In this document: positions 1 to 34,419 of the stretch, piece by piece | Numbering within the stretch: the stretch's first letter is position 1 | How the letters are laid out: each line of letters begins with the position of its first letter | From: Clostridiales bacterium | GTDB taxonomy: Bacteria > Bacillota > Clostridia > Christensenellales > Borkfalkiaceae | NCBI GenBank assembly: GCA_015069525.1 | Contig: SVIK01000001.1 | Coordinates: forward strand, 1 to 34,419 | Direction of reading: 5' to 3' | DNA length: 34,419 nt | Program-made: the position numbers and the translations under genes | The notes under the pieces: model-generated | What the model was told of the DNA's origin: nothing | The model's database searches: none | What the model saw: only the letters and a program-made list of their open reading frames with translations

Positions 1-1197
1 AGCAAACCCCACGTTAACATTGGTACGATTGGCCACGTTGACCACGGTAAAACGACTTTGACCGCAGCTATCACGATGGTTATGGCTGCACGCGGTGGTG
101 CACAAAAGATGAAGTATGACGAAATCGATAAAGCACCCGAAGAAAGAGCACGTGGTATTACAATTAATACCGCACACGTTGAATATCAAACGGATGCTCG
201 TCACTATGCACACGTTGACTGCCCGGGTCACGCTGACTACGTTAAGAACATGATTACCGGTGCTGCTCAAATGGACGGTGCAATCCTTGTTTGCGCTGCT
301 ACGGACGGTCCTATGCCCCAAACGCGTGAACACATCCTTCTTGCTCGTCAAGTAGGCGTTCCTTATATTGTTGTATTCATGAACAAGTGCGACCTCGTAG
401 ACGACGAAGAACTTCTTGAACTCGTTGAAATGGACATCAGAGACTTGTTGTCCTCCTACGACTTCCCCGGCGACGATATCCCCGTTATCCGTGGTTCCGC
501 ATTGAAGGCACTTGAATGTGCATCTTCCGACAAGCCCGCTGCTGAAATCATTGCAGACCCTGCAGTTAAGCCCGTTCTTGACCTTATGGATGCAGTTGAC
601 AGCTATATTCCTACGCCTGCTCGTGAAGATTCCAAGCCTTTCCTTCTTCCTGTAGAAGACGTGTTCACGATTTCTGGTCGTGGTACGGTTGCTACCGGTC
701 GTGTAGAACGTGGTGTTGCTCACGTTGGTGACCCTGCTGAAGTTGTTGGTTTGGTTGACAAACCCGTTGGTACGGTTCTTACCGGTCTTGAAATGTTCCA
801 CAAGATGCTTGACGAAGCACAAGCTGGTGACAACGTTGGTGCGTTGCTTCGTGGTATCAACAGAACGGATATTCAAAAAGGTCAAGTTATCGCTAAACCC
901 GGCACGGTTAAGACGGGTACGGAATTCCTTGCTCAAGTATACGTTTTGACGAAGGATGAAGGTGGTCGTCATACGGCATTCTTCAACCATTACAGACCTC
1001 AATTCTTCGTACGTACGACGGACGTTACGGGTATGATTGAACTTCCCGAAGGCGTTGAAATGGTTATGCCTGGCGACAACATCGAAATGAAAGTCGTTCT
1101 TATTAAGCCCGTTGCTTTGGAAGAAGGTCTTCGTTTCGCTATCCGTGAAGGTGGTAGAACGGTTGGTTCCGGCGTTATCGCAAAAATCATTAAATAA
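1..1197 (+). CDS. tuf: Elongation factor Tu, 5' end cut by the window edge
   Basis: Frame 1 is open from base 1 ([20 protein letters not shown]...), upstream of the listed ORF 58..1197. Motifs seen: G1 GHVDHGKT, G3 DCPGH, G4 NKCD, C-terminal [12 protein letters not shown]. Stop TAA at 1195-1197. Confidence 0.97.
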
Positions 1198-1227
1198 TAG
1201 ATTTTTGATAGCCTAAAATTAAAAGCT

Positions 1228-1268
1228 ATAACGGCTCATCTGCGATTGGATGAGCCGTTATTATTTTA
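1228..1268 (+). terminator. Rho-independent terminator of tuf
   Basis: Perfect 13-bp stem ATAACGGCTCATC (1228-1240) / GATGAGCCGTTAT (1249-1261) with an 8-nt loop, followed by T-rich TATTTTAT. Confidence 0.8.
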
Positions 1269-1375
1269 TAGTCGTTATAAGAATTTTTACAAAAATTATA
1301 AATAAATATACTATTATATTTGAAAAGTAGTGATAAAATATTATATAGAAAAATAAATAAGGACTAAAAACAATT

Positions 1376-2680
1376 ATGAATAAACGTACACAGTTTGATT
1401 TTATTGCTTATATGACGCCACCGCCTGAGAATCCGCGTGGTGACGGAAGAAACGACGTTTCTATCGAGTGTCAAACGGACGAACATTATTCAAATATCGT
1501 TAAATGCGGTTTTAACGGTACGTCCGCCATTTACGAGTATGATGAAGCAGAGTATGAAAAAGCGCTTACTTTATGCGATAAATACGGCCTTACAATGCTT
1601 GTACGCGACCAAAAAGGCTTGGAACAATACGTTGTCAAAGAACTTTGCGTGACGGGTGAAACAGCGGAAGAATGGCTTGCTAAGAATGCAGAGGCCATGA
1701 AGAATCGTTTGGATTTATGCGCAAAACACCCTTCGTTTGCTGGCGTTTTAGCAGCTGACGAACCGCATACGGATAAATATCCGCATTTGAAAATTTTGCA
1801 AGACTGGTTTAACGAAAATTATCCTGGAAAGGAATTTGAAGTCAACCTGTTGCCTGATTACGCTTCTGCGGAACAACTTTTCAATGACGAGAAGGCGGAA
1901 TTTACCTATGAAAAGTATTTAGATGATTTCGTAGAGATTGTGAAGCCTGAATATTTGAGCTACGACCATTACGCATTGATAAAGGACAGGACGACTGGCG
2001 AGGAATATCTTCGTCCCTCCTATCTAAAAAATCTTGAATACTTCGCAAAAGCCTCAAAACGTATTGGAAAAGAGTTTAAAGTATTTCTTTTAACGCTTGG
2101 ACATTGGGATTTTAGAACGGTCACTACGTACGAAGAAATTGCATGGCAAGTGTATACGTCTATGGCTTACGGCGCATCGGGCGCGCAAACGTTCACCTAT
2201 TGGACGTCGCTTGAATACGAGCCGTATAACAATCCTGCAAACGTGACGACGGCGCTTGTTGGGCAAAAAGGCGAGCTTTTGCCTGCTTGGTATGCAATGC
2301 AGGAAACGATTGCAGAAGTGCGCTCTTTCGAAAAGGCGTATTTCAACTATCGTTGGGATAAATGTATTTACTTTTTGGCGGGAGAATCGAACAAATTAAC
2401 CGAGCCTTTGGATAAAAACACGGATGCGTGCTTGATAAAGGCAAAGACGACGGGCGACGTAGTTGTTGGATGTTTCACTAATGAAGCAAACAAGGCTTAC
2501 TTAATTTCCAACCTTACCGACCCGAAGGATAAGCTTTCCGCGAAAATACAGCTGTATTTTGATAAAGATTATTCCGTTATCGTATGGAAAGACGGTAAAA
2601 AGACGGAAACGAATACTAAAAATAAGGAATTATGCTTAGATATTCGTTGTGGATCGGGTGCTTTCATTGAAATTAAATAA
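1376..2680 (+). CDS. Uncharacterised TIM-barrel glycosidase-like protein without signal peptide (paralog 1 of 4 in this window)
   Basis: 434-aa ORF. It shares ordered blocks with ORFs 5649, 26017 and 33607: LAADEPH (DEP at nt 1757-1765), NLLP, LSYDHYAL, AYGASGAQTFTYW, and a C-terminal beta-sandwich-like tail ending GSGAFIEIK. The CDS itself is solid; the function is inferred only. Confidence 0.8.
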   Translation: MNKRTQFDFIAYMTPPPENPRGDGRNDVSIECQTDEHYSNIVKCGFNGTSAIYEYDEAEYEKALTLCDKYGLTMLVRDQKGLEQYVVKELCVTGETAEEWLAKNAEAMKNRLDLCAKHPSFAGVLAADEPHTDKYPHLKILQDWFNENYPGKEFEVNLLPDYASAEQLFNDEKAEFTYEKYLDDFVEIVKPEYLSYDHYALIKDRTTGEEYLRPSYLKNLEYFAKASKRIGKEFKVFLLTLGHWDFRTVTTYEEIAWQVYTSMAYGASGAQTFTYWTSLEYEPYNNPANVTTALVGQKGELLPAWYAMQETIAEVRSFEKAYFNYRWDKCIYFLAGESNKLTEPLDKNTDACLIKAKTTGDVVVGCFTNEANKAYLISNLTDPKDKLSAKIQLYFDKDYSVIVWKDGKKTETNTKNKELCLDIRCGSGAFIEIK

Positions 2681-2686
2681 AAAGAG

Positions 2687-2716
2687 AGCGGTTGTCGAAA
2701 GATAACCGCTTTTTTA
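2687..2716 (+). terminator. Rho-independent terminator
   Basis: Stem AGCGGTT (2687-2693) / AACCGCT (2704-2710) followed by a T-run to 2716. Confidence 0.65.
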
Positions 2717-2746
2717 CTGCAAAAGAGAATAAAAATGTGTAAATTC

Positions 2747-2775
2747 TTGCAAAAATAAGCGGAATATGCTATAAT
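2747..2775 (+). promoter_or_regulatory. Sigma-A type promoter for the CPBP gene
   Basis: TTGCAA (2747-2752), 17-nt spacer ending in TGC (extended -10), TATAAT (2770-2775). Confidence 0.55.
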
Positions 2776-2805
2776 TATATAAATATTTGTTATAAGGTGT
2801 AAAAC

Positions 2806-3642
2806 GTGGCGAAATCCTTAAAAAACAATTACATAAGGAAAGTTGTTATAGGCGTGATAATCCTCGTTTTTGGCGCGTTTATGGCGATTTTGGAGTGGTT
2901 TCCGTTGCCGTTTAGTAAAGACGTTTGGTATAACGCAATTTTCAATAAAACGCTACAACAAATAAGCGGAATTGTCGCAGGAGTGCTTTTTTTACAGTAT
3001 TTAAACGTAAAGCTGTTCAAAAAACCAACCAAATGGCTGTATCTTATTCCCTGTTTGCTAATTGCCGTCAATAACTTTCAATGGTGGTCTTATTTTAGTG
3101 GTTTGCAACGTTTTGTTCGTACAAACGCACTCGATTACGTAATATTTATTATATATTGTCTAAGTGTAGGGATGTTCGAGGAATTTATATTCCGTGGCGT
3201 CTTGTTTTCGGTGCTGGCGGGGTATTTCTCTAAAACAAAGAAGGGATTAATTGCAACGTTTGTCGTATCCTCGCTGTTGTTTGGTATAGCGCATTTATTC
3301 AATTTTAATATATTGCAGGTATTATATACGATATTAACGGGCGGATTGTTTGCGTTTACGTTGATTAAGACAAAGAATCTGCTTTGCTGTGGGCTTGTAC
3401 ACGCCGTATATAATATTTGTGGGTTAATTATGGATAGTCAGGCTTCGTTAGGGCTTGGGAGTGGCGCAATTATATTCAACGTGGGTACGGTATTGACGAT
3501 GGGGATTCCCGCTGTGATAATGGTGGCGTTTGTATTGTATTCCTTAATAAAATACCCCGAAGAAGAGCGAAAAACCTTATATGAAAGACTTGGCGTAAAC
3601 GAAAAGACTGAAAATACGGATAATACGGAAGAAAATCAATAA
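2806..3642 (+). CDS. CPBP (CAAX/Abi) family intramembrane metalloprotease
   Basis: GTG start 6 nt after AAGGTG (2794-2799). Polytopic membrane protein with the three CPBP motifs: EEFIFRG, FGIAHL, HAVYN. Confidence 0.85.
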   Translation: MAKSLKNNYIRKVVIGVIILVFGAFMAILEWFPLPFSKDVWYNAIFNKTLQQISGIVAGVLFLQYLNVKLFKKPTKWLYLIPCLLIAVNNFQWWSYFSGLQRFVRTNALDYVIFIIYCLSVGMFEEFIFRGVLFSVLAGYFSKTKKGLIATFVVSSLLFGIAHLFNFNILQVLYTILTGGLFAFTLIKTKNLLCCGLVHAVYNICGLIMDSQASLGLGSGAIIFNVGTVLTMGIPAVIMVAFVLYSLIKYPEEERKTLYERLGVNEKTENTDNTEENQ

Positions 3643-3709
3643 TAAGGATTAAAAATATATCTAAAAGCAAGAAATGACACTAAAAAGCGAAAAACAACGT
3701 TCAAAAGGG

Positions 3710-3748
3710 CGGAAAAACGGCAAAAAATGCCGTTTTTCCGTATTTTTT
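3710..3748 (+). terminator. Rho-independent terminator of the CPBP gene
   Basis: Stem CGGAAAAACGGCA (3710-3722) / TGCCGTTTTTCCG (3728-3740), loop AAAAA, then TATTTTTT. Confidence 0.8.
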
Positions 3749-3802
3749 ATGCCAAAACGCGTGAAGGATAGGGCAAATGCAAATATTCGCAAATATGAGT
3801 AG

Positions 3803-3882
3803 TATGTCTAACATAATACCTATGTCTGACATAAACGCCCCTATTTTTTACTACGTCTATCATAATACCTATGTTTGACATA
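3803..3882. repeat. Four 13-bp palindromes (consensus TATGTCTnACATA) arranged as two 31-bp direct repeats; operator-like
   Basis: A TATGTCTAACATA 3803-3815; B TATGTCTGACATA 3821-3833; C TACGTCTATCATA 3852-3864; D TATGTTTGACATA 3870-3882. A-B and C-D are both separated by ATACC (18-bp centre spacing). The A to C offset is 49 bp. Confidence 0.7.
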
Positions 3883-3915
3883 GGTAAAATCCCACAAAAA
3901 TCTGCTAAAAACGGC

Positions 3916-3943
3916 TTGACGCTTGTTTTTTATCTGTTATAAT
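3916..3943 (+). promoter_or_regulatory. Sigma-A type promoter driving the riboswitch
   Basis: TTGACG (3916-3921), 16-nt spacer with TGT directly before the -10 (extended -10), TATAAT (3938-3943). Confidence 0.6.
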
Positions 3944-3946
3944 GGG

Positions 3947-4087
3947 CGTACCATAAAGAGTGCGCGAGGGACAAGCCCGTTGACTGCACAGCAACCTACC
4001 GATAAGGCAAGGTGCTAAGGCTTGGAAGATGGGTTTATATCTGCGTGGAAACTCATCTTGCGATGGGTTCTTTTTTGCTCTTTTTTG
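3947..4087 (+). promoter_or_regulatory. SAM-I superfamily (S-box-like) riboswitch with a terminator/antiterminator expression platform
   Basis: Core elements in canonical order: AAGAG, GAGGGA (3966-3971), GCCC (3975-3978), GCAACC (3991-3996), GGUGCUAA (4011-4018), AGAUGG (4027-4032). Helices: P2 GUGC 3960-3963 / GCAC 3986-3989; P3 ACCU 3994-3997 / AGGU 4010-4013. P4 is almost absent and P1 has only about 4 bp (CCAU 3951-3954 / AUGG 4029-4032). An 11-bp antiterminator (4026-4036 / 4049-4059) competes with the terminator (4049-4057 / 4062-4069) plus U-tract (4071-4086). Confidence 0.6.
4049..4087 (+). terminator. Intrinsic terminator of the riboswitch expression platform
   Basis: AAACUCAUC / GAUGGGUU stem (8 bp including one GU), loop UUGC, then CUUUUUUGCUCUUUUUU. 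Confidence 0.75.
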
Positions 4088-4117
4088 GTGATAGTAGGGC
4101 AACTTTTTCGTTGTGTA

Positions 4118-4146
4118 TTGACAAAAGTGAGGACTTCTTATATAAT
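4118..4146 (+). promoter_or_regulatory. Consensus sigma-A promoter immediately upstream of the AlbA_2-type gene
   Basis: TTGACA (4118-4123), exactly 17-nt spacer, TATAAT (4141-4146). It lies 20 nt upstream of ATG 4166, with AAGAGGA at 4153-4159. Confidence 0.65.
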
Positions 4147-4165
4147 ATATATAAGAGGACGTCTT

Positions 4166-5551
4166 ATGATTGATTTAAAAAACGTAGAAAATTATCGTGA
4201 AAACAATCGAATAGAGGCAAAAAAAGCGCTTGGTGGGCTTCCAAAAAGTCTTTGGGAGACGTATTCTGCATTTGCGAACACGTACGGTGGCGTTATTTTA
4301 TTGGGCGTTAAAGAGGAAGCCGATAAAAGTTTGCACGCCGTACGTTTGCCCGACCCTGAAAAACTTTTGGCTGAGTTTTGGGGGATTATCAACGATAAAT
4401 CCAAGGTAAGCGTCAATATTCTCACGCAAAAGCAGGTGAAGATTGTGGGGGTTGGGGAAAATCGTTTTATCAGTATTCACGTCCCTCGGGCGAGCCGTTT
4501 TGACAAGCCTGTTTTTATTGGTAGCGACCCGTTTTTGGGCAGTTATCGTAGGACGGGTGAAGGAGATTATCGTTGTGAAGAGGAAGAGGTAAAAAGCATG
4601 ATTCGCGACGCTACGAAAGTAGCCGAAGATATGCGTCCGTTGCCCGATGGCGATTATCGCGAACTTGAAAAAAAGAGTATATCTTCCTATCGTCAAGCGG
4701 TGTTAAAAAACAGACCGTCAACTTTGTTGGCGCAGTTAAGTGAAGAGGATTTTTTATTCAAGACGGGCGTTATCGCACGGGAGAACACGGGAAAACTTCG
4801 TCCTACGAAAGCGGGACTTCTTATGTTGGGGCAATGGAAGAGTATTAAAGAACGTTTTCCTAATTTTAGATTGTTTTTTGAAACGCGCACAAACGAGGGA
4901 AAGACGAAAAAGGAATATCGTGAAAACGTATTTTCTTTTTTTAACCGTGTTAGCGAGGATTTTCGGGCAACGTTATTGGATGAAAACGCCTATCTTGCTT
5001 CGCTTGAAGCCTTGACGAATTGCCTTATCAACGCTGATTACAATGCAAAAAGCGGTATCTACGTGACCAATAAAAAATCGGGGCTTTCCTTTTCCAACCC
5101 AGGCGGATTCCGTATGTCGGTAGACCAAGCAAAGTCGGGCGGTGTTTCCGACCCTCGCAACTTGGGTTTGCTCCGCTTATTCTATTTTTTGGGAGCGGGA
5201 AGTGGTACGGGTAGCGGTATTCCAAGTGTCTTTGCTAATTGGTGCAAAAACGGACGAGGCATGCCCGTTATCCGTGAAAGTTTCCGCCCTGAGAGAGTAA
5301 ACGTGATTTTGCCTTACGCTATGGAAACGGGAAGAAAGAATTTGTTTAAGACAAAAGCGGGAAAACTCTCTTTTGGTGAAGAGGAAAAGAGGGTGATTAT
5401 AGAGTTTATTACCGAGCGTATCAGCGCTACGGTAGGTGAGATTTCATTGGCACTACATTTGCCGTCTGCGGAAATTAAGGAAATGCTTGAAAAGTTATTA
5501 GAAGACGGTGTTTTGAAAAAAGAGGGAAATGCCTACTCGTTAAAGAGCTGA
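4166..5551 (+). CDS. Schlafen/AlbA_2 domain plus HATPase_c_4-like plus C-terminal winged-helix protein (often annotated as putative DNA-binding or RecG-like ATP-binding regulator)
   Basis: Start moved from 4022 to ATG 4166 (RBS AAGAGGA; the upstream 48 codons overlap the riboswitch, terminator and promoter). N-terminus ENNRIEAKKALGGLPKSLWETYSAFANTYGGVILLGV is AlbA_2-like. Central block SNPGGF...SDPRN...GSGIPSV. C-terminal wHTH-like EEEKRVIIEFI...EMLEKLLEDGVLKKEGNAYSLK. Confidence 0.7.
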   Translation: MIDLKNVENYRENNRIEAKKALGGLPKSLWETYSAFANTYGGVILLGVKEEADKSLHAVRLPDPEKLLAEFWGIINDKSKVSVNILTQKQVKIVGVGENRFISIHVPRASRFDKPVFIGSDPFLGSYRRTGEGDYRCEEEEVKSMIRDATKVAEDMRPLPDGDYRELEKKSISSYRQAVLKNRPSTLLAQLSEEDFLFKTGVIARENTGKLRPTKAGLLMLGQWKSIKERFPNFRLFFETRTNEGKTKKEYRENVFSFFNRVSEDFRATLLDENAYLASLEALTNCLINADYNAKSGIYVTNKKSGLSFSNPGGFRMSVDQAKSGGVSDPRNLGLLRLFYFLGAGSGTGSGIPSVFANWCKNGRGMPVIRESFRPERVNVILPYAMETGRKNLFKTKAGKLSFGEEEKRVIIEFITERISATVGEISLALHLPSAEIKEMLEKLLEDGVLKKEGNAYSLKS

Positions 5552-5648
5552 AAATAGACTTTTTTACAAATTTATAGGATTAAATTACAAGAATAAACGA
5601 AAGAAATAATTTATTATTATATTAATAAATTAAGAGGGGAAACTATTT

Positions 5649-7142
5649 ATGAGATTAAAGAAGACGATTGCATTATGTTTGTCTATGTTGACGGCGTTTT
5701 CCTTTGTCGCTTGTGGCGTGAGTGAGGGTAAAAACGACGATAATTCGTCGCTTCAAGTGAATACGGGGAAAGCCTATGAAACAAGCGCAAACAACGACGT
5801 GGAGACGGGGAAGGCTCTTTCCACATCCGCGCGCTTGCGGAAAAAATACGGTTCTTATTGGACCCCGCAAACCGATTATAAAACGATGCCTATCGGCGCA
5901 TACAACGGTTTACCGCCGAGTGGTTCGCTTGGGTTTGATTATGATTACGAACAAGTATTAAGCGATTATAACGAGCTCGGCGTTAATTACTTGTTTGGCT
6001 TATATAATAGCGCAAACCAGAATCTTGAGCATGAAAAAACCACGTTATCGCTTTGTGATGAATATAATATATCCTATCTTTCCAAGTGGAACGCGTTGCA
6101 TTGGGAAACGGAAAGCAGTTTGCAAAATCAAAAGGCAATCTTGGAAGAGTTGACGAAATATGAAAGCTTTATGGGACCGATTATCGTTGACGAGCCTGGA
6201 AAAATGGCTTTCCAAGGTATGGCAACCGCCCGCGATGCGTTTGAGAAAGTGATTGGGGCAAACGCCAACGATTATTTGTATCACGTCAATCTTCTTCCCA
6301 ATTGGGCAGGGTGCGAGCCTTTGTACAATTTCCAAGCAAAAAATCCGGAAAGCGATTGGGACGTCTATAAAAATTATACCTATAATCAATATTTGACGGA
6401 TTATATGCAGATATACAATCCCCAAGTGCTCTCTTACGATTTCTATCCTATGGTGGGGGCGGAAAAGGAGCTCAAAGACGGGTATTTTGAAAATCTTTCC
6501 GTTATTCGTGAAAAGGCGTTGGAGGCGAATATTCCCTTCTGGACGTTTGTGCAAACGTGCGCGTGGGATTTTAATCAACGCTTGCCAAGCAAAGAAGAGT
6601 TGTTGTGGAACGTCAATACTTGTCTTGCTTACGGTGCGAAAGGGATAGAGTATTTTTGCGGTGTAGAGCCTTGGAATAGCACGAGTGCCGAACATTTCTC
6701 TGCTTCGCTTTTCTATAAAGACGGCAGTCACGTACCCGTTGTATACGATAGTGCGCTTCTTGCAAATAAGCAAATTCAAGCAATTGACGAAGTGTTGATG
6801 TGTTCTAAGAGTAAGGGTGTGATTTTCGTTGGCGATACTCCCGCGCTTTCAAACGGTACGAACAAGACGATGACGCCTTCTACGAGGGACGTGCTTAAAA
6901 GCTATAACGAATTGACTTCGGCGTCGGCGTTTCACGCGTTAATCGGTTGTTTCTATTACGAGGGAAAGACGGCGCTTTACGTTGTGAATAACTCGGTAAG
7001 CGAAGCGGATGCCGTGAATTTGCAATTTAATAAAGCTGTGCAAGGAACGTACACGCAAGGTGCAACGAAGAAGACTTTCTCGGGTGATACATTGCGATTG
7101 ACGTTGGAAGCGGGTGATGGAGTGCTCGTTGTGCTCGATTGA
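5649..7142 (+). CDS. Lipoprotein member of the uncharacterised TIM-barrel glycosidase-like family (paralog 2 of 4)
   Basis: RBS AGAGGGG. Signal peptide with lipobox FVAC (Cys22). Family blocks: IIVDEPG (DEP at nt 6189-6197), NLLPNW, LSYDFYPM, PFWTFVQT, AYGAKGIEYFCG, C-terminal LTLEAGDGVLVVLD. Confidence 0.8.
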   Translation: MRLKKTIALCLSMLTAFSFVACGVSEGKNDDNSSLQVNTGKAYETSANNDVETGKALSTSARLRKKYGSYWTPQTDYKTMPIGAYNGLPPSGSLGFDYDYEQVLSDYNELGVNYLFGLYNSANQNLEHEKTTLSLCDEYNISYLSKWNALHWETESSLQNQKAILEELTKYESFMGPIIVDEPGKMAFQGMATARDAFEKVIGANANDYLYHVNLLPNWAGCEPLYNFQAKNPESDWDVYKNYTYNQYLTDYMQIYNPQVLSYDFYPMVGAEKELKDGYFENLSVIREKALEANIPFWTFVQTCAWDFNQRLPSKEELLWNVNTCLAYGAKGIEYFCGVEPWNSTSAEHFSASLFYKDGSHVPVVYDSALLANKQIQAIDEVLMCSKSKGVIFVGDTPALSNGTNKTMTPSTRDVLKSYNELTSASAFHALIGCFYYEGKTALYVVNNSVSEADAVNLQFNKAVQGTYTQGATKKTFSGDTLRLTLEAGDGVLVVLD

Positions 7143-7156
7143 TAAAAACGCGCTTT

Positions 7157-7193
7157 ACAGCCGAACGGAAAACCGTTCGGCTGTATTTTTTTT
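7157..7193 (+). terminator. Rho-independent terminator
   Basis: Stem ACAGCCGAACGG (7157-7168) / CCGTTCGGCTGT (7173-7184), loop AAAA, then T-run 7186-7193. Confidence 0.85.
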
Positions 7194-7226
7194 GCGTATT
7201 TTTTAGGGCGAATATCCTAACGGATA

Positions 7227-7255
7227 TTGACATTATGCACATAGTATTGTATAAT
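7227..7255 (+). promoter_or_regulatory. Consensus sigma-A promoter; the -10 ends 6 nt before ATG 7262
   Basis: TTGACA (7227-7232), 17-nt spacer, TATAAT (7250-7255). There is no Shine-Dalgarno sequence between the -10 and the ATG. Confidence 0.6.
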
Positions 7256-7261
7256 AAACGT

Positions 7262-7570
7262 ATGTATAAGGTAAAAATAACGGCAATTAGAAAAACGGAA
7301 TATCCCGATTTGATGAAGAAATACGAAAACCCGATAGAACATACCTGTGATTTATCTATCGGGCAGAGTTTTATTTCGTCTGGGGAAAAACCGACGGGTT
7401 TTTGCGATAGCGCGTGGGAGAGCGTTGCACCGTTCGTGAAAACGCTTTGCGAGGGTGGCGGTAATTTTTACGACGGTTGGATGAAGAACCCTTATTCCGC
7501 CATGATATCTTGCAACGACGGCTTTCGTCCCGTTAGTTTTTATTTAGAAAGGGTTGAGGAGAATTCGTAA
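7262..7570 (+). CDS. TIGR04076 family protein (function unknown)
   Basis: Start moved to ATG 7262. MYKVKITAIRK...PIEHTCDL..GQSF...KPTGFCDSAW...GGGNFYDGWMK...ISCNDGFRPVSFYLERVEE matches my memory of the TIGR04076 pattern (about 100 aa, conserved Cys, GFC..AW, C.DG.RPV.F.LER). Confidence 0.7.
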   Translation: MYKVKITAIRKTEYPDLMKKYENPIEHTCDLSIGQSFISSGEKPTGFCDSAWESVAPFVKTLCEGGGNFYDGWMKNPYSAMISCNDGFRPVSFYLERVEENS

Positions 7571-8286
7571 TGGCGTCGATAGAACAAAATGGGACGACTT
7601 TTACTTTTTCCGTATTACCGCTTGAAAAACGAGCTGACGGATTTTGGGCGCGCACGGAAACTGCACTTAAAAATCCGTATATTTCCTATCAATATATTGG
7701 TGAGGAATTTTCCAAGGAAGAGATAGAAAATTGGATATTCAGTATGTTTCGCTTTCTTGCGGGCGGTTATGCGAAGGAAAGGAGCTTGTCTTTTGAAAAG
7801 GCGGGGCTTGCGATAGATTTTTATCCGTATACGGCAAACGGTGGGGACGAGTCAAGGCACGTTCGCCGTGCTAACGATTGTGTAATGGCAATTCGTCTTT
7901 TGATGCGCGATAACGGGAATTGGCTGGGTGGCGTATACTCCGTTATGCTACATAGAAAGGAAATAGAATCCTTTGCTTTGGCGTTGCGGGAGGAGTTTGT
8001 TTCCGCTTTTGCTCGCTTTGAGAAAAAGAGAGGGAAGTACTTGTTCGTCGGGGTGAGCCCCGAAGGGTATAAAGGTTGTAATTATTGGTATTTAGACAAA
8101 ACGAAGAAGGTAAAGGCAGGCGATTACGTTTGGGTGATAATGGGCAGACATAAAACCAAACAAATCGTGTACGTGGACAGCGTACGCTTTTGCGACGAGG
8201 ATACTTCGCCTTGCGAACCTGACGAGGCGAAATGCGTTTTACGGATAGCAAACGATGAGGAAATAAAAGAATATTTAAAGGGATAA
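7570..8286 (+). CDS. Hypothetical two-domain protein, translationally coupled to the TIGR04076 gene
   Basis: ATG 7570 overlaps the upstream stop TAA 7568-7570 (TAATG). 238 aa with no signal peptide or TM segment. I recognised no family with confidence. Confidence 0.75.
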   Translation: MASIEQNGTTFTFSVLPLEKRADGFWARTETALKNPYISYQYIGEEFSKEEIENWIFSMFRFLAGGYAKERSLSFEKAGLAIDFYPYTANGGDESRHVRRANDCVMAIRLLMRDNGNWLGGVYSVMLHRKEIESFALALREEFVSAFARFEKKRGKYLFVGVSPEGYKGCNYWYLDKTKKVKAGDYVWVIMGRHKTKQIVYVDSVRFCDEDTSPCEPDEAKCVLRIANDEEIKEYLKG

Positions 8287-8287
8287 G

Positions 8288-8325
8288 AAAAACCCCGAGT
8301 ACGGAACTCCGTCCTCGGGGTTTTA
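8288..8325. terminator. Bidirectional terminator between convergent genes
   Basis: Outer stem AAAACCCCGAG (8289-8299) / CTCGGGGTTTT (8314-8324) and inner stem ACGGA / TCCGT. A/T runs on both sides. It lies between the + stop at 8286 and the potD stop at 8330. Confidence 0.85.
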
Positions 8326-8329
8326 ATAA

Positions 8330-9697
8330 TTAAAGGAAAGTAATATCGCTCCACATCATATTAGCGCGCGTATTGGCTGCGCCTTCGAAGGGGCGCATGG
8401 CAACGCAATGCGCAAGTGTTTCCATTGTGGGATATTGGGCGAATAACTGTCTTTTTAACTGCTCGGCAGGGGTGGATAAAACGTAGCCCTCGCCGAAGAA
8501 ATAGCTCAAATCGTAATCAACAGCCGTTTCGTCGTCCTCTTCCGCGGAATAATATTCTTCTACGTAATTTTCGTAGATATAATTATAATATTCGTCCGCT
8601 TCCGATTTAGGACCTGCAATACAGCTTGTATACCCGATAAACTCCATATTTCTCACGACGTTGTCGGGGCGGGAGAGGAAGTTGATAAACATGGTAGCCG
8701 CTTCCACGTCGCTACAATCTTTTGTCAACGTCCAGCCGTCAAACCAAAGATTGCTAACCGATTCAGGTATAGCGTAATTCAGCGTGATAGGGTTGGCAAC
8801 GGGGTTTTCCTCGTCTGCGCCTTCGGCGTAATCCATTACGTATACGCCGTCACCGCTCCATTGGTAATTGACGGTTATTTTTCCTGCAATCGTATCGTTT
8901 TTGCCTTCGTCCGTTTCAAAGCCGTAAAGATTGTCCGTGATAGACATCAGTTTCTTTTTTACGGCGTTCATCGTGCTTTCTTTCGTGTCGTTCATGATTT
9001 CCGTTAATTGCGCTTGATAGACGGCGAGGGGAATATTCCCTTTCTCGTATTCCGCTTTCAGTTGCAACAATTCGTCTTCATAAAGCATAGCCAGCCCAAC
9101 GAAATAGGTATCGCGAATATTATTTTTCGCCGTAATCTTGTGTGCATATTTTTTGTTGGTAAAGATATCCCAGCTCTTTACGTCGTTTTCGTCTACAAGT
9201 TCGGGGTTATACACAAAGCCCGTCGTGCCCCACATATACCCTGCGGAATATTCCTTCCAAGAATCCGTCTTTTCACCGTCGATATAGTTGGTGGAGAAGG
9301 TGCTGTCGATGTAGGGGGATACGTATTGAATATAGTAGTTCGTTTCCACGCTTTCGTCGAAAAAGGAAGCGGGCAATTTTTGGATATAGCCTTCTTTTGC
9401 GAGCTTCATAATCATATATTCTGACGGGCAAACAAGGTCGAAGCTGTCGCCCATTTTCAGCATACTGTAAAGCGATTCGTTGTCGGGCGCGGTGCAATAC
9501 TCAACGCGGATTTTTTTGCCCGTTTGTTTAAAATACCAATCTTCAAACTCGGCAATCATCGGGCTGTTGGCGTCCCCGCCGTCAATGTATTCCGCCCAGT
9601 TTGCCACTTTCAAAACGGGAGTTCTTTCGCAAGCGACTCCGCAAGAAAGAATAAAGGAAAGGGTAATGCCCAAGGCAATATATTTTTTCATTTTCAT
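8330..9697 (-). CDS. potD: Spermidine/putrescine ABC transporter substrate-binding lipoprotein
   Basis: Last gene of the potABCD order. Start set at ATG 9697-9695, which overlaps the potC stop (ATGA). Signal peptide MKMKKYIALGITLSFILSCG with a lipobox-like ILSC. PotD-like YMWGTTGFVYN block. Confidence 0.8.
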   Translation of the reverse strand: MKMKKYIALGITLSFILSCGVACERTPVLKVANWAEYIDGGDANSPMIAEFEDWYFKQTGKKIRVEYCTAPDNESLYSMLKMGDSFDLVCPSEYMIMKLAKEGYIQKLPASFFDESVETNYYIQYVSPYIDSTFSTNYIDGEKTDSWKEYSAGYMWGTTGFVYNPELVDENDVKSWDIFTNKKYAHKITAKNNIRDTYFVGLAMLYEDELLQLKAEYEKGNIPLAVYQAQLTEIMNDTKESTMNAVKKKLMSITDNLYGFETDEGKNDTIAGKITVNYQWSGDGVYVMDYAEGADEENPVANPITLNYAIPESVSNLWFDGWTLTKDCSDVEAATMFINFLSRPDNVVRNMEFIGYTSCIAGPKSEADEYYNYIYENYVEEYYSAEEDDETAVDYDLSYFFGEGYVLSTPAEQLKRQLFAQYPTMETLAHCVAMRPFEGAANTRANMMWSDITFL

Positions 9698-10500
9698 TGT
9701 CTTTTCCCTGCCTTTTTGCCCGTGCGTACGTTCATTACGATAACGGCAATTACGATGATGAGGAAAATAATCGCCGTAAACGCCCAATAGGAAGATTTGA
9801 TAACTTCTACTTGGCTTCCCTTAGAAAGGCTGTAAATATGCGTGCTTATCGTATCGAAAGTATTCGGTTTCGTGTATTCCGCAATTACGTAATCGTCCAA
9901 AGAAAGGGTGACGGCAAGCAAAAAGCCTGCGATAATCCCTGGTAAAATTTGCGGGATGATTACGGAAAAGAGCGCTTTTGTCGGCGTAGCCCCCAAATCG
10001 AGCGCCGCTTCGTATAAATTATTATCCATTTGTTTGAGTTTGGGGATAATGGAAAGCACGACGAAAGGAGTGCAAAGCACCATTTGTCCGAAAATCAGGG
10101 GTACGTAAGTGTATTTAGGCAACCCGATTGCCACCACGAGGAAAGCAAAGGAGATGGCTGTCACCACTTCCGCGTTGATGATGGGGATTTGGTTAATGCT
10201 GTTCAATGCGGAAGCCGTTCTTTTCTTGGAATAGAAAATACCGATAGCACCGATTGTACCAAGTAAAGTGGAGAGAGTAGCGACGACGATAGCAAGCGCC
10301 AACGTTTGTAAAACGATAGGCAAAGGCTGATTGTCCATATTAAAGAAATATTCATAATGGTCGAGACTGAACCCGTTCCAAGAGCTAATCGTATCCGACG
10401 CGTTAAAGCTGTATACGGTAAGAAGCATAATGGGCGCATAGATAAATAAGATGATTAAGCCTACGAATAACCATTTCAAACAAGATTTGATTTTTACCAT
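9694..10500 (-). CDS. potC: Spermidine/putrescine ABC transporter permease
   Basis: Polytopic membrane protein with EAA loop YEAALDLGATPTKALFSVIIPQILPGI. Overlaps potB by 7 nt. Confidence 0.85.
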   Translation of the reverse strand: MVKIKSCLKWLFVGLIILFIYAPIMLLTVYSFNASDTISSWNGFSLDHYEYFFNMDNQPLPIVLQTLALAIVVATLSTLLGTIGAIGIFYSKKRTASALNSINQIPIINAEVVTAISFAFLVVAIGLPKYTYVPLIFGQMVLCTPFVVLSIIPKLKQMDNNLYEAALDLGATPTKALFSVIIPQILPGIIAGFLLAVTLSLDDYVIAEYTKPNTFDTISTHIYSLSKGSQVEVIKSSYWAFTAIIFLIIVIAVIVMNVRTGKKAGKRQ

Positions 10501-11339
10501 AACGACGTACCTCTCGTATTCGTTTCCGATTCCGTGCTAAATCCGCCCGTAGCCCAAGTAATGAGGAACATAAGCGTCAATAACAACAGCGCCGTCACCG
10601 AGCCGATATTCCATAAATCGTTTCTAAAACATTCGTCTATGAAAGAACCGATAATTTTGGTGTGGTTGAACGTCATATAATTGGATACGACGTAGTTCGT
10701 CATAGACGGTAAAAATACCATAGATATCCCGCTCATAATTCCTGCTTTGGAAAGGGGCAAGGTCACTTTAACAAACGCTTTTGCGGGTGTTGCGCCAAGG
10801 TCTTTGGCGGCTTCAAGGTAGCTTTTATCAATCTTAATAATCGTGGTGTAGATAGGTAAAATCATAAAGGGGAGGAAGTCGTACACCATACCAAGCACGG
10901 TGTTAAAGATGTTCCAACCTGGTTTGTTGTAAATACCAATCCACTCCAACAATTCTTTCAGCGCGTTGATACGGAGCACGAAATTTACCCACATCGGCAC
11001 GATGAATAAGAGCAATAAGCCGAACTTATTTTTTAATTTGCAGTTAGCGATGATATAAGCGATAGGATAGGCGATAAGCAAGCATACGATTGTGCTTGTG
11101 AAAGAGATGAACAAGCTTTGCAAAATCGTCTTAAAGCGTGCCGTTTGAAAAAAGCTGTCGCCACCGCTTCCGCTGAAAAAGATTACAAGGTTTTCAAAGG
11201 TGAATTTACCGTTTGCGTCGGTAAAGGCGTAATACACGATAATAAGCAAGGGAACGACGACGAAGAACCCTAAAAACAAACCGTAGGGTATCGCCAACAA
11301 TTTCCTTGAAAAACGTGGACGAAATTTGGTGTTTGTCAT
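10494..11339 (-). CDS. potB: Spermidine/putrescine ABC transporter permease
   Basis: Polytopic membrane protein with EAA loop LEAAKDLGATPAKAFVKVTLPLSKAGI. 4-nt overlap with potA. Confidence 0.85.
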   Translation of the reverse strand: MTNTKFRPRFSRKLLAIPYGLFLGFFVVVPLLIIVYYAFTDANGKFTFENLVIFFSGSGGDSFFQTARFKTILQSLFISFTSTIVCLLIAYPIAYIIANCKLKNKFGLLLLFIVPMWVNFVLRINALKELLEWIGIYNKPGWNIFNTVLGMVYDFLPFMILPIYTTIIKIDKSYLEAAKDLGATPAKAFVKVTLPLSKAGIMSGISMVFLPSMTNYVVSNYMTFNHTKIIGSFIDECFRNDLWNIGSVTALLLLTLMFLITWATGGFSTESETNTRGTSLW

Positions 11340-12856
11340 TGTTTCTTGCCCTCCGCAACTTTCAGCGAAAGCTTGATTTTATCTTTGGGGATAATAAGGC
11401 TGACAAGGTCGTTTTCGTTCCACAAGTCTTCGCAAGCAAGTACGTAATCTTCTTCGTTTTCCGTACGTACGATATAACGGTAATATTCACTCTTATAAAT
11501 AAGCGAGATAATATTCCCTTTTGCTCCGCCCTCGTCGAGGTTGTCGCTCATGGTGATGTCGTGTAAACCGACTTCCACGTTTACTTCCGTATCGGTGAGG
11601 TCGATTTTTTCACCTTTTGCCGTAATAAGATATCCTTCTTCGTCCAGCACGCTTCCAGGATACAATTGCGTGACGTCGCACTCAAATTCTCCGTCGCCAA
11701 ACTCTACGGTGTTGCGTTTTGTAATAACGCCGTTGAAACGGTTGACGCGGAATACCTTTTTCATGACGTGGATACCGTCGGGTTTAATGGAAAGGCTAAC
11801 CTGCGAACCGAGCGTCGGCGCCTGCGTGCTTTGGATTTCAATTTCATATCTTCCGCATTGTACCAAAATTTGGTAATGCATGCCTTTGAAGATAACGGAG
11901 GTGACTTTGCCTTTTAAGGGCAACGCATCGGGGGGGAGAATTTCCACGTCTTCGGGACGAACGACGACGTCTACGGGCTCGTCCTTTTCAAATCCGCCGT
12001 CCAAACACGCAAACGTCTTTCCGCAGAAACGCACTTGTCCGTCTTTGGGCATCACGCCGGAGAAAATATTGCTTTCACCGATGAAGTCTGCCACGAAGGT
12101 GTTTTTCGGCTCGTTATAAATGCTTTCGGGCGTACCGATTTGTTGAATTACGCCGTCTGCCATAACGACGATGGTGTCCGACATAGTAAGGGCTTCTTCT
12201 TGGTCGTGTGTGACGTAGATAAAGGTGATGCCCAATTTTTTGTGCATGGCTTTGAGTTCCAACTGCATTTCCTTGCGCATCTTCAAATCGAGTGCGCCAA
12301 GCGGTTCGTCGAGAAGCAAAATTTCGGGCTCGTTTACAATTGCGCGCGCGATAGCGATACGCTGTTGTTGTCCACCTGAAAGGGTAGCGATGCTACGCTT
12401 TTCAAAACCGCTTAAATCGACGATTTCAAGCGCTTTTTTAACTTTTTCTGCAATAATAGCTTTCGGGAGTTTTTCTAAACGAGTTTTTTCATTACCACGT
12501 TTATCCACGTACGTCGTTTCCACGCGTTTTTGTTTAAGCCCAAACGCAACGTTTTCAAAAACGTTGAGGTGGGGGAAGAGCGCGTATTTTTGGAAGACGG
12601 TATTGACAGGGCGTTTGTTGGGGGGCAAGTTGCTGATATCCTGTCCGTTAAGCAAGATTTGTCCGCTTGTAGGCATATCAAAGCCTGCAATCATGCGCAA
12701 GGTCGTCGTTTTGCCACACCCCGAAGGACCGAGGAAGGTGACGAATTCGCCTTTGCGCACGTAGAGGTTCATATTCTCCACGACGGAAACGCCGTCAAAT
12801 TGTTTGCATACGTCAATAAGTTCGATTATTTTACGTTCGTTTTGATTGTTAGCCAT
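11336..12856 (-). CDS. potA: Spermidine/putrescine import ATP-binding protein with an extended C-terminus
   Basis: Walker A GPSGCGKTT, signature LSGGQQQR, Walker B LLLDEPL, H-loop VTHDQ, a TOBE-like region, then about 140 extra residues. RBS AGGAGAA before ATG 12856. Confidence 0.9.
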   Translation of the reverse strand: MANNQNERKIIELIDVCKQFDGVSVVENMNLYVRKGEFVTFLGPSGCGKTTTLRMIAGFDMPTSGQILLNGQDISNLPPNKRPVNTVFQKYALFPHLNVFENVAFGLKQKRVETTYVDKRGNEKTRLEKLPKAIIAEKVKKALEIVDLSGFEKRSIATLSGGQQQRIAIARAIVNEPEILLLDEPLGALDLKMRKEMQLELKAMHKKLGITFIYVTHDQEEALTMSDTIVVMADGVIQQIGTPESIYNEPKNTFVADFIGESNIFSGVMPKDGQVRFCGKTFACLDGGFEKDEPVDVVVRPEDVEILPPDALPLKGKVTSVIFKGMHYQILVQCGRYEIEIQSTQAPTLGSQVSLSIKPDGIHVMKKVFRVNRFNGVITKRNTVEFGDGEFECDVTQLYPGSVLDEEGYLITAKGEKIDLTDTEVNVEVGLHDITMSDNLDEGGAKGNIISLIYKSEYYRYIVRTENEEDYVLACEDLWNENDLVSLIIPKDKIKLSLKVAEGKKQ

Positions 12857-12895
12857 ACTATTTTCTCCTGAAAGAAATCATTGGTGTTGTTATAT

Positions 12896-13429
12896 TTAGA
12901 AATTGGGTGGGGTGGACACCCATAAAAATCTTGCTTTGCCCTTTCCTTTATTTATAATAGAATGCGGTTTGTTGGCGGGATAATAAAAAGCTTCTCCTTT
13001 TTTACAAGCGTAGCGCTTGTTTCCAAGGACAACGGCGATTTTTCCTTCCAAAACGTAGCCGAATTCTTCGCCTTCATGCGGGATGTCGCTCGCGGTGGAA
13101 ACGTCTTCTGCCAATTCCACGAGGACGGGTTCCATCATGTTTTTTTGTGCGTTGGGGATAAGCCAATTCCATTTCATACCCTCGGCGTCTTTTTCAATAA
13201 ATTCTTCTTTGGAAAAGACTACCTTTTCGCCCGTTTCTTCACGGAAGAATTCCGCAAGGTTGCTTCCTAACGCGGAAAGAATATCCGTCAAGGTGGCGAT
13301 AGAGGGGCTGTTTAAATCGTTTTCAAGCTGAGAAATGTATCCTTTCGTCAATTCGCATCTATCGGCAAGCTCTTTTTGCGTCAATCCAAGCTGGTTGCGC
13401 ATTTGTTTAATTTTTTCGCCTAAATCCAT
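12896..13429 (-). CDS. XRE-family HTH plus cupin transcriptional regulator (PuuR-like), likely first gene of the pot operon
   Basis: N-terminal HTH_3 (LGLTQKELADRCELTKGYISQLENDLNSPSIATL). C-terminal cupin (GEEFGYVLEGK...GEAFYYPANKPH). Ends 39 nt upstream of potA on the same strand. Confidence 0.85.
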   Translation of the reverse strand: MDLGEKIKQMRNQLGLTQKELADRCELTKGYISQLENDLNSPSIATLTDILSALGSNLAEFFREETGEKVVFSKEEFIEKDAEGMKWNWLIPNAQKNMMEPVLVELAEDVSTASDIPHEGEEFGYVLEGKIAVVLGNKRYACKKGEAFYYPANKPHSIINKGKGKARFLWVSTPPNF

Positions 13430-13482
13430 GCTTTACCTCGTAAAAAAATTCCGTACAAGGACGGTTTGTTAATAATAAACAC

Positions 13483-13505
13483 AAAGTTTAGTGAAAATAA
13501 ACTTT
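13483..13505. promoter_or_regulatory. 8-7-8 inverted repeat, candidate operator in the regulator/pot leader
   Basis: AAAGTTTA (13483-13490), gtgaaaa, TAAACTTT (13498-13505). It sits just downstream of the predicted -10 of the minus-strand promoter. Confidence 0.45.
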
Positions 13506-13516
13506 TTACGAGTTTT

Positions 13517-13545
13517 ATTATAAATAAAGATAGGTATAATGTCAA
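13517..13545 (-). promoter_or_regulatory. Consensus sigma-A promoter of the regulator-potABCD operon
   Basis: On the minus strand: TTGACA (13545-13540), 17-nt spacer, TATAAT (13522-13517). Confidence 0.6.
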
Positions 13546-13640
13546 TCGTTTAAAAGGCATTTTGTGATATTTTTTACAAGGTTAGAAGAAAAAAAGTAAA
13601 AAAATATCCCCGAGAGGGGAGGAGTGGTTTCTTTACACAC

Positions 13641-13669
13641 GAAAAAGAGGTCTGCCCATGGGCAGACCT
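13641..13669 (-). terminator. Rho-independent terminator of rpsT
   Basis: Stem AGGTCTGCC (13648-13656) / GGCAGACCT (13661-13669), loop CATG. The minus strand reads the hairpin followed by CTTTTTC. Confidence 0.8.
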
Positions 13670-13698
13670 TCATATAATAATATGATTTCCGTTTTAGA

Positions 13699-13962
13699 TT
13701 AGTTCAAAGCAGCGAGTTTCTTTGCAAGCTTTGCCTTTCTGTTGTTTGCGTTGTTCTTATGGATAACGCCTTTGGTTACTGCGGAGTCGATTGCAGAAAC
13801 GGTAGCGGGATAGAGAGCCGTAGCTTCTTCCTTGTTGCCAGCGTTTACAGCTTCGAGGAATTTTTTAACTTGCGTTTTCAAAGCGGATTTAATAGCTTTG
13901 TTTTGCATCGTTTTCTTTTCGATAACCAAAACTCTTTTCTTTGCGGATTTAATATTAGGCAT
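13699..13962 (-). CDS. rpsT: 30S ribosomal protein S20
   Basis: 87 aa. Hallmark N-terminus MPNIKSAKKRV and a basic helical protein. RBS AAGGAG. Confidence 0.95.
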   Translation of the reverse strand: MPNIKSAKKRVLVIEKKTMQNKAIKSALKTQVKKFLEAVNAGNKEEATALYPATVSAIDSAVTKGVIHKNNANNRKAKLAKKLAALN

Positions 13963-14019
13963 AAGTATGTTCTCCTTGTAGTTCCGTTTTTTTCTTGCAC
14001 CAATTCAATTGCGTAGATT

Positions 14020-14048
14020 ATTTTAGCATAATTTTATAGGAAAGTAAA
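14020..14048 (-). promoter_or_regulatory. Putative rpsT promoter
   Basis: On the minus strand: TTTACT (14048-14043), 17-nt spacer ending in TGC (extended -10), TAAAAT (14025-14020). Confidence 0.45.
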
Positions 14049-14116
14049 CTGTTTTTAGGGTGTAAAAACGGAAAAAGAATAAAAAAATCATTTTTTTTCG
14101 CGGTAGGTATAGAAAA

Positions 14117-14908
14117 ATGGGTATTCCACACGGCGGTATCGCTTTTTTTGATAGTGGCATTGGCGGATTGACCGTTTTAGCGGAGTGTCTAAAACGTTTG
14201 CCTAATGAACTTTTTTATTATTACGGGGATAACGCTCGCGCGCCGTACGGAAATTTACCACCCGAACGCATTTACGGCTACGTGGAGGAAAGCATGGAGC
14301 TTTTTGCGTCGTTGCATGCGCGTGCGGTGGTGCTTGCGTGCAACACCGCGACGGCGGTTTGCATTGAAACGTTGCGCAAAAAATATGCCTTCCCCATTAT
14401 CGGGGCGGAGCCCGCCGTATTGCCCGCGGTAAAAGCGAGCGACGACGTTTTGGTCTTATCCACGTGCGCCACGCAAAGTAGCGCGCGTTTTTCCCGCCTT
14501 TGCCAACGGGTAAAAAAGCAATTTCCAACCGTCCGTCTTACGCTTGCACCTTGCCATGATTTGGCAAAAGAAATAGAAAATCACGTCTTGGATAGCGCGT
14601 ATTCCTACGCCCCGTTTTTGCCAACGGGAAACCCGTCGGCGGTAGTGCTTGGATGCACCCATTACGTCTACGCAAAGGAGCAGATACAAAAGCACTATAA
14701 TTGCCCCGTTTTTGACGGCAACGAGGGGATAGCAAATCGCCTCGTTGAGAGGCTTTTTTTAGCTGAAAATACGGTTGCCGAGCAAAATATTAGGGACGAG
14801 CGACCACTCGTGACTACGGCGCGACCACCCAAAATCTACTTCCTTGGAGGCGAAAAAAGTCGAAATTTGCGTGTTTTCGAACATATGTTCGCGAAATACT
14901 CAAAATGA
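14117..14908 (+). CDS. murI: Glutamate racemase
   Basis: FFDSGIGGLTV and YYGDNARAPYG, plus the two catalytic Cys motifs ACNTA and GCTHY. Confidence 0.92.
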   Translation: MGIPHGGIAFFDSGIGGLTVLAECLKRLPNELFYYYGDNARAPYGNLPPERIYGYVEESMELFASLHARAVVLACNTATAVCIETLRKKYAFPIIGAEPAVLPAVKASDDVLVLSTCATQSSARFSRLCQRVKKQFPTVRLTLAPCHDLAKEIENHVLDSAYSYAPFLPTGNPSAVVLGCTHYVYAKEQIQKHYNCPVFDGNEGIANRLVERLFLAENTVAEQNIRDERPLVTTARPPKIYFLGGEKSRNLRVFEHMFAKYSK

Positions 14909-14956
14909 GTGGTTAAAAAACCCAAAAATTTCAAAAAAATTGGAAAAATTTTGTTC

Positions 14957-14993
14957 AAAAGTGTTGACAAGTGGTTAAAAGTGGGTGTATAAT
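14957..14993 (+). promoter_or_regulatory. dcw promoter overlapped by three 10-bp-phased AAGTG[GT] repeats (MraZ-box-like)
   Basis: TTGACA (14964-14969), 18-nt spacer, TATAAT (14988-14993). Repeats: AAAAGTGTT (14957), ACAAGTGGT (14967), AAAAGTGGG (14977), at a 10-bp period. Confidence 0.55.
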
Positions 14994-15047
14994 AATATCA
15001 CGCATGAATTTTCGTTGCGCGAGATTGAAGTAAGGAGGAAACGTGAA

Positions 15048-15473
15048 ATGTTCAAAGGCGTGTTCGAGCATCAATTAGACGACAAAAACAGACTGCGTAT
15101 TCCTTCGAAATTCAAGAAAGAATTGACGGGGGAACACGGTGAAAAAACGTACAGCTTTTTCCGCGGTATGAACCGTTGCATTTGCGTAATGAGCGACGAT
15201 TTGCTTGACGATACGATAAGTTCGTTATCGGAGGAAGGGATTTCCGAATCGAGCGAAGCGTCGACGCTGTTTTTCGGCAACATCTTTTCAGCAGAAGAGG
15301 ACGGGCAAGGGCGTGTGACTTTGCCTTCCGCCTTAAAGAAAATGGCGGGAATCCAAAAGAACGTTGTCACCCTTGGTAGAGGTAGACGTTTAGAGATTTG
15401 GGCGGCTGAAAAATACTATGAATATATTGAAGGCGTGGATTACGACGCAGAATTGAAGAAATTGGGGATTTAA
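15048..15473 (+). CDS. mraZ: Transcriptional regulator MraZ
   Basis: Start moved to ATG 15048 (AGGAGG 15033-15038). Two SpoVT/AbrB-like halves with DDKNRLRIPSKF and DGQGRVTLPSAL. Confidence 0.92.
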   Translation: MFKGVFEHQLDDKNRLRIPSKFKKELTGEHGEKTYSFFRGMNRCICVMSDDLLDDTISSLSEEGISESSEASTLFFGNIFSAEEDGQGRVTLPSALKKMAGIQKNVVTLGRGRRLEIWAAEKYYEYIEGVDYDAELKKLGI

Positions 15474-15476
15474 ACG

Positions 15477-16415
15477 ATGTTGGAGTTTTCGCACAAACCC
15501 GTAATGCTGGAAGAATGTATGCAAGGGCTGAACTTGAAAGAGGGCGGGGTATACTTTGACGGCACGGTTGGCGGAGGCGGACATTCTTACGAGATATTAA
15601 AGCGCACGTCACCCAACGGAAAACTAATTGCAACCGATTTAGACGACGAAGCCATTTCGGCGGCGCATAAACGCTTGCAACCGTTTGCGGGTAGATTTCA
15701 AATTTTCAAATCGAATTATAAAGATTACGAACGCGTATTCGATATGGCGGAAATCGATAAAATCGACGGTGCGATTTTGGATTTTGGGATATCCTCTCAC
15801 CAAATCGACGATGAAGAGAGAGGATTTTCTTATAGAATGCCCGACGCGCCCCTCGATATGCGTATGGATAGAAGCGCACCGCTTACGGCGGAAATCATCT
15901 TGAATACTTATTCGGAAGACAAGCTCGCGCGGATATTAAAAATGTACGGCGAGGAAACGTTTGCTCGACAAATCGCGCACGGCGTTGTAAAGGCACGCGC
16001 GGTAAAACCGTTAAAGACGTCGGGGGAGTTTGCGGAAATCATTAGAAATAATATTCCTGCAAAATTCCGTTTCGGAGCGCCTTGTGAAAGAAAGAGTTTC
16101 CAAGCGCTTCGTATCGAAGTGAACGGCGAGTTGGACGGCTTGTACGAATTAACCTTGTCTTTGACAAGAAGATTAAAATCGGGTGGACGAATCGTAATTC
16201 TTACCTTCCAATCGTTAGAGGATAGGATTGTAAAAGAGGCGTTCCGTTATTTGGAAAATCCTTGTAGATGTCCGTCGAGTTTTCCCGTATGTACGTGCGG
16301 AAAGAAACCGGAAATCAAGGTTATCACGAAGAAGCCGATTACGGCTTGCGAACAGGAATTGGAAGAAAATTCTCGAAGCAAATGCGCAAAATTGCGTATT
16401 GCGGAAAAATTATAA
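15477..16415 (+). CDS. rsmH: 16S rRNA (cytosine1402-N4)-methyltransferase
   Basis: HKPVMLEE, DGTVGGGGHS, DFGISSHQID, SLEDRIVK. Position directly after mraZ. Confidence 0.95.
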   Translation: MLEFSHKPVMLEECMQGLNLKEGGVYFDGTVGGGGHSYEILKRTSPNGKLIATDLDDEAISAAHKRLQPFAGRFQIFKSNYKDYERVFDMAEIDKIDGAILDFGISSHQIDDEERGFSYRMPDAPLDMRMDRSAPLTAEIILNTYSEDKLARILKMYGEETFARQIAHGVVKARAVKPLKTSGEFAEIIRNNIPAKFRFGAPCERKSFQALRIEVNGELDGLYELTLSLTRRLKSGGRIVILTFQSLEDRIVKEAFRYLENPCRCPSSFPVCTCGKKPEIKVITKKPITACEQELEENSRSKCAKLRIAEKL

Positions 16416-16474
16416 TACGAAATCCCGCTTGGTGAAGGTTAAGGAGTGGGAAAAAGAAACACGGAGGCACAGTT

Positions 16475-17110
16475 ATGGCATTTACGGCAGAGCTTGAAAG
16501 AGCGCAAACGTTGAACGCACAAAAAATCGCAGAAGAACATAATGCGATGATAAAAGAACGTTATCGCAGATTGCAAGATGCAGAAGCAGAACAATTTGCA
16601 AACTCTACGCAAGATTACACCGCGCAACAAACCCGCGCGTCTGTTTTCGCGCCCGTTGCGCCCACGTACGTGAACGCTCCTGCGGTGGAACAAACTCCGC
16701 AAGTGACGGAATTTGTACACGCTCGCGTAGAATCTCCCGTGTTTACGACGGAAAAATTTAACGGTATGCAACAAGCGGAAGCGGTAGCGGTTGCGCCCGT
16801 AGCCGTACAACCTATGCAAGTGGCGCACTATGCGCCTGCGCAAGCGGTAGAACAAGAAACGCAATTTGCTTTTACGCCGATGGCGAAGAAGATTTGTATT
16901 GCCTTTGCGGCGACGGTCACCGTAATGCTTTCGGTGATTGGTATCAACACGGGTATTATCAAGCGTAATGAAACGCGTATTCAAGATTTGGAAAGACAAG
17001 AACAGGCTTTGCGCCTTAAAAATGAGGATTTGGATAGACGTATCGAAGAAGCGACAAGCGAAGAAACGATTATCCAATACGCACAAGATAAGGGTATGAT
17101 TAAGGGCTGA
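16475..17110 (+). CDS. FtsL-like bitopic cell-division protein with a long N-terminal extension
   Basis: Position between rsmH and the PBP. Single TM segment (ICIAFAATVTVMLSVIGINTGII) followed by a coiled coil (RIQDLERQEQALRLKNEDLDRRIEE). About 135 aa of Q/A/V/P-rich sequence precedes the TM segment. Confidence 0.65.
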   Translation: MAFTAELERAQTLNAQKIAEEHNAMIKERYRRLQDAEAEQFANSTQDYTAQQTRASVFAPVAPTYVNAPAVEQTPQVTEFVHARVESPVFTTEKFNGMQQAEAVAVAPVAVQPMQVAHYAPAQAVEQETQFAFTPMAKKICIAFAATVTVMLSVIGINTGIIKRNETRIQDLERQEQALRLKNEDLDRRIEEATSEETIIQYAQDKGMIKG

Positions 17111-17304
17111 GAAAAGTCACTAATACGAATAAAAGAAGATTGCTCAATAACGGGTAATCTTTTTTTATTTGCGTTTTCCGTTTCGCTTGGTGTTTTTGGT
17201 TATCATTTCACCACTACTTTAATACAATAATATAGTAAAAAGTAGGGAGAATAAATATCATAAAAAAGAAAGAAACAGACAAAAATGCCTATTCCGTTTC
17301 CGTT

Positions 17305-19023
17305 TTGCGTAGGCGTATGCTTGCCGTGACGGTGGCGTTTGCGATACTTTTTTGCTTTCTTGTCGGACGCTTTTTTTACGTGCAAGTCGTTTGGCAGGGG
17401 GAGCTAAACTATCGCGCGCTCGACCAATGGACAAGGGAATTGCCAATTATAGCGGAAAGGGGAAAAATAACCGATAGAAACGGCGTGGTTTTGGCGGATA
17501 ATACGTCCGCTTATACCGTTTTTGCGCGCTCTAACGCCGTAAAAAATAAGGAAGAAACGGCGAAGACATTGGCGCAAACGCTATCAATGGACGAAAGCAC
17601 GCTTTACGATAAGCTGACGAAGAAAAAAGCTTCGGAAATTACCGTCGCAAAAAAGATAAGCAAGACGGAGGTGGAGGCGCTTTCCAAGCTTTCCTTGGAG
17701 GGCGTGTATTATTCCCGTGATAACGTGCGCGTGTATCCTAAGCGGGATACGCTTTGTCAAGTGCTCGGCTTTACGTCGGGAGATAATTTGGGCGTGTCGG
17801 GGATAGAAAAATACTACGAAAAATCACTTGCGGGGAAAAACGGGGAATTATTATACGAAACGGATTTGGTCGGCATTGAAATCGAGGGGAGCGTAGCTAC
17901 GTATTTGCCAGCGGAAAAGGGGTACAACGTAGAGCTAACGATTGATTACGGCATACAGGAAATCGTAGAAAGCGCCTTGAAAAAGGTTGCGTCCAATTCT
18001 TCGCCCGTATCGGCGGAGTGTATCGTCTTGGACGTCAACAATTTTGAGATTTTGGCAATGGCGAATTATCCTTCGTACGATTTAAACGATATTCCAAGAG
18101 ATGATATCGACGCGTTAAATAGGCTTTCGAGGAATACGATAGTTTGCGACGTATACGAACCTGGTTCTACTTTTAAAATTATCACCTCGGCGGCGAACAT
18201 TGAGGAGCATTTACAAGGGAATCCCAAAGCTTTTTCAACGAAATACGTATTTTCCAGCTCCCGCACGCGAAGCGTGGACGGCACGACGGTTAAGTGTTGG
18301 AGCAATCACGCCAACGGCAAACACGCCAATCAAACGTTAGCGGAGGCGTTAAATAATAGTTGTAATCCGTGCTTTACGGACATGGCGCTTGCGCTTGGCA
18401 CGGACGTCTTTTACGAGTATTTATCTGCATTTGGTTTTGGGAAAAAGACGGGGATAGATTACGGAGGTGAAGCGTACGGTCTTATGATGCCTCAAAAGGC
18501 GGTGCGTGCTTGTGATTTGGCTCGTATCGGTTTTGGACAAACGATAGCCGTATCCGGTTTGCAGTTGGCTTGCGCAACGGCTTCTGCTATCAACGGCGGG
18601 TATTATTATAAACCGCACCTTGTCAAACGGATATATGCAGACGACGGGTATGAAACGTTGAACGTAGGCGCAACCTTGCAAAATCGTACGGTCAGCGAAG
18701 AAACGTCAAAGATATTGGCGAAAATGCTGGAAGGCGTAGTCACGCAAGGTAGCGGTAAAAAAGCGGGGGTAGAGGGGTACAATATTGGCGGTAAGACGGG
18801 TACGGCGCAAAAATTCGAGGACGGGCATATCGCCCAAGGCAAGTACGTTTCGTCGTTCGTGGGCTTCTTTCCCGTGGAAAACCCGAAATACCTTACGCTC
18901 GTCATCGTAGACGAACCACAGGGCGCGTATTACGGCTCGGTTGTTGCCGCCCCTTGCGCGGGCGAAATTTTTCAAGGTATTATATCGTTGAAAAATATAA
19001 AGCCTAATAACGGAGAGGGTTAA
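17305..19023 (+). CDS. Class B penicillin-binding protein (FtsI / PBP2B / SpoVD type)
   Basis: N-terminal TM segment and a PBP dimerisation region. Transpeptidase motifs STFK, SCN, KTGT. The start is uncertain: TTG 17305 as listed, ATG 17317, or an upstream non-canonical start at 17257-17260. Confidence 0.9.
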   Translation: MRRRMLAVTVAFAILFCFLVGRFFYVQVVWQGELNYRALDQWTRELPIIAERGKITDRNGVVLADNTSAYTVFARSNAVKNKEETAKTLAQTLSMDESTLYDKLTKKKASEITVAKKISKTEVEALSKLSLEGVYYSRDNVRVYPKRDTLCQVLGFTSGDNLGVSGIEKYYEKSLAGKNGELLYETDLVGIEIEGSVATYLPAEKGYNVELTIDYGIQEIVESALKKVASNSSPVSAECIVLDVNNFEILAMANYPSYDLNDIPRDDIDALNRLSRNTIVCDVYEPGSTFKIITSAANIEEHLQGNPKAFSTKYVFSSSRTRSVDGTTVKCWSNHANGKHANQTLAEALNNSCNPCFTDMALALGTDVFYEYLSAFGFGKKTGIDYGGEAYGLMMPQKAVRACDLARIGFGQTIAVSGLQLACATASAINGGYYYKPHLVKRIYADDGYETLNVGATLQNRTVSEETSKILAKMLEGVVTQGSGKKAGVEGYNIGGKTGTAQKFEDGHIAQGKYVSSFVGFFPVENPKYLTLVIVDEPQGAYYGSVVAAPCAGEIFQGIISLKNIKPNNGEG

Positions 19024-19119
19024 CGGCGATGGAAGAATTGATTATTCTCTTAAAGGATTTTTTATGGAAAAGCAAAACGTCCCGTTATTAAACCGTGTTA
19101 AAGAAATTGTAATTTAGTG

Positions 19120-19148
19120 TTGACAAATTAAAAAAAATATATTATAAT
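19120..19148 (+). promoter_or_regulatory. Consensus sigma-A promoter of the GH127-like gene
   Basis: TTGACA (19120-19125), 17-nt spacer, TATAAT (19143-19148). Confidence 0.6.
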
Positions 19149-19200
19149 AAAGTTATTATGCAGTAAAAATTGCAAAAAAACGAAAAATGAGGAAAAAAAC

Positions 19201-21021
19201 ATGTGGAAAAACGACGTATTTGCTTGTGTTGACGGAAAGATGACTTTCGACGGGTACATAAAGGAATTGGAGAAATATCTTGTTGAAAATCACGTGACCA
19301 AACAGAACGTATGGGAACTGTTCGTGAAGCAATTTCGCGATAAAACGGATACTGACTGGCGTTGGCGTGGGGAATATTGGGGCAAAGCAATGCGTGGCGC
19401 CGCGATGCTTTATAAAGCAACGAAGGACCCTGCTATTTATGACGCAATGAAAGCTACGATAGAAGATTTGCTTTCCACGCAAGAGGAAAACGGTAGAATT
19501 TCTACCTATCCCGTATCGCTCGAATTTAACGGCTGGGATATGTGGGCGAGAAAATATATTATTTTAGGCAACCTGTATTTCTACGAGGTTTGCGAAGACG
19601 AAGCGTTTAAGGAAAAATTATTAAACGCGCTTGTAAAGCACGCCGATTATATCGTGGCGCACGTAGGCGAAGGGGAAGGCAAGAAACCCATTTTGAAAAC
19701 TTCGGACGCTTGGGGTACGATGAATTCTTGCTCCAATTTAGAGCCGTTTGTAAAACTTTACAAAATTACGGGCAAACCCGAGTATCTTGAATTTGCCGAA
19801 TATATCGTCAGCACGGGGCTTTGCGACGGGGCAAACTTGATTGACCTTGCTTTAAAAGGTATACCGCCTCATAAATATCCGCATCCCAAGGCATACGAGA
19901 TGATGAGCTGTTTCCAAGGCTTATTGGAATTGTATACCGTCACGCGTGACGCAAAGCAATTGGAAGCGGTTGTAAAATTTGCCGATTTGGTATACGATAA
20001 CGAAGTGACGATTATCGGGACGGCGGGTTATGAAGGGGAAATGTTCAGCCACGGCGCGCCTGGGCAAACGGAATATTCCGAGAAAGAGGTATTGGAAACG
20101 TGTGTGACGGTCGTTTGGATGAACCTTTGCTTCCGCTTGTTGGAAATCACGGGTGACGCAAAGTATGCCGATTGGTTGGAATGCGCTTCCCTCAACGCTA
20201 TGAACGGTAGCGTAAATAACAAAGACCAACTTTCTATTCGTTCGGCAAACTGGGACCCTCGCTACGTGGATGCAAGCTTGCCTATGGAAGAATGGCCGAT
20301 GTACACGGGCAAACGCCAAATTTTGCCTTTCGATAGTTATAGCCCGCTTGTAAATGCAAATAGAGGACAATTGATTGCCGGTTTCAATATCATGGAAGAC
20401 GAGCAAATTTACGGTTGTTGCGCATGTATCGGTGTGGCAGGGCTTGCGATGGAAGAACTGTTTGCCGTTATGAAAACGAAGAATGGATACGCAGTAAACC
20501 TTTACGAAGACACGATTGTGGAAACGAGCGATTGTCGTTTGTCGATTGTACGTGATAAAAAGACGTTTGCCGTGAAGATTGCAGTAGAGAGCGAAAAGGA
20601 ACAGACGTTGAAGTTGCGCGTTCCCACGTGGACGGAGGGTTATCAAGTCTTTGTAGACGGCAACGAAGTTGCGGTGGAAGAAAAGGACGGGTATTTCAAG
20701 CTTGCCGTACAAAACAACGTGGTGGAAATTGCGTTCAATGCGGTTGTGAAAATGCTGAAATATCACGATAAAATTGCCTTCAAGAAAGGACCTTACGTGT
20801 TGGCTCGCGACCAAAAATTAGGCGAGGATATCACTACGCCCGTTTCCCTCGCGGAAAAACTGACGATTAAAGCGTATAAGAACGAGCTTTTCGACTGTGA
20901 TTACGCTTATAAATTGCAAACGGCAGACGGAGAGATTACCCTTTGCGATTACGCACACGTTGGTAAGGAATACGATAGTGAGGATTGCAATATCAGCGTT
21001 TGGCTTGAAAAGAAAATGTAA
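19201..21021 (+). CDS. DUF1680 / GH127-like glycoside hydrolase (beta-L-arabinofuranosidase-like), cytoplasmic
   Basis: WRGEYWGKAMRGAAMLY resembles the DUF1680 N-terminal block. E299-T-C301 (LETCVTV, nt 20095-20103) and C406-C407 (YGCCACIG, nt 20416-20421) mirror the Glu/Cys3 zinc site and Cys nucleophile of GH127 HypBA1, as I recall it. No signal peptide. Confidence 0.65.
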   Translation: MWKNDVFACVDGKMTFDGYIKELEKYLVENHVTKQNVWELFVKQFRDKTDTDWRWRGEYWGKAMRGAAMLYKATKDPAIYDAMKATIEDLLSTQEENGRISTYPVSLEFNGWDMWARKYIILGNLYFYEVCEDEAFKEKLLNALVKHADYIVAHVGEGEGKKPILKTSDAWGTMNSCSNLEPFVKLYKITGKPEYLEFAEYIVSTGLCDGANLIDLALKGIPPHKYPHPKAYEMMSCFQGLLELYTVTRDAKQLEAVVKFADLVYDNEVTIIGTAGYEGEMFSHGAPGQTEYSEKEVLETCVTVVWMNLCFRLLEITGDAKYADWLECASLNAMNGSVNNKDQLSIRSANWDPRYVDASLPMEEWPMYTGKRQILPFDSYSPLVNANRGQLIAGFNIMEDEQIYGCCACIGVAGLAMEELFAVMKTKNGYAVNLYEDTIVETSDCRLSIVRDKKTFAVKIAVESEKEQTLKLRVPTWTEGYQVFVDGNEVAVEEKDGYFKLAVQNNVVEIAFNAVVKMLKYHDKIAFKKGPYVLARDQKLGEDITTPVSLAEKLTIKAYKNELFDCDYAYKLQTADGEITLCDYAHVGKEYDSEDCNISVWLEKKM

Positions 21022-21028
21022 ATATATG

Positions 21029-21063
21029 ACAGCCGTATCGAATACAGCGATACGGCTGTTTTA
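21029..21063 (+). terminator. Rho-independent terminator
   Basis: Stem ACAGCCGTATCG (21029-21040) / CGATACGGCTGT (21048-21059), then TTTTAA. Confidence 0.8.
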
Positions 21064-21172
21064 ATGCGTGGTAAACGATATTTAGAGTACTAAAAAGGAA
21101 AAAGTATAAGAGCTTCTTGACATTTGTTAAAAAGTGTGTTAAGATAGATAAAAATTTTGGTGGGATAGAAAA

Positions 21173-23206
21173 ATGGACTTTATTTGGCTCAAAGAAGAAG
21201 AAAATAATTCGTACGCGCAGTTCAAGGCGAATTTCGATTATAAAAAGGGAAACGTAAAATTATCCGTTTCCGCCGATTATAAGTATGAGGCATACGTTAA
21301 CGGCGTTTTGGTGAGTAATTGCCAATATGCCGATTTACCTACCTATAAGAGCGTAGATAGCGTAGATATTACCGCTTTTCTCCAAAAAGGAAATAACGAA
21401 TTGACGATAACGGCATTCCATATGGGAGAAGATTTCTCTTCTTGTCGTCCGCAGACGGCAGGGGTTGCTTTTAGCGTAGAAAACGAGGGAAAAACGCTTG
21501 TCAAATCGGGCGAAGATACGCTGTGTCGTAAGGCAAAAGGCTACCGCCCTGGCGGTATTATCACGGCGCAACTTGGCTACGGTTGGAATTACGATTGTAC
21601 GGACGAGGGGGGAGCTTGGGAAAAGGCACGTTTAACCAAGGCTGAAAATACGCTTGTGCCCCGTCCTATCCCCGCACTTGCGATTGGAGAACCGATGCCT
21701 GTCGTCGTTTGCGCACAAGGTATTTTTCAATACCGTGAAGGAAAAACGGCAGGGGAAAAGGCGCAAAACGCGTGGCTGTCCACTCTGCGTTTTGCGGGAA
21801 TGACGGGAAAAAATAAAATTACTTCCGCCGATTTGCATGTACCGGTGACGTTTAAGGCAAACGGTGGCGACGGCGTTTTCGTTATCGTCGATTTGCAAAA
21901 GGAAACGAGCGGTTATCCCGTGCTTTCCGTTACGGTAGATAAACCTTGTAAAGCAATCTTTGCTTGGGGCGAACATCTTGCCGACTTACGTATCCGTGCA
22001 GAGCGCGAAGGACGTAATTTTGCTTCGGAATACACGTTCAAGAAAGGGGAAAACGCTTTTGCGGGATATATTCACCGTTTAGGGTGCAGATACCTTTGTT
22101 TATTCGTGGAAAACGACGAGGTGACGATAAATACCTTGACGGTGCGTGAGGCTACGTATCCGTTTAAGATGCCGAAAAAGGATTTCGGGGATAGATTGCT
22201 CAACCGCATTTACGAGGTGGGGCGTAGAACGATGCAAATTTGTGCACACGAGCATTATGAGGATTGTCCTTGGCGGGAGCAAGCGCTTTACGGCATGGAC
22301 GCACGCAATCAAATGTTGTTTGGCTACGGTGCGTTTGAGGAATACACGTTGCCCCGTGCCGTGCTTCGTTTACAGGCGTATTCTACCCGAGAAGACGGTT
22401 TGCTTTCCCTTTGTGCACCTTCTCGCGCAAAAATTTGTATTCCTTCGTTCAGCTTGTATTGGGCGATTGCCGTATATGAAAACGCACAGGTGGATTACGA
22501 CGAGGCTTTCGTGAAAGAAATGCTTCCCTACGCTGATAAGATTCTAGAGAATTTTAAGCGTCGTACGACGGAAGCCGGCGTGACCTGCTTTAAGGAAAAA
22601 GACTATTGGAATTTCTATGAGTGGAGCGAGGGCTTGGACGGCGGTACTATCTTCCGTGAATACGAAATAGAGGAAACGACGGACTGTATTTTAACGACGC
22701 TTTCGTTTATGGCTTCGCGTGGCGTTGCAAAGCTGTATAAGCGTGTGGGAGATACGGCGCAAGCGGAAAAGTGGTTGCATTACGCGGAAAAAGTGCAAGG
22801 CACGATAGAGGCGTTTTACGATAAAGAAAAAGGCTTATACGCTTCGTTTATTAAGCAGGGAGAAAAGTACGGTTGGCATGCGCATACCCAAGCGATTGTA
22901 TTGCTTGCCGATATCCCCGAGGAGAGAAAGGATTCTCTTTGCGAGGTCTTAAAAAATCCCGATGGGAAAGTAGTGGATATGACGTTTGCCGCGTTGCAAT
23001 TTAAATACGACGCTATCGTTGCGTGCCAAGGGGATATAAATTGGTGCGTGGACGATATTTGTAAACTGTTTGGAGATATGCTTTTCCAAGGCGCAACCAG
23101 CTATTGGGAAACGGCTTTGGGTGAGGCGGATTTTGACGATGCGGGCAGTCTTTGTCACGGCTGGTCTGCCGTTGGTTGCTACGTTTTCGATAAATACCTG
23201 AAATAA
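21173..23206 (+). CDS. GH78-like alpha-L-rhamnosidase-related protein, cytoplasmic
   Basis: N-terminal rhamnosidase-N-like block (YKYEAYVNGVLVS...DITAFLQKGNNELTI). Six-hairpin domain block HYEDCPWREQALYGMDARNQ. C-terminal SLCHGWSAVG. No signal peptide. Confidence 0.6.
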   Translation: MDFIWLKEEENNSYAQFKANFDYKKGNVKLSVSADYKYEAYVNGVLVSNCQYADLPTYKSVDSVDITAFLQKGNNELTITAFHMGEDFSSCRPQTAGVAFSVENEGKTLVKSGEDTLCRKAKGYRPGGIITAQLGYGWNYDCTDEGGAWEKARLTKAENTLVPRPIPALAIGEPMPVVVCAQGIFQYREGKTAGEKAQNAWLSTLRFAGMTGKNKITSADLHVPVTFKANGGDGVFVIVDLQKETSGYPVLSVTVDKPCKAIFAWGEHLADLRIRAEREGRNFASEYTFKKGENAFAGYIHRLGCRYLCLFVENDEVTINTLTVREATYPFKMPKKDFGDRLLNRIYEVGRRTMQICAHEHYEDCPWREQALYGMDARNQMLFGYGAFEEYTLPRAVLRLQAYSTREDGLLSLCAPSRAKICIPSFSLYWAIAVYENAQVDYDEAFVKEMLPYADKILENFKRRTTEAGVTCFKEKDYWNFYEWSEGLDGGTIFREYEIEETTDCILTTLSFMASRGVAKLYKRVGDTAQAEKWLHYAEKVQGTIEAFYDKEKGLYASFIKQGEKYGWHAHTQAIVLLADIPEERKDSLCEVLKNPDGKVVDMTFAALQFKYDAIVACQGDINWCVDDICKLFGDMLFQGATSYWETALGEADFDDAGSLCHGWSAVGCYVFDKYLK

Positions 23207-23230
23207 AATTGTATAAAAATCAAATATTAC

Positions 23231-23276
23231 AACAAGGAGTTTGGCTTTTTTACCAAACTCCTTGTTTATTTTTTGT
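23231..23276 (+). terminator. Rho-independent terminator
   Basis: 14-bp stem AACAAGGAGTTTGG (23231-23244) / CCAAACTCCTTGTT (23253-23266), then TATTTTTTG. Confidence 0.85.
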
Positions 23277-23372
23277 AAAATCGTGTTTTTTTGTTTATTC
23301 ACTATTGCGAAATTCCATAAAAAAAGTTAAAATATAAGAAAAAAGTTTAATTTATGGTATACGGTAATAAGT

Positions 23373-24329
23373 ATGGAGAAAAAAACGAGAAACGAGAAGA
23401 AAATTTATGCATTAAAAACGAAAAGCATGCCTCGTGTCAGCTTTGCGGTAATTAGCCGTGAAACGCTTGAAAAGGTTGATAAAATAGAGGATAACGGTTT
23501 TGTTTGTGTTCGATACGTAGATACGGGAAAAATGGACGTCGCTTTTCAATACGGACCAAAATTTACCGTTAAAGCTGGCGAATATTGCATTTACCCGCGC
23601 AAAAGCAAATCGCAAACGGTAATACATAAAAATACGACGACGACGCTTTTTTCTTTCTTTATTGACGAGGGAGAGGATAAACTTATCAATTCTTCCGAGG
23701 TGTTGTTTGAAAAGTCGGATAACTATAAATACGTGGACATTGAAAGCTTATTCATTTTGCAAACGGGAAAAATCACGCCGTCTGACCGAGCTTATTCCGA
23801 ATTGAAGCAGTTGGTTCATCGATACGACGCAATTGGAGAATATACGAACGCGAACGTGTCTATGCACGCTTGGAATTTCTTGTTGTGGCTCGCCAACGCA
23901 CAAATAAACGATATAAAAGGGAATAAAGAGGAGAAAAAGAATAGCGTAGAAAAATATTGCGATAGAATTGACGAATATATCGAAAAGAATTATATGATGC
24001 CGATTACGATGACGACGATTGCCGATTTGCTTGTTTTGCATGAAAATTACATTAGTCGTATTTACAAGCAAACGCGCGGATTGACGGTGGTTGAACATTT
24101 GCGAAACGTACGTATCGAAAAGGCAAAAGAATTGTTGTTGCAAAACAAATATACGATTGCGCAAGTGGCAAAGGCAGTCGGCTTTTTAAACGTGAAATAT
24201 TTTATCGCCGTATTCAAAAAAGTGGAAAGTGTTTCCCCTGGGAAATATTATCGCAATCTTTTCGAACGTCGGTTGTATTCTTACGACAAACCTGAATATC
24301 TCGATTATTCAAACGACGAGATTTTGTAA
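23373..24329 (+). CDS. AraC-family transcriptional regulator
   Basis: C-terminal double HTH (ITMTTIADLLVLHENYISRIYKQ...IAQVAKAVGFLNVKYFIAVFKK...SPGKYYRN). N-terminal sensor-like domain. The start is uncertain because the RBS is weak. Confidence 0.85.
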   Translation: MEKKTRNEKKIYALKTKSMPRVSFAVISRETLEKVDKIEDNGFVCVRYVDTGKMDVAFQYGPKFTVKAGEYCIYPRKSKSQTVIHKNTTTTLFSFFIDEGEDKLINSSEVLFEKSDNYKYVDIESLFILQTGKITPSDRAYSELKQLVHRYDAIGEYTNANVSMHAWNFLLWLANAQINDIKGNKEEKKNSVEKYCDRIDEYIEKNYMMPITMTTIADLLVLHENYISRIYKQTRGLTVVEHLRNVRIEKAKELLLQNKYTIAQVAKAVGFLNVKYFIAVFKKVESVSPGKYYRNLFERRLYSYDKPEYLDYSNDEIL

Positions 24330-24513
24330 AAGTTATAATTTCAAACTATGTTAATTTTTTGGAATTGAATTATAGAAAAAAAAGTGATACTATTATATTG
24401 TATTATTATGTTATAACGACAAAAGCGCAGGCCAATTCGCTCAAAAAGCGATTGTTTTCGCGCGATTTTGCCGTTAAAATGATAGAAAAAGCATAATTAA
24501 GGAGAAAAATGAT

Positions 24514-26001
24514 ATGGCAAGAAAGAAACGTATTATTTCCTGTGCATTAACGGGCGTACTTGCACTTTCGTCGGTAGGGGCGCTCGCTGGGTGCGACGCT
24601 TTGACGGGTGAAAACGTTATTTGGATAGCGTTTGCTGAAACTGGGTATGGCCGTGGATTCTTGGAACAATGGTGCAAAGATTTCCAAGAAAAATATCCCG
24701 AAGAGGAATACGTCTTTGAATTGGAAGGCGAGCCTGGCATGACGGGGGAAATTCAAACGCGTTTGACGACGGATAACGAAATTCCCGACTTGTTTTTCAG
24801 TTTGGATACGAACTGGCAAGAATGGGCGGCTCGTGGATATTTGTATCCGTTGGACGATATTTACCGCAAATCGAAAGCAGACGGAGATAAATCGGTTTGG
24901 GAATTCATGAACAAAGACTTGCGTGATTATGGTGTTGTAAATGGACACTACTACGCAATTCCTTGGACGGACGGTGCAAACGGTTTTATCTATAATAAGA
25001 CGTTGTTTGACGAAAACGGCTGGGAAGTTCCTGAAACGGTAGAGGAATTGTACGAGCTTTGCGATAAAATCAACAATCTTCCTTGCAATAAAGATGCCGA
25101 CAAAGAAAATAACATTGCCGTTTTCGCTTGGTCGGGTAAATATGCAAGCTATTGGGATTTCGTAGTGGAAAACTGGTGGGCGCAATACGAAGGTGCGGAC
25201 GAATTTAGAGATTTCTTTAACTTTGGAGCCCCGAAGAATGAAGACGGCACGTTCAAGTTTGAAAGCAATAATGCATCGCCTTCTGATTACGGTTCTCCTG
25301 AGGTGTATTTGCAAGAAGGTCGCGTAAAGGCGTTGGAAGTTTATAGAAACTTGGTTGTAAATGAAAACTCAACCTTCCCGAAAAACTCCATTTCTGGTGC
25401 GGTCGGTGCGGAATACACGGTTGCTCAGCTTGCGTTCATCAACGGAAAAGCGGCGATGATGCCTAACGGTGCATGGCTCGAACAAGAAATGGCGGAGGTT
25501 ATGCCTGACGATTTCGAAATGCGTTTGATGCGTACGCCGTATTTGGAAGAAGCGAAGAAAGATAAAGACGGTAATTATATTCCCATCAACGCGTCTTCCG
25601 CGGGGGACTTCTTCTGTATTCCCAAAAACGCTCCCAACTTGGAAGCGGCTTTGAAGTTCATGGAATACATCAACTCTCGCGAGGCGTGCGAAACGTTCAC
25701 CCGCGTGACCGGTGGTATTCGTCCTTTCCAATATATTGACGATTTGGATTTGGACAGCATGAATTTAAGTGAATTCTCTAAATCGTGCATCGAAGTATAT
25801 AGAGAAAGCACGACGGTATATCACTATTCCAGCAACCCGATTCAATGGGTGAGCACGTTTGGCAAATGGCCTGACCTTGGTAGCCCTTACGTAGGTATGA
25901 TTAGTGACCCTACGGAAAACACGCCGGCTGCGGTATGCTCGAAGAGTTGTGATTACGTGTATAGAGAATGGTGGAACTCCTACAATTTAGTTAACCAATA
26001 A
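24514..26001 (+). CDS. Carbohydrate ABC transporter substrate-binding lipoprotein
   Basis: RBS AAGGAG. Signal peptide with lipobox LAGC. About 495-aa family-1-type solute-binding protein, followed by permease genes. Confidence 0.85.
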   Translation: MARKKRIISCALTGVLALSSVGALAGCDALTGENVIWIAFAETGYGRGFLEQWCKDFQEKYPEEEYVFELEGEPGMTGEIQTRLTTDNEIPDLFFSLDTNWQEWAARGYLYPLDDIYRKSKADGDKSVWEFMNKDLRDYGVVNGHYYAIPWTDGANGFIYNKTLFDENGWEVPETVEELYELCDKINNLPCNKDADKENNIAVFAWSGKYASYWDFVVENWWAQYEGADEFRDFFNFGAPKNEDGTFKFESNNASPSDYGSPEVYLQEGRVKALEVYRNLVVNENSTFPKNSISGAVGAEYTVAQLAFINGKAAMMPNGAWLEQEMAEVMPDDFEMRLMRTPYLEEAKKDKDGNYIPINASSAGDFFCIPKNAPNLEAALKFMEYINSREACETFTRVTGGIRPFQYIDDLDLDSMNLSEFSKSCIEVYRESTTVYHYSSNPIQWVSTFGKWPDLGSPYVGMISDPTENTPAAVCSKSCDYVYREWWNSYNLVNQ

Positions 26002-26016
26002 TAAAGAGAGTTGTTT

Positions 26017-27291
26017 ATGAAAGAAAGCGTAAAAAATAAACGCCAAACCCGCGTACATATAGGGGGGTGGGTCTCTCCCAAACCTGCCCAAGAAGTGGGT
26101 GGCGAAGATTTTTGCACGGTTGCGCAATATAAATTAATGAAAGAAAGCGGTATCCGTACGGCGTACGCTATTTACGAACGTAGTGCTGTGGACGTCGACG
26201 GGAAAAACGCAAACGAACGTGCGTTGGCTTGTGCCGAAAAAGCGGGAATGCAGTTTTACGTATGGGACACAAAAGTTCGCGACCTTATGCTTGAAGGTGA
26301 TGAAACCGCTGTCAAGGAGTATTTAAAGAAATACACCAAATTTAAATCGTTCAAAGGCGTTTTGATGAAGGACGAGCCAACGAAAGAGGATTTGGTATGG
26401 TGCAAAAAAATCGTAGACGTGTGGGATAAGTATTTGCCCGACAAAGATTGTTTTATGAATCTTTTTCCCGAGCACGTGCTAAAAGAAGATTGTAAACTTG
26501 CTCAAGACGATACGTTTGAAGACGATTACCTTAATGCGTTTATGGCAATGAACGTTAAACGACTTTCGTACGATTTATATCCTTTGATGTACGACGATGA
26601 CGGTAAGCCTACGATTCAAAAACATTATCTTCATAATTTAGAGCTTTGCGCAGAGGTAGCGAAGAAGAAGGGAGTACCCCTTTGGACGTTTATTCAATCC
26701 ATGAGTTTTACTCGTTGGCATCGTCGTCCGGATGAATCGGCTTTGCGTTGGCAAATTATGAGTGGTTTTGCATACGGGGTAAAGGGGATACAGCATTTCT
26801 GCTATTGGCCCCCGACGGAAGACAAATTATTGACGGTGAACGATGCGTTCTTAAACCCGCAAGGCGAACCGACGGATATCTATTTCACGGCGCAAAAGAT
26901 ACATAAAGAGATTGAAACGTTTGAAAAAGAATTCGTGACCTATGATTATGAAGGCGTTATGCCGATTTTAGGAGATGGGGCGAAGGAAAACGCTTTTTAT
27001 GAAACGTTGAACTGTCCTTTGAAGAGCCATGCGCTTATCCGTTCCGTTTCTGCAACGCAAGATACGCTTTTAGGTGTTTTAAAAAACGAAAAAGGCAAGA
27101 ATGCCTTCTTCCTTGCGAACTTTGCCGACCCTATTTTACAGCTTTCTAGCGAAGTAAAGCTTTGCTTAAACGGGGTGGAAAAAATTAAAGTTTCGCAAAA
27201 CGGAAAAACCCGCCGTATAAAAGCAAAAGACGGAATGTTTACTTTCGTTCTTGGCGCAGGCGACGGCGCGTTTATCCAAATCATCAAGTAA
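26017..27291 (+). CDS. Uncharacterised TIM-barrel glycosidase-like protein without signal peptide (paralog 3 of 4)
   Basis: Start set at ATG 26017 (AAGAGAG upstream); the listed ORF begins at TTG 26011. Family blocks: LMKDEPT (DEP at nt 26371-26379), NLFP, LSYDLYPL, PLWTFIQS, AYGVKGIQHFCYWP, C-terminal LGAGDGAFIQIIK. Confidence 0.8.
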   Translation: MKESVKNKRQTRVHIGGWVSPKPAQEVGGEDFCTVAQYKLMKESGIRTAYAIYERSAVDVDGKNANERALACAEKAGMQFYVWDTKVRDLMLEGDETAVKEYLKKYTKFKSFKGVLMKDEPTKEDLVWCKKIVDVWDKYLPDKDCFMNLFPEHVLKEDCKLAQDDTFEDDYLNAFMAMNVKRLSYDLYPLMYDDDGKPTIQKHYLHNLELCAEVAKKKGVPLWTFIQSMSFTRWHRRPDESALRWQIMSGFAYGVKGIQHFCYWPPTEDKLLTVNDAFLNPQGEPTDIYFTAQKIHKEIETFEKEFVTYDYEGVMPILGDGAKENAFYETLNCPLKSHALIRSVSATQDTLLGVLKNEKGKNAFFLANFADPILQLSSEVKLCLNGVEKIKVSQNGKTRRIKAKDGMFTFVLGAGDGAFIQIIK

Positions 27292-27371
27292 ATTTATACG
27301 GCAAAGCCGTTTGTCCTTGGAGAGGGACGAAAAAAACTACTACGAATATTACGTTATAGGAGTTTTTGTCT

Positions 27372-28400
27372 ATGGAAAACAAGAAAATGCAGTCCGACAA
27401 ACCGGTTGGTGGCAATATTGAAGTAGATTACAAGGACTTGAAACCCTTTTTGTACGAAGAGGATAAGGTAGATTATCAACCAGTTATCCCCAAAAAGAAG
27501 AGGATGGCAACGTCGAAGAAAATTTTCATTATCACGATGTTGGCATATCCCATTTTGCACTTCCTTATCTTTTGGGTATACATTAACTTTAATACGATTC
27601 TTAAATCGTTCCAAGGTTTTTCGTATAAAACTGGCGACGAAGTTTTTGTAGGCATGAAGAATTACATAAACTTCTTTAAAGCATTTAGCTCGGAATCGGG
27701 GCAATTAAAACACGCAGTAGTCAATTCATTGCTATTCTTCGTGTTTAACAACTTTGTATTATTGCCGGTATCCATGATATTTGCTTACCTGCTTTTCAAG
27801 AAAGTGTTTATGGAAAAAGTTTTCCGTATCATATATTTCTTGCCGAATATTATCTCGGTTGTTGTATTGACGATGGTATTCAAGTTCATGTTCGATAATG
27901 AATTTGGCCCGCTGTTCAGTATAATGGAAAAGATAGGGTTGAAAATGCCTGAGAACGGCTTCTTTGGGACGGAAGGCACGGCGATGATTATGATATTCGT
28001 CTACTGTTTGTGGGCAGGTATCGGCTATAACGTACTTTTGCTTTCTGGTACGATAGCAAGAATCCCGACGGAAGTATTGGAAGCTGGTAAAATTGACGGC
28101 ATCGGGATGGTAAGAGAGTTCGTTCAAATCGTAGTTCCTCTTATTTTCTCGACGGTATCCACGTTGTTCGTGACGGGCTCCATGGTCATGTTCACACTCT
28201 TCTTGCAACCAATGTTGTTGACGAAGGGTGGACCGGATAACTCCACGTATACGCTGGCATATTACATTGTAGAACAAGTTAACAACAACCGTTTGTACGA
28301 CGCAGCGGCGGCAGGTATTATTTGTAGCGTTGTAGGTATTCCTATTATCCAAGGTATCAAGTCGATAATGGAAAAACTTACGCCCGACGTAGAATTCTAA
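27372..28400 (+). CDS. Carbohydrate ABC transporter permease (MalF/LplB-like)
   Basis: ATG 27372 lies 9 nt after AGGAG (27358-27362); the listed ORF starts at TTG 27366. Multi-TM protein with EAA loop LEAGKIDGIGMVREFVQIVVPLI. Confidence 0.85.
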   Translation: MENKKMQSDKPVGGNIEVDYKDLKPFLYEEDKVDYQPVIPKKKRMATSKKIFIITMLAYPILHFLIFWVYINFNTILKSFQGFSYKTGDEVFVGMKNYINFFKAFSSESGQLKHAVVNSLLFFVFNNFVLLPVSMIFAYLLFKKVFMEKVFRIIYFLPNIISVVVLTMVFKFMFDNEFGPLFSIMEKIGLKMPENGFFGTEGTAMIMIFVYCLWAGIGYNVLLLSGTIARIPTEVLEAGKIDGIGMVREFVQIVVPLIFSTVSTLFVTGSMVMFTLFLQPMLLTKGGPDNSTYTLAYYIVEQVNNNRLYDAAAAGIICSVVGIPIIQGIKSIMEKLTPDVEF

Positions 28401-28470
28401 TTTAGATAACACGAAAAGGGAATATGGATTTCCCAAGAATGCTTATAAATAGATTATAAGGAGAAAAAGA

Positions 28471-31400
28471 ATGAGAAAAAGCTTTATGAAAAAGTTATTT
28501 GCCACGTTGGCGGTTGCAACTTTTGCAACCGTCGGCGCAGGCGTTGCGTTTACAAATAACACGAAAGAAGCCTCAGCGGATACGGGCGTAATTTCTACGG
28601 ATTTTTCGTCTGCGACTTTGCCTACTGGCTTATCGATTACGAATTCAAGCGCTATTGTGGCTGAAAATGGGGAGCTTAAATTTAATACAGGCATTATATC
28701 AGGCGCGTCTATTGTGACGACGCAACAATACACAAACTTTGTGTTGGAATACGATTTAAACTTTACCTCTGGTGAATGGGCTCCCATTGTTTACTTTGGT
28801 AATGGCACAAGCACTGTGCATACTGAAAGTGCGTTTATTTATGTAAATGCATGGGGTGCGGTTGCAAATAGATATAACAATGCGGACAATACGATGTTTG
28901 CTGCGTTTCTTCCTGGTTCAATTAATCCGTATGCCTCTGGGGCTAAAACGCACGTGAAAGTGACGGTTCAAGCAGGGGCGGTCACGCTTACGTTGAAAGA
29001 CCTTGCGACTAATGCGGTTTATGAAAATCAAGTAGCGACTGGAATTAACAAGACAGGTGTCGTAGGTGTTCCTTCTTCGGGAAATGCGGTGTTTTCGATT
29101 GATAACCTTTCCATAACCAATTTAGATACGGCTCAAACAGTTCCTACGCCTCCTGCAACGACGGTGAAAGGTACTTCGTTGAATAATTGTGATTATTTAG
29201 GCGGTTGGTATGGTACCAATGGCACGTGCGCGCTTGATACAGAAATAAAATCGCAAGGTACAGGGTCCTTAAAGCATACGTTATCGGCAGGCAATTATTT
29301 TATCGTAATGGTAAGAGATTATTCTAATGGTGACGCAGAGTTAACGTTAGAACAGCTTTTGGCATACGACGGATTGTATTTTGAAGTATATAACCCTGGT
29401 TCTGCGGTAGATTTAAAATTCTTTAACTCCTCTACTGTTGCAACGACGTTGCAAACGGGGTGGAATCAAGTGACGATTTCTAAGGCGAATATTCAATCGG
29501 CAATTGACGCTAATGCAGAGCAATTTGTTGGAGGCGAATTCCGCTTTACTATCGGTGGCGACGCGACAATCTATCTTGACAACGTAATGGGTATCACGCC
29601 AGCTTCGTCAGGCGGGGATAGTGGTTCTACTGATAATTGGACGTTGGACACCTCTGTTTGGTCGATAACGCATACGAATGCTATTACGCAAACGACGGGA
29701 GCGCTCTCGTTTGTGACGGGCGCTGATGCTGTTACGTACGATGGCGCGGCGATTGTGACAAACTCGTCTTATACCAATTTCCAATTGGAATTTGACATGT
29801 CGGCTACCGCGTCTGGTGGTTGGCTTCCCATTGCATTTTTCGGCGCAACGGAAAGCAACATGTATTATCATAACAACTTCTTGCACATTAACGATTGGGG
29901 CGCTCTTAAGCAACTCAACATTTCAGCTGATACTGCAGACATTGTTGACTTGAACACGAGTAACGTTAGCCCGTATACCAACCGTATTCCTAATGGCGAG
30001 CAAATTCATGTAAAGCTTGTTGTAAATAACGGAAACGTCGTATTGACGCTCACGAAAGGGACGGGGACATTCTCAAAAACGTTGTATACAGGAATTAATG
30101 TGACGGGTAAAGTAGGTATTCCTGCTACGATTAATTCCAATTTCAATATTTCTAACGTGACGATTACCGATTTGGGTGAATCCGGTGGCGAGGGCGGCGG
30201 AACGACGCCGGAAACGCCCGTAGGGGAAGGCTCGACGGCGTATACGAAATTTGACGGCGCAGTTGATTCTAATTGGGCGATAACGGGCGGCACGCGTGTA
30301 AGCGTTTCCAACGGGCAACTTGTATATGCAAACAATACGGCAACGGGTGACGGCATTTATACGACGGGTAAATACACCAACTTTATTTTGGAGTATGATA
30401 TCACGCCTACCCTTATCAATCAACCTGTGGAGGACCCTCAGACTGGTTGGATTCCCGTAATTATGTTCAGCGTAGGCGATAATGCCAATATTGGTGGCGC
30501 TAACAATTTCGTCTATATGAACCAATACGGTGCAATCGTAGGGCTTAATCCTAGTGGACAAAATATCTTTACACCAGCATTAGTGGGTTCACCACATTCT
30601 GCAATTGTTAATACAACGACGCACGTTAGGGTAGAAGCGCAAGACGGTACCGTGACGGCATATTTTAAGAGAGGTAGTCAAGAGACTTCGTTTGTAATTG
30701 GCAATGGCCTTAATACGACGGGTAGAGTTGGTATTCCCGTATCGGCGGAAACTGGCTTGATTATCGATAACCTTGTAATCGTCAATTCTGACGAATATGC
30801 AGATTATCAAGTAAATAAAATCACGTTGGCAAACGATGGCCCGCAAGCAAACGCAAACGAAACGCTTACAGGCAACCTGTTGGATGAAATTAAGAGAAAA
30901 GCACAAGCAGACGGTATTGATATTACCAATAAGTCGTTTGTGTTCCGTTCTAAGACAGACGGATTCTTCCTTGATTCCAAAACGGGTGAGTGGGAATATA
31001 CGGTTGGACCTTACAACGGTTTGAAGGAACTTGAATACGTTATTACCGTTAATGACCTTGTGCTTGACGGATGGGTATATCCGCTCGGCAATAGAGGTAT
31101 GTATACGATTGAAGGAAATATTGCGGTCACCATCATTGGTGGCATGGACGACCCTAACGAAGGTGGTGAAGGTGGTGGCGCTGGCGACACGAGCGAACTT
31201 CCTGTTATTGTTGGGGATAACGTTGTAGAACACGTTCAAGGTAAAGTGCAAGACGTATCTTTCATTATCGATACGAAATCTTATAAAATTACCCGTATAA
31301 CGTATAACACGGAAAACGTTAAGGTTGCTGCTTATACTTTGGAAGAAGTAGAGGAAGGCATTAAGTTGACGTTCAAAGGCGACTTCGTGGCGCTTTTGGA

Positions 31401-32676
31401 AAAAATAGGCGATAACGAATTTAAAATTGAAACGATTAAAGGTTTTGTGGATGCTATTATTCGGGTAAAAGTTTTGGAAACGCCCGAAATCATCGATGGA
31501 AATTCCGCGGAAATGTGGAAGAATTATGAAACGGACGCTGTGTTTAATCTTAACACGTTTGAATTGCCGATTCTTTCCATCCTCCGTACAGGTGCGTCCT
31601 CGGCGCTCAATAGCGATGCATACACGTATGCAGACGGCGTTTTAACGATTAAAAAGGAATATCTTGCAACGTTGGATGCAAGTGACGACGCTTACCGTTT
31701 CAGTATTTATACGGACGGTGGTAGCGTATCCGTAAACGTGACGATTAAATTTGCCGAAGAACCTTACGTAGACCCTGAATCAGCAGAGTTCACGCTTGGT
31801 AGCGAAAACGACGTTGAATTCGAGTTGGATACGATGGGGGCGCCTATTGTGCAAATCGTTCGTGATAACGAAGAAAAGGCGCTTGGTGATAACGCTTATG
31901 CTTTCGATGCAGACGCAATGTCGTTGACGTTTAAAAAGGAATATCTTGCGGCACTTGGCGCTGGTGAATACGAATTCACGATTACGACGCCTGGTGGGGA
32001 TGCAGTTGTGACGATTACGGTACTTCCTGGCGACGGACCTACGTGTACCGACAACAAAAAGAACGCAACGTTTGGTGAAAATGCGAATGTTTCGTTTACC
32101 GTTAACACCAACGGCCAAGCGATTGTGGCTATTCAAAGAACGGGTGCTACGTATGGGCTTGGCGAGGATGCATATACCTATGAAAACGGCACGTTGACGA
32201 TTGTTGGCGACTACGTTGCATTGCTTCCTTTGGGAGAAAACGAATTCACGTTGGAAACGGCAAACGGCTCTATTAAATTCTACATTAACGTAGTAGAAGA
32301 AACGCCCGAAAATCCTGACAATCCTGACAATCCTGATAATCCCGAAGACCCCGAAGACGGTGAATACGAAGGCGGGGAATACGAGGAAGATAATAAGGAT
32401 AACCCCTTCGAGGAAGACATTACGAATCCCGATGAAGGAGAAGAACCTATTGACCCCGAAGAACCTGATGACGGAGGAAATAGCGGTAGCGGTTCGTATG
32501 AAGACGAATTCACCGGTTCTGTTAAACCTAGTGAAGATTCCTACAATAAATATCTTGAAGGACTCGAAAACGGTGGTCAAGTATCCGGCGGTTGCAACGG
32601 TTCCCTTTCTATGGTAGCAGGTTTGCCCGTAGTGGGAATTATCGCTTGGTTGATTCGGAAAAAGAAAGAGGACTAA
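28471..32676 (+). CDS. 1401-aa modular cell-surface protein: signal peptide, three ConA/DUF1080-like lectin modules, a CBM-like module, four X2-like Ig modules, an acidic stalk and a C-terminal membrane anchor
   Basis: RBS AAGGAG. Signal peptide aa 1-36 (..KEASA|DTG). Lectin-like modules at aa 37-218, 389-568 and 588-772 share YTNF.LE(Y/F)D, GW.P(I/V), F.(Y/H)(V/I/M)N..GA, H(V)(K/R)V, TG.VG(V/I)P and DNL/SNV.I. CBM-like module at aa 231-375. X2-like repeats at aa 911-1002, 1005-1094, 1100-1185 and 1192-1275. Asp/Glu/Pro-rich stalk at aa 1276-1350. C-terminus GGCNGSLSMVAGLPVVGIIAWLIRKKKED. Confidence 0.85.
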   Translation: MRKSFMKKLFATLAVATFATVGAGVAFTNNTKEASADTGVISTDFSSATLPTGLSITNSSAIVAENGELKFNTGIISGASIVTTQQYTNFVLEYDLNFTSGEWAPIVYFGNGTSTVHTESAFIYVNAWGAVANRYNNADNTMFAAFLPGSINPYASGAKTHVKVTVQAGAVTLTLKDLATNAVYENQVATGINKTGVVGVPSSGNAVFSIDNLSITNLDTAQTVPTPPATTVKGTSLNNCDYLGGWYGTNGTCALDTEIKSQGTGSLKHTLSAGNYFIVMVRDYSNGDAELTLEQLLAYDGLYFEVYNPGSAVDLKFFNSSTVATTLQTGWNQVTISKANIQSAIDANAEQFVGGEFRFTIGGDATIYLDNVMGITPASSGGDSGSTDNWTLDTSVWSITHTNAITQTTGALSFVTGADAVTYDGAAIVTNSSYTNFQLEFDMSATASGGWLPIAFFGATESNMYYHNNFLHINDWGALKQLNISADTADIVDLNTSNVSPYTNRIPNGEQIHVKLVVNNGNVVLTLTKGTGTFSKTLYTGINVTGKVGIPATINSNFNISNVTITDLGESGGEGGGTTPETPVGEGSTAYTKFDGAVDSNWAITGGTRVSVSNGQLVYANNTATGDGIYTTGKYTNFILEYDITPTLINQPVEDPQTGWIPVIMFSVGDNANIGGANNFVYMNQYGAIVGLNPSGQNIFTPALVGSPHSAIVNTTTHVRVEAQDGTVTAYFKRGSQETSFVIGNGLNTTGRVGIPVSAETGLIIDNLVIVNSDEYADYQVNKITLANDGPQANANETLTGNLLDEIKRKAQADGIDITNKSFVFRSKTDGFFLDSKTGEWEYTVGPYNGLKELEYVITVNDLVLDGWVYPLGNRGMYTIEGNIAVTIIGGMDDPNEGGEGGGAGDTSELPVIVGDNVVEHVQGKVQDVSFIIDTKSYKITRITYNTENVKVAAYTLEEVEEGIKLTFKGDFVALLEKIGDNEFKIETIKGFVDAIIRVKVLETPEIIDGNSAEMWKNYETDAVFNLNTFELPILSILRTGASSALNSDAYTYADGVLTIKKEYLATLDASDDAYRFSIYTDGGSVSVNVTIKFAEEPYVDPESAEFTLGSENDVEFELDTMGAPIVQIVRDNEEKALGDNAYAFDADAMSLTFKKEYLAALGAGEYEFTITTPGGDAVVTITVLPGDGPTCTDNKKNATFGENANVSFTVNTNGQAIVAIQRTGATYGLGEDAYTYENGTLTIVGDYVALLPLGENEFTLETANGSIKFYINVVEETPENPDNPDNPDNPEDPEDGEYEGGEYEEDNKDNPFEEDITNPDEGEEPIDPEEPDDGGNSGSGSYEDEFTGSVKPSEDSYNKYLEGLENGGQVSGGCNGSLSMVAGLPVVGIIAWLIRKKKED
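31201..32295 (+). repeat. Four tandem ~85-92-aa X2-like (Ig-fold) protein repeats inside the surface-protein gene
   Basis: nt 31201-31476, 31483-31752, 31768-32025, 32044-32295. Shared pattern: DV.F.L.T.G..I..I.R.G...L..DAYTY..G.LTI.K.YLA.L..GE.EF.I.T..G.....I.V. The divergence is at protein level only; these are not DNA-identical repeats. Confidence 0.7.
32311..32355 (+). repeat. Five in-frame 9-bp tandem units (NPD NPD NPD NPE DPE)
   Basis: AATCCTGAC, AATCCTGAC, AATCCTGAT, AATCCCGAA, GACCCCGAA, followed by a 15-bp duplication GGTGAATACGAAGGC / GGGGAATACGAGGAA (32359-32388). Confidence 0.85.
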
Positions 32677-32740
32677 TTAAACTCTCTACATTGCCGAAGA
32701 AATAGGCGATGATGAATTAAGATAAAAGGAGCAAAGCATT

Positions 32741-33586
32741 ATGAATAAGTCAAAAACGGAAAAAATTGTGCTTTGGATAACGTTCGTTATCTTTGCATTA
32801 TATGCTATCAGCTTGTTGTATCCCGTTTTTTGGTTGATAACAAACTCATTAAAGCAAACTAAGGAATTCGGTGCGGACCCGTTCGGATTCCCTAAGAGTT
32901 TCTATATGAAGAACTATGTGGACGCCTTTTCCCTTACGGTTGGCAGAACGAAGATACTCGGTATGTTTGTAAACAGCGTTATTCTCGTTGTTGGTTGTAC
33001 GCTTGTTAGCGTCTTCGTTCCTGCAATCACGGGCTACGTTGTTGCTAAGTTTGAATTCCCTGGGCGTAAGCTTTTGTACGGCGTTGCAATTTCTTCCATG
33101 TTGATTCCCGCCGTTGGTACGTTGACGGCAACCTATCAATTGATGGTAGACTTGCGTCTTTATAACAGCTACATAGGTATTATCATTATGTCAAGTGGCG
33201 GTTTCGGCTTCAACTTCGTTATGGTGTACGGTTTCTTTAAGAGCATTTCCAAAACGTATGCAGAAGCGGCGATGTTGGACGGTGCGGGGGAATACAAAAT
33301 CTTCTTTAAGGTTATGTTGCCTCAGGTCAAGCCTTCGTTGATTGCAATTGGTATTATTGCCGCAATCAACTATTGGAACGACTATTTCACGCCGTATATG
33401 TACTTGCGTCAACATCCTACGATTGCCGTTGGTTTGCAAAAGATTGTAGACAAAGTACAAGCGAACAACACGTGGCCTCAATTGTTCGCAATCATGTTGA
33501 TTTCAATTTTACCTCCCGTGGCGATTTTCATTGCGTTCCAAAAGACGATTATGGAAAACACCGTTGCTGGTGGTTTGAAAGGCTAA
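32741..33586 (+). CDS. Carbohydrate ABC transporter permease (MalG/LplC-like)
   Basis: RBS AAGGAG. Six TM segments. EAA loop AEAAMLDGAGEYKIFFKVMLPQVKPSL. Confidence 0.88.
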   Translation: MNKSKTEKIVLWITFVIFALYAISLLYPVFWLITNSLKQTKEFGADPFGFPKSFYMKNYVDAFSLTVGRTKILGMFVNSVILVVGCTLVSVFVPAITGYVVAKFEFPGRKLLYGVAISSMLIPAVGTLTATYQLMVDLRLYNSYIGIIIMSSGGFGFNFVMVYGFFKSISKTYAEAAMLDGAGEYKIFFKVMLPQVKPSLIAIGIIAAINYWNDYFTPYMYLRQHPTIAVGLQKIVDKVQANNTWPQLFAIMLISILPPVAIFIAFQKTIMENTVAGGLKG

Positions 33587-33606
33587 TTTAGAAAAGGAGT
33601 GAATTT

Positions 33607-34419
33607 ATGAAAGAGCAAAAAAATTCGGCGTGGTACGCGCGTATTAACAAGAAAAAAATCGGCGCATTGCTTTTATCGGCATGCATGCTTGGCTCCTTCG
33701 TGGGTTGTTCTACCGGTTCTAATACGGAATCGCTTAACAGCACTTCCAACCCTTTCTATCAAGGAGCAGGGGAAACGAACGGCTCGTTAGGCGATTACGA
33801 AAATGGTAATCCCGTTGGCGGTTCTTCCTCCTCTGGCGGGAACGTGAGCGATTATGAAACGGAAGACGTGGTAAGCGGTACGACTACGGATAAGACGACG
33901 GAGGATTTTGAAACGGAAACGCCCAACATGGGGGACACCACGACTTCTACGGGCAAATGGGAAGACTACGTTGGCGACGAGGACGAAAGCGTATACTTGC
34001 AAACCAAGCTTAACGACGACCCGTATAGAACGCAAGGCGGTTATTCGTATTTCTACCACTATCAACACGGTCCTACGACGATGCCCATTTCGGCATGGTC
34101 GCCTCCGCCTCCCAATTTTGGTGACTTTACGACCAACCAAATCACGCTCGCTAACTATCAAAAGATGGCAGATGCAGGGTTTAATACGGCTTACGGTCTT
34201 TACGAAGTTTTAAGAGGTGTTGTTGACGTAGATAAACGGAACGTCACGAACGCATTGACGTATGCAGACCAAGTGGGTATGGTTTATTATGTAAAAGACA
34301 GCTCCGCTCTCGGTAATTTGTCGGATAACGGTTCTGTTGCTTTGGATAACTATTACAGTTGGTACATGAATCGAAAGGCATACGGCGGTACGTTGACGGA
34401 AGACGAACCTGGCATGGAG
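33607..34419 (+). CDS. Lipoprotein member of the uncharacterised TIM-barrel glycosidase-like family (paralog 4 of 4), 3' end cut by the window edge
   Basis: Not in the supplied ORF track because it has no stop. ATG 33607 lies 8 nt after AAGGAG (33593-33598) and the frame is open for 271 codons to 34419. Signal peptide with lipobox FVGC. About 110 aa of Ser/Thr/Gly/Glu/Asp-rich linker. Then family blocks MPISAWSPPPP, YQKMADAGFNTAYGLYE, ALTYADQVGMVYYVKD, LTEDEPG (DEP at 34402-34410). Confidence 0.8.
   Translation, partial: MKEQKNSAWYARINKKKIGALLLSACMLGSFVGCSTGSNTESLNSTSNPFYQGAGETNGSLGDYENGNPVGGSSSSGGNVSDYETEDVVSGTTTDKTTEDFETETPNMGDTTTSTGKWEDYVGDEDESVYLQTKLNDDPYRTQGGYSYFYHYQHGPTTMPISAWSPPPPNFGDFTTNQITLANYQKMADAGFNTAYGLYEVLRGVVDVDKRNVTNALTYADQVGMVYYVKDSSALGNLSDNGSVALDNYYSWYMNRKAYGGTLTEDEPGME

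Follow-up and report, generated by a model that had tools for sequence, protein, structure and literature searches.

How does a complete SAM riboswitch cassette, with a promoter and a terminator of its own, come to stand in front of a gene outside sulfur and SAM metabolism? The question is raised by a short intergenic region in the genome of a Clostridiales bacterium, within a 34,419-nt stretch of DNA (contig SVIK01000001.1; referred to here as the window). A first-pass annotation, made by inspection of the sequence, had proposed that the region encodes a terminated small RNA, a SAM-gated second input into an unusual target gene, or a relic of a lost methionine gene. Covariance-model searches, homologous leaders and a closely related locus are used below to decide what the RNA is and how it is related to its neighbor. 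All features lie on the forward (+) strand unless otherwise stated.

A SAM-I Aptamer That Lacks an Internal P4

The initial assignment of the RNA to the SAM clan is borne out by the Rfam search that had been proposed along with it. The SAM (S-box) covariance model RF00162 matches positions 3948–4035 with 48.5 bits, above the gathering score of 44.4 (E = 2.5e-08 when the whole window is searched and 4.4e-10 when 3700–4300 is searched). The conserved core of the RF00162 family is present in the window in the correct order, and the aptamer has zero private substitutions at positions that are invariant in eight other copies of the leader. P1 is a helix of 4 bp, formed by CCAU (3951–3954) and AUGG (4029–4032). 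P2 is laid out as P2a of 5 bp (3960–3964/3985–3989), a 3-nt bulge, GA...GA positions and P2b of 3 bp (3968–3970/3976–3978), a layout that would fit division by a kink-turn-type internal loop, and it is followed by P3 (3990–4000/4006–4016); these helices are drawn from pair counts on the nine homologues. The pseudoknot PK-1, in which the P2 loop CAAG (3972–3975) pairs with CUUG of J3/4 (4021–4024), is paired in 9/9 copies (100%) and covaries, as two of its pairs are changed on both sides in leader L094 (CAGC/GCUG). Finally, J4/1 (GAAG, 4025–4028) is purine-rich, like the SAM-I consensus “aaag”. The minimum free energy fold of the whole leader (z-score −1.7) does not recover the aptamer, but such a prediction is not informative where the RNA is pseudoknotted and depends on a ligand.

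The near-absence of P4 and the very short P1, both remarked upon at first inspection, are genuine features of the RNA. When aligned to RF00162, the window and five of the eight other leaders lack the P4 positions of the model. For L002, L086 and L089, the model instead takes the antiterminator hairpin (described below) as P4, producing matches of 115–121 nt, and this choice of register serves as a warning for the automated annotation of minimal leaders. The window RNA thus departs from the typical SAM-I riboswitch, which has an internal P4 and a four-way junction, and its 4-bp P1 appears to lie at the 5′ end. Natural SAM-I aptamers with a very short P4 or none have been described for one set of Actinomycetota sequences in the Rfam alignment, and P4-less aptamers can function, with lower affinity (PMC12714719); the missing P4 therefore does not bar the window RNA from SAM-I membership. 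Judged by description, the actinobacterial RNAs carry the same deletion of P4 within a SAM-I core, whereas the present ones occur in uncultured Clostridia and in a fixed association with one family of small ORFs. P4-less SAM-I aptamers are already on record; what goes beyond routine annotation is the linkage to a small-ORF family, the separation of a still intact leader from that gene in the window, and the register that the Rfam model chooses for some copies. Taken together, the covariance-model match and the pair counts identify the window RNA as a SAM-I-class riboswitch of a lineage-specific subtype without an internal P4, and SAM is its predicted ligand.

Promoter, Transcript and Expression Platform

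The leader is preceded by a sigma-70-type promoter at 3916–3943 (TTGACG, a 16-nt spacer with the TG of an extended −10, and TATAAT), which agrees with the consensus at 11/12 positions and had been correctly recognized from the outset. A promoter is found in 9/9 leaders (TTGACR, a spacer of 16–17 nt and a TATAAT-like −10), and the gap from the end of the −10 to CCAU is 7 nt in all nine except L088, where it is 8 nt. Based on the usual −10-to-start spacing, the transcript would begin at ~3950. The 4-bp P1 would then sit at the transcript’s extreme 5′ end, and the terminated RNA would be ~127 nt in length instead of the ~140 nt estimated earlier. Upstream of the −35 is an A-rich stretch, CTGCTAAAAACGGC (3902–3915), identified by comparing the upstream 14-mers of the nine leaders. 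It is common to most of them, marks the 5′ limit of homology, and possibly acts as an UP element; nhmmer homology between the window and the other leaders begins at 3916.

Downstream regulation would depend on a direct repeat, GATGGGTT, which occurs at 4028–4035 and again at 4062–4069. An 11-bp antiterminator (−11.9 kcal/mol) can form between AAGAUGGGUUU (4026–4036) and AAACUCAUCUU (4049–4059), and it makes use of the 3′ strand of P1. The competing intrinsic terminator (−8.8 kcal/mol) has an 8-bp stem, composed of AACUCAUC (4050–4057) and GAUGGGUU (4062–4069) around the loop UUGC, followed by a C and UUUUUU (4071–4076), so that a G+C-containing stem-loop (4050–4069) stands directly before a T6 tract, as is characteristic of intrinsic terminators. 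The duplicated P1 strand, the 11-bp antiterminator and the 8-bp terminator with its U-tract had all been drawn by eye in the first-pass annotation, and each is found where it was placed. Moreover, the same design recurs in every homologous leader: an equivalent of the antiterminator, with a helix of 9–11 bp, is present in 9/9, as is a terminator with a stability of −8.3 to −13.6 kcal/mol. In L094, GAUGGGU has become GAUGGAU in both copies of the repeat and the middle strand has become AUCCAUC, a compensating change.

In the SAM-bound state, the 4-bp P1 would sequester the first copy of GAUGGGUU, leaving the strand at 4050–4057 to pair with the second copy (4062–4069), and transcription would terminate in the U-tract to yield the ~127-nt RNA. 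When SAM is absent, 4026–4036 would pair with 4049–4059 and RNA polymerase would be expected to continue. From this anatomy, the platform is best described as a putative transcription-terminating OFF type with a predicted response to SAM. It corresponds closely to the OFF-type SAM-I/S-box leaders (RF00162) of Bacillota, with which it shares the order of the core, P1, P2a/P2b, P3, PK-1 and a purine-rich J4/1, as well as a platform that combines an intrinsic terminator with an antiterminator using the 3′ strand of P1.

Homologous Leaders and the Small Gene They Precede

Eight other distinct copies of the leader were found, all in uncultured Clostridia (L002, L086, L088, L089, L090, L091, L092 and L094), and the leader of a further locus, L093, is identical to that of L092. 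All eight reach the Rfam gathering score (46.6–53.8 bits, a range that includes the window’s 48.5), and they share with the window the 4-bp P1, the missing P4 and the antiterminator/terminator design. Because these comparison loci came to light via the small ORF or by chance, further orphan copies would be missed.

An analysis of covariation in homologous regions, which had been recommended at the outset, favors the proposed structure. Across the nine leaders, standard pairs occupy 97.9% of pair cells, versus 28–41% when the partners are slid, although, with an alignment fitted to the model, such counts lean towards the structure. Seven pairs are changed on both sides, two in PK-1 and five in P2 and P3, and 0/500 shuffles reach these values. 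Covariation among six sequences was not significant, and it became so only once L091, L092 and L094 were added. On the strength of these comparisons, covariation supports P2, P3, the pseudoknot PK-1 and the expression platform as drawn.

A conserved ORF of 74–112 aa follows the leader in 8/8 of the other copies, starting 32–43 nt past the U-tract. Members of this family are marked by the motif G-x-N-V-T-C-x-A-A, and the protein encoded at L094 (P0208) is still linked to the leader, despite having just 25% identity to the reference protein. No Pfam family matches the small ORF, and its AlphaFold model, although of good quality (pLDDT 81.6), has no fold match in the PDB that reaches an E of 0.001. 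In all eight of these leaders (8/8 that are linked to the ORF), a conserved motif after the terminator, CUCUUUGUGGAA, supplies the 5′ arm of a hairpin in which the Shine–Dalgarno (SD) sequence of the small ORF is buried. Judging from this arrangement, the leader is, in related uncultured Clostridia, the predicted 5′ UTR of a monocistronic small gene. Whereas SAM-I riboswitches as a rule precede genes for methionine, cysteine or SAM metabolism, this one stands before a small ORF in the relatives and before an AlbA_2/HATPase_c_4 gene in the window. The minimal SAM-I leader thereby makes the small protein family a candidate addition to the SAM/methionine regulon, and it offers a first handle on the role of these proteins.

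In the window, the small gene is missing. Homology to the other leaders stops at ~4092 (nhmmer), the small ORF is missing thereafter, and the post-terminator motif survives only as a degenerate remnant in the alignment, GCUCUUUUUUGGUGAU (4077–4092). No homologue of the small ORF was detected in the 34-kb window, where the best six-frame hmmsearch match had an E of 0.95.

The AlbA_2 Gene and the Closest Relative

The next gene downstream, at 4166–5551, encodes a protein of 461 aa with AlbA_2 and HATPase_c_4 domains (Pfam PF04326, 1.6e-09; PF13749, 2.1e-06). It has an independent promoter at 4118–4146, outside the riboswitch unit, which agrees with the consensus at 12/12 positions and is also present in the closest relative. 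Two early observations, that no sulfur or SAM gene lies downstream and that a second, perfect promoter precedes the AlbA_2-type gene, are thus upheld. Since no terminator-like site is found between 4077 and 4166, read-through transcripts from the leader would be expected to enter the AlbA_2 gene.

The closest relative, L082, is colinear with the window on both sides of the cassette, with window positions 1375–3892 corresponding to L082 positions 6–2456 and 4102–7146 to 2490–5549 (blastn). It has the AlbA_2 gene, the promoter of that gene and the same gene order, all without the leader: the segment at 3893–4101, which holds the whole riboswitch cassette, is replaced in L082 by 33 unrelated bases. 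(These boundaries are from blastn; MAFFT misplaced the gap of this indel.) Similarity between the 33-bp filler and the window insert is not significant, with 75/2000 shuffles scoring as high, and L082 has no match to a SAM covariance model. A similar picture emerges from more distant loci. In L083, L085 and L087, relatives that are syntenic around AlbA_2, no SAM match occurs within 10 kb, and a purpose-built covariance model of the aptamer returned known copies only from 0.95 Mb of sequence in 89 sources, including 85 other loci with AlbA_2 homologues. Likewise, nhmmer detected no leader beside other AlbA_2 genes, nor did a regular expression for the S-box core, which was too strict and missed two true copies. 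A minus-strand ORF of 65 aa at 3905–4102 was also considered as a gene and dismissed, as it falls within the RNA element and is not found in L082.

A Probably Orphaned Leader

With the small ORF following all eight other leaders and absent here, the cassette in the window is probably an intact SAM-I leader that has been orphaned and whose position before an unrelated AlbA_2 gene is fortuitous. The lack of decay in the cassette counts against this reading, since changes ought to build up in a relic without use, unless the orphaning event was recent or the RNA is still functional. Orphaning could have occurred through loss of the small gene or through relocation of the leader alone, and should a complete copy of leader and ORF exist elsewhere in the genome, the copy in the window may be a duplicated leader. 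The sole plausible output in cis would be incidental, namely SAM-repressible read-through into the AlbA_2 gene when SAM is low. Of the three proposals in the first-pass annotation, the relic of a lost met gene comes closest: a partner does seem to have been lost, but that partner would be the ORF of 74–112 aa and not a met gene. In this light, the window provides a natural snapshot of riboswitch modules being lost or moved to new genes.

Weighing Other Readings of the Cassette

Several other readings of the locus can be weighed against an orphaned leader, beginning with the structure of the RNA itself. The resemblance to SAM-IV or SAM-I/IV that was suggested initially is a natural thought, as these families (RF00634 and RF01725) are members of the same clan, resemble SAM-I in their ligand-binding core and also lack a P4 of the SAM-I type, and a 4-bp pairing that joins the P3 loop to the 3′ tail (GAUA 4001–4004 with UAUC 4038–4041) can be drawn in the window. 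This second pseudoknot is drawable in just 1/9 homologues, the window alone, so that a conserved PK-2 is missing; P5 is also absent, while in SAM-IV, PK-2 is joined to a P5 stem-loop, and a short turn of four nucleotides replaces the kink-turn of SAM-I (PMC6890682). In SAM-I/IV, P2 is undivided and PK-1 is absent (PMC6890682), and the window keeps both the P2a/P2b split and a covarying PK-1, as in SAM-I. Moreover, RF00162 is the best match within the clan, and the one other clan family to appear (E up to 10) scored lower. Membership in either family, contradicted by the tests run, is scarcely credible, and both were rejected. A longer register of the SAM-I fold itself is also quite improbable, although less so. 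In such a fold, the antiterminator hairpin (4026–4059) would take the place of P4, the second AUGG (4063–4066) would close P1, and P1 together with the U-tract would act as the terminator. Besides being the choice of RF00162 for L002, L086 and L089, the long register gives a window fold of −29.2 kcal/mol versus −25.9 when the short register is combined with the terminator, and the C before the second GAUGG, invariant in 9/9 leaders, could form a pair with the G, likewise invariant, that precedes CUUG. J4/1, whose GAAG is purine-rich and includes the invariant A79 and G81, nevertheless precedes the first copy of the repeat and not the second, the Rfam model favors the short register in 6/9 leaders, and a canonical stem-loop terminator, formable in the short register only, is kept in 9/9. 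Most leaders also have an A-rich run before the terminator stem, and a P1 of 4 bp that closes a four-way junction would make an improbable terminator stem.

Alternatively, the cassette may have been kept as an autonomous SAM-sensing unit, either controlling read-through into AlbA_2, by which the SAM level of the cell would govern a non-metabolic AlbA_2-type gene, DNA-binding or defence-like, or producing a regulatory or SAM-buffering small RNA. This is unlikely overall, and it would imply the transplantation of a riboswitch as a bare module from promoter to terminator. In a sub-variant, the antiterminator hairpin could double as a surrogate P4, with the aptamer closing in two registers. One form of this idea, in itself rather unlikely, is that the leader is under selection as a SAM-gated second promoter of AlbA_2, with read-through at low SAM adding to or interfering with expression of the gene. 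The leader and the gene are co-oriented, with nothing resembling a terminator at 4077–4166; promoter, aptamer and platform are intact; and the antiterminator in the window is stronger than the terminator, which would make read-through the default. Against this stand a promoter of AlbA_2 that is already of perfect consensus, a palindrome at 4129–4163 that could cover the AlbA_2 SD in read-through RNA, and the distribution of the leader, which is lacking at the same gene and promoter in L082, occurs at 0/85 other AlbA_2-homologue loci, and serves another gene in all eight other copies. It is harder still to regard the ~127-nt terminated RNA as the product, whether a small RNA acting in trans, as SreA/SreB do on prfA, or a SAM-binding sponge. 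The cassette is self-contained from promoter to terminator and has no cognate ORF, and terminated SAM riboswitch RNAs acting in trans have precedent in Listeria (PMC8079631). The analogy with SreA, drawn at first inspection, holds insofar as both are terminated SAM-I leader RNAs from their own promoters. It fails in that SreA also functions normally in cis as the leader of lmo2419-2417 and has a known target with which it base-pairs in trans, and hence offers no precedent for an orphan (PMC8079631), whereas the window leader has neither a cognate gene nor a known target. The cassette is moreover missing from L082, and the other copies are all ordinary 5′ UTRs. At the opposite extreme, the cassette might be an inert relic, untranscribed or unresponsive to SAM and awaiting deletion as in L082. 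This is in keeping with the presence/absence polymorphism among close relatives, the already degenerate motif at 4077–4092 and the weaker SAM binding reported for P4-less aptamers (PMC12714719), and yet it is highly improbable. A promoter of 11/12 consensus with an extended −10, an intact aptamer, PK-1, antiterminator and terminator with zero private substitutions, and an Rfam score within the range of the ORF-linked leaders all speak for preservation.

Finally, a SAM-I leader with an unconventional read-through product has been described in Clostridium acetobutylicum, where an S-box drives an antisense RNA against the operon that it controls (PMC2258182). Like the cassette in the window, that S-box is of the terminator type and its read-through product is not the mRNA of a sulfur gene; here, in contrast to the antisense arrangement, the downstream gene lies on the same strand.

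Architecture and Class of the Leader

The window carries what is quite probably an orphaned S-box leader whose structure is intact and which probably still works as a SAM-responsive terminator. It would have been parted, by loss of the gene or by a move of the leader alone, from the small gene served by it at each of the eight other loci examined. In the window it stands before an AlbA_2 gene with no need of it, and L082, the closest relative, lacks it. A promoter-like site (3916–3943, + strand; TTGACG, a 16-nt spacer with TG, and TATAAT; 11 of 12 consensus positions) precedes a SAM (S-box leader) aptamer, RF00162, at 3948–4035 (+), which scored 48.5 bits against an Rfam cut-off of 44.4 (E 2.5e-08). 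This was the sole match above any gathering score in a scan of the whole window, bearing out the assignment to the SAM clan in the first-pass annotation, and a permissive scan of 3700–4300 returned the same match (E 4.4e-10) plus one lower-scoring family of the same clan. Downstream, the strand GATGGGTT occurs as a direct repeat at 4028–4035 and 4062–4069 (+). Nucleotides 4049–4059 can pair with 4026–4036, which includes the first copy, in an 11-bp antiterminator helix (+; −11.9 kcal/mol), or strand 4050–4057 can pair with the second (4062–4069) in an 8-bp terminator hairpin (+), followed by T6 at 4071–4076; by sequence and comparison, the two pairings are mutually exclusive. The AlbA_2 ORF (4166–5551, +; Pfam SLFN_AlbA_2 and HATPase_c_4) has a perfect consensus promoter of its own (4118–4146, +) and an SD. 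All the sequence features first noted here (promoter, aptamer, duplicated strand, two-way platform, and second promoter) were thus confirmed, while the interpretation placed on them was supported only in part.

One part that did not hold is the proposed resemblance to SAM-IV or SAM-I/IV. SAM-IV lacks the P4 of SAM-I, its turn is shorter (four nucleotides), and a second pseudoknot, PK-2, is joined to a P5 stem-loop, while in SAM-I/IV P2 is undivided and PK-1 is absent (PMC6890682). In contrast to SAM-I/IV, the window RNA has both a P2a/P2b split and a covarying PK-1, and the suggested P3-loop/tail pseudoknot (GAUA 4001–4004 with UAUC 4038–4041), the counterpart of SAM-IV's PK-2, can be drawn in only one of nine homologous leaders. 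Membership of either class was rejected on these grounds, and, for the same reasons, the sequence identifies the RNA as a SAM-I member with P4 deleted, the P4 positions of the RF00162 model being gaps in the window alignment. Natural variants of this type have been described before, in a group of Actinomycetota within the Rfam alignment (PMC12714719).

The leader set was gathered from an 80-aa ORF of L002 (Clostridiales bacterium SIG394) by finding homologues and fetching their contigs. An RF00162 match lay just 5′ of the small ORF in every locus examined, namely L002 (53.3 bits), L086 (46.6 bits), L088 (51.8 bits), L089 (52.3 bits), L090 (50.3 bits), L091 (50.7 bits), L092 (identical to L093; 53.8 bits), and L094 (50.7 bits), giving nine distinct leaders with the window counted in. 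All nine have a promoter (TTGACR, a 16–17-nt spacer, and a TATAAT-like −10) whose −10 stops 7 nt short of CCAU (8 nt in L088), and the usual −10 spacing would place the RNA start essentially at P1. P1 is invariably a 4-bp CCAU/AUGG helix, followed by P2a, a bulge, P2b, P3, and the P2-loop/J3-4 pseudoknot (PK-1); no P4 helix was found between J3/4 and the P1 3′ strand in any of them. Antiterminators of 9–11 bp (−9.6 to −12.3 kcal/mol) and terminator stem-loops (−8.3 to −13.6 kcal/mol) with a U-tract are likewise shared. The middle strand of the platform reads ACUCAUC, ACCCGUC, GCCCAUC, or AUCCAUC and always pairs with both GAUGGGU copies, both of which have become GAUGGAU in L094. Standard pairs fill 97.9% of pair cells, as opposed to 28–41% with partners slid by 1–3 columns, and both partners have changed in seven pairs. 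P2a accounts for two of these, P3 for three, and PK-1, which reads CAGC/GCUG in L094 in place of CAAG/CUUG, for two; none of 500 shuffles reached the observed values. Since the model itself guided the alignment and one divergent sequence provides most of the covariation, this support for the structure is genuine but shallow.

Closure of P1 and the Proposed Switch

P1 could be closed by either GAUGG copy. In L002 (12256–12376), L086 (16258–16376), and L089 (1461–1575), the Rfam model prefers a long register, which treats the antiterminator hairpin as P4 and takes the P1 3′ strand from the second GAUGG, in the terminator's 3′ arm; in the window, this fold evaluates as the more stable (−29.2 kcal/mol versus −25.9 for the short register plus terminator). 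That it represents an alternative ligand-binding fold is nevertheless judged improbable. The short register, closed by the first copy, is favored because the SAM-I-like purine J4/1 (GAAG, two invariant positions) precedes that copy only, because all nine leaders have a canonical stem-loop terminator (most with an A-rich run before it) that needs this register, and because the model itself prefers it in six of the nine. Automated annotation of minimal leaders can thus misplace P1 and P4.

With the short register, the parts and their exclusive pairings come from sequence and comparison, and the SAM-dependent steps from the established S-box mechanism. Bound SAM would hold 4029–4032 in P1, leaving strand 4050–4057 free until 4062–4069 is made; the terminator would then form and transcription stop at 4071–4078, yielding an RNA of ~127 nt. 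Without SAM, 4049–4059 would capture 4026–4036 and polymerase would go on. No further terminator was found between the leader and the AlbA_2 gene in the window, so low SAM should add long-leader AlbA_2 transcripts, in which a palindrome at 4129–4163 could form a hairpin over the AlbA_2 SD. SAM aptamers can work without P4, with affinity dropping as P4 shortens (PMC12714719). A P4-less leader with a 4-bp P1 may bind SAM weakly, in which case the switch would shut off at high SAM only.

Probable Separation from the Small Gene

At each of the eight other loci, 32–43 nt separate the U-tract from the start of the small ORF (L002 12422–12664, L086 16423–16656, L088 907–1245, L089 1617–1844, L090 401–694, L091 4001–4225, L092 4001–4237, and L094 4001–4270). 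The family comprises proteins of 74–112 aa with the motif G-x-N-V-T-C-x-A-A and extends to 25% identity to the reference protein in L094; within a set of 1.84 billion representative proteins, clustering at 50% identity gives 60 groups of it. It has no Pfam family, and no PDB fold matched its confident AlphaFold model (pLDDT 81.6) at a threshold of E 0.001. In these eight loci, a hairpin, CCUCUUUG-loop-CAAAGAGG (−4.2 to −13.4 kcal/mol), sequesters the SD and joins the stretch right past the U-tract to the SD (L002 12386–12424 and seven equivalents), possibly a second, translational layer of control. Neighboring genes differ between loci (a cupin gene, tRNA clusters, nucleoside phosphorylase genes, and others), so the promoter-leader-ORF unit behaves as an independent monocistronic module. 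The family, which has a P4-less SAM-I leader ahead of it at all loci checked, is a candidate for addition to the SAM regulon. The riboswitch class itself is hardly new; its association with these small ORFs and its orphaned condition are moderately so.

Homology of the window to the other leaders starts at or just 5′ of the −35 and stops near 4092, within a degenerate version of a post-terminator motif that is conserved in the other leaders (GCUCUUUUUUGGUGA versus their CUCUUUGUGGAA); the SD, the 3′ arm of its hairpin, and the small ORF are all missing. A six-frame search of the 34-kb window with a profile of the small-ORF family gave no match (best E 0.95). L082, whose AlbA_2 protein is 81% identical and whose flanking DNA is 74–76% identical, is colinear on both sides (window 1375–3892 with L082 6–2456; window 4102–7146 with L082 2490–5549). 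Between these blocks it has 33 bases versus 209 in the window (3893–4101), and no SAM riboswitch was found in it, while the 34-nt repeats farther upstream are retained, as is the consensus promoter of the AlbA_2 gene. In the more distant L002 (AlbA_2 protein 57% identical), the leader is 78% identical to the window's, lies 4.9 kb from the AlbA_2 gene, and precedes the 80-aa ORF. The AlbA_2 protein has thousands of homologues in Clostridia. A scan of 0.95 Mb with a covariance model of this aptamer, including 85 other AlbA_2-homologue loci, recovered only the nine known copies; the pairing of leader and AlbA_2 gene therefore appears unique to the window.

Other readings, which overlap in part with orphanhood and with one another, carry less weight. 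Exaptation of the leader into control of the AlbA_2 gene is unlikely, if the least so of these; the gene's own promoter is a perfect consensus. There is only a slim chance that the terminated RNA acts in trans: SreA, cited earlier as a stand-alone precedent, does act in trans but also serves lmo2419-2417 as a working cis leader (PMC8079631). Equally slim is the prospect of an inert relic. The aptamer itself is undegraded, with no private substitution where the other eight are invariant and every pair kept in P2a (GUGCG/UGCAC versus GUGUA/UACAC in most copies). An orphaned leader that probably still responds to SAM remains the preferred interpretation.

Flanking Features

Upstream of the leader lie tuf, a 434-aa gene, and a CPBP/Rce1-like protease gene (2806–3642) with its terminator (3709–3741). 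Two ORFs appear spurious as genes: one of 42 aa (3674–3802, +), called on the public contig, overlaps the protease terminator, and one of 65 aa (3905–4102, −) overlaps the riboswitch. Two 34-nt direct repeats (3800–3833 and 3849–3882; 88% identical, 49 nt apart) both terminate in the palindrome TATGTnTGACATA and are kept at the same place in L082 (2379–2399 and 2426–2446), with no further copies elsewhere in the window or in a set of 94 loci. Located between the protease terminator and the AlbA_2 promoter, they resemble paired operator sites. The palindrome at 4129–4163 (CTTATATA-ATA-TATATAAG plus extensions), likewise found in L082, covers the −10 of that promoter and the gene's SD, and could be an autoregulatory operator.

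Further along, a convergent block of four ORFs (8330–12856, −; 485, 268, 281, and 506 aa) starts 44 nt past a 238-aa gene, where L002 and L086 have the cupin gene, leader, and small ORF. On the public contig, the first of the four has matches to SBP_bac_8 and SBP_bac_6, so the block may encode an uptake system of the ABC type. Finally, a tRNA gene lies directly 5′ of the L002 AlbA_2 gene, and L086 has a tRNA gene, then a phage-type integrase and an HTH regulator (7408–9282), just 5′ of the AlbA_2 homologue; in these two genomes, the gene may occupy an integration hot spot.

Follow-up and report, generated by a model that had tools for sequence, protein, structure and literature searches.

A probable Gram-positive polysaccharide utilization locus with a conserved transport cassette and non-adjacent permease genes

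A definition of Gram-positive polysaccharide utilization loci (gpPULs) is available (PMC13543919; Sheridan et al. 2016, PMC5320581), with a glycan-degrading enzyme, a transport system and a transcriptional regulator as the three criteria of Sheridan 2016. The gpPULs of Roseburia, Eubacterium rectale and similar Bacillota combine a co-located regulator, an ABC importer, glycoside hydrolases, proteins for capture or cleavage at the surface and finishing steps in the cytoplasm (PMC5320581). The MsmX/MsmK-powered CUT1 importers of B. subtilis and S. pneumoniae, such as AraNPQ, GanSPQ and YesOPQ, consist of a family-1 binding lipoprotein and MalF-type and MalG-type permeases with EAA loops, the latter encoded by adjacent genes, and have no ATPase gene in their operons (PMC7658222). 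A similar logic is seen in the Sus-like PULs of Bacteroidota and the SusCD 'utilisome', in which the genes for surface glycan binders and lipoprotein enzymes lie beside those of the transporter, and breakdown is finished once the products have been imported.

The locus described here contains a glycan-degrading enzyme, a transport system and a transcriptional regulator, and is organized along the same general lines as the characterized gpPULs. It differs from them, and from the MsmX/MsmK-powered importers, in that its permease genes are non-adjacent. Genes for an anchored ConA-like protein and for lipoprotein enzymes of an uncharacterized family are interleaved with them, in a conserved layout that crosses class boundaries. 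The binding lipoprotein and EAA-loop permeases match those of the MsmX/MsmK-powered systems, and a shared ATPase would likewise be used. The likeness to Bacteroidota PULs is one of analogy only, as the locus belongs to an organism with no outer membrane, uses an ABC importer and lacks a SusC/SusD pair; a search of all locus genes for the Pfam families of SusC (TonB-dependent transporter) and SusD recovered none.

Gene content and layout of the locus

The stretch of DNA analyzed, hereafter the window, comprises 34,419 nucleotides from a Clostridiales bacterium (GCA_015069525.1 SVIK01000001.1:1-34419), a gut member of the Clostridia in the genus Ca. Scatosoma. The features of the locus are collected in Table 1.

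Table 1. Coordinates of the locus and its features, numbered from the first letter of the window
Feature	Coordinates	Strand	Basis or remarks
Whole locus, nine genes	19120-34419	all +	ORF listing; Pfam/NCBIfam scans
Promoter-like TTGACA-17-TATAAT, 5' of GH127-like gene	19120..19148	+	12/12 consensus match; predicted from consensus alone
GH127-like six-hairpin glycosidase; accessory, predicted cytoplasmic	19201..21021	+	PF07944 E 1e-32; PF20736; no signal peptide
Likely terminator after GH127-like gene	21028..21060	+	13-bp hairpin, then TTTT
GH78-like alpha-L-rhamnosidase homologue; accessory, predicted cytoplasmic	21173..23206	+	PF17389 E 9e-12; no signal peptide
Terminator-like hairpin after GH78-like gene	23231..23266	+	14-15 bp stem, then T-run TTATTTTTTG
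AraC-family regulator	23373..24329	+	PF12833 (HTH_18); PF00165
Family-1 solute-binding lipoprotein	24514..26001	+	Lipobox LAGC; SBP_bac_8 and SBP_bac_1 above Pfam cut-offs
FAM1, predicted cytoplasmic; GH42/clan GH-A-like TIM-barrel family	26011/26017..27291	+	424-426 aa; AF2 and Foldseek
Permease 1 (P1), MalF/UgpA type	27366..28400	+	PF00528; UgpA and MalF best NCBIfam matches; EAG...G...P coupling loop
LEC, 1401 aa	28471..32676	+	PF06439, PF03442; signal peptide, three ConA/DUF1080-like modules, CBM_X2 repeats, acidic linker, C-terminal anchor
LEC ConA/DUF1080-like modules	28654-29118, 29683-30168, 30298-30783	+	
LEC C-terminal tripartite signal	32587..32673	+	GGCNGS, TM helix, RKKKED
Permease 2 (P2), MalG/UgpE type	32741..33586	+	PF00528; GlcU, UgpE and MalG best NCBIfam matches; EAA..G..LP loop
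FAM2, lipoprotein	33607..34419+	+	Lipobox FVGC; ~130-aa low-complexity tether; runs past the 3' edge of the window

The position of the AraC regulator gene is kept in four loci of the survey below (L006, L010, L011 and L012). Downstream of the binding-protein gene the intergenic gaps are, in order, 9, 74, 70, 64 and 20 nt, with the FAM1 values of 9 and 74 becoming 15 and 80 nt when counted from the gene-caller ATG, and a search of the gaps from this gene onward for a hairpin followed by a T-run found none. Both observations fit a single transcript that would extend from the binding protein through FAM2 and beyond. The original prediction had placed the same nine genes in this order, which the ORF listing and domain scans bear out, and its gaps of 6-79 nt lie close to the 9-80 nt measured; its claim that convincing terminators are missing from the binding protein onward also stands.

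The family-1 binding protein, together with one MalF-type and one MalG-type permease bearing EAA-type loops, places the transporter among the CUT1 importers. The best NCBIfam matches of the binding protein, CPR_0540 and NgcE, are both sub-threshold, and its best PDB match is 9h0n (E 7e-18). As both permeases carry EAA-type coupling loops, an ATPase partner is needed, and the original prediction had pointed out that no gene for it is visible in the locus. This holds for a Pfam search for MalK/MsmX-type ABC ATPases across 19120-34419; the sole ATPase of the window (11336-12856, minus strand) is part of a separate PotABCD-like operon, and the complete loci of relatives likewise have no ATPase before the next housekeeping genes. 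The absence is ordinary rather than unusual, since sugar importers of Bacillota are commonly powered by a shared MsmX/MsmK-type ATPase (PMC7658222). Given this precedent and the complete loci of the relatives, dependence on such an ATPase encoded elsewhere, as the original prediction had proposed, fits the cassette.

The GH127-like protein scores 114 bits against PF07944 (cut-off 24.9), and reaches E-values of only 1e-12 against PDB entries 6ex6 and 4qjy; its ETC and GE motifs align with those of 6ex6 and a GCC motif is present; by comparison with HypBA1, these motifs may supply catalytic or zinc-binding residues. The GH78-like protein scores 45.3 bits against PF17389 (cut-off 24.5) and matches Bacillus RhaB (2okx, E 1e-36) and 4xhc (E 2e-17), so that, judged by its sequence, it has a six-hairpin catalytic domain homologous to those of characterized rhamnosidases.

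Conservation of the split permease pair

We used a profile-guided scan of species-representative genomes, in which orthologues of the transporter were located and the adjacency of their permease genes was scored. The cassette permease genes are non-adjacent in 36 loci and adjacent in 5, while the unrelated CUT1 permease pairs found within those same loci are adjacent in every case (5/5). The loci with split permeases span Ca. Scatosoma, other Clostridia, Bacilli, Acholeplasma, Izemoplasma, Haloplasma, Cohnella and Paenibacillus. Orthologues of P1 in these cassettes score 200-650 bits and CUT1 permeases unrelated to them 41-64 bits, and taken over P1, P2 and the binding protein the range is 200-900 bits to the window proteins versus 20-118 bits for unrelated systems. 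This gap in scores indicates that the transporter is orthologous across lineages.

P1 precedes P2 in 28 of the 36 loci, and between them lies + strand coding sequence, as a rule one ORF, which is broken into two in L015 and L072. The intervening protein in 28 loci carries ConA/DUF1080-like modules, with a signal peptide at its start and a membrane anchor at its C-terminus, and a custom module HMM detects the LEC module in every protein encoded between P1 and P2. These proteins range from 315 to 2871 aa and their domain content is also highly variable. The gene order of the window is shared with its Scatosoma relatives and with one MAG from the Clostridia, which has a FAM1 of 55% identity and three surface-protein genes between the permeases. 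Junction gaps are tight in all cassette loci. In loci with adjacent permeases, LEC is nevertheless encoded directly beside the transporter genes. The Paenibacillus cassettes lack LEC altogether and their permeases are nonetheless split, which implies that LEC is not an obligatory subunit of the transporter and that the split is not accounted for by LEC being there.

The recurrence of the arrangement in independent assemblies and many species indicates that it is neither due to chance nor an assembly artefact. The genes are linked, in the order on which the original prediction had centered, across very distant lineages; that prediction would have been refuted had its genes never occurred together in homologous loci, and the outcome was the opposite. 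The significance of the split permease pair is greater than could be seen from the window sequence alone. A limited literature search found no description of such an interleaved permease layout, and together with the uncharacterized enzyme family described below it is apparently a conserved, hitherto undescribed design, recurring in dozens of Gram-positive bacteria that are only distantly related.

The FAM family and the LEC modules

FAM1 has no match in Pfam, NCBIfam or the PDB sequences, and FAM2 likewise has none in Pfam or NCBIfam. FAM2 is 34% identical to it over 116 aa (E 2e-16), and by this similarity the two proteins, both of which had been listed as unknown-family, are paralogues; two more FAM paralogues are encoded upstream in the window. 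Neither point had been noticed in the original prediction. L001 extends FAM2 to 405 aa, and full-length relatives have 572-588 aa. The family comprises 6,535 cluster representatives, named "hypothetical protein" throughout except for a single "beta-galactosidase". Its members are mostly lipoproteins, and fusions with CBM_X2, Flg_new or SLH modules are frequent among them.

The AF2 model of FAM1 (pLDDT 89.9) is a (beta/alpha)8 barrel with a C-terminal beta-sandwich, and Foldseek matched it to PslG, GH164 and GH42 at ~10% identity and TM-scores around 0.5. This combination of folds, and a glutamate at strand 4, are common to FAM and GH42/clan GH-A enzymes (PslG/GH39, GH164, GH35). PF02449 (GH42) does not match the FAM proteins of the window, and a few distant members show partial matches to it (23-28 bits, model positions 233-375). 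In an alignment of ~300 diverse sequences D119, E120, N148, D186 and Y188 are strictly invariant and map to barrel strand ends, with E120, at the end of strand 4, occupying the acid/base position of clan GH-A in 302/302 sequences. The family departs from GH42 and clan GH-A in having an Asp-Glu instead of an Asn-Glu motif, and a strand-7 glutamine instead of the nucleophile glutamate (position 227: Gln in 260/300, Glu in 6/300); the placement of Q227 on strand 7 is based on the secondary structure of the model and, for the sequence downstream of the residue, on a profile alignment with GH42 5xb7. The modeled fold and invariant residues suggest that FAM proteins are enzymes, and the absence of the canonical clan GH-A nucleophile that they may not be conventional hydrolases.

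The AF2 model of the LEC module is of moderate confidence (pLDDT 68.7) and resembles PL7 (a lyase, the best match), DUF1080 (3u1x), L-type lectins and CBM66. Given the PL7 match, the module may be an enzyme and not a lectin; in the scheme proposed below, LEC would bind glycans.

Proposed role of the cassette and alternative readings

The analysis shows which genes are present and in what order, that the FAM proteins are paralogues, which topologies and folds are predicted, that the arrangement is conserved and that the transporter parts are orthologous. We consider it probable that the region is a Gram-positive PUL whose core is an ancient, widespread CUT1 cassette without an ATPase of its own, with permease genes interleaved with those of tethered partners. 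At the cell surface, LEC and the tethered FAM2 would retain a glycan and cleave it, and the resulting oligosaccharides would be captured by the binding lipoprotein, imported by the P1 and P2 pair with energy from a shared MsmX/MsmK-type ATPase, and degraded to completion in the cytoplasm by FAM1 and the GH78-like and GH127-like enzymes. Expression would be controlled by the AraC regulator, with the genes from the binding protein through FAM2 and beyond co-transcribed. This mostly agrees with the interpretation in the original prediction, now extended by the conservation across lineages. Its scheme of finishing degradation inside the cell is supported for the Scatosoma clade, where FAM1 is predicted to be cytoplasmic; it does not extend to the cassette as a whole, as both flanking FAM members are extracellular lipoproteins in most lineages outside that clade.

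The variable size and domains of the intervening gene, and the three genes found at this position in one relative, might suggest that an ordinary permease pair has been split by an insertion specific to one lineage, or by faulty assembly, with no functional link of the surface protein to the transporter. This is contradicted by the conservation across lineages and is extremely improbable, as a homologous anchored ConA-like protein occupies the same position in 28 loci from Clostridia, Bacilli and Mollicutes-like bacteria, in independent assemblies and with tight junctions everywhere. LEC, the lipoprotein enzymes and the permease dimer might form a supercomplex comparable to the SusCD 'utilisome', with interleaving retained because it promotes co-translational assembly at the membrane. 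In most lineages every cassette product is predicted to be attached to the membrane as a lipoprotein, a polytopic or a C-terminally anchored protein, the interleaving persists over deep divergence, and LEC genes adjoin the transporter even where the permeases are adjacent. Set against the Paenibacillus cassettes without LEC and the five loci with adjacent permeases, these features leave the supercomplex, and with it any direct contact of LEC or FAM with the permeases, a tentative possibility.

The nature of the substrate and of FAM catalysis bears on two further readings. The suggestion of a plant glycan, made in the original prediction, is drawn solely from the GH127-like and GH78-like genes, which are accessory and variable. 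The target might instead be a HexNAc/rhamnose glycan of microbial or host origin, such as a rhamnose-rich cell-wall polysaccharide, on which FAM would act by substrate-assisted catalysis, with Asp119 orienting the 2-acetamido group and Glu120 as acid/base, so that no enzyme nucleophile is needed. The invariant strand-4 D-E pair, with glutamine replacing the nucleophile, resembles the catalytic pairs found in GH20, GH123 and GH84. The best, albeit sub-threshold, matches of the binding protein include the GlcNAc/chitobiose-binding NgcE and a Bifidobacterium binder of fucosylated lacto-N-biose blocks; among the accessory genes the GH78-like rhamnosidase homologue is the most frequent, occurring with the cassette in about 15 other loci; a ROK regulator accompanies the cassette in Paenibacillus; and both here and in L060 the locus sits inside the dcw cluster of cell-wall genes. 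Each of these hints is weak, the dcw location is found in just these two lineages, the best Foldseek matches are ordinary clan GH-A enzymes and not GH20 or GH123, and the invariant Asp186 is a possible alternative catalytic residue; we regard this reading as rather unlikely. Still less probable is that FAM is a catalytically dead, glycosidase-derived binding protein, with cleavage left to others such as the ConA-like (PL7/GH16-like) modules. The missing nucleophile and the PL7 lyase match of the LEC module would agree with it, but five invariant residues at strand ends are the signature of an active site rather than of decay, and a role limited to binding makes little sense for the cytoplasmic copies.

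Extending the preferred reading of a CUT1 cassette with tethered partners, one may speculate, with considerable doubt, on a 'surface utilisome' found throughout the phylum Bacillota, in which the permease genes stay interleaved with those of the tethered partners because all products form one membrane complex, LEC carries a new Cys-containing C-terminal sorting signal, and FAM is a new clan GH-A-derived glycoside hydrolase family that has lost the nucleophile Glu and would use a non-canonical mechanism, either substrate-assisted or Asp186-dependent.

In layout the LEC C-terminus resembles the tripartite MYXO-CTERM-type Cys signals, with a Gly-Cys signature followed by a TM helix and then a basic tail. 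It differs from them in that this tail is Lys-rich with a terminal acidic pair (RKKKED); four such signals have been described, none from Bacillota, and the source paper mentions neither Firmicutes nor Clostridia nor Bacillota. A tail with the G-C-[GNS]-[GS] motif is found in the window and in most versions from Clostridia and Bacilli, whereas the Mollicutes-like versions lack the motif and its Cys. Against the NCBIfam models of MYXO-CTERM-type signals the window tail scores 12 bits, below every threshold, and L070 is the only LEC tail to pass the MYXO-CTERM cut-off (21.3 vs 20). The window also encodes a CPBP-family protein (PF02517) at 2806-3642; such genes are common.

Gene content of the glycan locus

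Pfam and NCBIfam scans identified nine genes on the forward strand between 19120 and 34419 (see table), and the ORF listing bears out the order in which they had originally been predicted. From the gene for the solute-binding lipoprotein (SBP) onward the gaps measure 9-15, 74-80, 70, 64 and 20 nt, close to the predicted 6-79 nt. These gaps fold only to short hairpins lacking a T-run, in agreement with the predicted want of convincing terminators, and clear terminator-like hairpins are found after the GH127-like and GH78-like genes. An exact look-up of permease 2 (P2) returned only a 2.7-kb contig, and that of the 426-aa ORF of FAM1 matched no record, apparently a start-codon or record matter.

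Genes of the glycan locus, with the matches or scans that identify them
Gene product	Position	Strand	Basis
GH127-like protein	19201-21021	+	PF07944, E 1e-32
GH78-like protein	21173-23206	+	PF17389; Bacillus RhaB 2okx, E 1e-36
AraC regulator	23373-24329	+	Pfam/NCBIfam
SBP, family-1 solute-binding lipoprotein	24514-26001	+	Pfam/NCBIfam
FAM1, 424-426 aa	26011/26017-27291	+	without family match in Pfam/NCBIfam
P1, MalF/UgpA-type permease	27366-28400	+	Pfam/NCBIfam
LEC, 1401 aa, secreted	28471-32676	+	DUF1080/ConA-like and CBM_X2 domains, C-terminal TM helix
P2, MalG/UgpE-type permease	32741-33586	+	Pfam/NCBIfam
FAM2, lipoprotein	33607 onward, cut by window edge	+	paralogy to FAM1

Conservation of the split permease genes and absence of a transporter ATPase

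Paired ABC permease genes are usually adjacent. The set formed by SBP, FAM, P1, LEC, P2 and FAM is here termed the cassette. We scanned one genome per GTDB species with a profile of the FAM family, and annotated the resulting 78 loci by our own mechanical ORF calling and phmmer searches with the proteins of the window. Unrelated CUT1 permease pairs within these loci follow the adjacency rule noted in the original prediction (5 of 5 adjacent, none non-adjacent). The cross-genome comparison which that prediction had proposed shows the split order to be kept in relatives, with cassette-type pairs non-adjacent in 36 loci and adjacent in 5, these loci not being phylogenetically independent. The order P1, intervening gene, P2 is seen in 28 of the 36, which come from Ca. 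Scatosoma, other Clostridia, Ruminococcaceae, Pumilibacter muris, Bacilli/Enteromonas, Acholeplasma, Izemoplasma, Haloplasma and Cohnella. Two other Scatosoma-like genomes share the order of the window, with proteins of 1907 and 2871 aa between the permeases, and in the complete loci of relatives the cassette closes with FAM2 and another giant surface protein. The locus of the Clostridia MAG RGIG4059 (L002/L008; FAM1 55% identical) is an expanded version, with three surface-protein genes between P1 and P2 (1275 aa; 1311 aa with a Metallophos domain; 1771 aa with Flg_new_2 repeats) and genes for DUF4838, GH78-like and SASA-domain proteins downstream. At another homologous locus (L006, 457-3972) three serine-recombinase genes lie directly upstream of the GH78-like gene, in the place held by the GH127-like gene in the window, pointing to insertion of a mobile element, or replacement by one, at the locus edge. 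The remaining eight of the 36, all Paenibacillus loci (L022, L025, L027, L029, L030, L035, L037, L038), show a permuted order with the permeases still non-adjacent: a ROK regulator, then P2, a lipoprotein FAM, SBP, P1, a GDSL esterase and a secreted FAM of ~710 aa.

Several explanations for the split were considered. Misassembly or a lineage-specific insertion is rejected by the conservation of the arrangement across genomes. Two transporters with one permease each can also be set aside, as there is one MalF-type and one MalG-type permease with a single SBP, and both permeases co-vary as orthologues. The scores against P1, P2 and SBP of the window are 200-900 bits for cassette proteins versus 20-118 bits for unrelated systems, indicating that the transporter is orthologous across these lineages and that its subfamily acquired the split long ago. 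Co-assembly in a membrane complex would be an attractive reason for the interleaving of the permease genes; the Paenibacillus cassettes, split even though they have no LEC (the ConA-like anchored protein), make it less likely. The same cassettes lead us to reject LEC as an obligatory transporter subunit.

Both P1 and P2 carry EAA-type coupling loops, and hence require an ATPase. No ABC ATPase was found in the locus (19120-34419), nor in the complete loci of relatives, where housekeeping genes come next after the cassette. The sole ABC ATPase of the window (11336-12856, reverse strand) was rejected as the missing partner because it belongs to its own complete PotABCD-like operon. In this operon (8330-13429, reverse strand), which adjoins a gene for an HTH/cupin regulator and is unrelated to the cassette, the 506-aa ATPase carries a TOBE_2 domain and is encoded together with two permeases and a binding protein. 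The absence of an ATPase claimed in the original prediction thus holds for the locus, but it is ordinary rather than unusual, since orphan ATPases serve at least seven incomplete sugar importers in B. subtilis and six in S. pneumoniae (PMC7658222).

The FAM family and the anchored ConA-like proteins

FAM1 and FAM2 had been described as two proteins of unknown family. Neither matches a curated family, but they are not separate unknowns: aligning at 34% identity over 116 aa (E 2e-16), they are paralogues that belong to a single family, here termed FAM. Two more members are encoded upstream on the forward strand (1376-2680 and 5649-7142), one a 434-aa protein without a signal peptide and one a 497-aa lipoprotein; the window thus holds four paralogues within 34 kb. 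The two FAM copies that flank the transporter are lipoproteins in most lineages, in some cases joined by a third that is cytoplasmic; the one between SBP and P1 is cytoplasmic in the Scatosoma clade. Word-indexed searches recovered only 12 and 16 close relatives of FAM1 and FAM2, all without a Pfam domain and, where named at all, termed 'hypothetical protein'. The family profile retrieved 6,535 members at E <= 1e-3 and 2,163 at E <= 1e-30 from 1.84 billion cluster representatives (clustered at 50% identity); public names were 'hypothetical protein' and, once, 'beta-galactosidase'.

Neither FAM1 by itself nor the family profile found a significant sequence match in the PDB. In the AlphaFold model (pLDDT 89.9, pTM 0.91) a C-terminal beta-sandwich follows a (beta/alpha)8 barrel, and the best PDB structure matches of the model belong to clan GH-A, namely PslG/GH39, GH164, GH42, GH35 and GH30 (TM-score ~0.5, identity ~10%). 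Conservation, counted over ~300 distinct sequences, is near-absolute for D119 (300/302) and E120 (302/302) at the end of strand 4, N148 (295/300) on strand 5, and D186 (299/300) and Y188 (300/300) on strand 6. Position 227 on strand 7, which is placed at the nucleophile Glu site of clan GH-A by model strand order and partial profile alignment rather than structural superposition, is Gln in 260/300 and Glu in 6/300 sequences. This pattern, including the Gln at the nucleophile site, makes FAM look like an enzyme that is active, arose from the GH-A fold and has a non-canonical catalytic constellation. Pfam GH42 matches are weak, partial and confined to a few distant members, GH42 membership fails on the nucleophile (Gln, not Glu, at 227), and a literature search for 'GH42-like' yielded only unrelated marine enzymes.

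In the 28 loci forward-strand coding sequence occupies the gap between the permeases; as a rule it is one ORF, of 315-2871 aa and most often 810-950 aa, and in L015 and L072 it is split in two. The encoded proteins start with a signal peptide and end in a TM helix plus a short basic tail, the sole exception being the 315-aa Cohnella version. Self-BLAST of the 1401-aa LEC did not show internal repeats, and the ConA-like module of the distant intervening proteins escaped Pfam. An HMM iterated from the three ConA-like modules of the window's LEC detected the module in every intervening protein of the 28 loci, in a second anchored protein of ~400-430 aa after FAM2 in many loci, and in a protein of ~800 aa (544 aa in L063) after SBP in the five adjacent-permease loci. 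The module's model (moderate pLDDT of 68.7) matches jelly-roll structures, namely PL7 alginate lyases, the DUF1080 protein 3u1x, L-type lectins and CBM66. These matches make the predicted 'lectin-like' label reasonable, but the module may have a catalytic role.

Predicted function, surface anchoring and genomic setting

Glycan capture is much less understood in Gram-positive gut bacteria than in the Sus systems of Bacteroidota. Our functional proposals draw on sequence, predicted structure and synteny, and their best-supported reading is that the locus is a Gram-positive PUL (gpPUL). Glycan binding and cleavage would fall to tethered surface proteins (LEC and FAM2, joined in relatives by a further CBM_X2-rich one); SBP and the permease pair would import the products, driven by a shared MsmX/MsmK-type ATPase; and cytoplasmic FAM1 with the GH78-like and GH127-like enzymes would complete breakdown under AraC control. 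The commonest accessory gene, a homologue of the GH78-like rhamnosidase (~15 loci), points to a rhamnose-containing glycan as a candidate substrate. HexNAc-containing substrates are weakly hinted at by the invariant Asp-Glu pair of FAM, which lacks a nucleophile, by a sub-threshold similarity of SBP to NgcE, and by its similarity to a Bifidobacterium protein binding fucosylated lacto-N-biose blocks. In line with the predicted PUL-like character, the locus fits the gpPUL definition of Sheridan 2016, as cited in PMC13543919. Functionally it belongs with gpPULs that have a CUT1 importer; its relation to Sus systems is one of analogy, not membership.

The conserved interleaved architecture, the size and unusual active site of FAM, and the anchored ConA-like partner appear to be new, a limited literature search having turned up none of them. 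The locus is a local case of a cassette spanning gut Clostridia, soil Paenibacillus and marine Mollicutes-like bacteria, whose order departs from permease adjacency and sets tethered surface proteins within a transporter operon. As a possible Gram-positive equivalent of the utilisome it is specific enough to be tested, and cultured carriers are available in Pumilibacter muris, Cohnella soli, Paenibacillus baekrokdamisoli and Haloplasma contractile. Two large uncharacterised families also come to notice through it, the TIM-barrel FAM (~6,500 cluster representatives) with its unusual catalytic constellation and the anchored ConA-like proteins.

LEC ends in a signal (32587-32673) consisting of G-C-[GNS]-[GS], a TM helix and a Lys/Arg-rich tail (e.g. 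RKKKED). The same signal occurs on LEC, LEC2 and giant surface proteins of homologous loci (L007-L009, L015, L016, L019, L020, L023, L031, L032, L043-L046, L053-L060, L066-L075, L082-L087). It resembles the Cys-containing sorting signals of the MYXO-CTERM type; the paper defining such signals reported none from Bacillota, and NCBIfam sorting-signal matches to the C-terminal tails were sub-threshold except for one borderline MYXO-CTERM tail. The two upstream FAM paralogues flank a gene for a CPBP/Rce1-like intramembrane protease (PF02517; 2806-3642, forward strand). Processing of C-terminal sorting signals that contain Cys has been proposed for enzymes of the CPBP family; a tie between this gene and the signal is only a lead, CPBP genes being common.

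The glycan locus starts directly after mraZ-rsmH-ftsL-PBP (14985-19023), and in two relatives (L007, 18252-21734; L009, 15364-21710) it is followed by murE-mraY-murD-ftsW-murA, which together place it within the division/cell-wall (dcw) cluster. Another Scatosoma genome has the PBP gene (contig L065) and the locus on separate contigs. In a distant Clostridia MAG (L060, 3-2965) the cassette also lies directly after rsmH and a PBP gene.

Follow-up and report, generated by a model that had tools for sequence, protein, structure and literature searches.

The question raised by this locus is what is encoded by a set of mutually homologous genes in one stretch of clostridial DNA (the window, that is, the whole 34,419 nucleotides analysed, contig SVIK01000001.1 of a Clostridiales bacterium), whose products resemble glycosidases and yet carry no acidic residue where the catalytic nucleophile is expected. 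The four paralogous open reading frames were all found on the forward strand, at 1376–2680, 5649–7142, 26017–27291 and from 33607 to the window end at 34419. The gene at 26017–27291, taken here as the target, encodes 424 amino acids without a signal peptide (cytoplasmic), with a GH42-related barrel and a beta-sandwich, and lies between the gene of a solute-binding protein and the first permease gene of a transporter operon; the paralog at 1376 (434 amino acids) is likewise cytoplasmic, with no lipoprotein signal; the paralog at 5649 (497 amino acids) is a lipoprotein with the lipobox FVAC; and that at 33607 is a lipoprotein with the lipobox FVGC and a long low-complexity linker, whose reading frame meets the window edge just past its DEP motif. 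With the target as blastp query and a database size of 1e8, E-values of 5e-32, 3e-19 and 7e-11 were obtained for the 1376, 5649 and 33607 copies, respectively, and the 33607 fragment, which had been left out of the training alignment, matched the family HMM at 5.9e-29, so that by sequence comparison the paralogy of the four is far above chance. The ordered blocks by which the earlier note had linked these genes were recovered in full, namely LAADEPH, IIVDEPG, LMKDEPT and LTEDEPG, then NLLP/NLFP, LSYDxY(P/A), PLWTFIQS/PFWTFVQT and AYG..G...F.YW, with the 1376 copy carrying EFKVFLLTL in place of the P(F/L)WTF(V/I)Q(T/S) block and the 5649 copy a degenerate FCGVEPW in place of AYG...F.YW. Both of these copies keep the DEP, N and D.Y residues and have L-L (EFKVFLL) and V-Q, respectively, at positions 226/227.

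The same note had described a four-copy family, and the four copies in the window stand; the family itself, however, is large and widespread rather than a four-copy oddity, since an exhaustive HMMER search returned 5,977 clusters (50% identity) at E <= 1e-3, of which 1,587 had E <= 1e-30, from Clostridia, Paenibacillus, Bacteroidota and other groups. A word-index homolog search had given just 14–17 relatives, and the rarity that this suggested was overturned by the exhaustive search. Conservation was assessed in 79 relatives, in 106 genomic copies and in 173 representatives from many phyla, the genome scan for family copies being based on an 18-sequence alignment. All named members are called "hypothetical protein"; the four paralogs gave no match in Pfam, NCBIfam or PDB sequence searches, the 79 relatives none in NCBIfam, and a profile of the four sequences none among PDB sequences, and in the literature on nucleophile-less GH42-like families, on new GH families of 2023–2026 and on DUF4434/BT_0435 no characterised member was found. 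A signal peptide or lipobox is present in 114 of the 173 representatives (about two-thirds), some members have additional SLH, T9SS, cohesin/dockerin or ConA-like modules fused to them, and copies are often multiple within a locus (114 copies in 70 loci).

The AlphaFold (AF2) model of the target (pLDDT 91.5, pTM 0.92) exhibits a (beta/alpha)8 barrel at residues 14–306 (26056–26934), with strands predicted at residues 14–18, 48–50, 79–82, 112–119, 144–149, 183–185, 222–227 and 257–261, followed by a C-terminal beta-sandwich at residues 309–422 (26941–27282). The barrel is thus the fold that had been anticipated, and the solved structures closest to it are those of clan GH-A-type glycosidases; the C-terminal module is all-beta as had been proposed, although it measures about 115 rather than about 80 amino acids. 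The top Foldseek matches are all TIM-barrel glycosidases (PslG/GH39, BT_0435, GH164, GH42, GH140 and GH35; TM about 0.5), with the highest overall scores for PslG (GH39) and the GH140 apiosidase BT_1012 (E = 1e-11, TM 0.52–0.57). Both of the latter are classical two-carboxylate enzymes and share with the family the layout of a barrel plus C-terminal beta-sandwich in about 420–450 amino acids, whereas at 9–12% identity they show no relationship at the sequence level.

GH42 is the sole family detectable by sequence, and weakly so. Its enzymes carry an NEY acid/base motif, SWDSYP, and PFWLMEQ with the Glu nucleophile. The target and its three paralogs have no match to Pfam Glyco_hydro_42 (PF02449) even at E <= 1, while 38 of the 79 relatives match it weakly (best 2.2e-10), and when the 79-member profile was compared with the PDB the only matches with E < 0.1 were GH42 beta-galactosidases (E from 1.2e-3 to 4e-2); no confident match to an existing family with its catalytic residues elsewhere emerged from this comparison or from the Pfam, NCBIfam and PDB searches with the four proteins. 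In the profile alignment SYDxYP lies over SWDSYP, and F-I-Q-T has its Ile opposite the nucleophile Glu of L-M-E-S, as the earlier note had read the blocks (Asn-Glu replaced by Asp-Glu, and the nucleophile by Val, Ile or Leu); the beta-4 part, DE on the NE of GH42 ISNE, is a sub-threshold HMMER fragment (score -3.3) that draws its other support from strand topology and flanking similarity. Both groups have the (beta/alpha)8 barrel, Glu at the end of beta-4, S-[WY]-D-x-Y-P after beta-6, P-F-x-x-[FM]-x on beta-7, A-x-G-A-x-x-[IV]-Q-Y-F on beta-8 and a C-terminal beta-sandwich. In contrast to GH42, the family has D-E for N-E and Ile, Val, Leu or Ala for the nucleophile Glu, spans about 420 rather than about 700 amino acids (identity below 15%, TM about 0.5), and gives no Glyco_hydro_42M or 42C matches, the beta-sandwich following directly after the barrel where the trimerisation domain B is absent. 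The weak Glyco_hydro_42 matches, together with GH42 as best PDB match in a motif-for-motif alignment, suggest that the family is distantly related by descent to GH42 and the clan GH-A beta-glycosidases, and its proteins, hypothetical at present, are liable to be mislabelled as GH42 beta-galactosidases.

Invariant residues are found at the barrel mouth. D119-E120-P121 (26371–26379), at the end of beta-4, is the putative counterpart of the N-E acid/base motif of GH42/clan GH-A, and neither D119 nor E120 is substituted in any of the 79, 106 or 173 homologs; E120 would serve as general acid/base, with D119 in the place of the O2-binding Asn. N148 of NLFP (26458–26460), at the end of beta-5, is invariant or nearly so (79/79, 104/104 and 167/173), and in D186-L-Y188 (26572–26580), after beta-6, the Asp shows zero substitutions among the 173 representatives and the Tyr is kept in 171. 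The conservation of D186 extends to ordinary GH42 enzymes and is no new feature in itself. I226 (26692–26694), at the end of beta-7, aligns to the GH42 nucleophile, and no acidic residue occupies this position in the 79, 106 or 173 homologs; the 173 representatives have I in 99, L in 35, V in 26, A in 5, M in 4 and others in the rest, with D or E in none, and one subfamily has a small residue (Ala or Ser). D119, E120 and D186 are the sole never-substituted carboxylates of the family, with no conserved D or E on beta-7, beta-8 or their following loops (79 and 173 homologs). Of the marks of clan GH-A, the family shows the fold and a Glu on beta-4 and lacks the beta-7 nucleophile. Arg, His and Lys are nowhere invariant, R236 occurring in 54 of the 79 relatives. 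In the model D119, E120, D186, Y188 and residue 226 all sit at the C-terminal ends of barrel strands, and by homology to GH42 the residues D119, E120, D186 and Y188 would cluster at one active site. In the GH42 enzyme BiBga42A, Asn159 and Asp285 hydrogen-bond O2 of the -1 galactose, Tyr287 stands at the anomeric centre (Y287F cuts kcat 80–170-fold) and Glu318 is the nucleophile (PMC10688820); these four residues map to D119, D186, Y188 and I226, respectively.

Neighbouring Asp and Glu residues, with no nucleophile supplied by the protein, mark the catalytic site of GH20 (PMC10570127) and also that of GH123 and its relatives (PMC11087588). The family resembles them in the Asp-Glu at the barrel mouth, the missing nucleophile and a conserved Tyr, and differs in having no H-x-G-G motif (GVLMK precedes DE), no N-terminal beta-sandwich (beta-1 starts at residue 14) and no DUF4091; homology to GH20 or GH123 was not detected by Pfam with the four paralogs or the 79 relatives, nor were such enzymes among the 50 best Foldseek matches listed. 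GH123 with its relatives and GH185/DUF4838 were rejected as home families for their differing architecture and want of homology. GH167 (the "GH42-like" exo-carrageenases, in clan GH-A) and GH164 (the "GH42_dist" beta-mannosidase) both split off the periphery of GH42 and were also rejected, the former with both catalytic Glu kept (E295/E472 in BovGH167) and four domains in about 780 amino acids, the latter, which uses the classical Glu pair, with about 650 amino acids and, though among the Foldseek matches, a TM of about 0.5. The GH99 endo-alpha-mannosidase is a (beta/alpha)8 enzyme without a protein nucleophile in which the adjacent 2-OH forms a 1,2-anhydro sugar; it offers a mechanistic analogy only, with no homology detected.

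The transporter operon near GH127-like and GH78-like genes that had been reported for this locus was found as described. On the forward strand the window contains a GH127-like six-hairpin glycosidase (19201–21021), a GH78 alpha-L-rhamnosidase homolog (21173–23206; RhaB, 2okx, E = 1e-36), an AraC-family regulator upstream of the operon (23373–24329), the sugar ABC solute-binding protein (24514–26001), the target, permease 1 (27366–28400), protein X (28471–32676), permease 2 (32741–33586) and the 33607 paralog. Protein X, encoded between the two permease genes, is a secreted protein of 1401 amino acids with CBM_X2 and a DUF1080/ConA-like domain and accompanies the family as a conserved partner. 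Elsewhere the family lies in ABC sugar operons or SusC/SusD polysaccharide utilisation loci (PULs) with GH78, carbohydrate esterases and DUF4838; AraC regulators recur (19 loci), GH78 rhamnosidases are a recurrent partner, and in several PULs GH78 and the family are the only recognisable enzyme candidates. A pooled Pfam scan of 105 neighbours revealed no dominant catabolic pathway and no enrichment of nagA or nagB (GlcNAc catabolism). The unannotated neighbour clusters c12, c18, c25 and c37 were tested as distant family members and are not members, and the ligand of the nearest solved relative of the solute-binding protein, 9h0n, which binds fucosylated lacto-N-biose, was set aside as too distant for specificity transfer.

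The usual nucleophile is lost throughout the family of all four genes, and its mechanism is therefore probably different from that of GH42. Since the GH42 counterparts of D119 and D186 contact O2 and that of Y188 stands at the anomeric centre, a glycosidase assisted by the C2 substituent of its substrate is favoured; we hold tentatively, with a confidence somewhat short of even, that the four genes are part of a large and still unnamed family of glycoside-cleaving enzymes that dispense with an enzyme nucleophile in this way, which makes it a candidate new GH family. In this hexosaminidase-type scheme, which we infer by analogy, E120 would protonate the leaving group, and the C2 substituent would attack C1, with D119 and D186 on either side to hold and polarise it and Y188 to steer it; E120 would then activate water, so that the anomeric configuration would be retained. 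The substituent would most likely be a 2-acetamido group, with an oxazoline as intermediate (compare GH20, GH84 and GH123); a 2-OH, which would lead to a 1,2-anhydro sugar in the manner of GH99, is less likely. What counts against this scheme is that no homology to GH20/GH123 is seen, that nagA and nagB are not enriched, and that the recurrent partner is a GH78 rhamnosidase instead. From the gene context, the lipoprotein copies may trim an extracellular glycan containing a deoxyhexose (rhamnose), the co-encoded ABC transporter may import the oligosaccharides, and the cytoplasmic copies (26017 and 1376) may complete the breakdown alongside the GH78 and GH127-like enzymes.

Several other explanations were weighed against this C2-assisted glycosidase. 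That the family is an ordinary retaining GH42-type glycosidase whose nucleophile has been mis-aligned seems very improbable: some long members do exceed the Pfam GH42 cutoff (23–28.6 bits against 21), but those matches cover only positions 233–376 of the 376-position model, domain B is absent, and the never-substituted carboxylates leave no candidate on beta-7, beta-8 or the loops after them. A non-catalytic glycan binder derived from an inactivated GH42-like enzyme would agree with the lost nucleophile and the genetic linkage to transporters; it looks most unlikely, given that the D, E, N, D and Y of the former active site are kept across phyla and paralogs, that two copies are cytoplasmic, that the operon already has a dedicated solute-binding protein or SusD, and that several PULs would be left with GH78 as their only other recognisable enzyme candidate. 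The invariant barrel-mouth residues of the sequences and model, the module fusions, the multiple copies per locus and the ABC/SusC/SusD sugar loci make an enzyme, rather than a lectin, probable. In GH112, phosphate takes the place of the enzyme nucleophile in a GH42-like barrel, and a glycoside phosphorylase of that kind would suit the nucleophile-less barrel, the cytoplasmic target and 1376 copies and the position of the target inside an ABC importer operon; it is nevertheless scarcely credible, with most representatives bearing a signal peptide or lipobox and others SLH, T9SS or dockerin modules, no Pfam match to GH112 domains (four paralogs, 79 relatives) and no invariant Arg, His or Lys to bind phosphate, R236 included.

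An inverting, single-displacement hydrolase, with E120 as general acid and D186 (or D119) as general base on a water in the space of the lost nucleophile, is unlikely but deserves more weight. In a GH42 nucleophile-mutant structure a water takes up the Glu318 carboxylate site and forms a hydrogen bond to Asp285, the equivalent of D186 (PMC10688820), D186 is never substituted, and residue 226 is small in one subfamily; on the other hand, the bulky Ile, Leu or Val of most members would fill the cavity, classical retaining GH42 enzymes conserve D186 to the same degree and use it to bind O2, and the invariant N-to-D change at 119 is left unexplained. An eliminase (a lyase of E1cB type) would take as substrates 3-keto glycosides that a partner NAD-dependent GFO/IDH/MocA oxidoreductase had produced; D119 or D186 would abstract H2 and E120 would protonate the leaving group, a nucleophile being therefore unnecessary. 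By their GH42 counterparts, two carboxylates adjoin C2 (PMC10688820), 11 of 75 loci contain GFO/IDH/MocA genes, some directly flanking the family gene (loci L049, L066 and L072; also L053), and the neighbours repeatedly include xylose-isomerase-like TIM and 3-keto-disaccharide-hydrolase domains, the second of which is also present in protein X. Most loci, the window included, nevertheless have no adjacent oxidoreductase, and many members are surface lipoproteins or SLH-, T9SS- or dockerin-anchored, with Firmicute loci offering no adjacent oxidoreductase to pair with the surface copies. The eliminases known to us for the 3-keto glycoside pathway are, moreover, xylose-isomerase-like and none is GH42-like, and we consider this explanation improbable.

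More broadly, and with confidence again just under even, the family may be the first among the glycosidase families of clan GH-A/GH42 descent to do without an enzyme nucleophile, whether by C2 participation or by E1cB-type elimination, and the main catalytic part of a widespread glycan-utilisation system. If so, the replacement of Asn by Asp on beta-4 and that of Glu by Ile on beta-7 would together mark a change of mechanism inside a single fold. In Firmicutes the system would be an ABC operon into which the gene of a secreted ConA-like protein is inserted; in Bacteroidota it would consist of SusC/SusD PULs that hold GH78 and the family alone. Confirmation would add several thousand sequence clusters to the glycoside hydrolases as a new family and bring a natural case of a classical two-carboxylate barrel turned nucleophile-free, which bears on the evolution of substrate-assisted mechanisms; it would also matter for enzyme engineering, because nucleophile-free glycosidases serve as scaffolds for glycosidic bond synthesis, and would open up a conserved multi-copy system of gut Clostridia, soil Paenibacillus and Bacteroidota PULs that is repeatedly paired with GH78. 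As regards the target gene itself, the mechanical open reading frame begins at TTG 26011; ATG 26017, with AAAGAGAG before it, is the likelier start.

Four ORFs of the window, at 1376-2680 (434 aa), 5649-7142 (497 aa), 26017-27291 (+ strand, 424 aa, the target) and 33607 onward (271 aa up to the window end, which cuts it short), belong to one family. Their paralogy, proposed in the earlier note, is statistically solid: the target matches the other three copies with E-values of 5e-32, 3e-19 and 7e-11 (blastp, database size 1e8), and the truncated copy, which was not part of the HMM training set, matches the family HMM at 5.9e-29. Lipoprotein signals were observed in the 5649 (FVAC) and 33607 (FVGC) copies and are absent from the 1376 copy and the target. 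All the motifs quoted beforehand were found in these ORFs, namely DEP preceded by a hydrophobic strand, NLLP/NLFP, LSYDxY(P/A), the beta-7 motif P(L/F)WTF(I/V)Q (replaced by EFKVFLL in the 1376 copy), AYG..G...F.YW and, at the C-terminal end, G.G.(F/L). Pfam and NCBIfam gave zero matches for all four proteins, even at E <= 1, and a four-sequence profile found no match in the PDB, in agreement with the earlier view that no named family could be assigned. A word-index homolog search, with only 14-17 relatives, suggested a rare family and is contradicted by an exhaustive HMMER search, in which clusters at 50% identity numbered 5,977 (E <= 1e-3), 4,516 (E <= 1e-10) and 1,587 (E <= 1e-30). Every member with a source name is labelled 'hypothetical protein', and literature searches found no characterised member. 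The family is large, unnamed by Pfam, NCBIfam, PDB and literature, and of GH42 and clan GH-A descent. A genome scan confirmed 515 relatives in GTDB species representatives; the 75 best loci include gut Clostridia, with Candidatus Scatosoma closest (72-74% identity, gene order as in the window), Paenibacillus and Cohnella, Bacteroidota (Paludibacter, Mariniphaga, Pedobacter, Sphingobacterium and Chitinophagaceae), Izemoplasma, Haloplasma, Kribbella, Rubrobacter, Calditrichota and Latescibacterota.

When the PDB was searched with a profile of 79 members, GH42 beta-galactosidases were the sole sequence matches with E below 0.1 (5e9a, 1.2e-3; 5xb7, 4e-3; 4uoq, 3e-2; 4uni, 4e-2), which bears out the GH42 resemblance noticed from sequence. 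The alignment sets lsyDyYp opposite ISWDSYP, AYGakgiqyF opposite AHGADSVQYF and gipfwvFiqt opposite GKPFVLMEST, so that, as anticipated, a hydrophobic residue (Ile) faces the nucleophile Glu; vlvkDE falls opposite GWHISNE in a sub-threshold fragment only (score -3.3). Weak Pfam Glyco_hydro_42 matches were detected in 38 of the 79 diverse members, and a few long members (L075:7947-10865, L029:11697-14204, L022:9198-11960 and L019:12863-15001) pass its gathering score at 23-28.6 bits vs 21, at model positions 233-376 only. The nucleophile is missing from these long members too, and automatic pipelines will probably give such proteins the wrong label of beta-galactosidase. No GH42 trimerisation domain is present, and membership of GH42 in the defining sense was rejected on nucleophile and architecture, the target being without a Pfam model match. 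GH167 ('GH42-like', from carrageenan loci) was ruled out, as it keeps E295/E472 and has four domains and ~780 aa, all unlike the present family; GH164 (the 'GH42_dist' protein of Helbert et al.) was rejected at a TM of only about 0.5.

The AlphaFold2 model of the target, built on an 18-sequence alignment, is confident (pLDDT 91.5, pTM 0.92) and shows a (beta/alpha)8 barrel at residues 14-306 and an all-beta domain at 309-422. The top Foldseek matches in the PDB were all TIM-barrel glycosidases, including PslG (GH39, E = 1e-11), BT_0435 (4h41), GH164 beta-mannosidase, GH42 and GH35 beta-galactosidases, GH140 apiosidase and several GH13 amylases, at 9-14% identity and TM 0.4-0.57; the predicted fold class is thus clear, with no solved structure of a close relative.

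High conservation was observed for a small set of residues. D119, E120, P121, N148, D186, Y188 and G254 (target numbering) are never substituted in the 79 diverse members; among 106 genomic copies from 70 loci, D119, E120, P121, N148, D186, Y188 and F261 are never substituted and G254 has one exception; and in 173 representatives D119 and E120 are each present in 172/172, D186 and G254 in 173/173 and Y188 in 171/173. The D and E of DEP are hence unsubstituted in all three sets. Position 226, which lines up with the GH42 nucleophile, is I, V or L in 74/79 diverse members, with none acidic among the residues listed; it is never D or E in the genomic copies (I70, A18, V9, L3, S2, one other residue and three gaps) or in the representatives (I99, L35, V26, A5, M4, F2, T1, G1). 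An ordinary GH42 enzyme with a mis-aligned nucleophile is very improbable. Q227 is common (140/173 representatives) and not essential, and E54 and D84 differ between subfamilies. The invariant residues all lie at the C-terminal ends of the barrel strands in the model, the canonical TIM-barrel active site; the predicted active site is an invariant D-E/N/D-x-Y set that apparently lacks a protein nucleophile. The 1376 copy has a divergent beta-7 (L226, L227), yet keeps the entire invariant set; since L227 is also common to one whole subfamily, the 1376 protein is probably an active enzyme of differing specificity rather than a pseudo-enzyme.

According to crystallographic work on the GH42 enzyme BiBga42A, Asn159 (from the N-E pair) and Asp285 form hydrogen bonds to O2 of the -1 galactose, the anomeric position is contacted by Asp285 and Tyr287, Y287F lowers kcat 80-170-fold, and Glu160 and Glu318 are acid/base and nucleophile (PMC10688820). 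Through the 79-member profile alignment these residues correspond to D119 (Asn159), D186 (Asp285), Y188 (Tyr287), E120 (Glu160) and I226 (Glu318). Because D119 and D186 map onto Asn159 and Asp285, we infer that the C2 substituent of the bound sugar lies between two carboxylates; the acid/base and Tyr appear to be retained, with a hydrophobic nucleophile site. This arrangement matches the needs of neighbouring-group catalysis, in which Asp would polarise the N-H of a substrate 2-acetamido group, Tyr would steer its carbonyl oxygen, Glu would act as acid/base and the acetamido methyl would rest on a hydrophobic floor. In GH99 the 2-OH takes the neighbouring-group role, and a 2-OH could alternatively serve here. 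GH20 (PMC10570127) and GH123 with its new relatives (PMC11087588) are described as marked by neighbouring D and E residues and the lack of a protein nucleophile; the family would most resemble these enzymes in its working, without common homology or architecture. Catalysis assisted by the C2 substituent is tentatively the best mechanism; the GH42-like, nucleophile-free reading with a DE pair is supported. Inverting hydrolysis in which D186 serves as the base seems unlikely, and an eliminase acting on 3-keto glycosides is more doubtful still. A phosphorylase or a non-catalytic binder is highly improbable; the context profile is that of secreted and cytoplasmic glycan-degrading enzymes, unlike that of phosphorylases or lectins.

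Clustering of the ORFs of the 75 best loci placed 114 members in 70 loci, several copies per locus thus being common. Recurrent neighbours were ABC permeases (34 loci), solute-binding proteins (SBPs, 30), AraC regulators (19), SusC (15) and SusD (10), GH78 alpha-L-rhamnosidases (13, with the window's own GH78-like type in 5 more), GFO/IDH/MocA oxidoreductases (11), Big_2 proteins (10), ROK regulators (7), GDSL and SASA carbohydrate esterases and DUF4838. At the N-terminus about two-thirds of the members are hydrophobic or show a lipobox, and among the long members SLH, T9SS sorting, cohesin/dockerin, Laminin_G_3, Big_2 or Fib_succ_major modules occur. This profile fits secreted and cytoplasmic glycan-degrading enzymes and supports the glycan-breakdown role suggested earlier. 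With X denoting a secreted protein (1401 aa in the window), the layouts are member-SBP-permease-X-permease-member(-member) in Firmicutes, Izemoplasma and Haloplasma, SBP-member-permease-X-permease-member in the window, ROK-permease-member-SBP-permease-GDSL-member (700 aa) in Paenibacillus, and SusC-SusD-GH78-member-member-GH78-member-member in Bacteroidota, where no enzyme candidates apart from GH78 and the family can be recognised. The sequences form three subfamilies that follow these contexts: D84/I226/Q227/W245 in Firmicute ABC operons, K or R at 84 in SusCD-plus-GH78 PULs, and C84/A226/L227/L245 adjoining GFO and URO-D-like genes. A distinct ~400-aa subfamily (C84, A/S226, L227, L245) of Bacteroidota loci L049, L072, L058, L066 and L054 has GFO/IDH/MocA oxidoreductases on its flanks, together with a URO-D-like protein and a protein of 984 aa that weakly matches CBM11, a context unlike the Firmicute operons.

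Rhamnose appears to be the most consistent co-target. In Bacteroidota PULs of Paludibacter (L029, L031, L032, L046) and of Pseudopedobacter and Sphingobacterium (L024, L030), SusC/SusD are joined by GH78 rhamnosidases and between two and four family copies alone, implying a simple rhamnose-containing target glycan. The window GH78 homolog matches RhaB (2okx) at E = 1e-36, and solved beta-L-arabinofuranosidases are only distant relatives of the GH127-like protein. GlcNAc catabolic genes were not enriched among 105 pooled neighbours. The nearest solved relative of the window SBP binds fucosylated lacto-N-biose blocks; it is too distant for specificity transfer, which was rejected.

Protein X of the window (28471-32676, +) carries CBM_X2 and a DUF1080/3-keto-disaccharide-hydrolase-like domain. 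Its unusual placement between two ABC permease genes recurs in Clostridia, Izemoplasma and Haloplasma (L002:10460-16183, L005:11675-14161, L006:11614-13917, L053:5989-8556, L007:11442-12680 and L014:6934-8292). These proteins (clusters c12, c18, c22, c25 and c37) are mostly without a Pfam match and weakly interrelated (blastp 1e-4 to 1e-11), and may be a second uncharacterised family partnering the first.

Other genes were also observed in the window. The start of a division/cell-wall cluster (14985-19023: mraZ, mraW, an FtsL/DivIC-like gene and a PBP transpeptidase) is usually followed by mur/ftsW genes; these are missing here, and the GH127-like and GH78 glycan-utilisation genes follow directly, from 19201. 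Immediately 3' of the 5649 lipoprotein paralog lie ORFs of 143 and 238 aa (7139-7570 and 7570-8286, +), one overlapping and the other abutting, neither with a Pfam match; a homolog of the 238-aa protein is encoded in a Ca. Scatosoma locus (L001, cluster c39). An ABC ATPase (11336-12856, -; ABC_tran and TOBE_2) has 506 aa, typical MalK/MsmX-type proteins being well over 100 aa shorter, with similar-length homologs in three other family loci and a shorter match in a fourth (cluster c16). A Schlafen/AlbA_2 and HATPase_c_4 protein (4022-5551, +), between two paralogs, seems to have no connection with glycan use. As called mechanically, the SBP ORF shares 94 nt with the upstream permease ORF (8330-9787 and 9694-10500, -), and a codon further downstream is probably the true SBP start.

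Follow-up and report, generated by a model that had tools for sequence, protein, structure and literature searches.

Several described systems resemble parts of the protein analyzed here. The surface glycan-binding proteins (SGBPs) of Bacteroidota, including SusE/SusF, SGBP-B and the SGBP of the levan utilisome, are locus-encoded and built from non-catalytic tandem beta-sandwich modules. In the Gram-positive surface protein SraP of Staphylococcus aureus, a long stalk carries cadherin-like modules and, ahead of them, a legume-lectin-like one, and X2 modules (PF03442) are typical of cellulosomal scaffoldins. DUF1080 and CBM66 reportedly designate a single domain, and CBM66 (known, for example, from SacC of Bacillus subtilis as BsCBM66, PDB 4B1M/4AZZ) provides a Firmicutes precedent for a DUF1080-type module that binds glycan ends, specifically fructan, without catalysis (PMC5673643). 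Other DUF1080 proteins are single-domain periplasmic 3-keto-glycoside lyases/hydratases (BT2157 or BT2, and AL2; PDB 8V31), and the conserved active-site residues of BT2157 are listed in bioRxiv 10.1101/2024.03.25.586180. In the Gram-positive polysaccharide utilization loci (gpPULs; defined in PMC5320581) of Roseburia and Eubacterium, a regulator, an ABC transporter and glycoside hydrolases share one locus, with CBM-bearing surface proteins. In those described, the CBMs as a rule belong to enzymes that have an LPXTG or SLH anchor.

The window, a 34,419-nucleotide stretch of a Clostridiales contig (SVIK01000001.1), encodes a 1401-aa modular protein, here called BIG (Table 1), which we regard with moderate confidence as a surface protein that captures glycans, without catalysis, for a CUT1 ABC importer. 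BIG is a real gene, as indicated by its homologues (P0002-P0006 and P0009-P0011, full-length or core), conserved synteny and a G+C content (0.447) that matches the window (0.435); its start codon is ATG. We infer surface display, glycan binding, substrate identity and cooperation with the transporter from fold and genomic context.

Table 1. Features of BIG and its locus, with positions in the window (aa, residues of BIG)
Feature	Residues (aa)	Positions	Strand	Basis
BIG gene, 1401-aa modular surface protein		28471..32676 (incl. stop codon)	+	ORF list, homologues, synteny
Ribosome-binding site AAGGAG, about 7-8 nt 5' of the BIG ATG		28458..28463	+	Read directly from sequence
Sec-type signal peptide: MRKSFMKK / hydrophobic core (aa 9-27) / EASA|DTG	1-36	28471..28578	+	Hydropathy
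Module A1, DUF1080-like ConA-type jelly roll	37-220	28579..29130	+	Paralogy to A2/A3; PF06439 14.9 bits alone; family profile
CBM-like beta-jelly-roll module, no CBM family assigned	234-378	29170..29604	+	AlphaFold, Foldseek
Module A2, DUF1080-like	385-570	29623..30180	+	Paralogy; PF06439 17.7 bits; family profile; architecture table
Module A3, DUF1080-like	587-775	30229..30795	+	AlphaFold didomain model, Foldseek, architecture table
Module U, rare, always fused to A3	772-895	30784..31155	+	HMMER, weak He_PIG/VCBS similarity, model
Four X2-type Ig modules	910-1278	31198..32304	+	Pfam, BLASTP
Acidic Pro/Asp/Glu/Asn stalk and conserved pre-anchor segment (SYEDEFTGSVKPSEDSYNKYLEGLENGG)	1279-1372	32305..32586	+	Composition
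C-terminal tripartite tail: GGCNGSL motif, TM helix (aa 1377-1395), RKKKED	1373-1401	32587..32673	+	Hydropathy
ABC permease 1 (MalF/UgpA type), directly upstream of BIG		27366..28400	+	BPD_transp_1; NCBIfam similarities
ABC permease 2 (MalG/UgpE type), directly downstream of BIG		32741..33586	+	BPD_transp_1; NCBIfam similarities
Lipoprotein solute-binding protein of the BIG operon, lipobox LAGC		24514..26001	+	SBP_bac_8, SBP_bac_1
AraC-family regulator, operon head		23373..24329	+	HTH_18, HTH_AraC
GH127-like and GH78-like (alpha-L-rhamnosidase-like) genes, same conserved locus		19201..23206	+	Pfam, 2OKX, synteny

Every module that the initial annotation proposed for this open reading frame was present, and domain searches assigned none of them to an unrelated family. 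Pfam, profile searches of the PDB, and AlphaFold with Foldseek all support the three ~180-aa A modules as divergent DUF1080/ConA-like jelly rolls, as first proposed. They are repeats far above chance (29–38% pairwise identity; BLASTP E 1e-20 to 1e-32) and share YTNF (aa 87, 434 and 635) and TG.VG.P (aa 195, 545 and 750), whereas the GW.P element of the proposed signature occurs only at aa 450 and 659, A1 having EWAP instead. The whole protein matched 3keto-disac_hyd/DUF1080 (PF06439) at 35.4 bits against a cutoff of 26.8, with single modules below the cutoff at 15–19 bits each, and a profile of the modules retrieved the solved DUF1080 structures 4JQT (1.6e-6), 8V31, 3U1X and 3S5Q. A3 is the copy kept in every family member of the architecture table. 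For its AlphaFold model, a didomain with module U (pLDDT 79.9), the top Foldseek matches were GH16 lichenases; others included the DUF1080 protein BT3469 (E 1.6e-7), L-type lectins (among the lectins ERGIC-53, VIP36 and Emp46p), the SraP lectin region, CBM66 (4B1M; target-normalized TM 0.62–0.69) and levan utilisome chain 8A9Y_E (E 1.4e-5). BoNT Hc-N was also among the matches; ConA-like folds serve protein binding, as in this domain, and catalysis, as in GH16. The jelly-roll fold and the PF06439 match are common to BIG and CBM66; however, the BIG modules are very divergent, their profile retrieved no CBM66 chain by sequence, and they are triplicated on a membrane-anchored stalk rather than appended to an enzyme.

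The CBM-like module, with the motifs LNNCDY (237), GTGSLKH (263) and IYLDNV (367), had no Pfam or significant PDB match by sequence and matched no CBM family. Its AlphaFold model (pLDDT 90.5, pTM 0.85) predicts with high confidence a beta-jelly roll resembling many CBM families but belonging to none, in line with the original reading: Foldseek returned CBM8/22/30/11/6/29/16/59 and SGBP-B from the PDB (E 7e-5 to 1e-3, TM 0.42–0.56), including the SGBP-B Bacova_02650 (5E7G, E 1.4e-3). Module U, previously unassigned, is probably a cadherin/He_PIG-like Ig domain with an inserted helix; it showed weak but repeated similarity to He_PIG/VCBS repeats, and its model contains beta strands and one helix. 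An exhaustive HMMER search gave 12 matches among 1.84 billion representatives, and U always lies directly behind the last DUF1080-like module. The four ~90-aa X2 modules were recognized as proposed, CBM_X2 (PF03442) matching the whole protein in three stretches at 48.2 bits (cutoff 28.9) and single modules at 23–28 bits. Like the A modules they are repeats far above chance (31–42% pairwise identity among the four; BLASTP E 1e-7 to 1e-15), and BLASTP also linked the first module to the other three.

BIG has only two hydrophobic segments by hydropathy, the signal peptide core at aa 9–27 (peak 1.92) and the C-terminal helix, and contains no LPXTG motif in its sequence. The signal peptide, whose cleavage site was placed by eye, is 69–78% identical in homologues. 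The acidic stalk agrees in composition with the first description (21% E, 15% D, 13% P) and is 70% identical to that of P0002; over the final 62 residues of the protein, homologues show 73–95% identity. The helix of the proposed hydrophobic anchor is present, yet the tail is more than hydrophobic: it is a conserved Gly-Cys/TM/Lys-rich unit, with the Gly-Cys motif invariant in all 14 complete C-terminal tails seen, on three unrelated protein types. Downstream, relatives encode another X2-rich protein that ends in this tail. The occurrence of this motif on BIG and on unrelated neighboring proteins suggests an undescribed sorting signal. Curated CTERM-type signals likewise have three parts behind a low-complexity linker, on unrelated proteins of one lineage: a short motif that is rich in Gly/Ser and contains an invariant Cys, then a TM helix, then a basic cluster. 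However, the basic cluster of BIG is Lys-rich rather than Arg-rich, and its host is a monoderm Clostridia bacterium; a preprint on four such signals makes no mention of Firmicutes, Clostridia or Bacillota. No curated CTERM model reached its cutoff on BIG-type tails (the best, Synerg-CTERM, scored 15.8 against 22.5 on one relative), and no cognate protease was identified.

A strong terminator (23231–23266) precedes the AraC regulator in a terminator scan, and from the solute-binding protein gene to the window end the + strand contains no terminator-like site with a stem of >7 pairs. The solute-binding protein is similar to those of carbohydrate ABC transporters, and the GH78-like gene matches RhaB (2OKX) at 1.1e-36. 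No secreted endo-enzyme was recognized in the locus; the sole candidate is a lipoprotein of an uncharacterized family, for which Pfam and PDB searches gave no match. Compared with the gpPULs, the locus is distinguished by a large protein with no recognizable catalytic domain between permease genes and by a different anchor. The order permease-BIG-permease is common to all eight related loci examined in Ca. Scatosoma-like Clostridia (L001, L002, L004/5, L006, L007, L008 and L009). BIG does lie between the permease genes, as first noted, but "inserted" is misleading, since this shared order points to an ancestral position and not to a recent event. Divergence is much faster in BIG than in the neighboring genes, and its head modules swap: relative to the closest relative (P0002), flanking genes are 86–94% identical and BIG 55%, with a CBM-like module at the A2 position. 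Across the family the core (A-U-X2x4-stalk-tail) is constant and the head variable, with 0–17 FN-like repeats in the stalk, as is typical where a binding head is exposed.

Domain scans of the whole protein and its modules recognized no catalytic domain, as initially concluded. The early caution that DUF1080 domains can be catalytic was right about the family link; catalysis by BIG itself now appears unlikely, because BIG has other residues at the positions that define the DUF1080 lyases and the locus offers no oxidoreductase as partner. In HMMER alignments to BT2157, which are low-scoring and leave K245 unmapped, active-site residues correspond to non-equivalent residues in all three A modules (EYQ to N[QAD][YW]G, LQDHG to G[IV]P[VSA][SST], N134 to Trp, E103 loop deleted); the conserved metal residues are replaced as well, and in homologues, too, these motifs, Asn134 and the Glu103 loop are replaced or missing. 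It is therefore very improbable that DUF1080-like modules act as a surface 3-keto-glycoside lyase/hydratase or GH16-like glycanase, or that U has a new activity, even though the Pfam family is named for 3-keto-disaccharide hydrolase, the characterized BT2 and AL2 are lyases/hydratases of the same family and fold, GH16 lichenases head the Foldseek matches, and the modules retain an E-x-D motif (LEYD), A1 and A2 also the counterpart of Tyr190. Thr, Asn or Ser stands in place of the third Glu of the GH16 ExDxE motif; the 3-keto pathway requires an NAD-dependent oxidoreductase, and the window ORFs scanned include neither one nor a Gfo/Idh/MocA or isomerase-like partner; reactions with NAD are implausible on the outside of a monoderm cell; U is a 124-aa Ig-repeat-like module; and BIG is an extracellular multi-domain protein.

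It is unlikely that BIG is a SraP-like adhesin, with a lectin-like head that serves colonization rather than nutrient capture by attaching to glycans of host mucus or epithelium, or to the surface of other microbes or of food particles. Foldseek did align the A3-U model with SraP region 4M00 (E 8.8e-7, 436 columns), U resembles cadherin/He_PIG repeats of giant adhesin-like proteins, and rapid head divergence with a repeat-variable stalk is typical of adhesins under host or phage pressure; however, the rmsd of 15 A leaves only the lectin fold in common, SraP belongs to the serine-rich-repeat adhesins and depends on an LPXTG anchor and an accessory Sec system, neither of which BIG has, and BIG sits in an AraC-regulated sugar-uptake operon beside GH78-like/GH127-like genes. 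Binding of a dietary polymer would also be compatible with nutrient capture. We consider it slightly less probable still that BIG is a structural scaffold or spacer of a utilisome- or cellulosome-like assembly with the permeases, the lipoprotein enzyme and the second large X2 protein, its jelly rolls contacting proteins. Its constant place between the permease genes would favor co-assembly of the TM tail with the permeases, and the X2 modules, the downstream X2-rich protein and the ability of ConA/LamG folds to bind proteins point the same way, but no cohesin, dockerin or SLH domain appeared in any scan, and a variable CBM-like head is hard to square with fixed partners conserved at 77–94%.

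Glycan capture remains our preferred reading, and the position of BIG between the importer permeases in all eight loci speaks for a role linked to the substrate of the locus. In its host, a monoderm gut Clostridia bacterium resembling Ca. Scatosoma, BIG would be exported through its Sec signal peptide, and its tail would keep it in or at the cytoplasmic membrane, while the acidic linker, the four X2 Ig modules and the cadherin-like Ig module would raise it through the wall. Its tip would present four putative sugar-binding jelly rolls, namely three DUF1080/CBM66-like ConA folds in which the active site of the lyases is lost, together with the CBM-like module. Presumed co-transcription with the AraC-controlled CUT1 importer (solute-binding protein and two permeases) and the extracellular lipoprotein would allow BIG to concentrate a polymeric substrate at the surface, with released oligosaccharides passing to the solute-binding protein and transporter; the GH78-like and GH127-like neighbors make a rhamnose- and arabinofuranose-bearing glycan possible. 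The likeness to SusD/SusE would be a functional analogy only: BIG has no lipobox, SusC/SusD pair or outer membrane, it has a C-terminal TM tail and an ABC importer as partner, and the whole proteins are not homologous. Polysaccharide capture at the cell surface is a known strategy, of which BIG would represent a rare, fast-evolving form; it would not amount to a novel type of system.

On balance, the 1401-aa modular surface protein (hereafter BIG) appears to be a non-catalytic, C-terminally anchored, multivalent putative glycan-capture protein that works with the co-encoded CUT1 importer. Its gene is an ATG-start open reading frame, with AAGGAG 7 nt before the start codon, and BPD_transp_1 permease genes were identified on both sides of it (Pfam). 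The protein has only two hydrophobic segments, one at each end, a signal peptide lacking Cys and hence an N-terminal lipobox, and a stalk in which Glu, Asp and Pro make up 49% of residues. BLASTP of individual modules against the whole protein gave mutual identities of 29-38% (E 1e-20 to 1e-32) for the three ~180-aa modules (A1, A2 and A3) and of 31-42% for the four ~90-aa modules, and the repeats recognized in the initial annotation are therefore real. The motif signature it described for the ~180-aa modules could be located in full in BIG, but GW.P is present in only two of the three.

The DUF1080/ConA-like identity proposed for these modules was supported by Pfam, by profile matches to PDB structures and by AlphaFold combined with Foldseek. 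Against PF06439 (3-keto-disaccharide hydrolase, formerly DUF1080; gathering cutoff 26.8 bits), the whole protein scored 35.4 bits over two stretches and single A modules scored 14.9-18.9 bits each; at the sequence level, membership of BIG in this family holds as a distant, summed similarity. A profile of seven A modules from BIG and its homologues matched 4JQT at 1.6e-6, and also 8V31, 3U1X and 3S5Q. The AlphaFold model of A3 with the following module, U (pLDDT 79.9, pTM 0.69), matched 4JQT in Foldseek at E 1.6e-7, as well as GH16 lichenases, the DUF1080 protein BT3469, the SraP lectin region, CBM66, and L-type lectins including ERGIC-53, VIP36, Emp46p and legume lectins. These profile and model matches support the ConA-like reading, with the beta-jelly-roll fold of solved DUF1080 structures common to the A modules of BIG. 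DUF1080 and CBM66 have been described as two names for one domain, and CBM66 as a non-catalytic binder of fructan ends (PMC5673643). CBM66 resembles the A modules in fold alone (target-normalised TM 0.62-0.69), whereas no sequence relatedness to BsCBM66 was found; the CBM66 chains 4B1M and 4AZZ were absent from the PDB matches of the A-module profile at E<=10.

The initial annotation had allowed for catalysis by these DUF1080-type modules. Catalysis by the known route now seems unlikely, given the loss of active-site residues, an incomplete GH16 motif and the lack of a partner oxidoreductase. The characterised DUF1080 enzymes BT2 and AL2 are 3-keto-glycoside lyases/hydratases that conserve E103, N134, E164, Q166, Y190, K245, Q273 and H275 (bioRxiv 10.1101/2024.03.25.586180; the chain index of 8V31 equals this numbering minus 19). 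In HMMER alignments that are low-scoring and anchored by flanking strands, BT2157 residues were mapped onto the A modules: EYQ (E164, Q166) corresponds to N-[QAD]-[YW]-G, with [QAD] for E164 and G for Q166, N134 to the Trp of GW.P, and the loop bearing E103 is missing. The solved DUF1080 chains have in common a C-terminal motif, G-x-I-x-L-Q-D-H-G (probe search), of which LQDHG (Q273, H275) is replaced in BIG by G-[IV]-P-[VSA]-[SST], that is, by the TG.VG.P signature, with Pro for Q273 and Ser or Thr for H275. Y190 is the sole mapped BT2157-type active-site residue kept, in A1 and A2, and K245 could not be mapped. The GH16 motif ExDxE is represented only by E-Y-D-x-[TNS]. Pfam searches of nearly all window ORFs of at least 150 aa identified no Gfo/Idh/MocA oxidoreductase or isomerase-like lyase, and no Gfo/Idh/MocA or isomerase-like partner gene occurs in the gene tables of the related loci. 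Aromatic residues occupy former catalytic positions in the alignments, which would fit conversion of the active site into a binding cleft.

The CBM-like module yielded no Pfam match at E<=1 and no significant PDB sequence match (best profile E 0.3-1). Its AlphaFold model, built from an alignment of ten such modules of the family, was confident (pLDDT 90.5, pTM 0.85) and matched the beta-jelly-roll CBM families 8, 22, 30, 11, 6, 29, 16 and 59, as well as the xyloglucan SGBP-B, in Foldseek (E 7e-5 to 1e-3, TM 0.42-0.56). The CBM-like assignment is thus borne out at the level of fold, with no sequence match to an established CBM family; the predicted structure is of CBM type, spread over many families and assignable to none. 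One weak PDB match in the CBM-like and U searches, a PAS-domain chain at E 0.12, was dismissed as chance.

Module U directly follows the last DUF1080-like module, with no linker, in every case. When 1.84 billion representatives were searched exhaustively with HMMER, only 12 proteins matched it, comprising members of the BIG architecture family (P0002, P0004-P0006 and P0009-P0011) and giant adhesin-like proteins of He_PIG/Big_9/cadherin repeats. Single repeats of the latter scored 9-18 bits against the U profile, with one alignment over U positions 18-116, and hhalign gave a weak profile match to Ig/cadherin-type repeats (probability 43%). PDB sequence searches with the whole protein and with each module returned nothing significant for U. 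The A3-U model shows strands and one helix in U, and the best 50 Foldseek matches of this didomain all fall on the larger A3 domain. From these weak profile matches, a cadherin/He_PIG-like Ig domain is the probable identity of U, an assignment of moderate rather than firm standing.

The initial reading of four X2-like Ig modules agrees with PF03442 (CBM_X2, Ig-like repeats of ~85 aa; cutoff 28.9 bits), to which the BIG X2 modules belong: the whole protein scored 48.2 bits over three stretches and modules 2-4 scored 23-28 bits each, and module 1 was tied to the other X2 modules by BLASTP (E 2e-8 to 6e-7).

Coordinates of BIG, its modules and motifs, and associated features in the window and in related loci (L numbers); P numbers are BIG homologues
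Feature	Sequence	Position	Remark
BIG gene	window	28471-32676	+ strand
Hydrophobic segments	BIG	aa 9-27, aa 1377-1395
A1, A2, A3	BIG	aa 37-220, 385-570, 587-775
CBM-like module	BIG	aa 234-378
Module U	BIG	aa 772-895
Four X2 modules	BIG	aa 910-1278
YTNF	BIG	aa 87, 434, 635
TG.VG.P	BIG	aa 195, 545, 750
LNNCDY, GTGSLKH, IYLDNV	BIG	aa 237, 263, 367
BIG tail (G-G-C-N-G-S-L, TM helix, R-K-K-K-E-D)	window	32587-32673	tail type: BIG family
Tail-bearing second large X2/coiled-coil protein	L001	18397-21897	downstream in relatives
Tail-bearing second large X2/coiled-coil protein	L002	17616-21599	downstream in relatives
Tail-bearing 140-aa-repeat protein	L002	2-1687
FN3-like repeat carriers	P0003, P0004, P0005, P0006
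FN3-like repeat carrier	L007	6129-14777
FN3-like repeat carrier	L008	9484-17817
Permease genes (BPD_transp_1)	window	27366-28400, 32741-33586
Terminator hairpin	window	23231-23266	bidirectional
Paralogues, ~425-570-aa family	window	1376-2680, 5649-7142, 26011-27291, 33607-34419	last cut by window end
CPBP/Rce1-like protease	window	2806-3642
Schlafen AlbA_2/HATPase_c_4 protein	window	4022-5551
238-aa ORF	window	7570-8286
Second ABC uptake system	window	8330-13429	- strand
murI-like, mraZ, rsmH, ftsL/divIC-like and PBP genes	window	14117-19023
murE-mraY-murD	L001	22021-25724
murE-mraY-murD	L002	21722-24942
Large serine recombinase genes	L006	457-3972
Large serine recombinase genes	L008	1-1444

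Architectures read with custom HMMs revealed a constant core, A-U-X2x4-(0 to 17 FN-like repeats)-acidic stalk-tail, and a variable head in which A and CBM-like modules are combined with modules of a third type, 'T'. Members are 1374-2882 aa long, the exception being the more distant P0011 (856 aa), which has no X2 modules. Longer relatives carry 3-17 tandem FN3-like repeats of ~75-88 aa (consensus PVVTLNGNVASWTAVxGAxxYxY) between X2 and the acidic stalk, and the window's BIG carries none; stalk length is therefore highly variable. Compared with the closest relative, P0002, which has a CBM-like module where BIG has A2, the flanking genes are 86-94% identical and BIG is 55% identical. Identity (BLASTP) rises from 36-52% in the head through 60-72% in the stalk to 95% in the tail, a gradient that would be expected for an exposed, specificity-determining tip. 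The BIG family does not extend beyond one small clade, which is uncultured.

BIG lies in a run of genes for an AraC regulator, a lipoprotein solute-binding protein, a 426-aa protein of unknown family, permease 1, BIG itself, permease 2 and a lipoprotein belonging to the family of the 426-aa protein, and the two permeases are MalF/MalG-like. A terminator scan found no same-strand terminator-like site with a stem of more than 7 pairs from the AraC gene to the lipoprotein gene. A strong bidirectional terminator, a perfect hairpin of 14-15 bp, precedes the AraC gene and separates it from a GH78-like gene, the product of which matches 2OKX at 1.1e-36; a GH127-like gene also lies upstream of the terminator. 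Because of this hairpin, the hydrolase genes are probably transcribed separately from the transporter operon. The description of BIG as "inserted" between the permeases was not upheld: recent insertion or horizontal gain was rejected on the basis of native G+C (0.447 vs 0.435 for the window) and a gene order kept in eight loci. The same order occurs in L001, from a Clostridia MAG of a Ca. Scatosoma sp., and in L002, L004/5, L006, L007, L008 and L009.

Several other features of these loci were recorded. In L006 and L008 the locus is immediately preceded by genes for large serine recombinases (Resolvase/Recombinase), hinting that it may be on or beside a mobile element in those two genomes. Cell-wall and cell-division genes lie directly upstream of the glycan locus in the window, and murE-mraY-murD directly downstream in relatives; the locus appears to be embedded in a dcw cluster. 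The window also encodes four paralogues of a ~425-570-aa family with KDEP, SYDxYP and AYGAKG motifs in common and lipoprotein signals on two of the four. No Pfam or PDB sequence match was found for this family, and its ~13 relatives are all "hypothetical"; it was accordingly set aside as a clue to substrate. The presence of two copies in the BIG operon makes it a candidate new family of glycoside hydrolases. Located between paralogues of this family are a Schlafen protein and a 238-aa ORF that matched no known family. The second ABC uptake system (solute-binding protein, two permeases and a TOBE-domain ATPase) adjoins an HTH-cupin regulator, and the BIG operon itself lacks an ATPase gene.

BIG is best conserved at its C-terminus (95% and 73% identity to relatives, BLASTP). 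Across the proteins already collected from the BIG family and related loci, a Gly-Cys motif, a TM helix and an [RK]KKK cluster were found in all 14 complete C-terminal tails, from three unrelated protein types, with the consensus [KG]-G-C-x-[GS]-S-[LVI] before the helix and an acidic or low-complexity linker before the tail in all three. The second of these types is a protein of 1166-1327 aa encoded two genes downstream of BIG in relatives, a position beyond the end of the window, which is jelly-roll-like at its N-terminus and carries six X2 modules, a long region of Ala-rich helical repeats and the Gly-Cys tail. No LPXTG-like motif occurs near the C-terminus of BIG, and TIGR01167 (LPXTG), at 13.1 bits, fell short of its cutoff of 15.9; LPXTG, MYXO, Synerg, Loki, PEP, GlyGly and other known signals were all rejected, every curated model remaining below cutoff. 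Enzymes of the CPBP superfamily process Cys-containing CTERM signals. The only CPBP/Rce1-like intramembrane protease in the window (PF02517, 68 bits) scored 16-34 bits against Mrt (myxosortase) models with cutoffs of 75-325, and was rejected as the cognate sorting enzyme, having generic similarity only and lying 25 kb from BIG. The tail resembles the Cys-type MYXO, Synerg, JDVT and CGP CTERM signals in its tripartite, Cys-bearing form and its occurrence on several proteins of a lineage, but it falls under every curated cutoff and no cognate myxosortase was found in the window. Cys-type signals are processed by CPBP myxosortases, and neither Firmicutes nor Clostridia nor Bacillota are mentioned in the preprint that describes these signals (bioRxiv 10.1101/2023.06.07.544157). 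The Gly-Cys tail may represent a Cys-type sorting signal of a monoderm that has not been described before.

Three alternative roles were weighed against glycan capture. An adhesin is unlikely; the giant repeat proteins matched by U are adhesin-like, and the neighbours of BIG encode ABC importer components. A scaffold for a surface complex seems slightly less probable again, and a cellulosomal scaffoldin was rejected because no cohesin or dockerin was found by Pfam at E<=1 in the whole protein or in single modules. That BIG is an enzyme, as the family name of its A modules might suggest, is very improbable with the replacements at their active sites. Glycan capture with the CUT1 importer would make BIG a monoderm functional analogue of SGBPs. 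It differs from the SusD, SusE and SusF lipoproteins, which have a lipobox, an outer-membrane location and SusC/SusD neighbours, none of which apply to BIG, and its nearest relatives are from Clostridia.

A broader reading, which we offer tentatively and consider doubtful as a whole, joins a pair of linked new features of monoderm Clostridia, a Cys-type sorting signal not described before and a Gram-positive 'utilisome'. Processing of the [KG]-G-C-x-[GS]-S-[LVI]/TM/Lys tail would follow the pattern of MYXO- or Synerg-CTERM, perhaps with a lipid-modified Cys as its product, and the tail would tether a set of surface proteins. The lectin stalk, which has a new didomain of DUF1080-like and Ig modules as its basis, would dock via its tail onto the permeases encoded by the flanking genes, and this fast-evolving multivalent stalk and the new surface lipoprotein enzyme family would together capture a complex glycan.

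Firmicutes, and Clostridia among them, are major gut fibre degraders, and to our knowledge their means of holding polymers at the surface are much less understood than the Sus-like systems of Bacteroidota. If BIG binds glycans, it would be a clear case of a large, enzyme-free multivalent binder hard-wired into an ABC importer operon, with the DUF1080/CBM66 fold serving as lectin in a branch that is new and divergent, and the CBM-like module representing a new CBM-like family. Its head-swapped variants of 1374-2882 aa would then form a natural series for specificity mapping. The Gly-Cys tail, if confirmed as a processing signal, would extend Cys-type sorting signals to monoderms.
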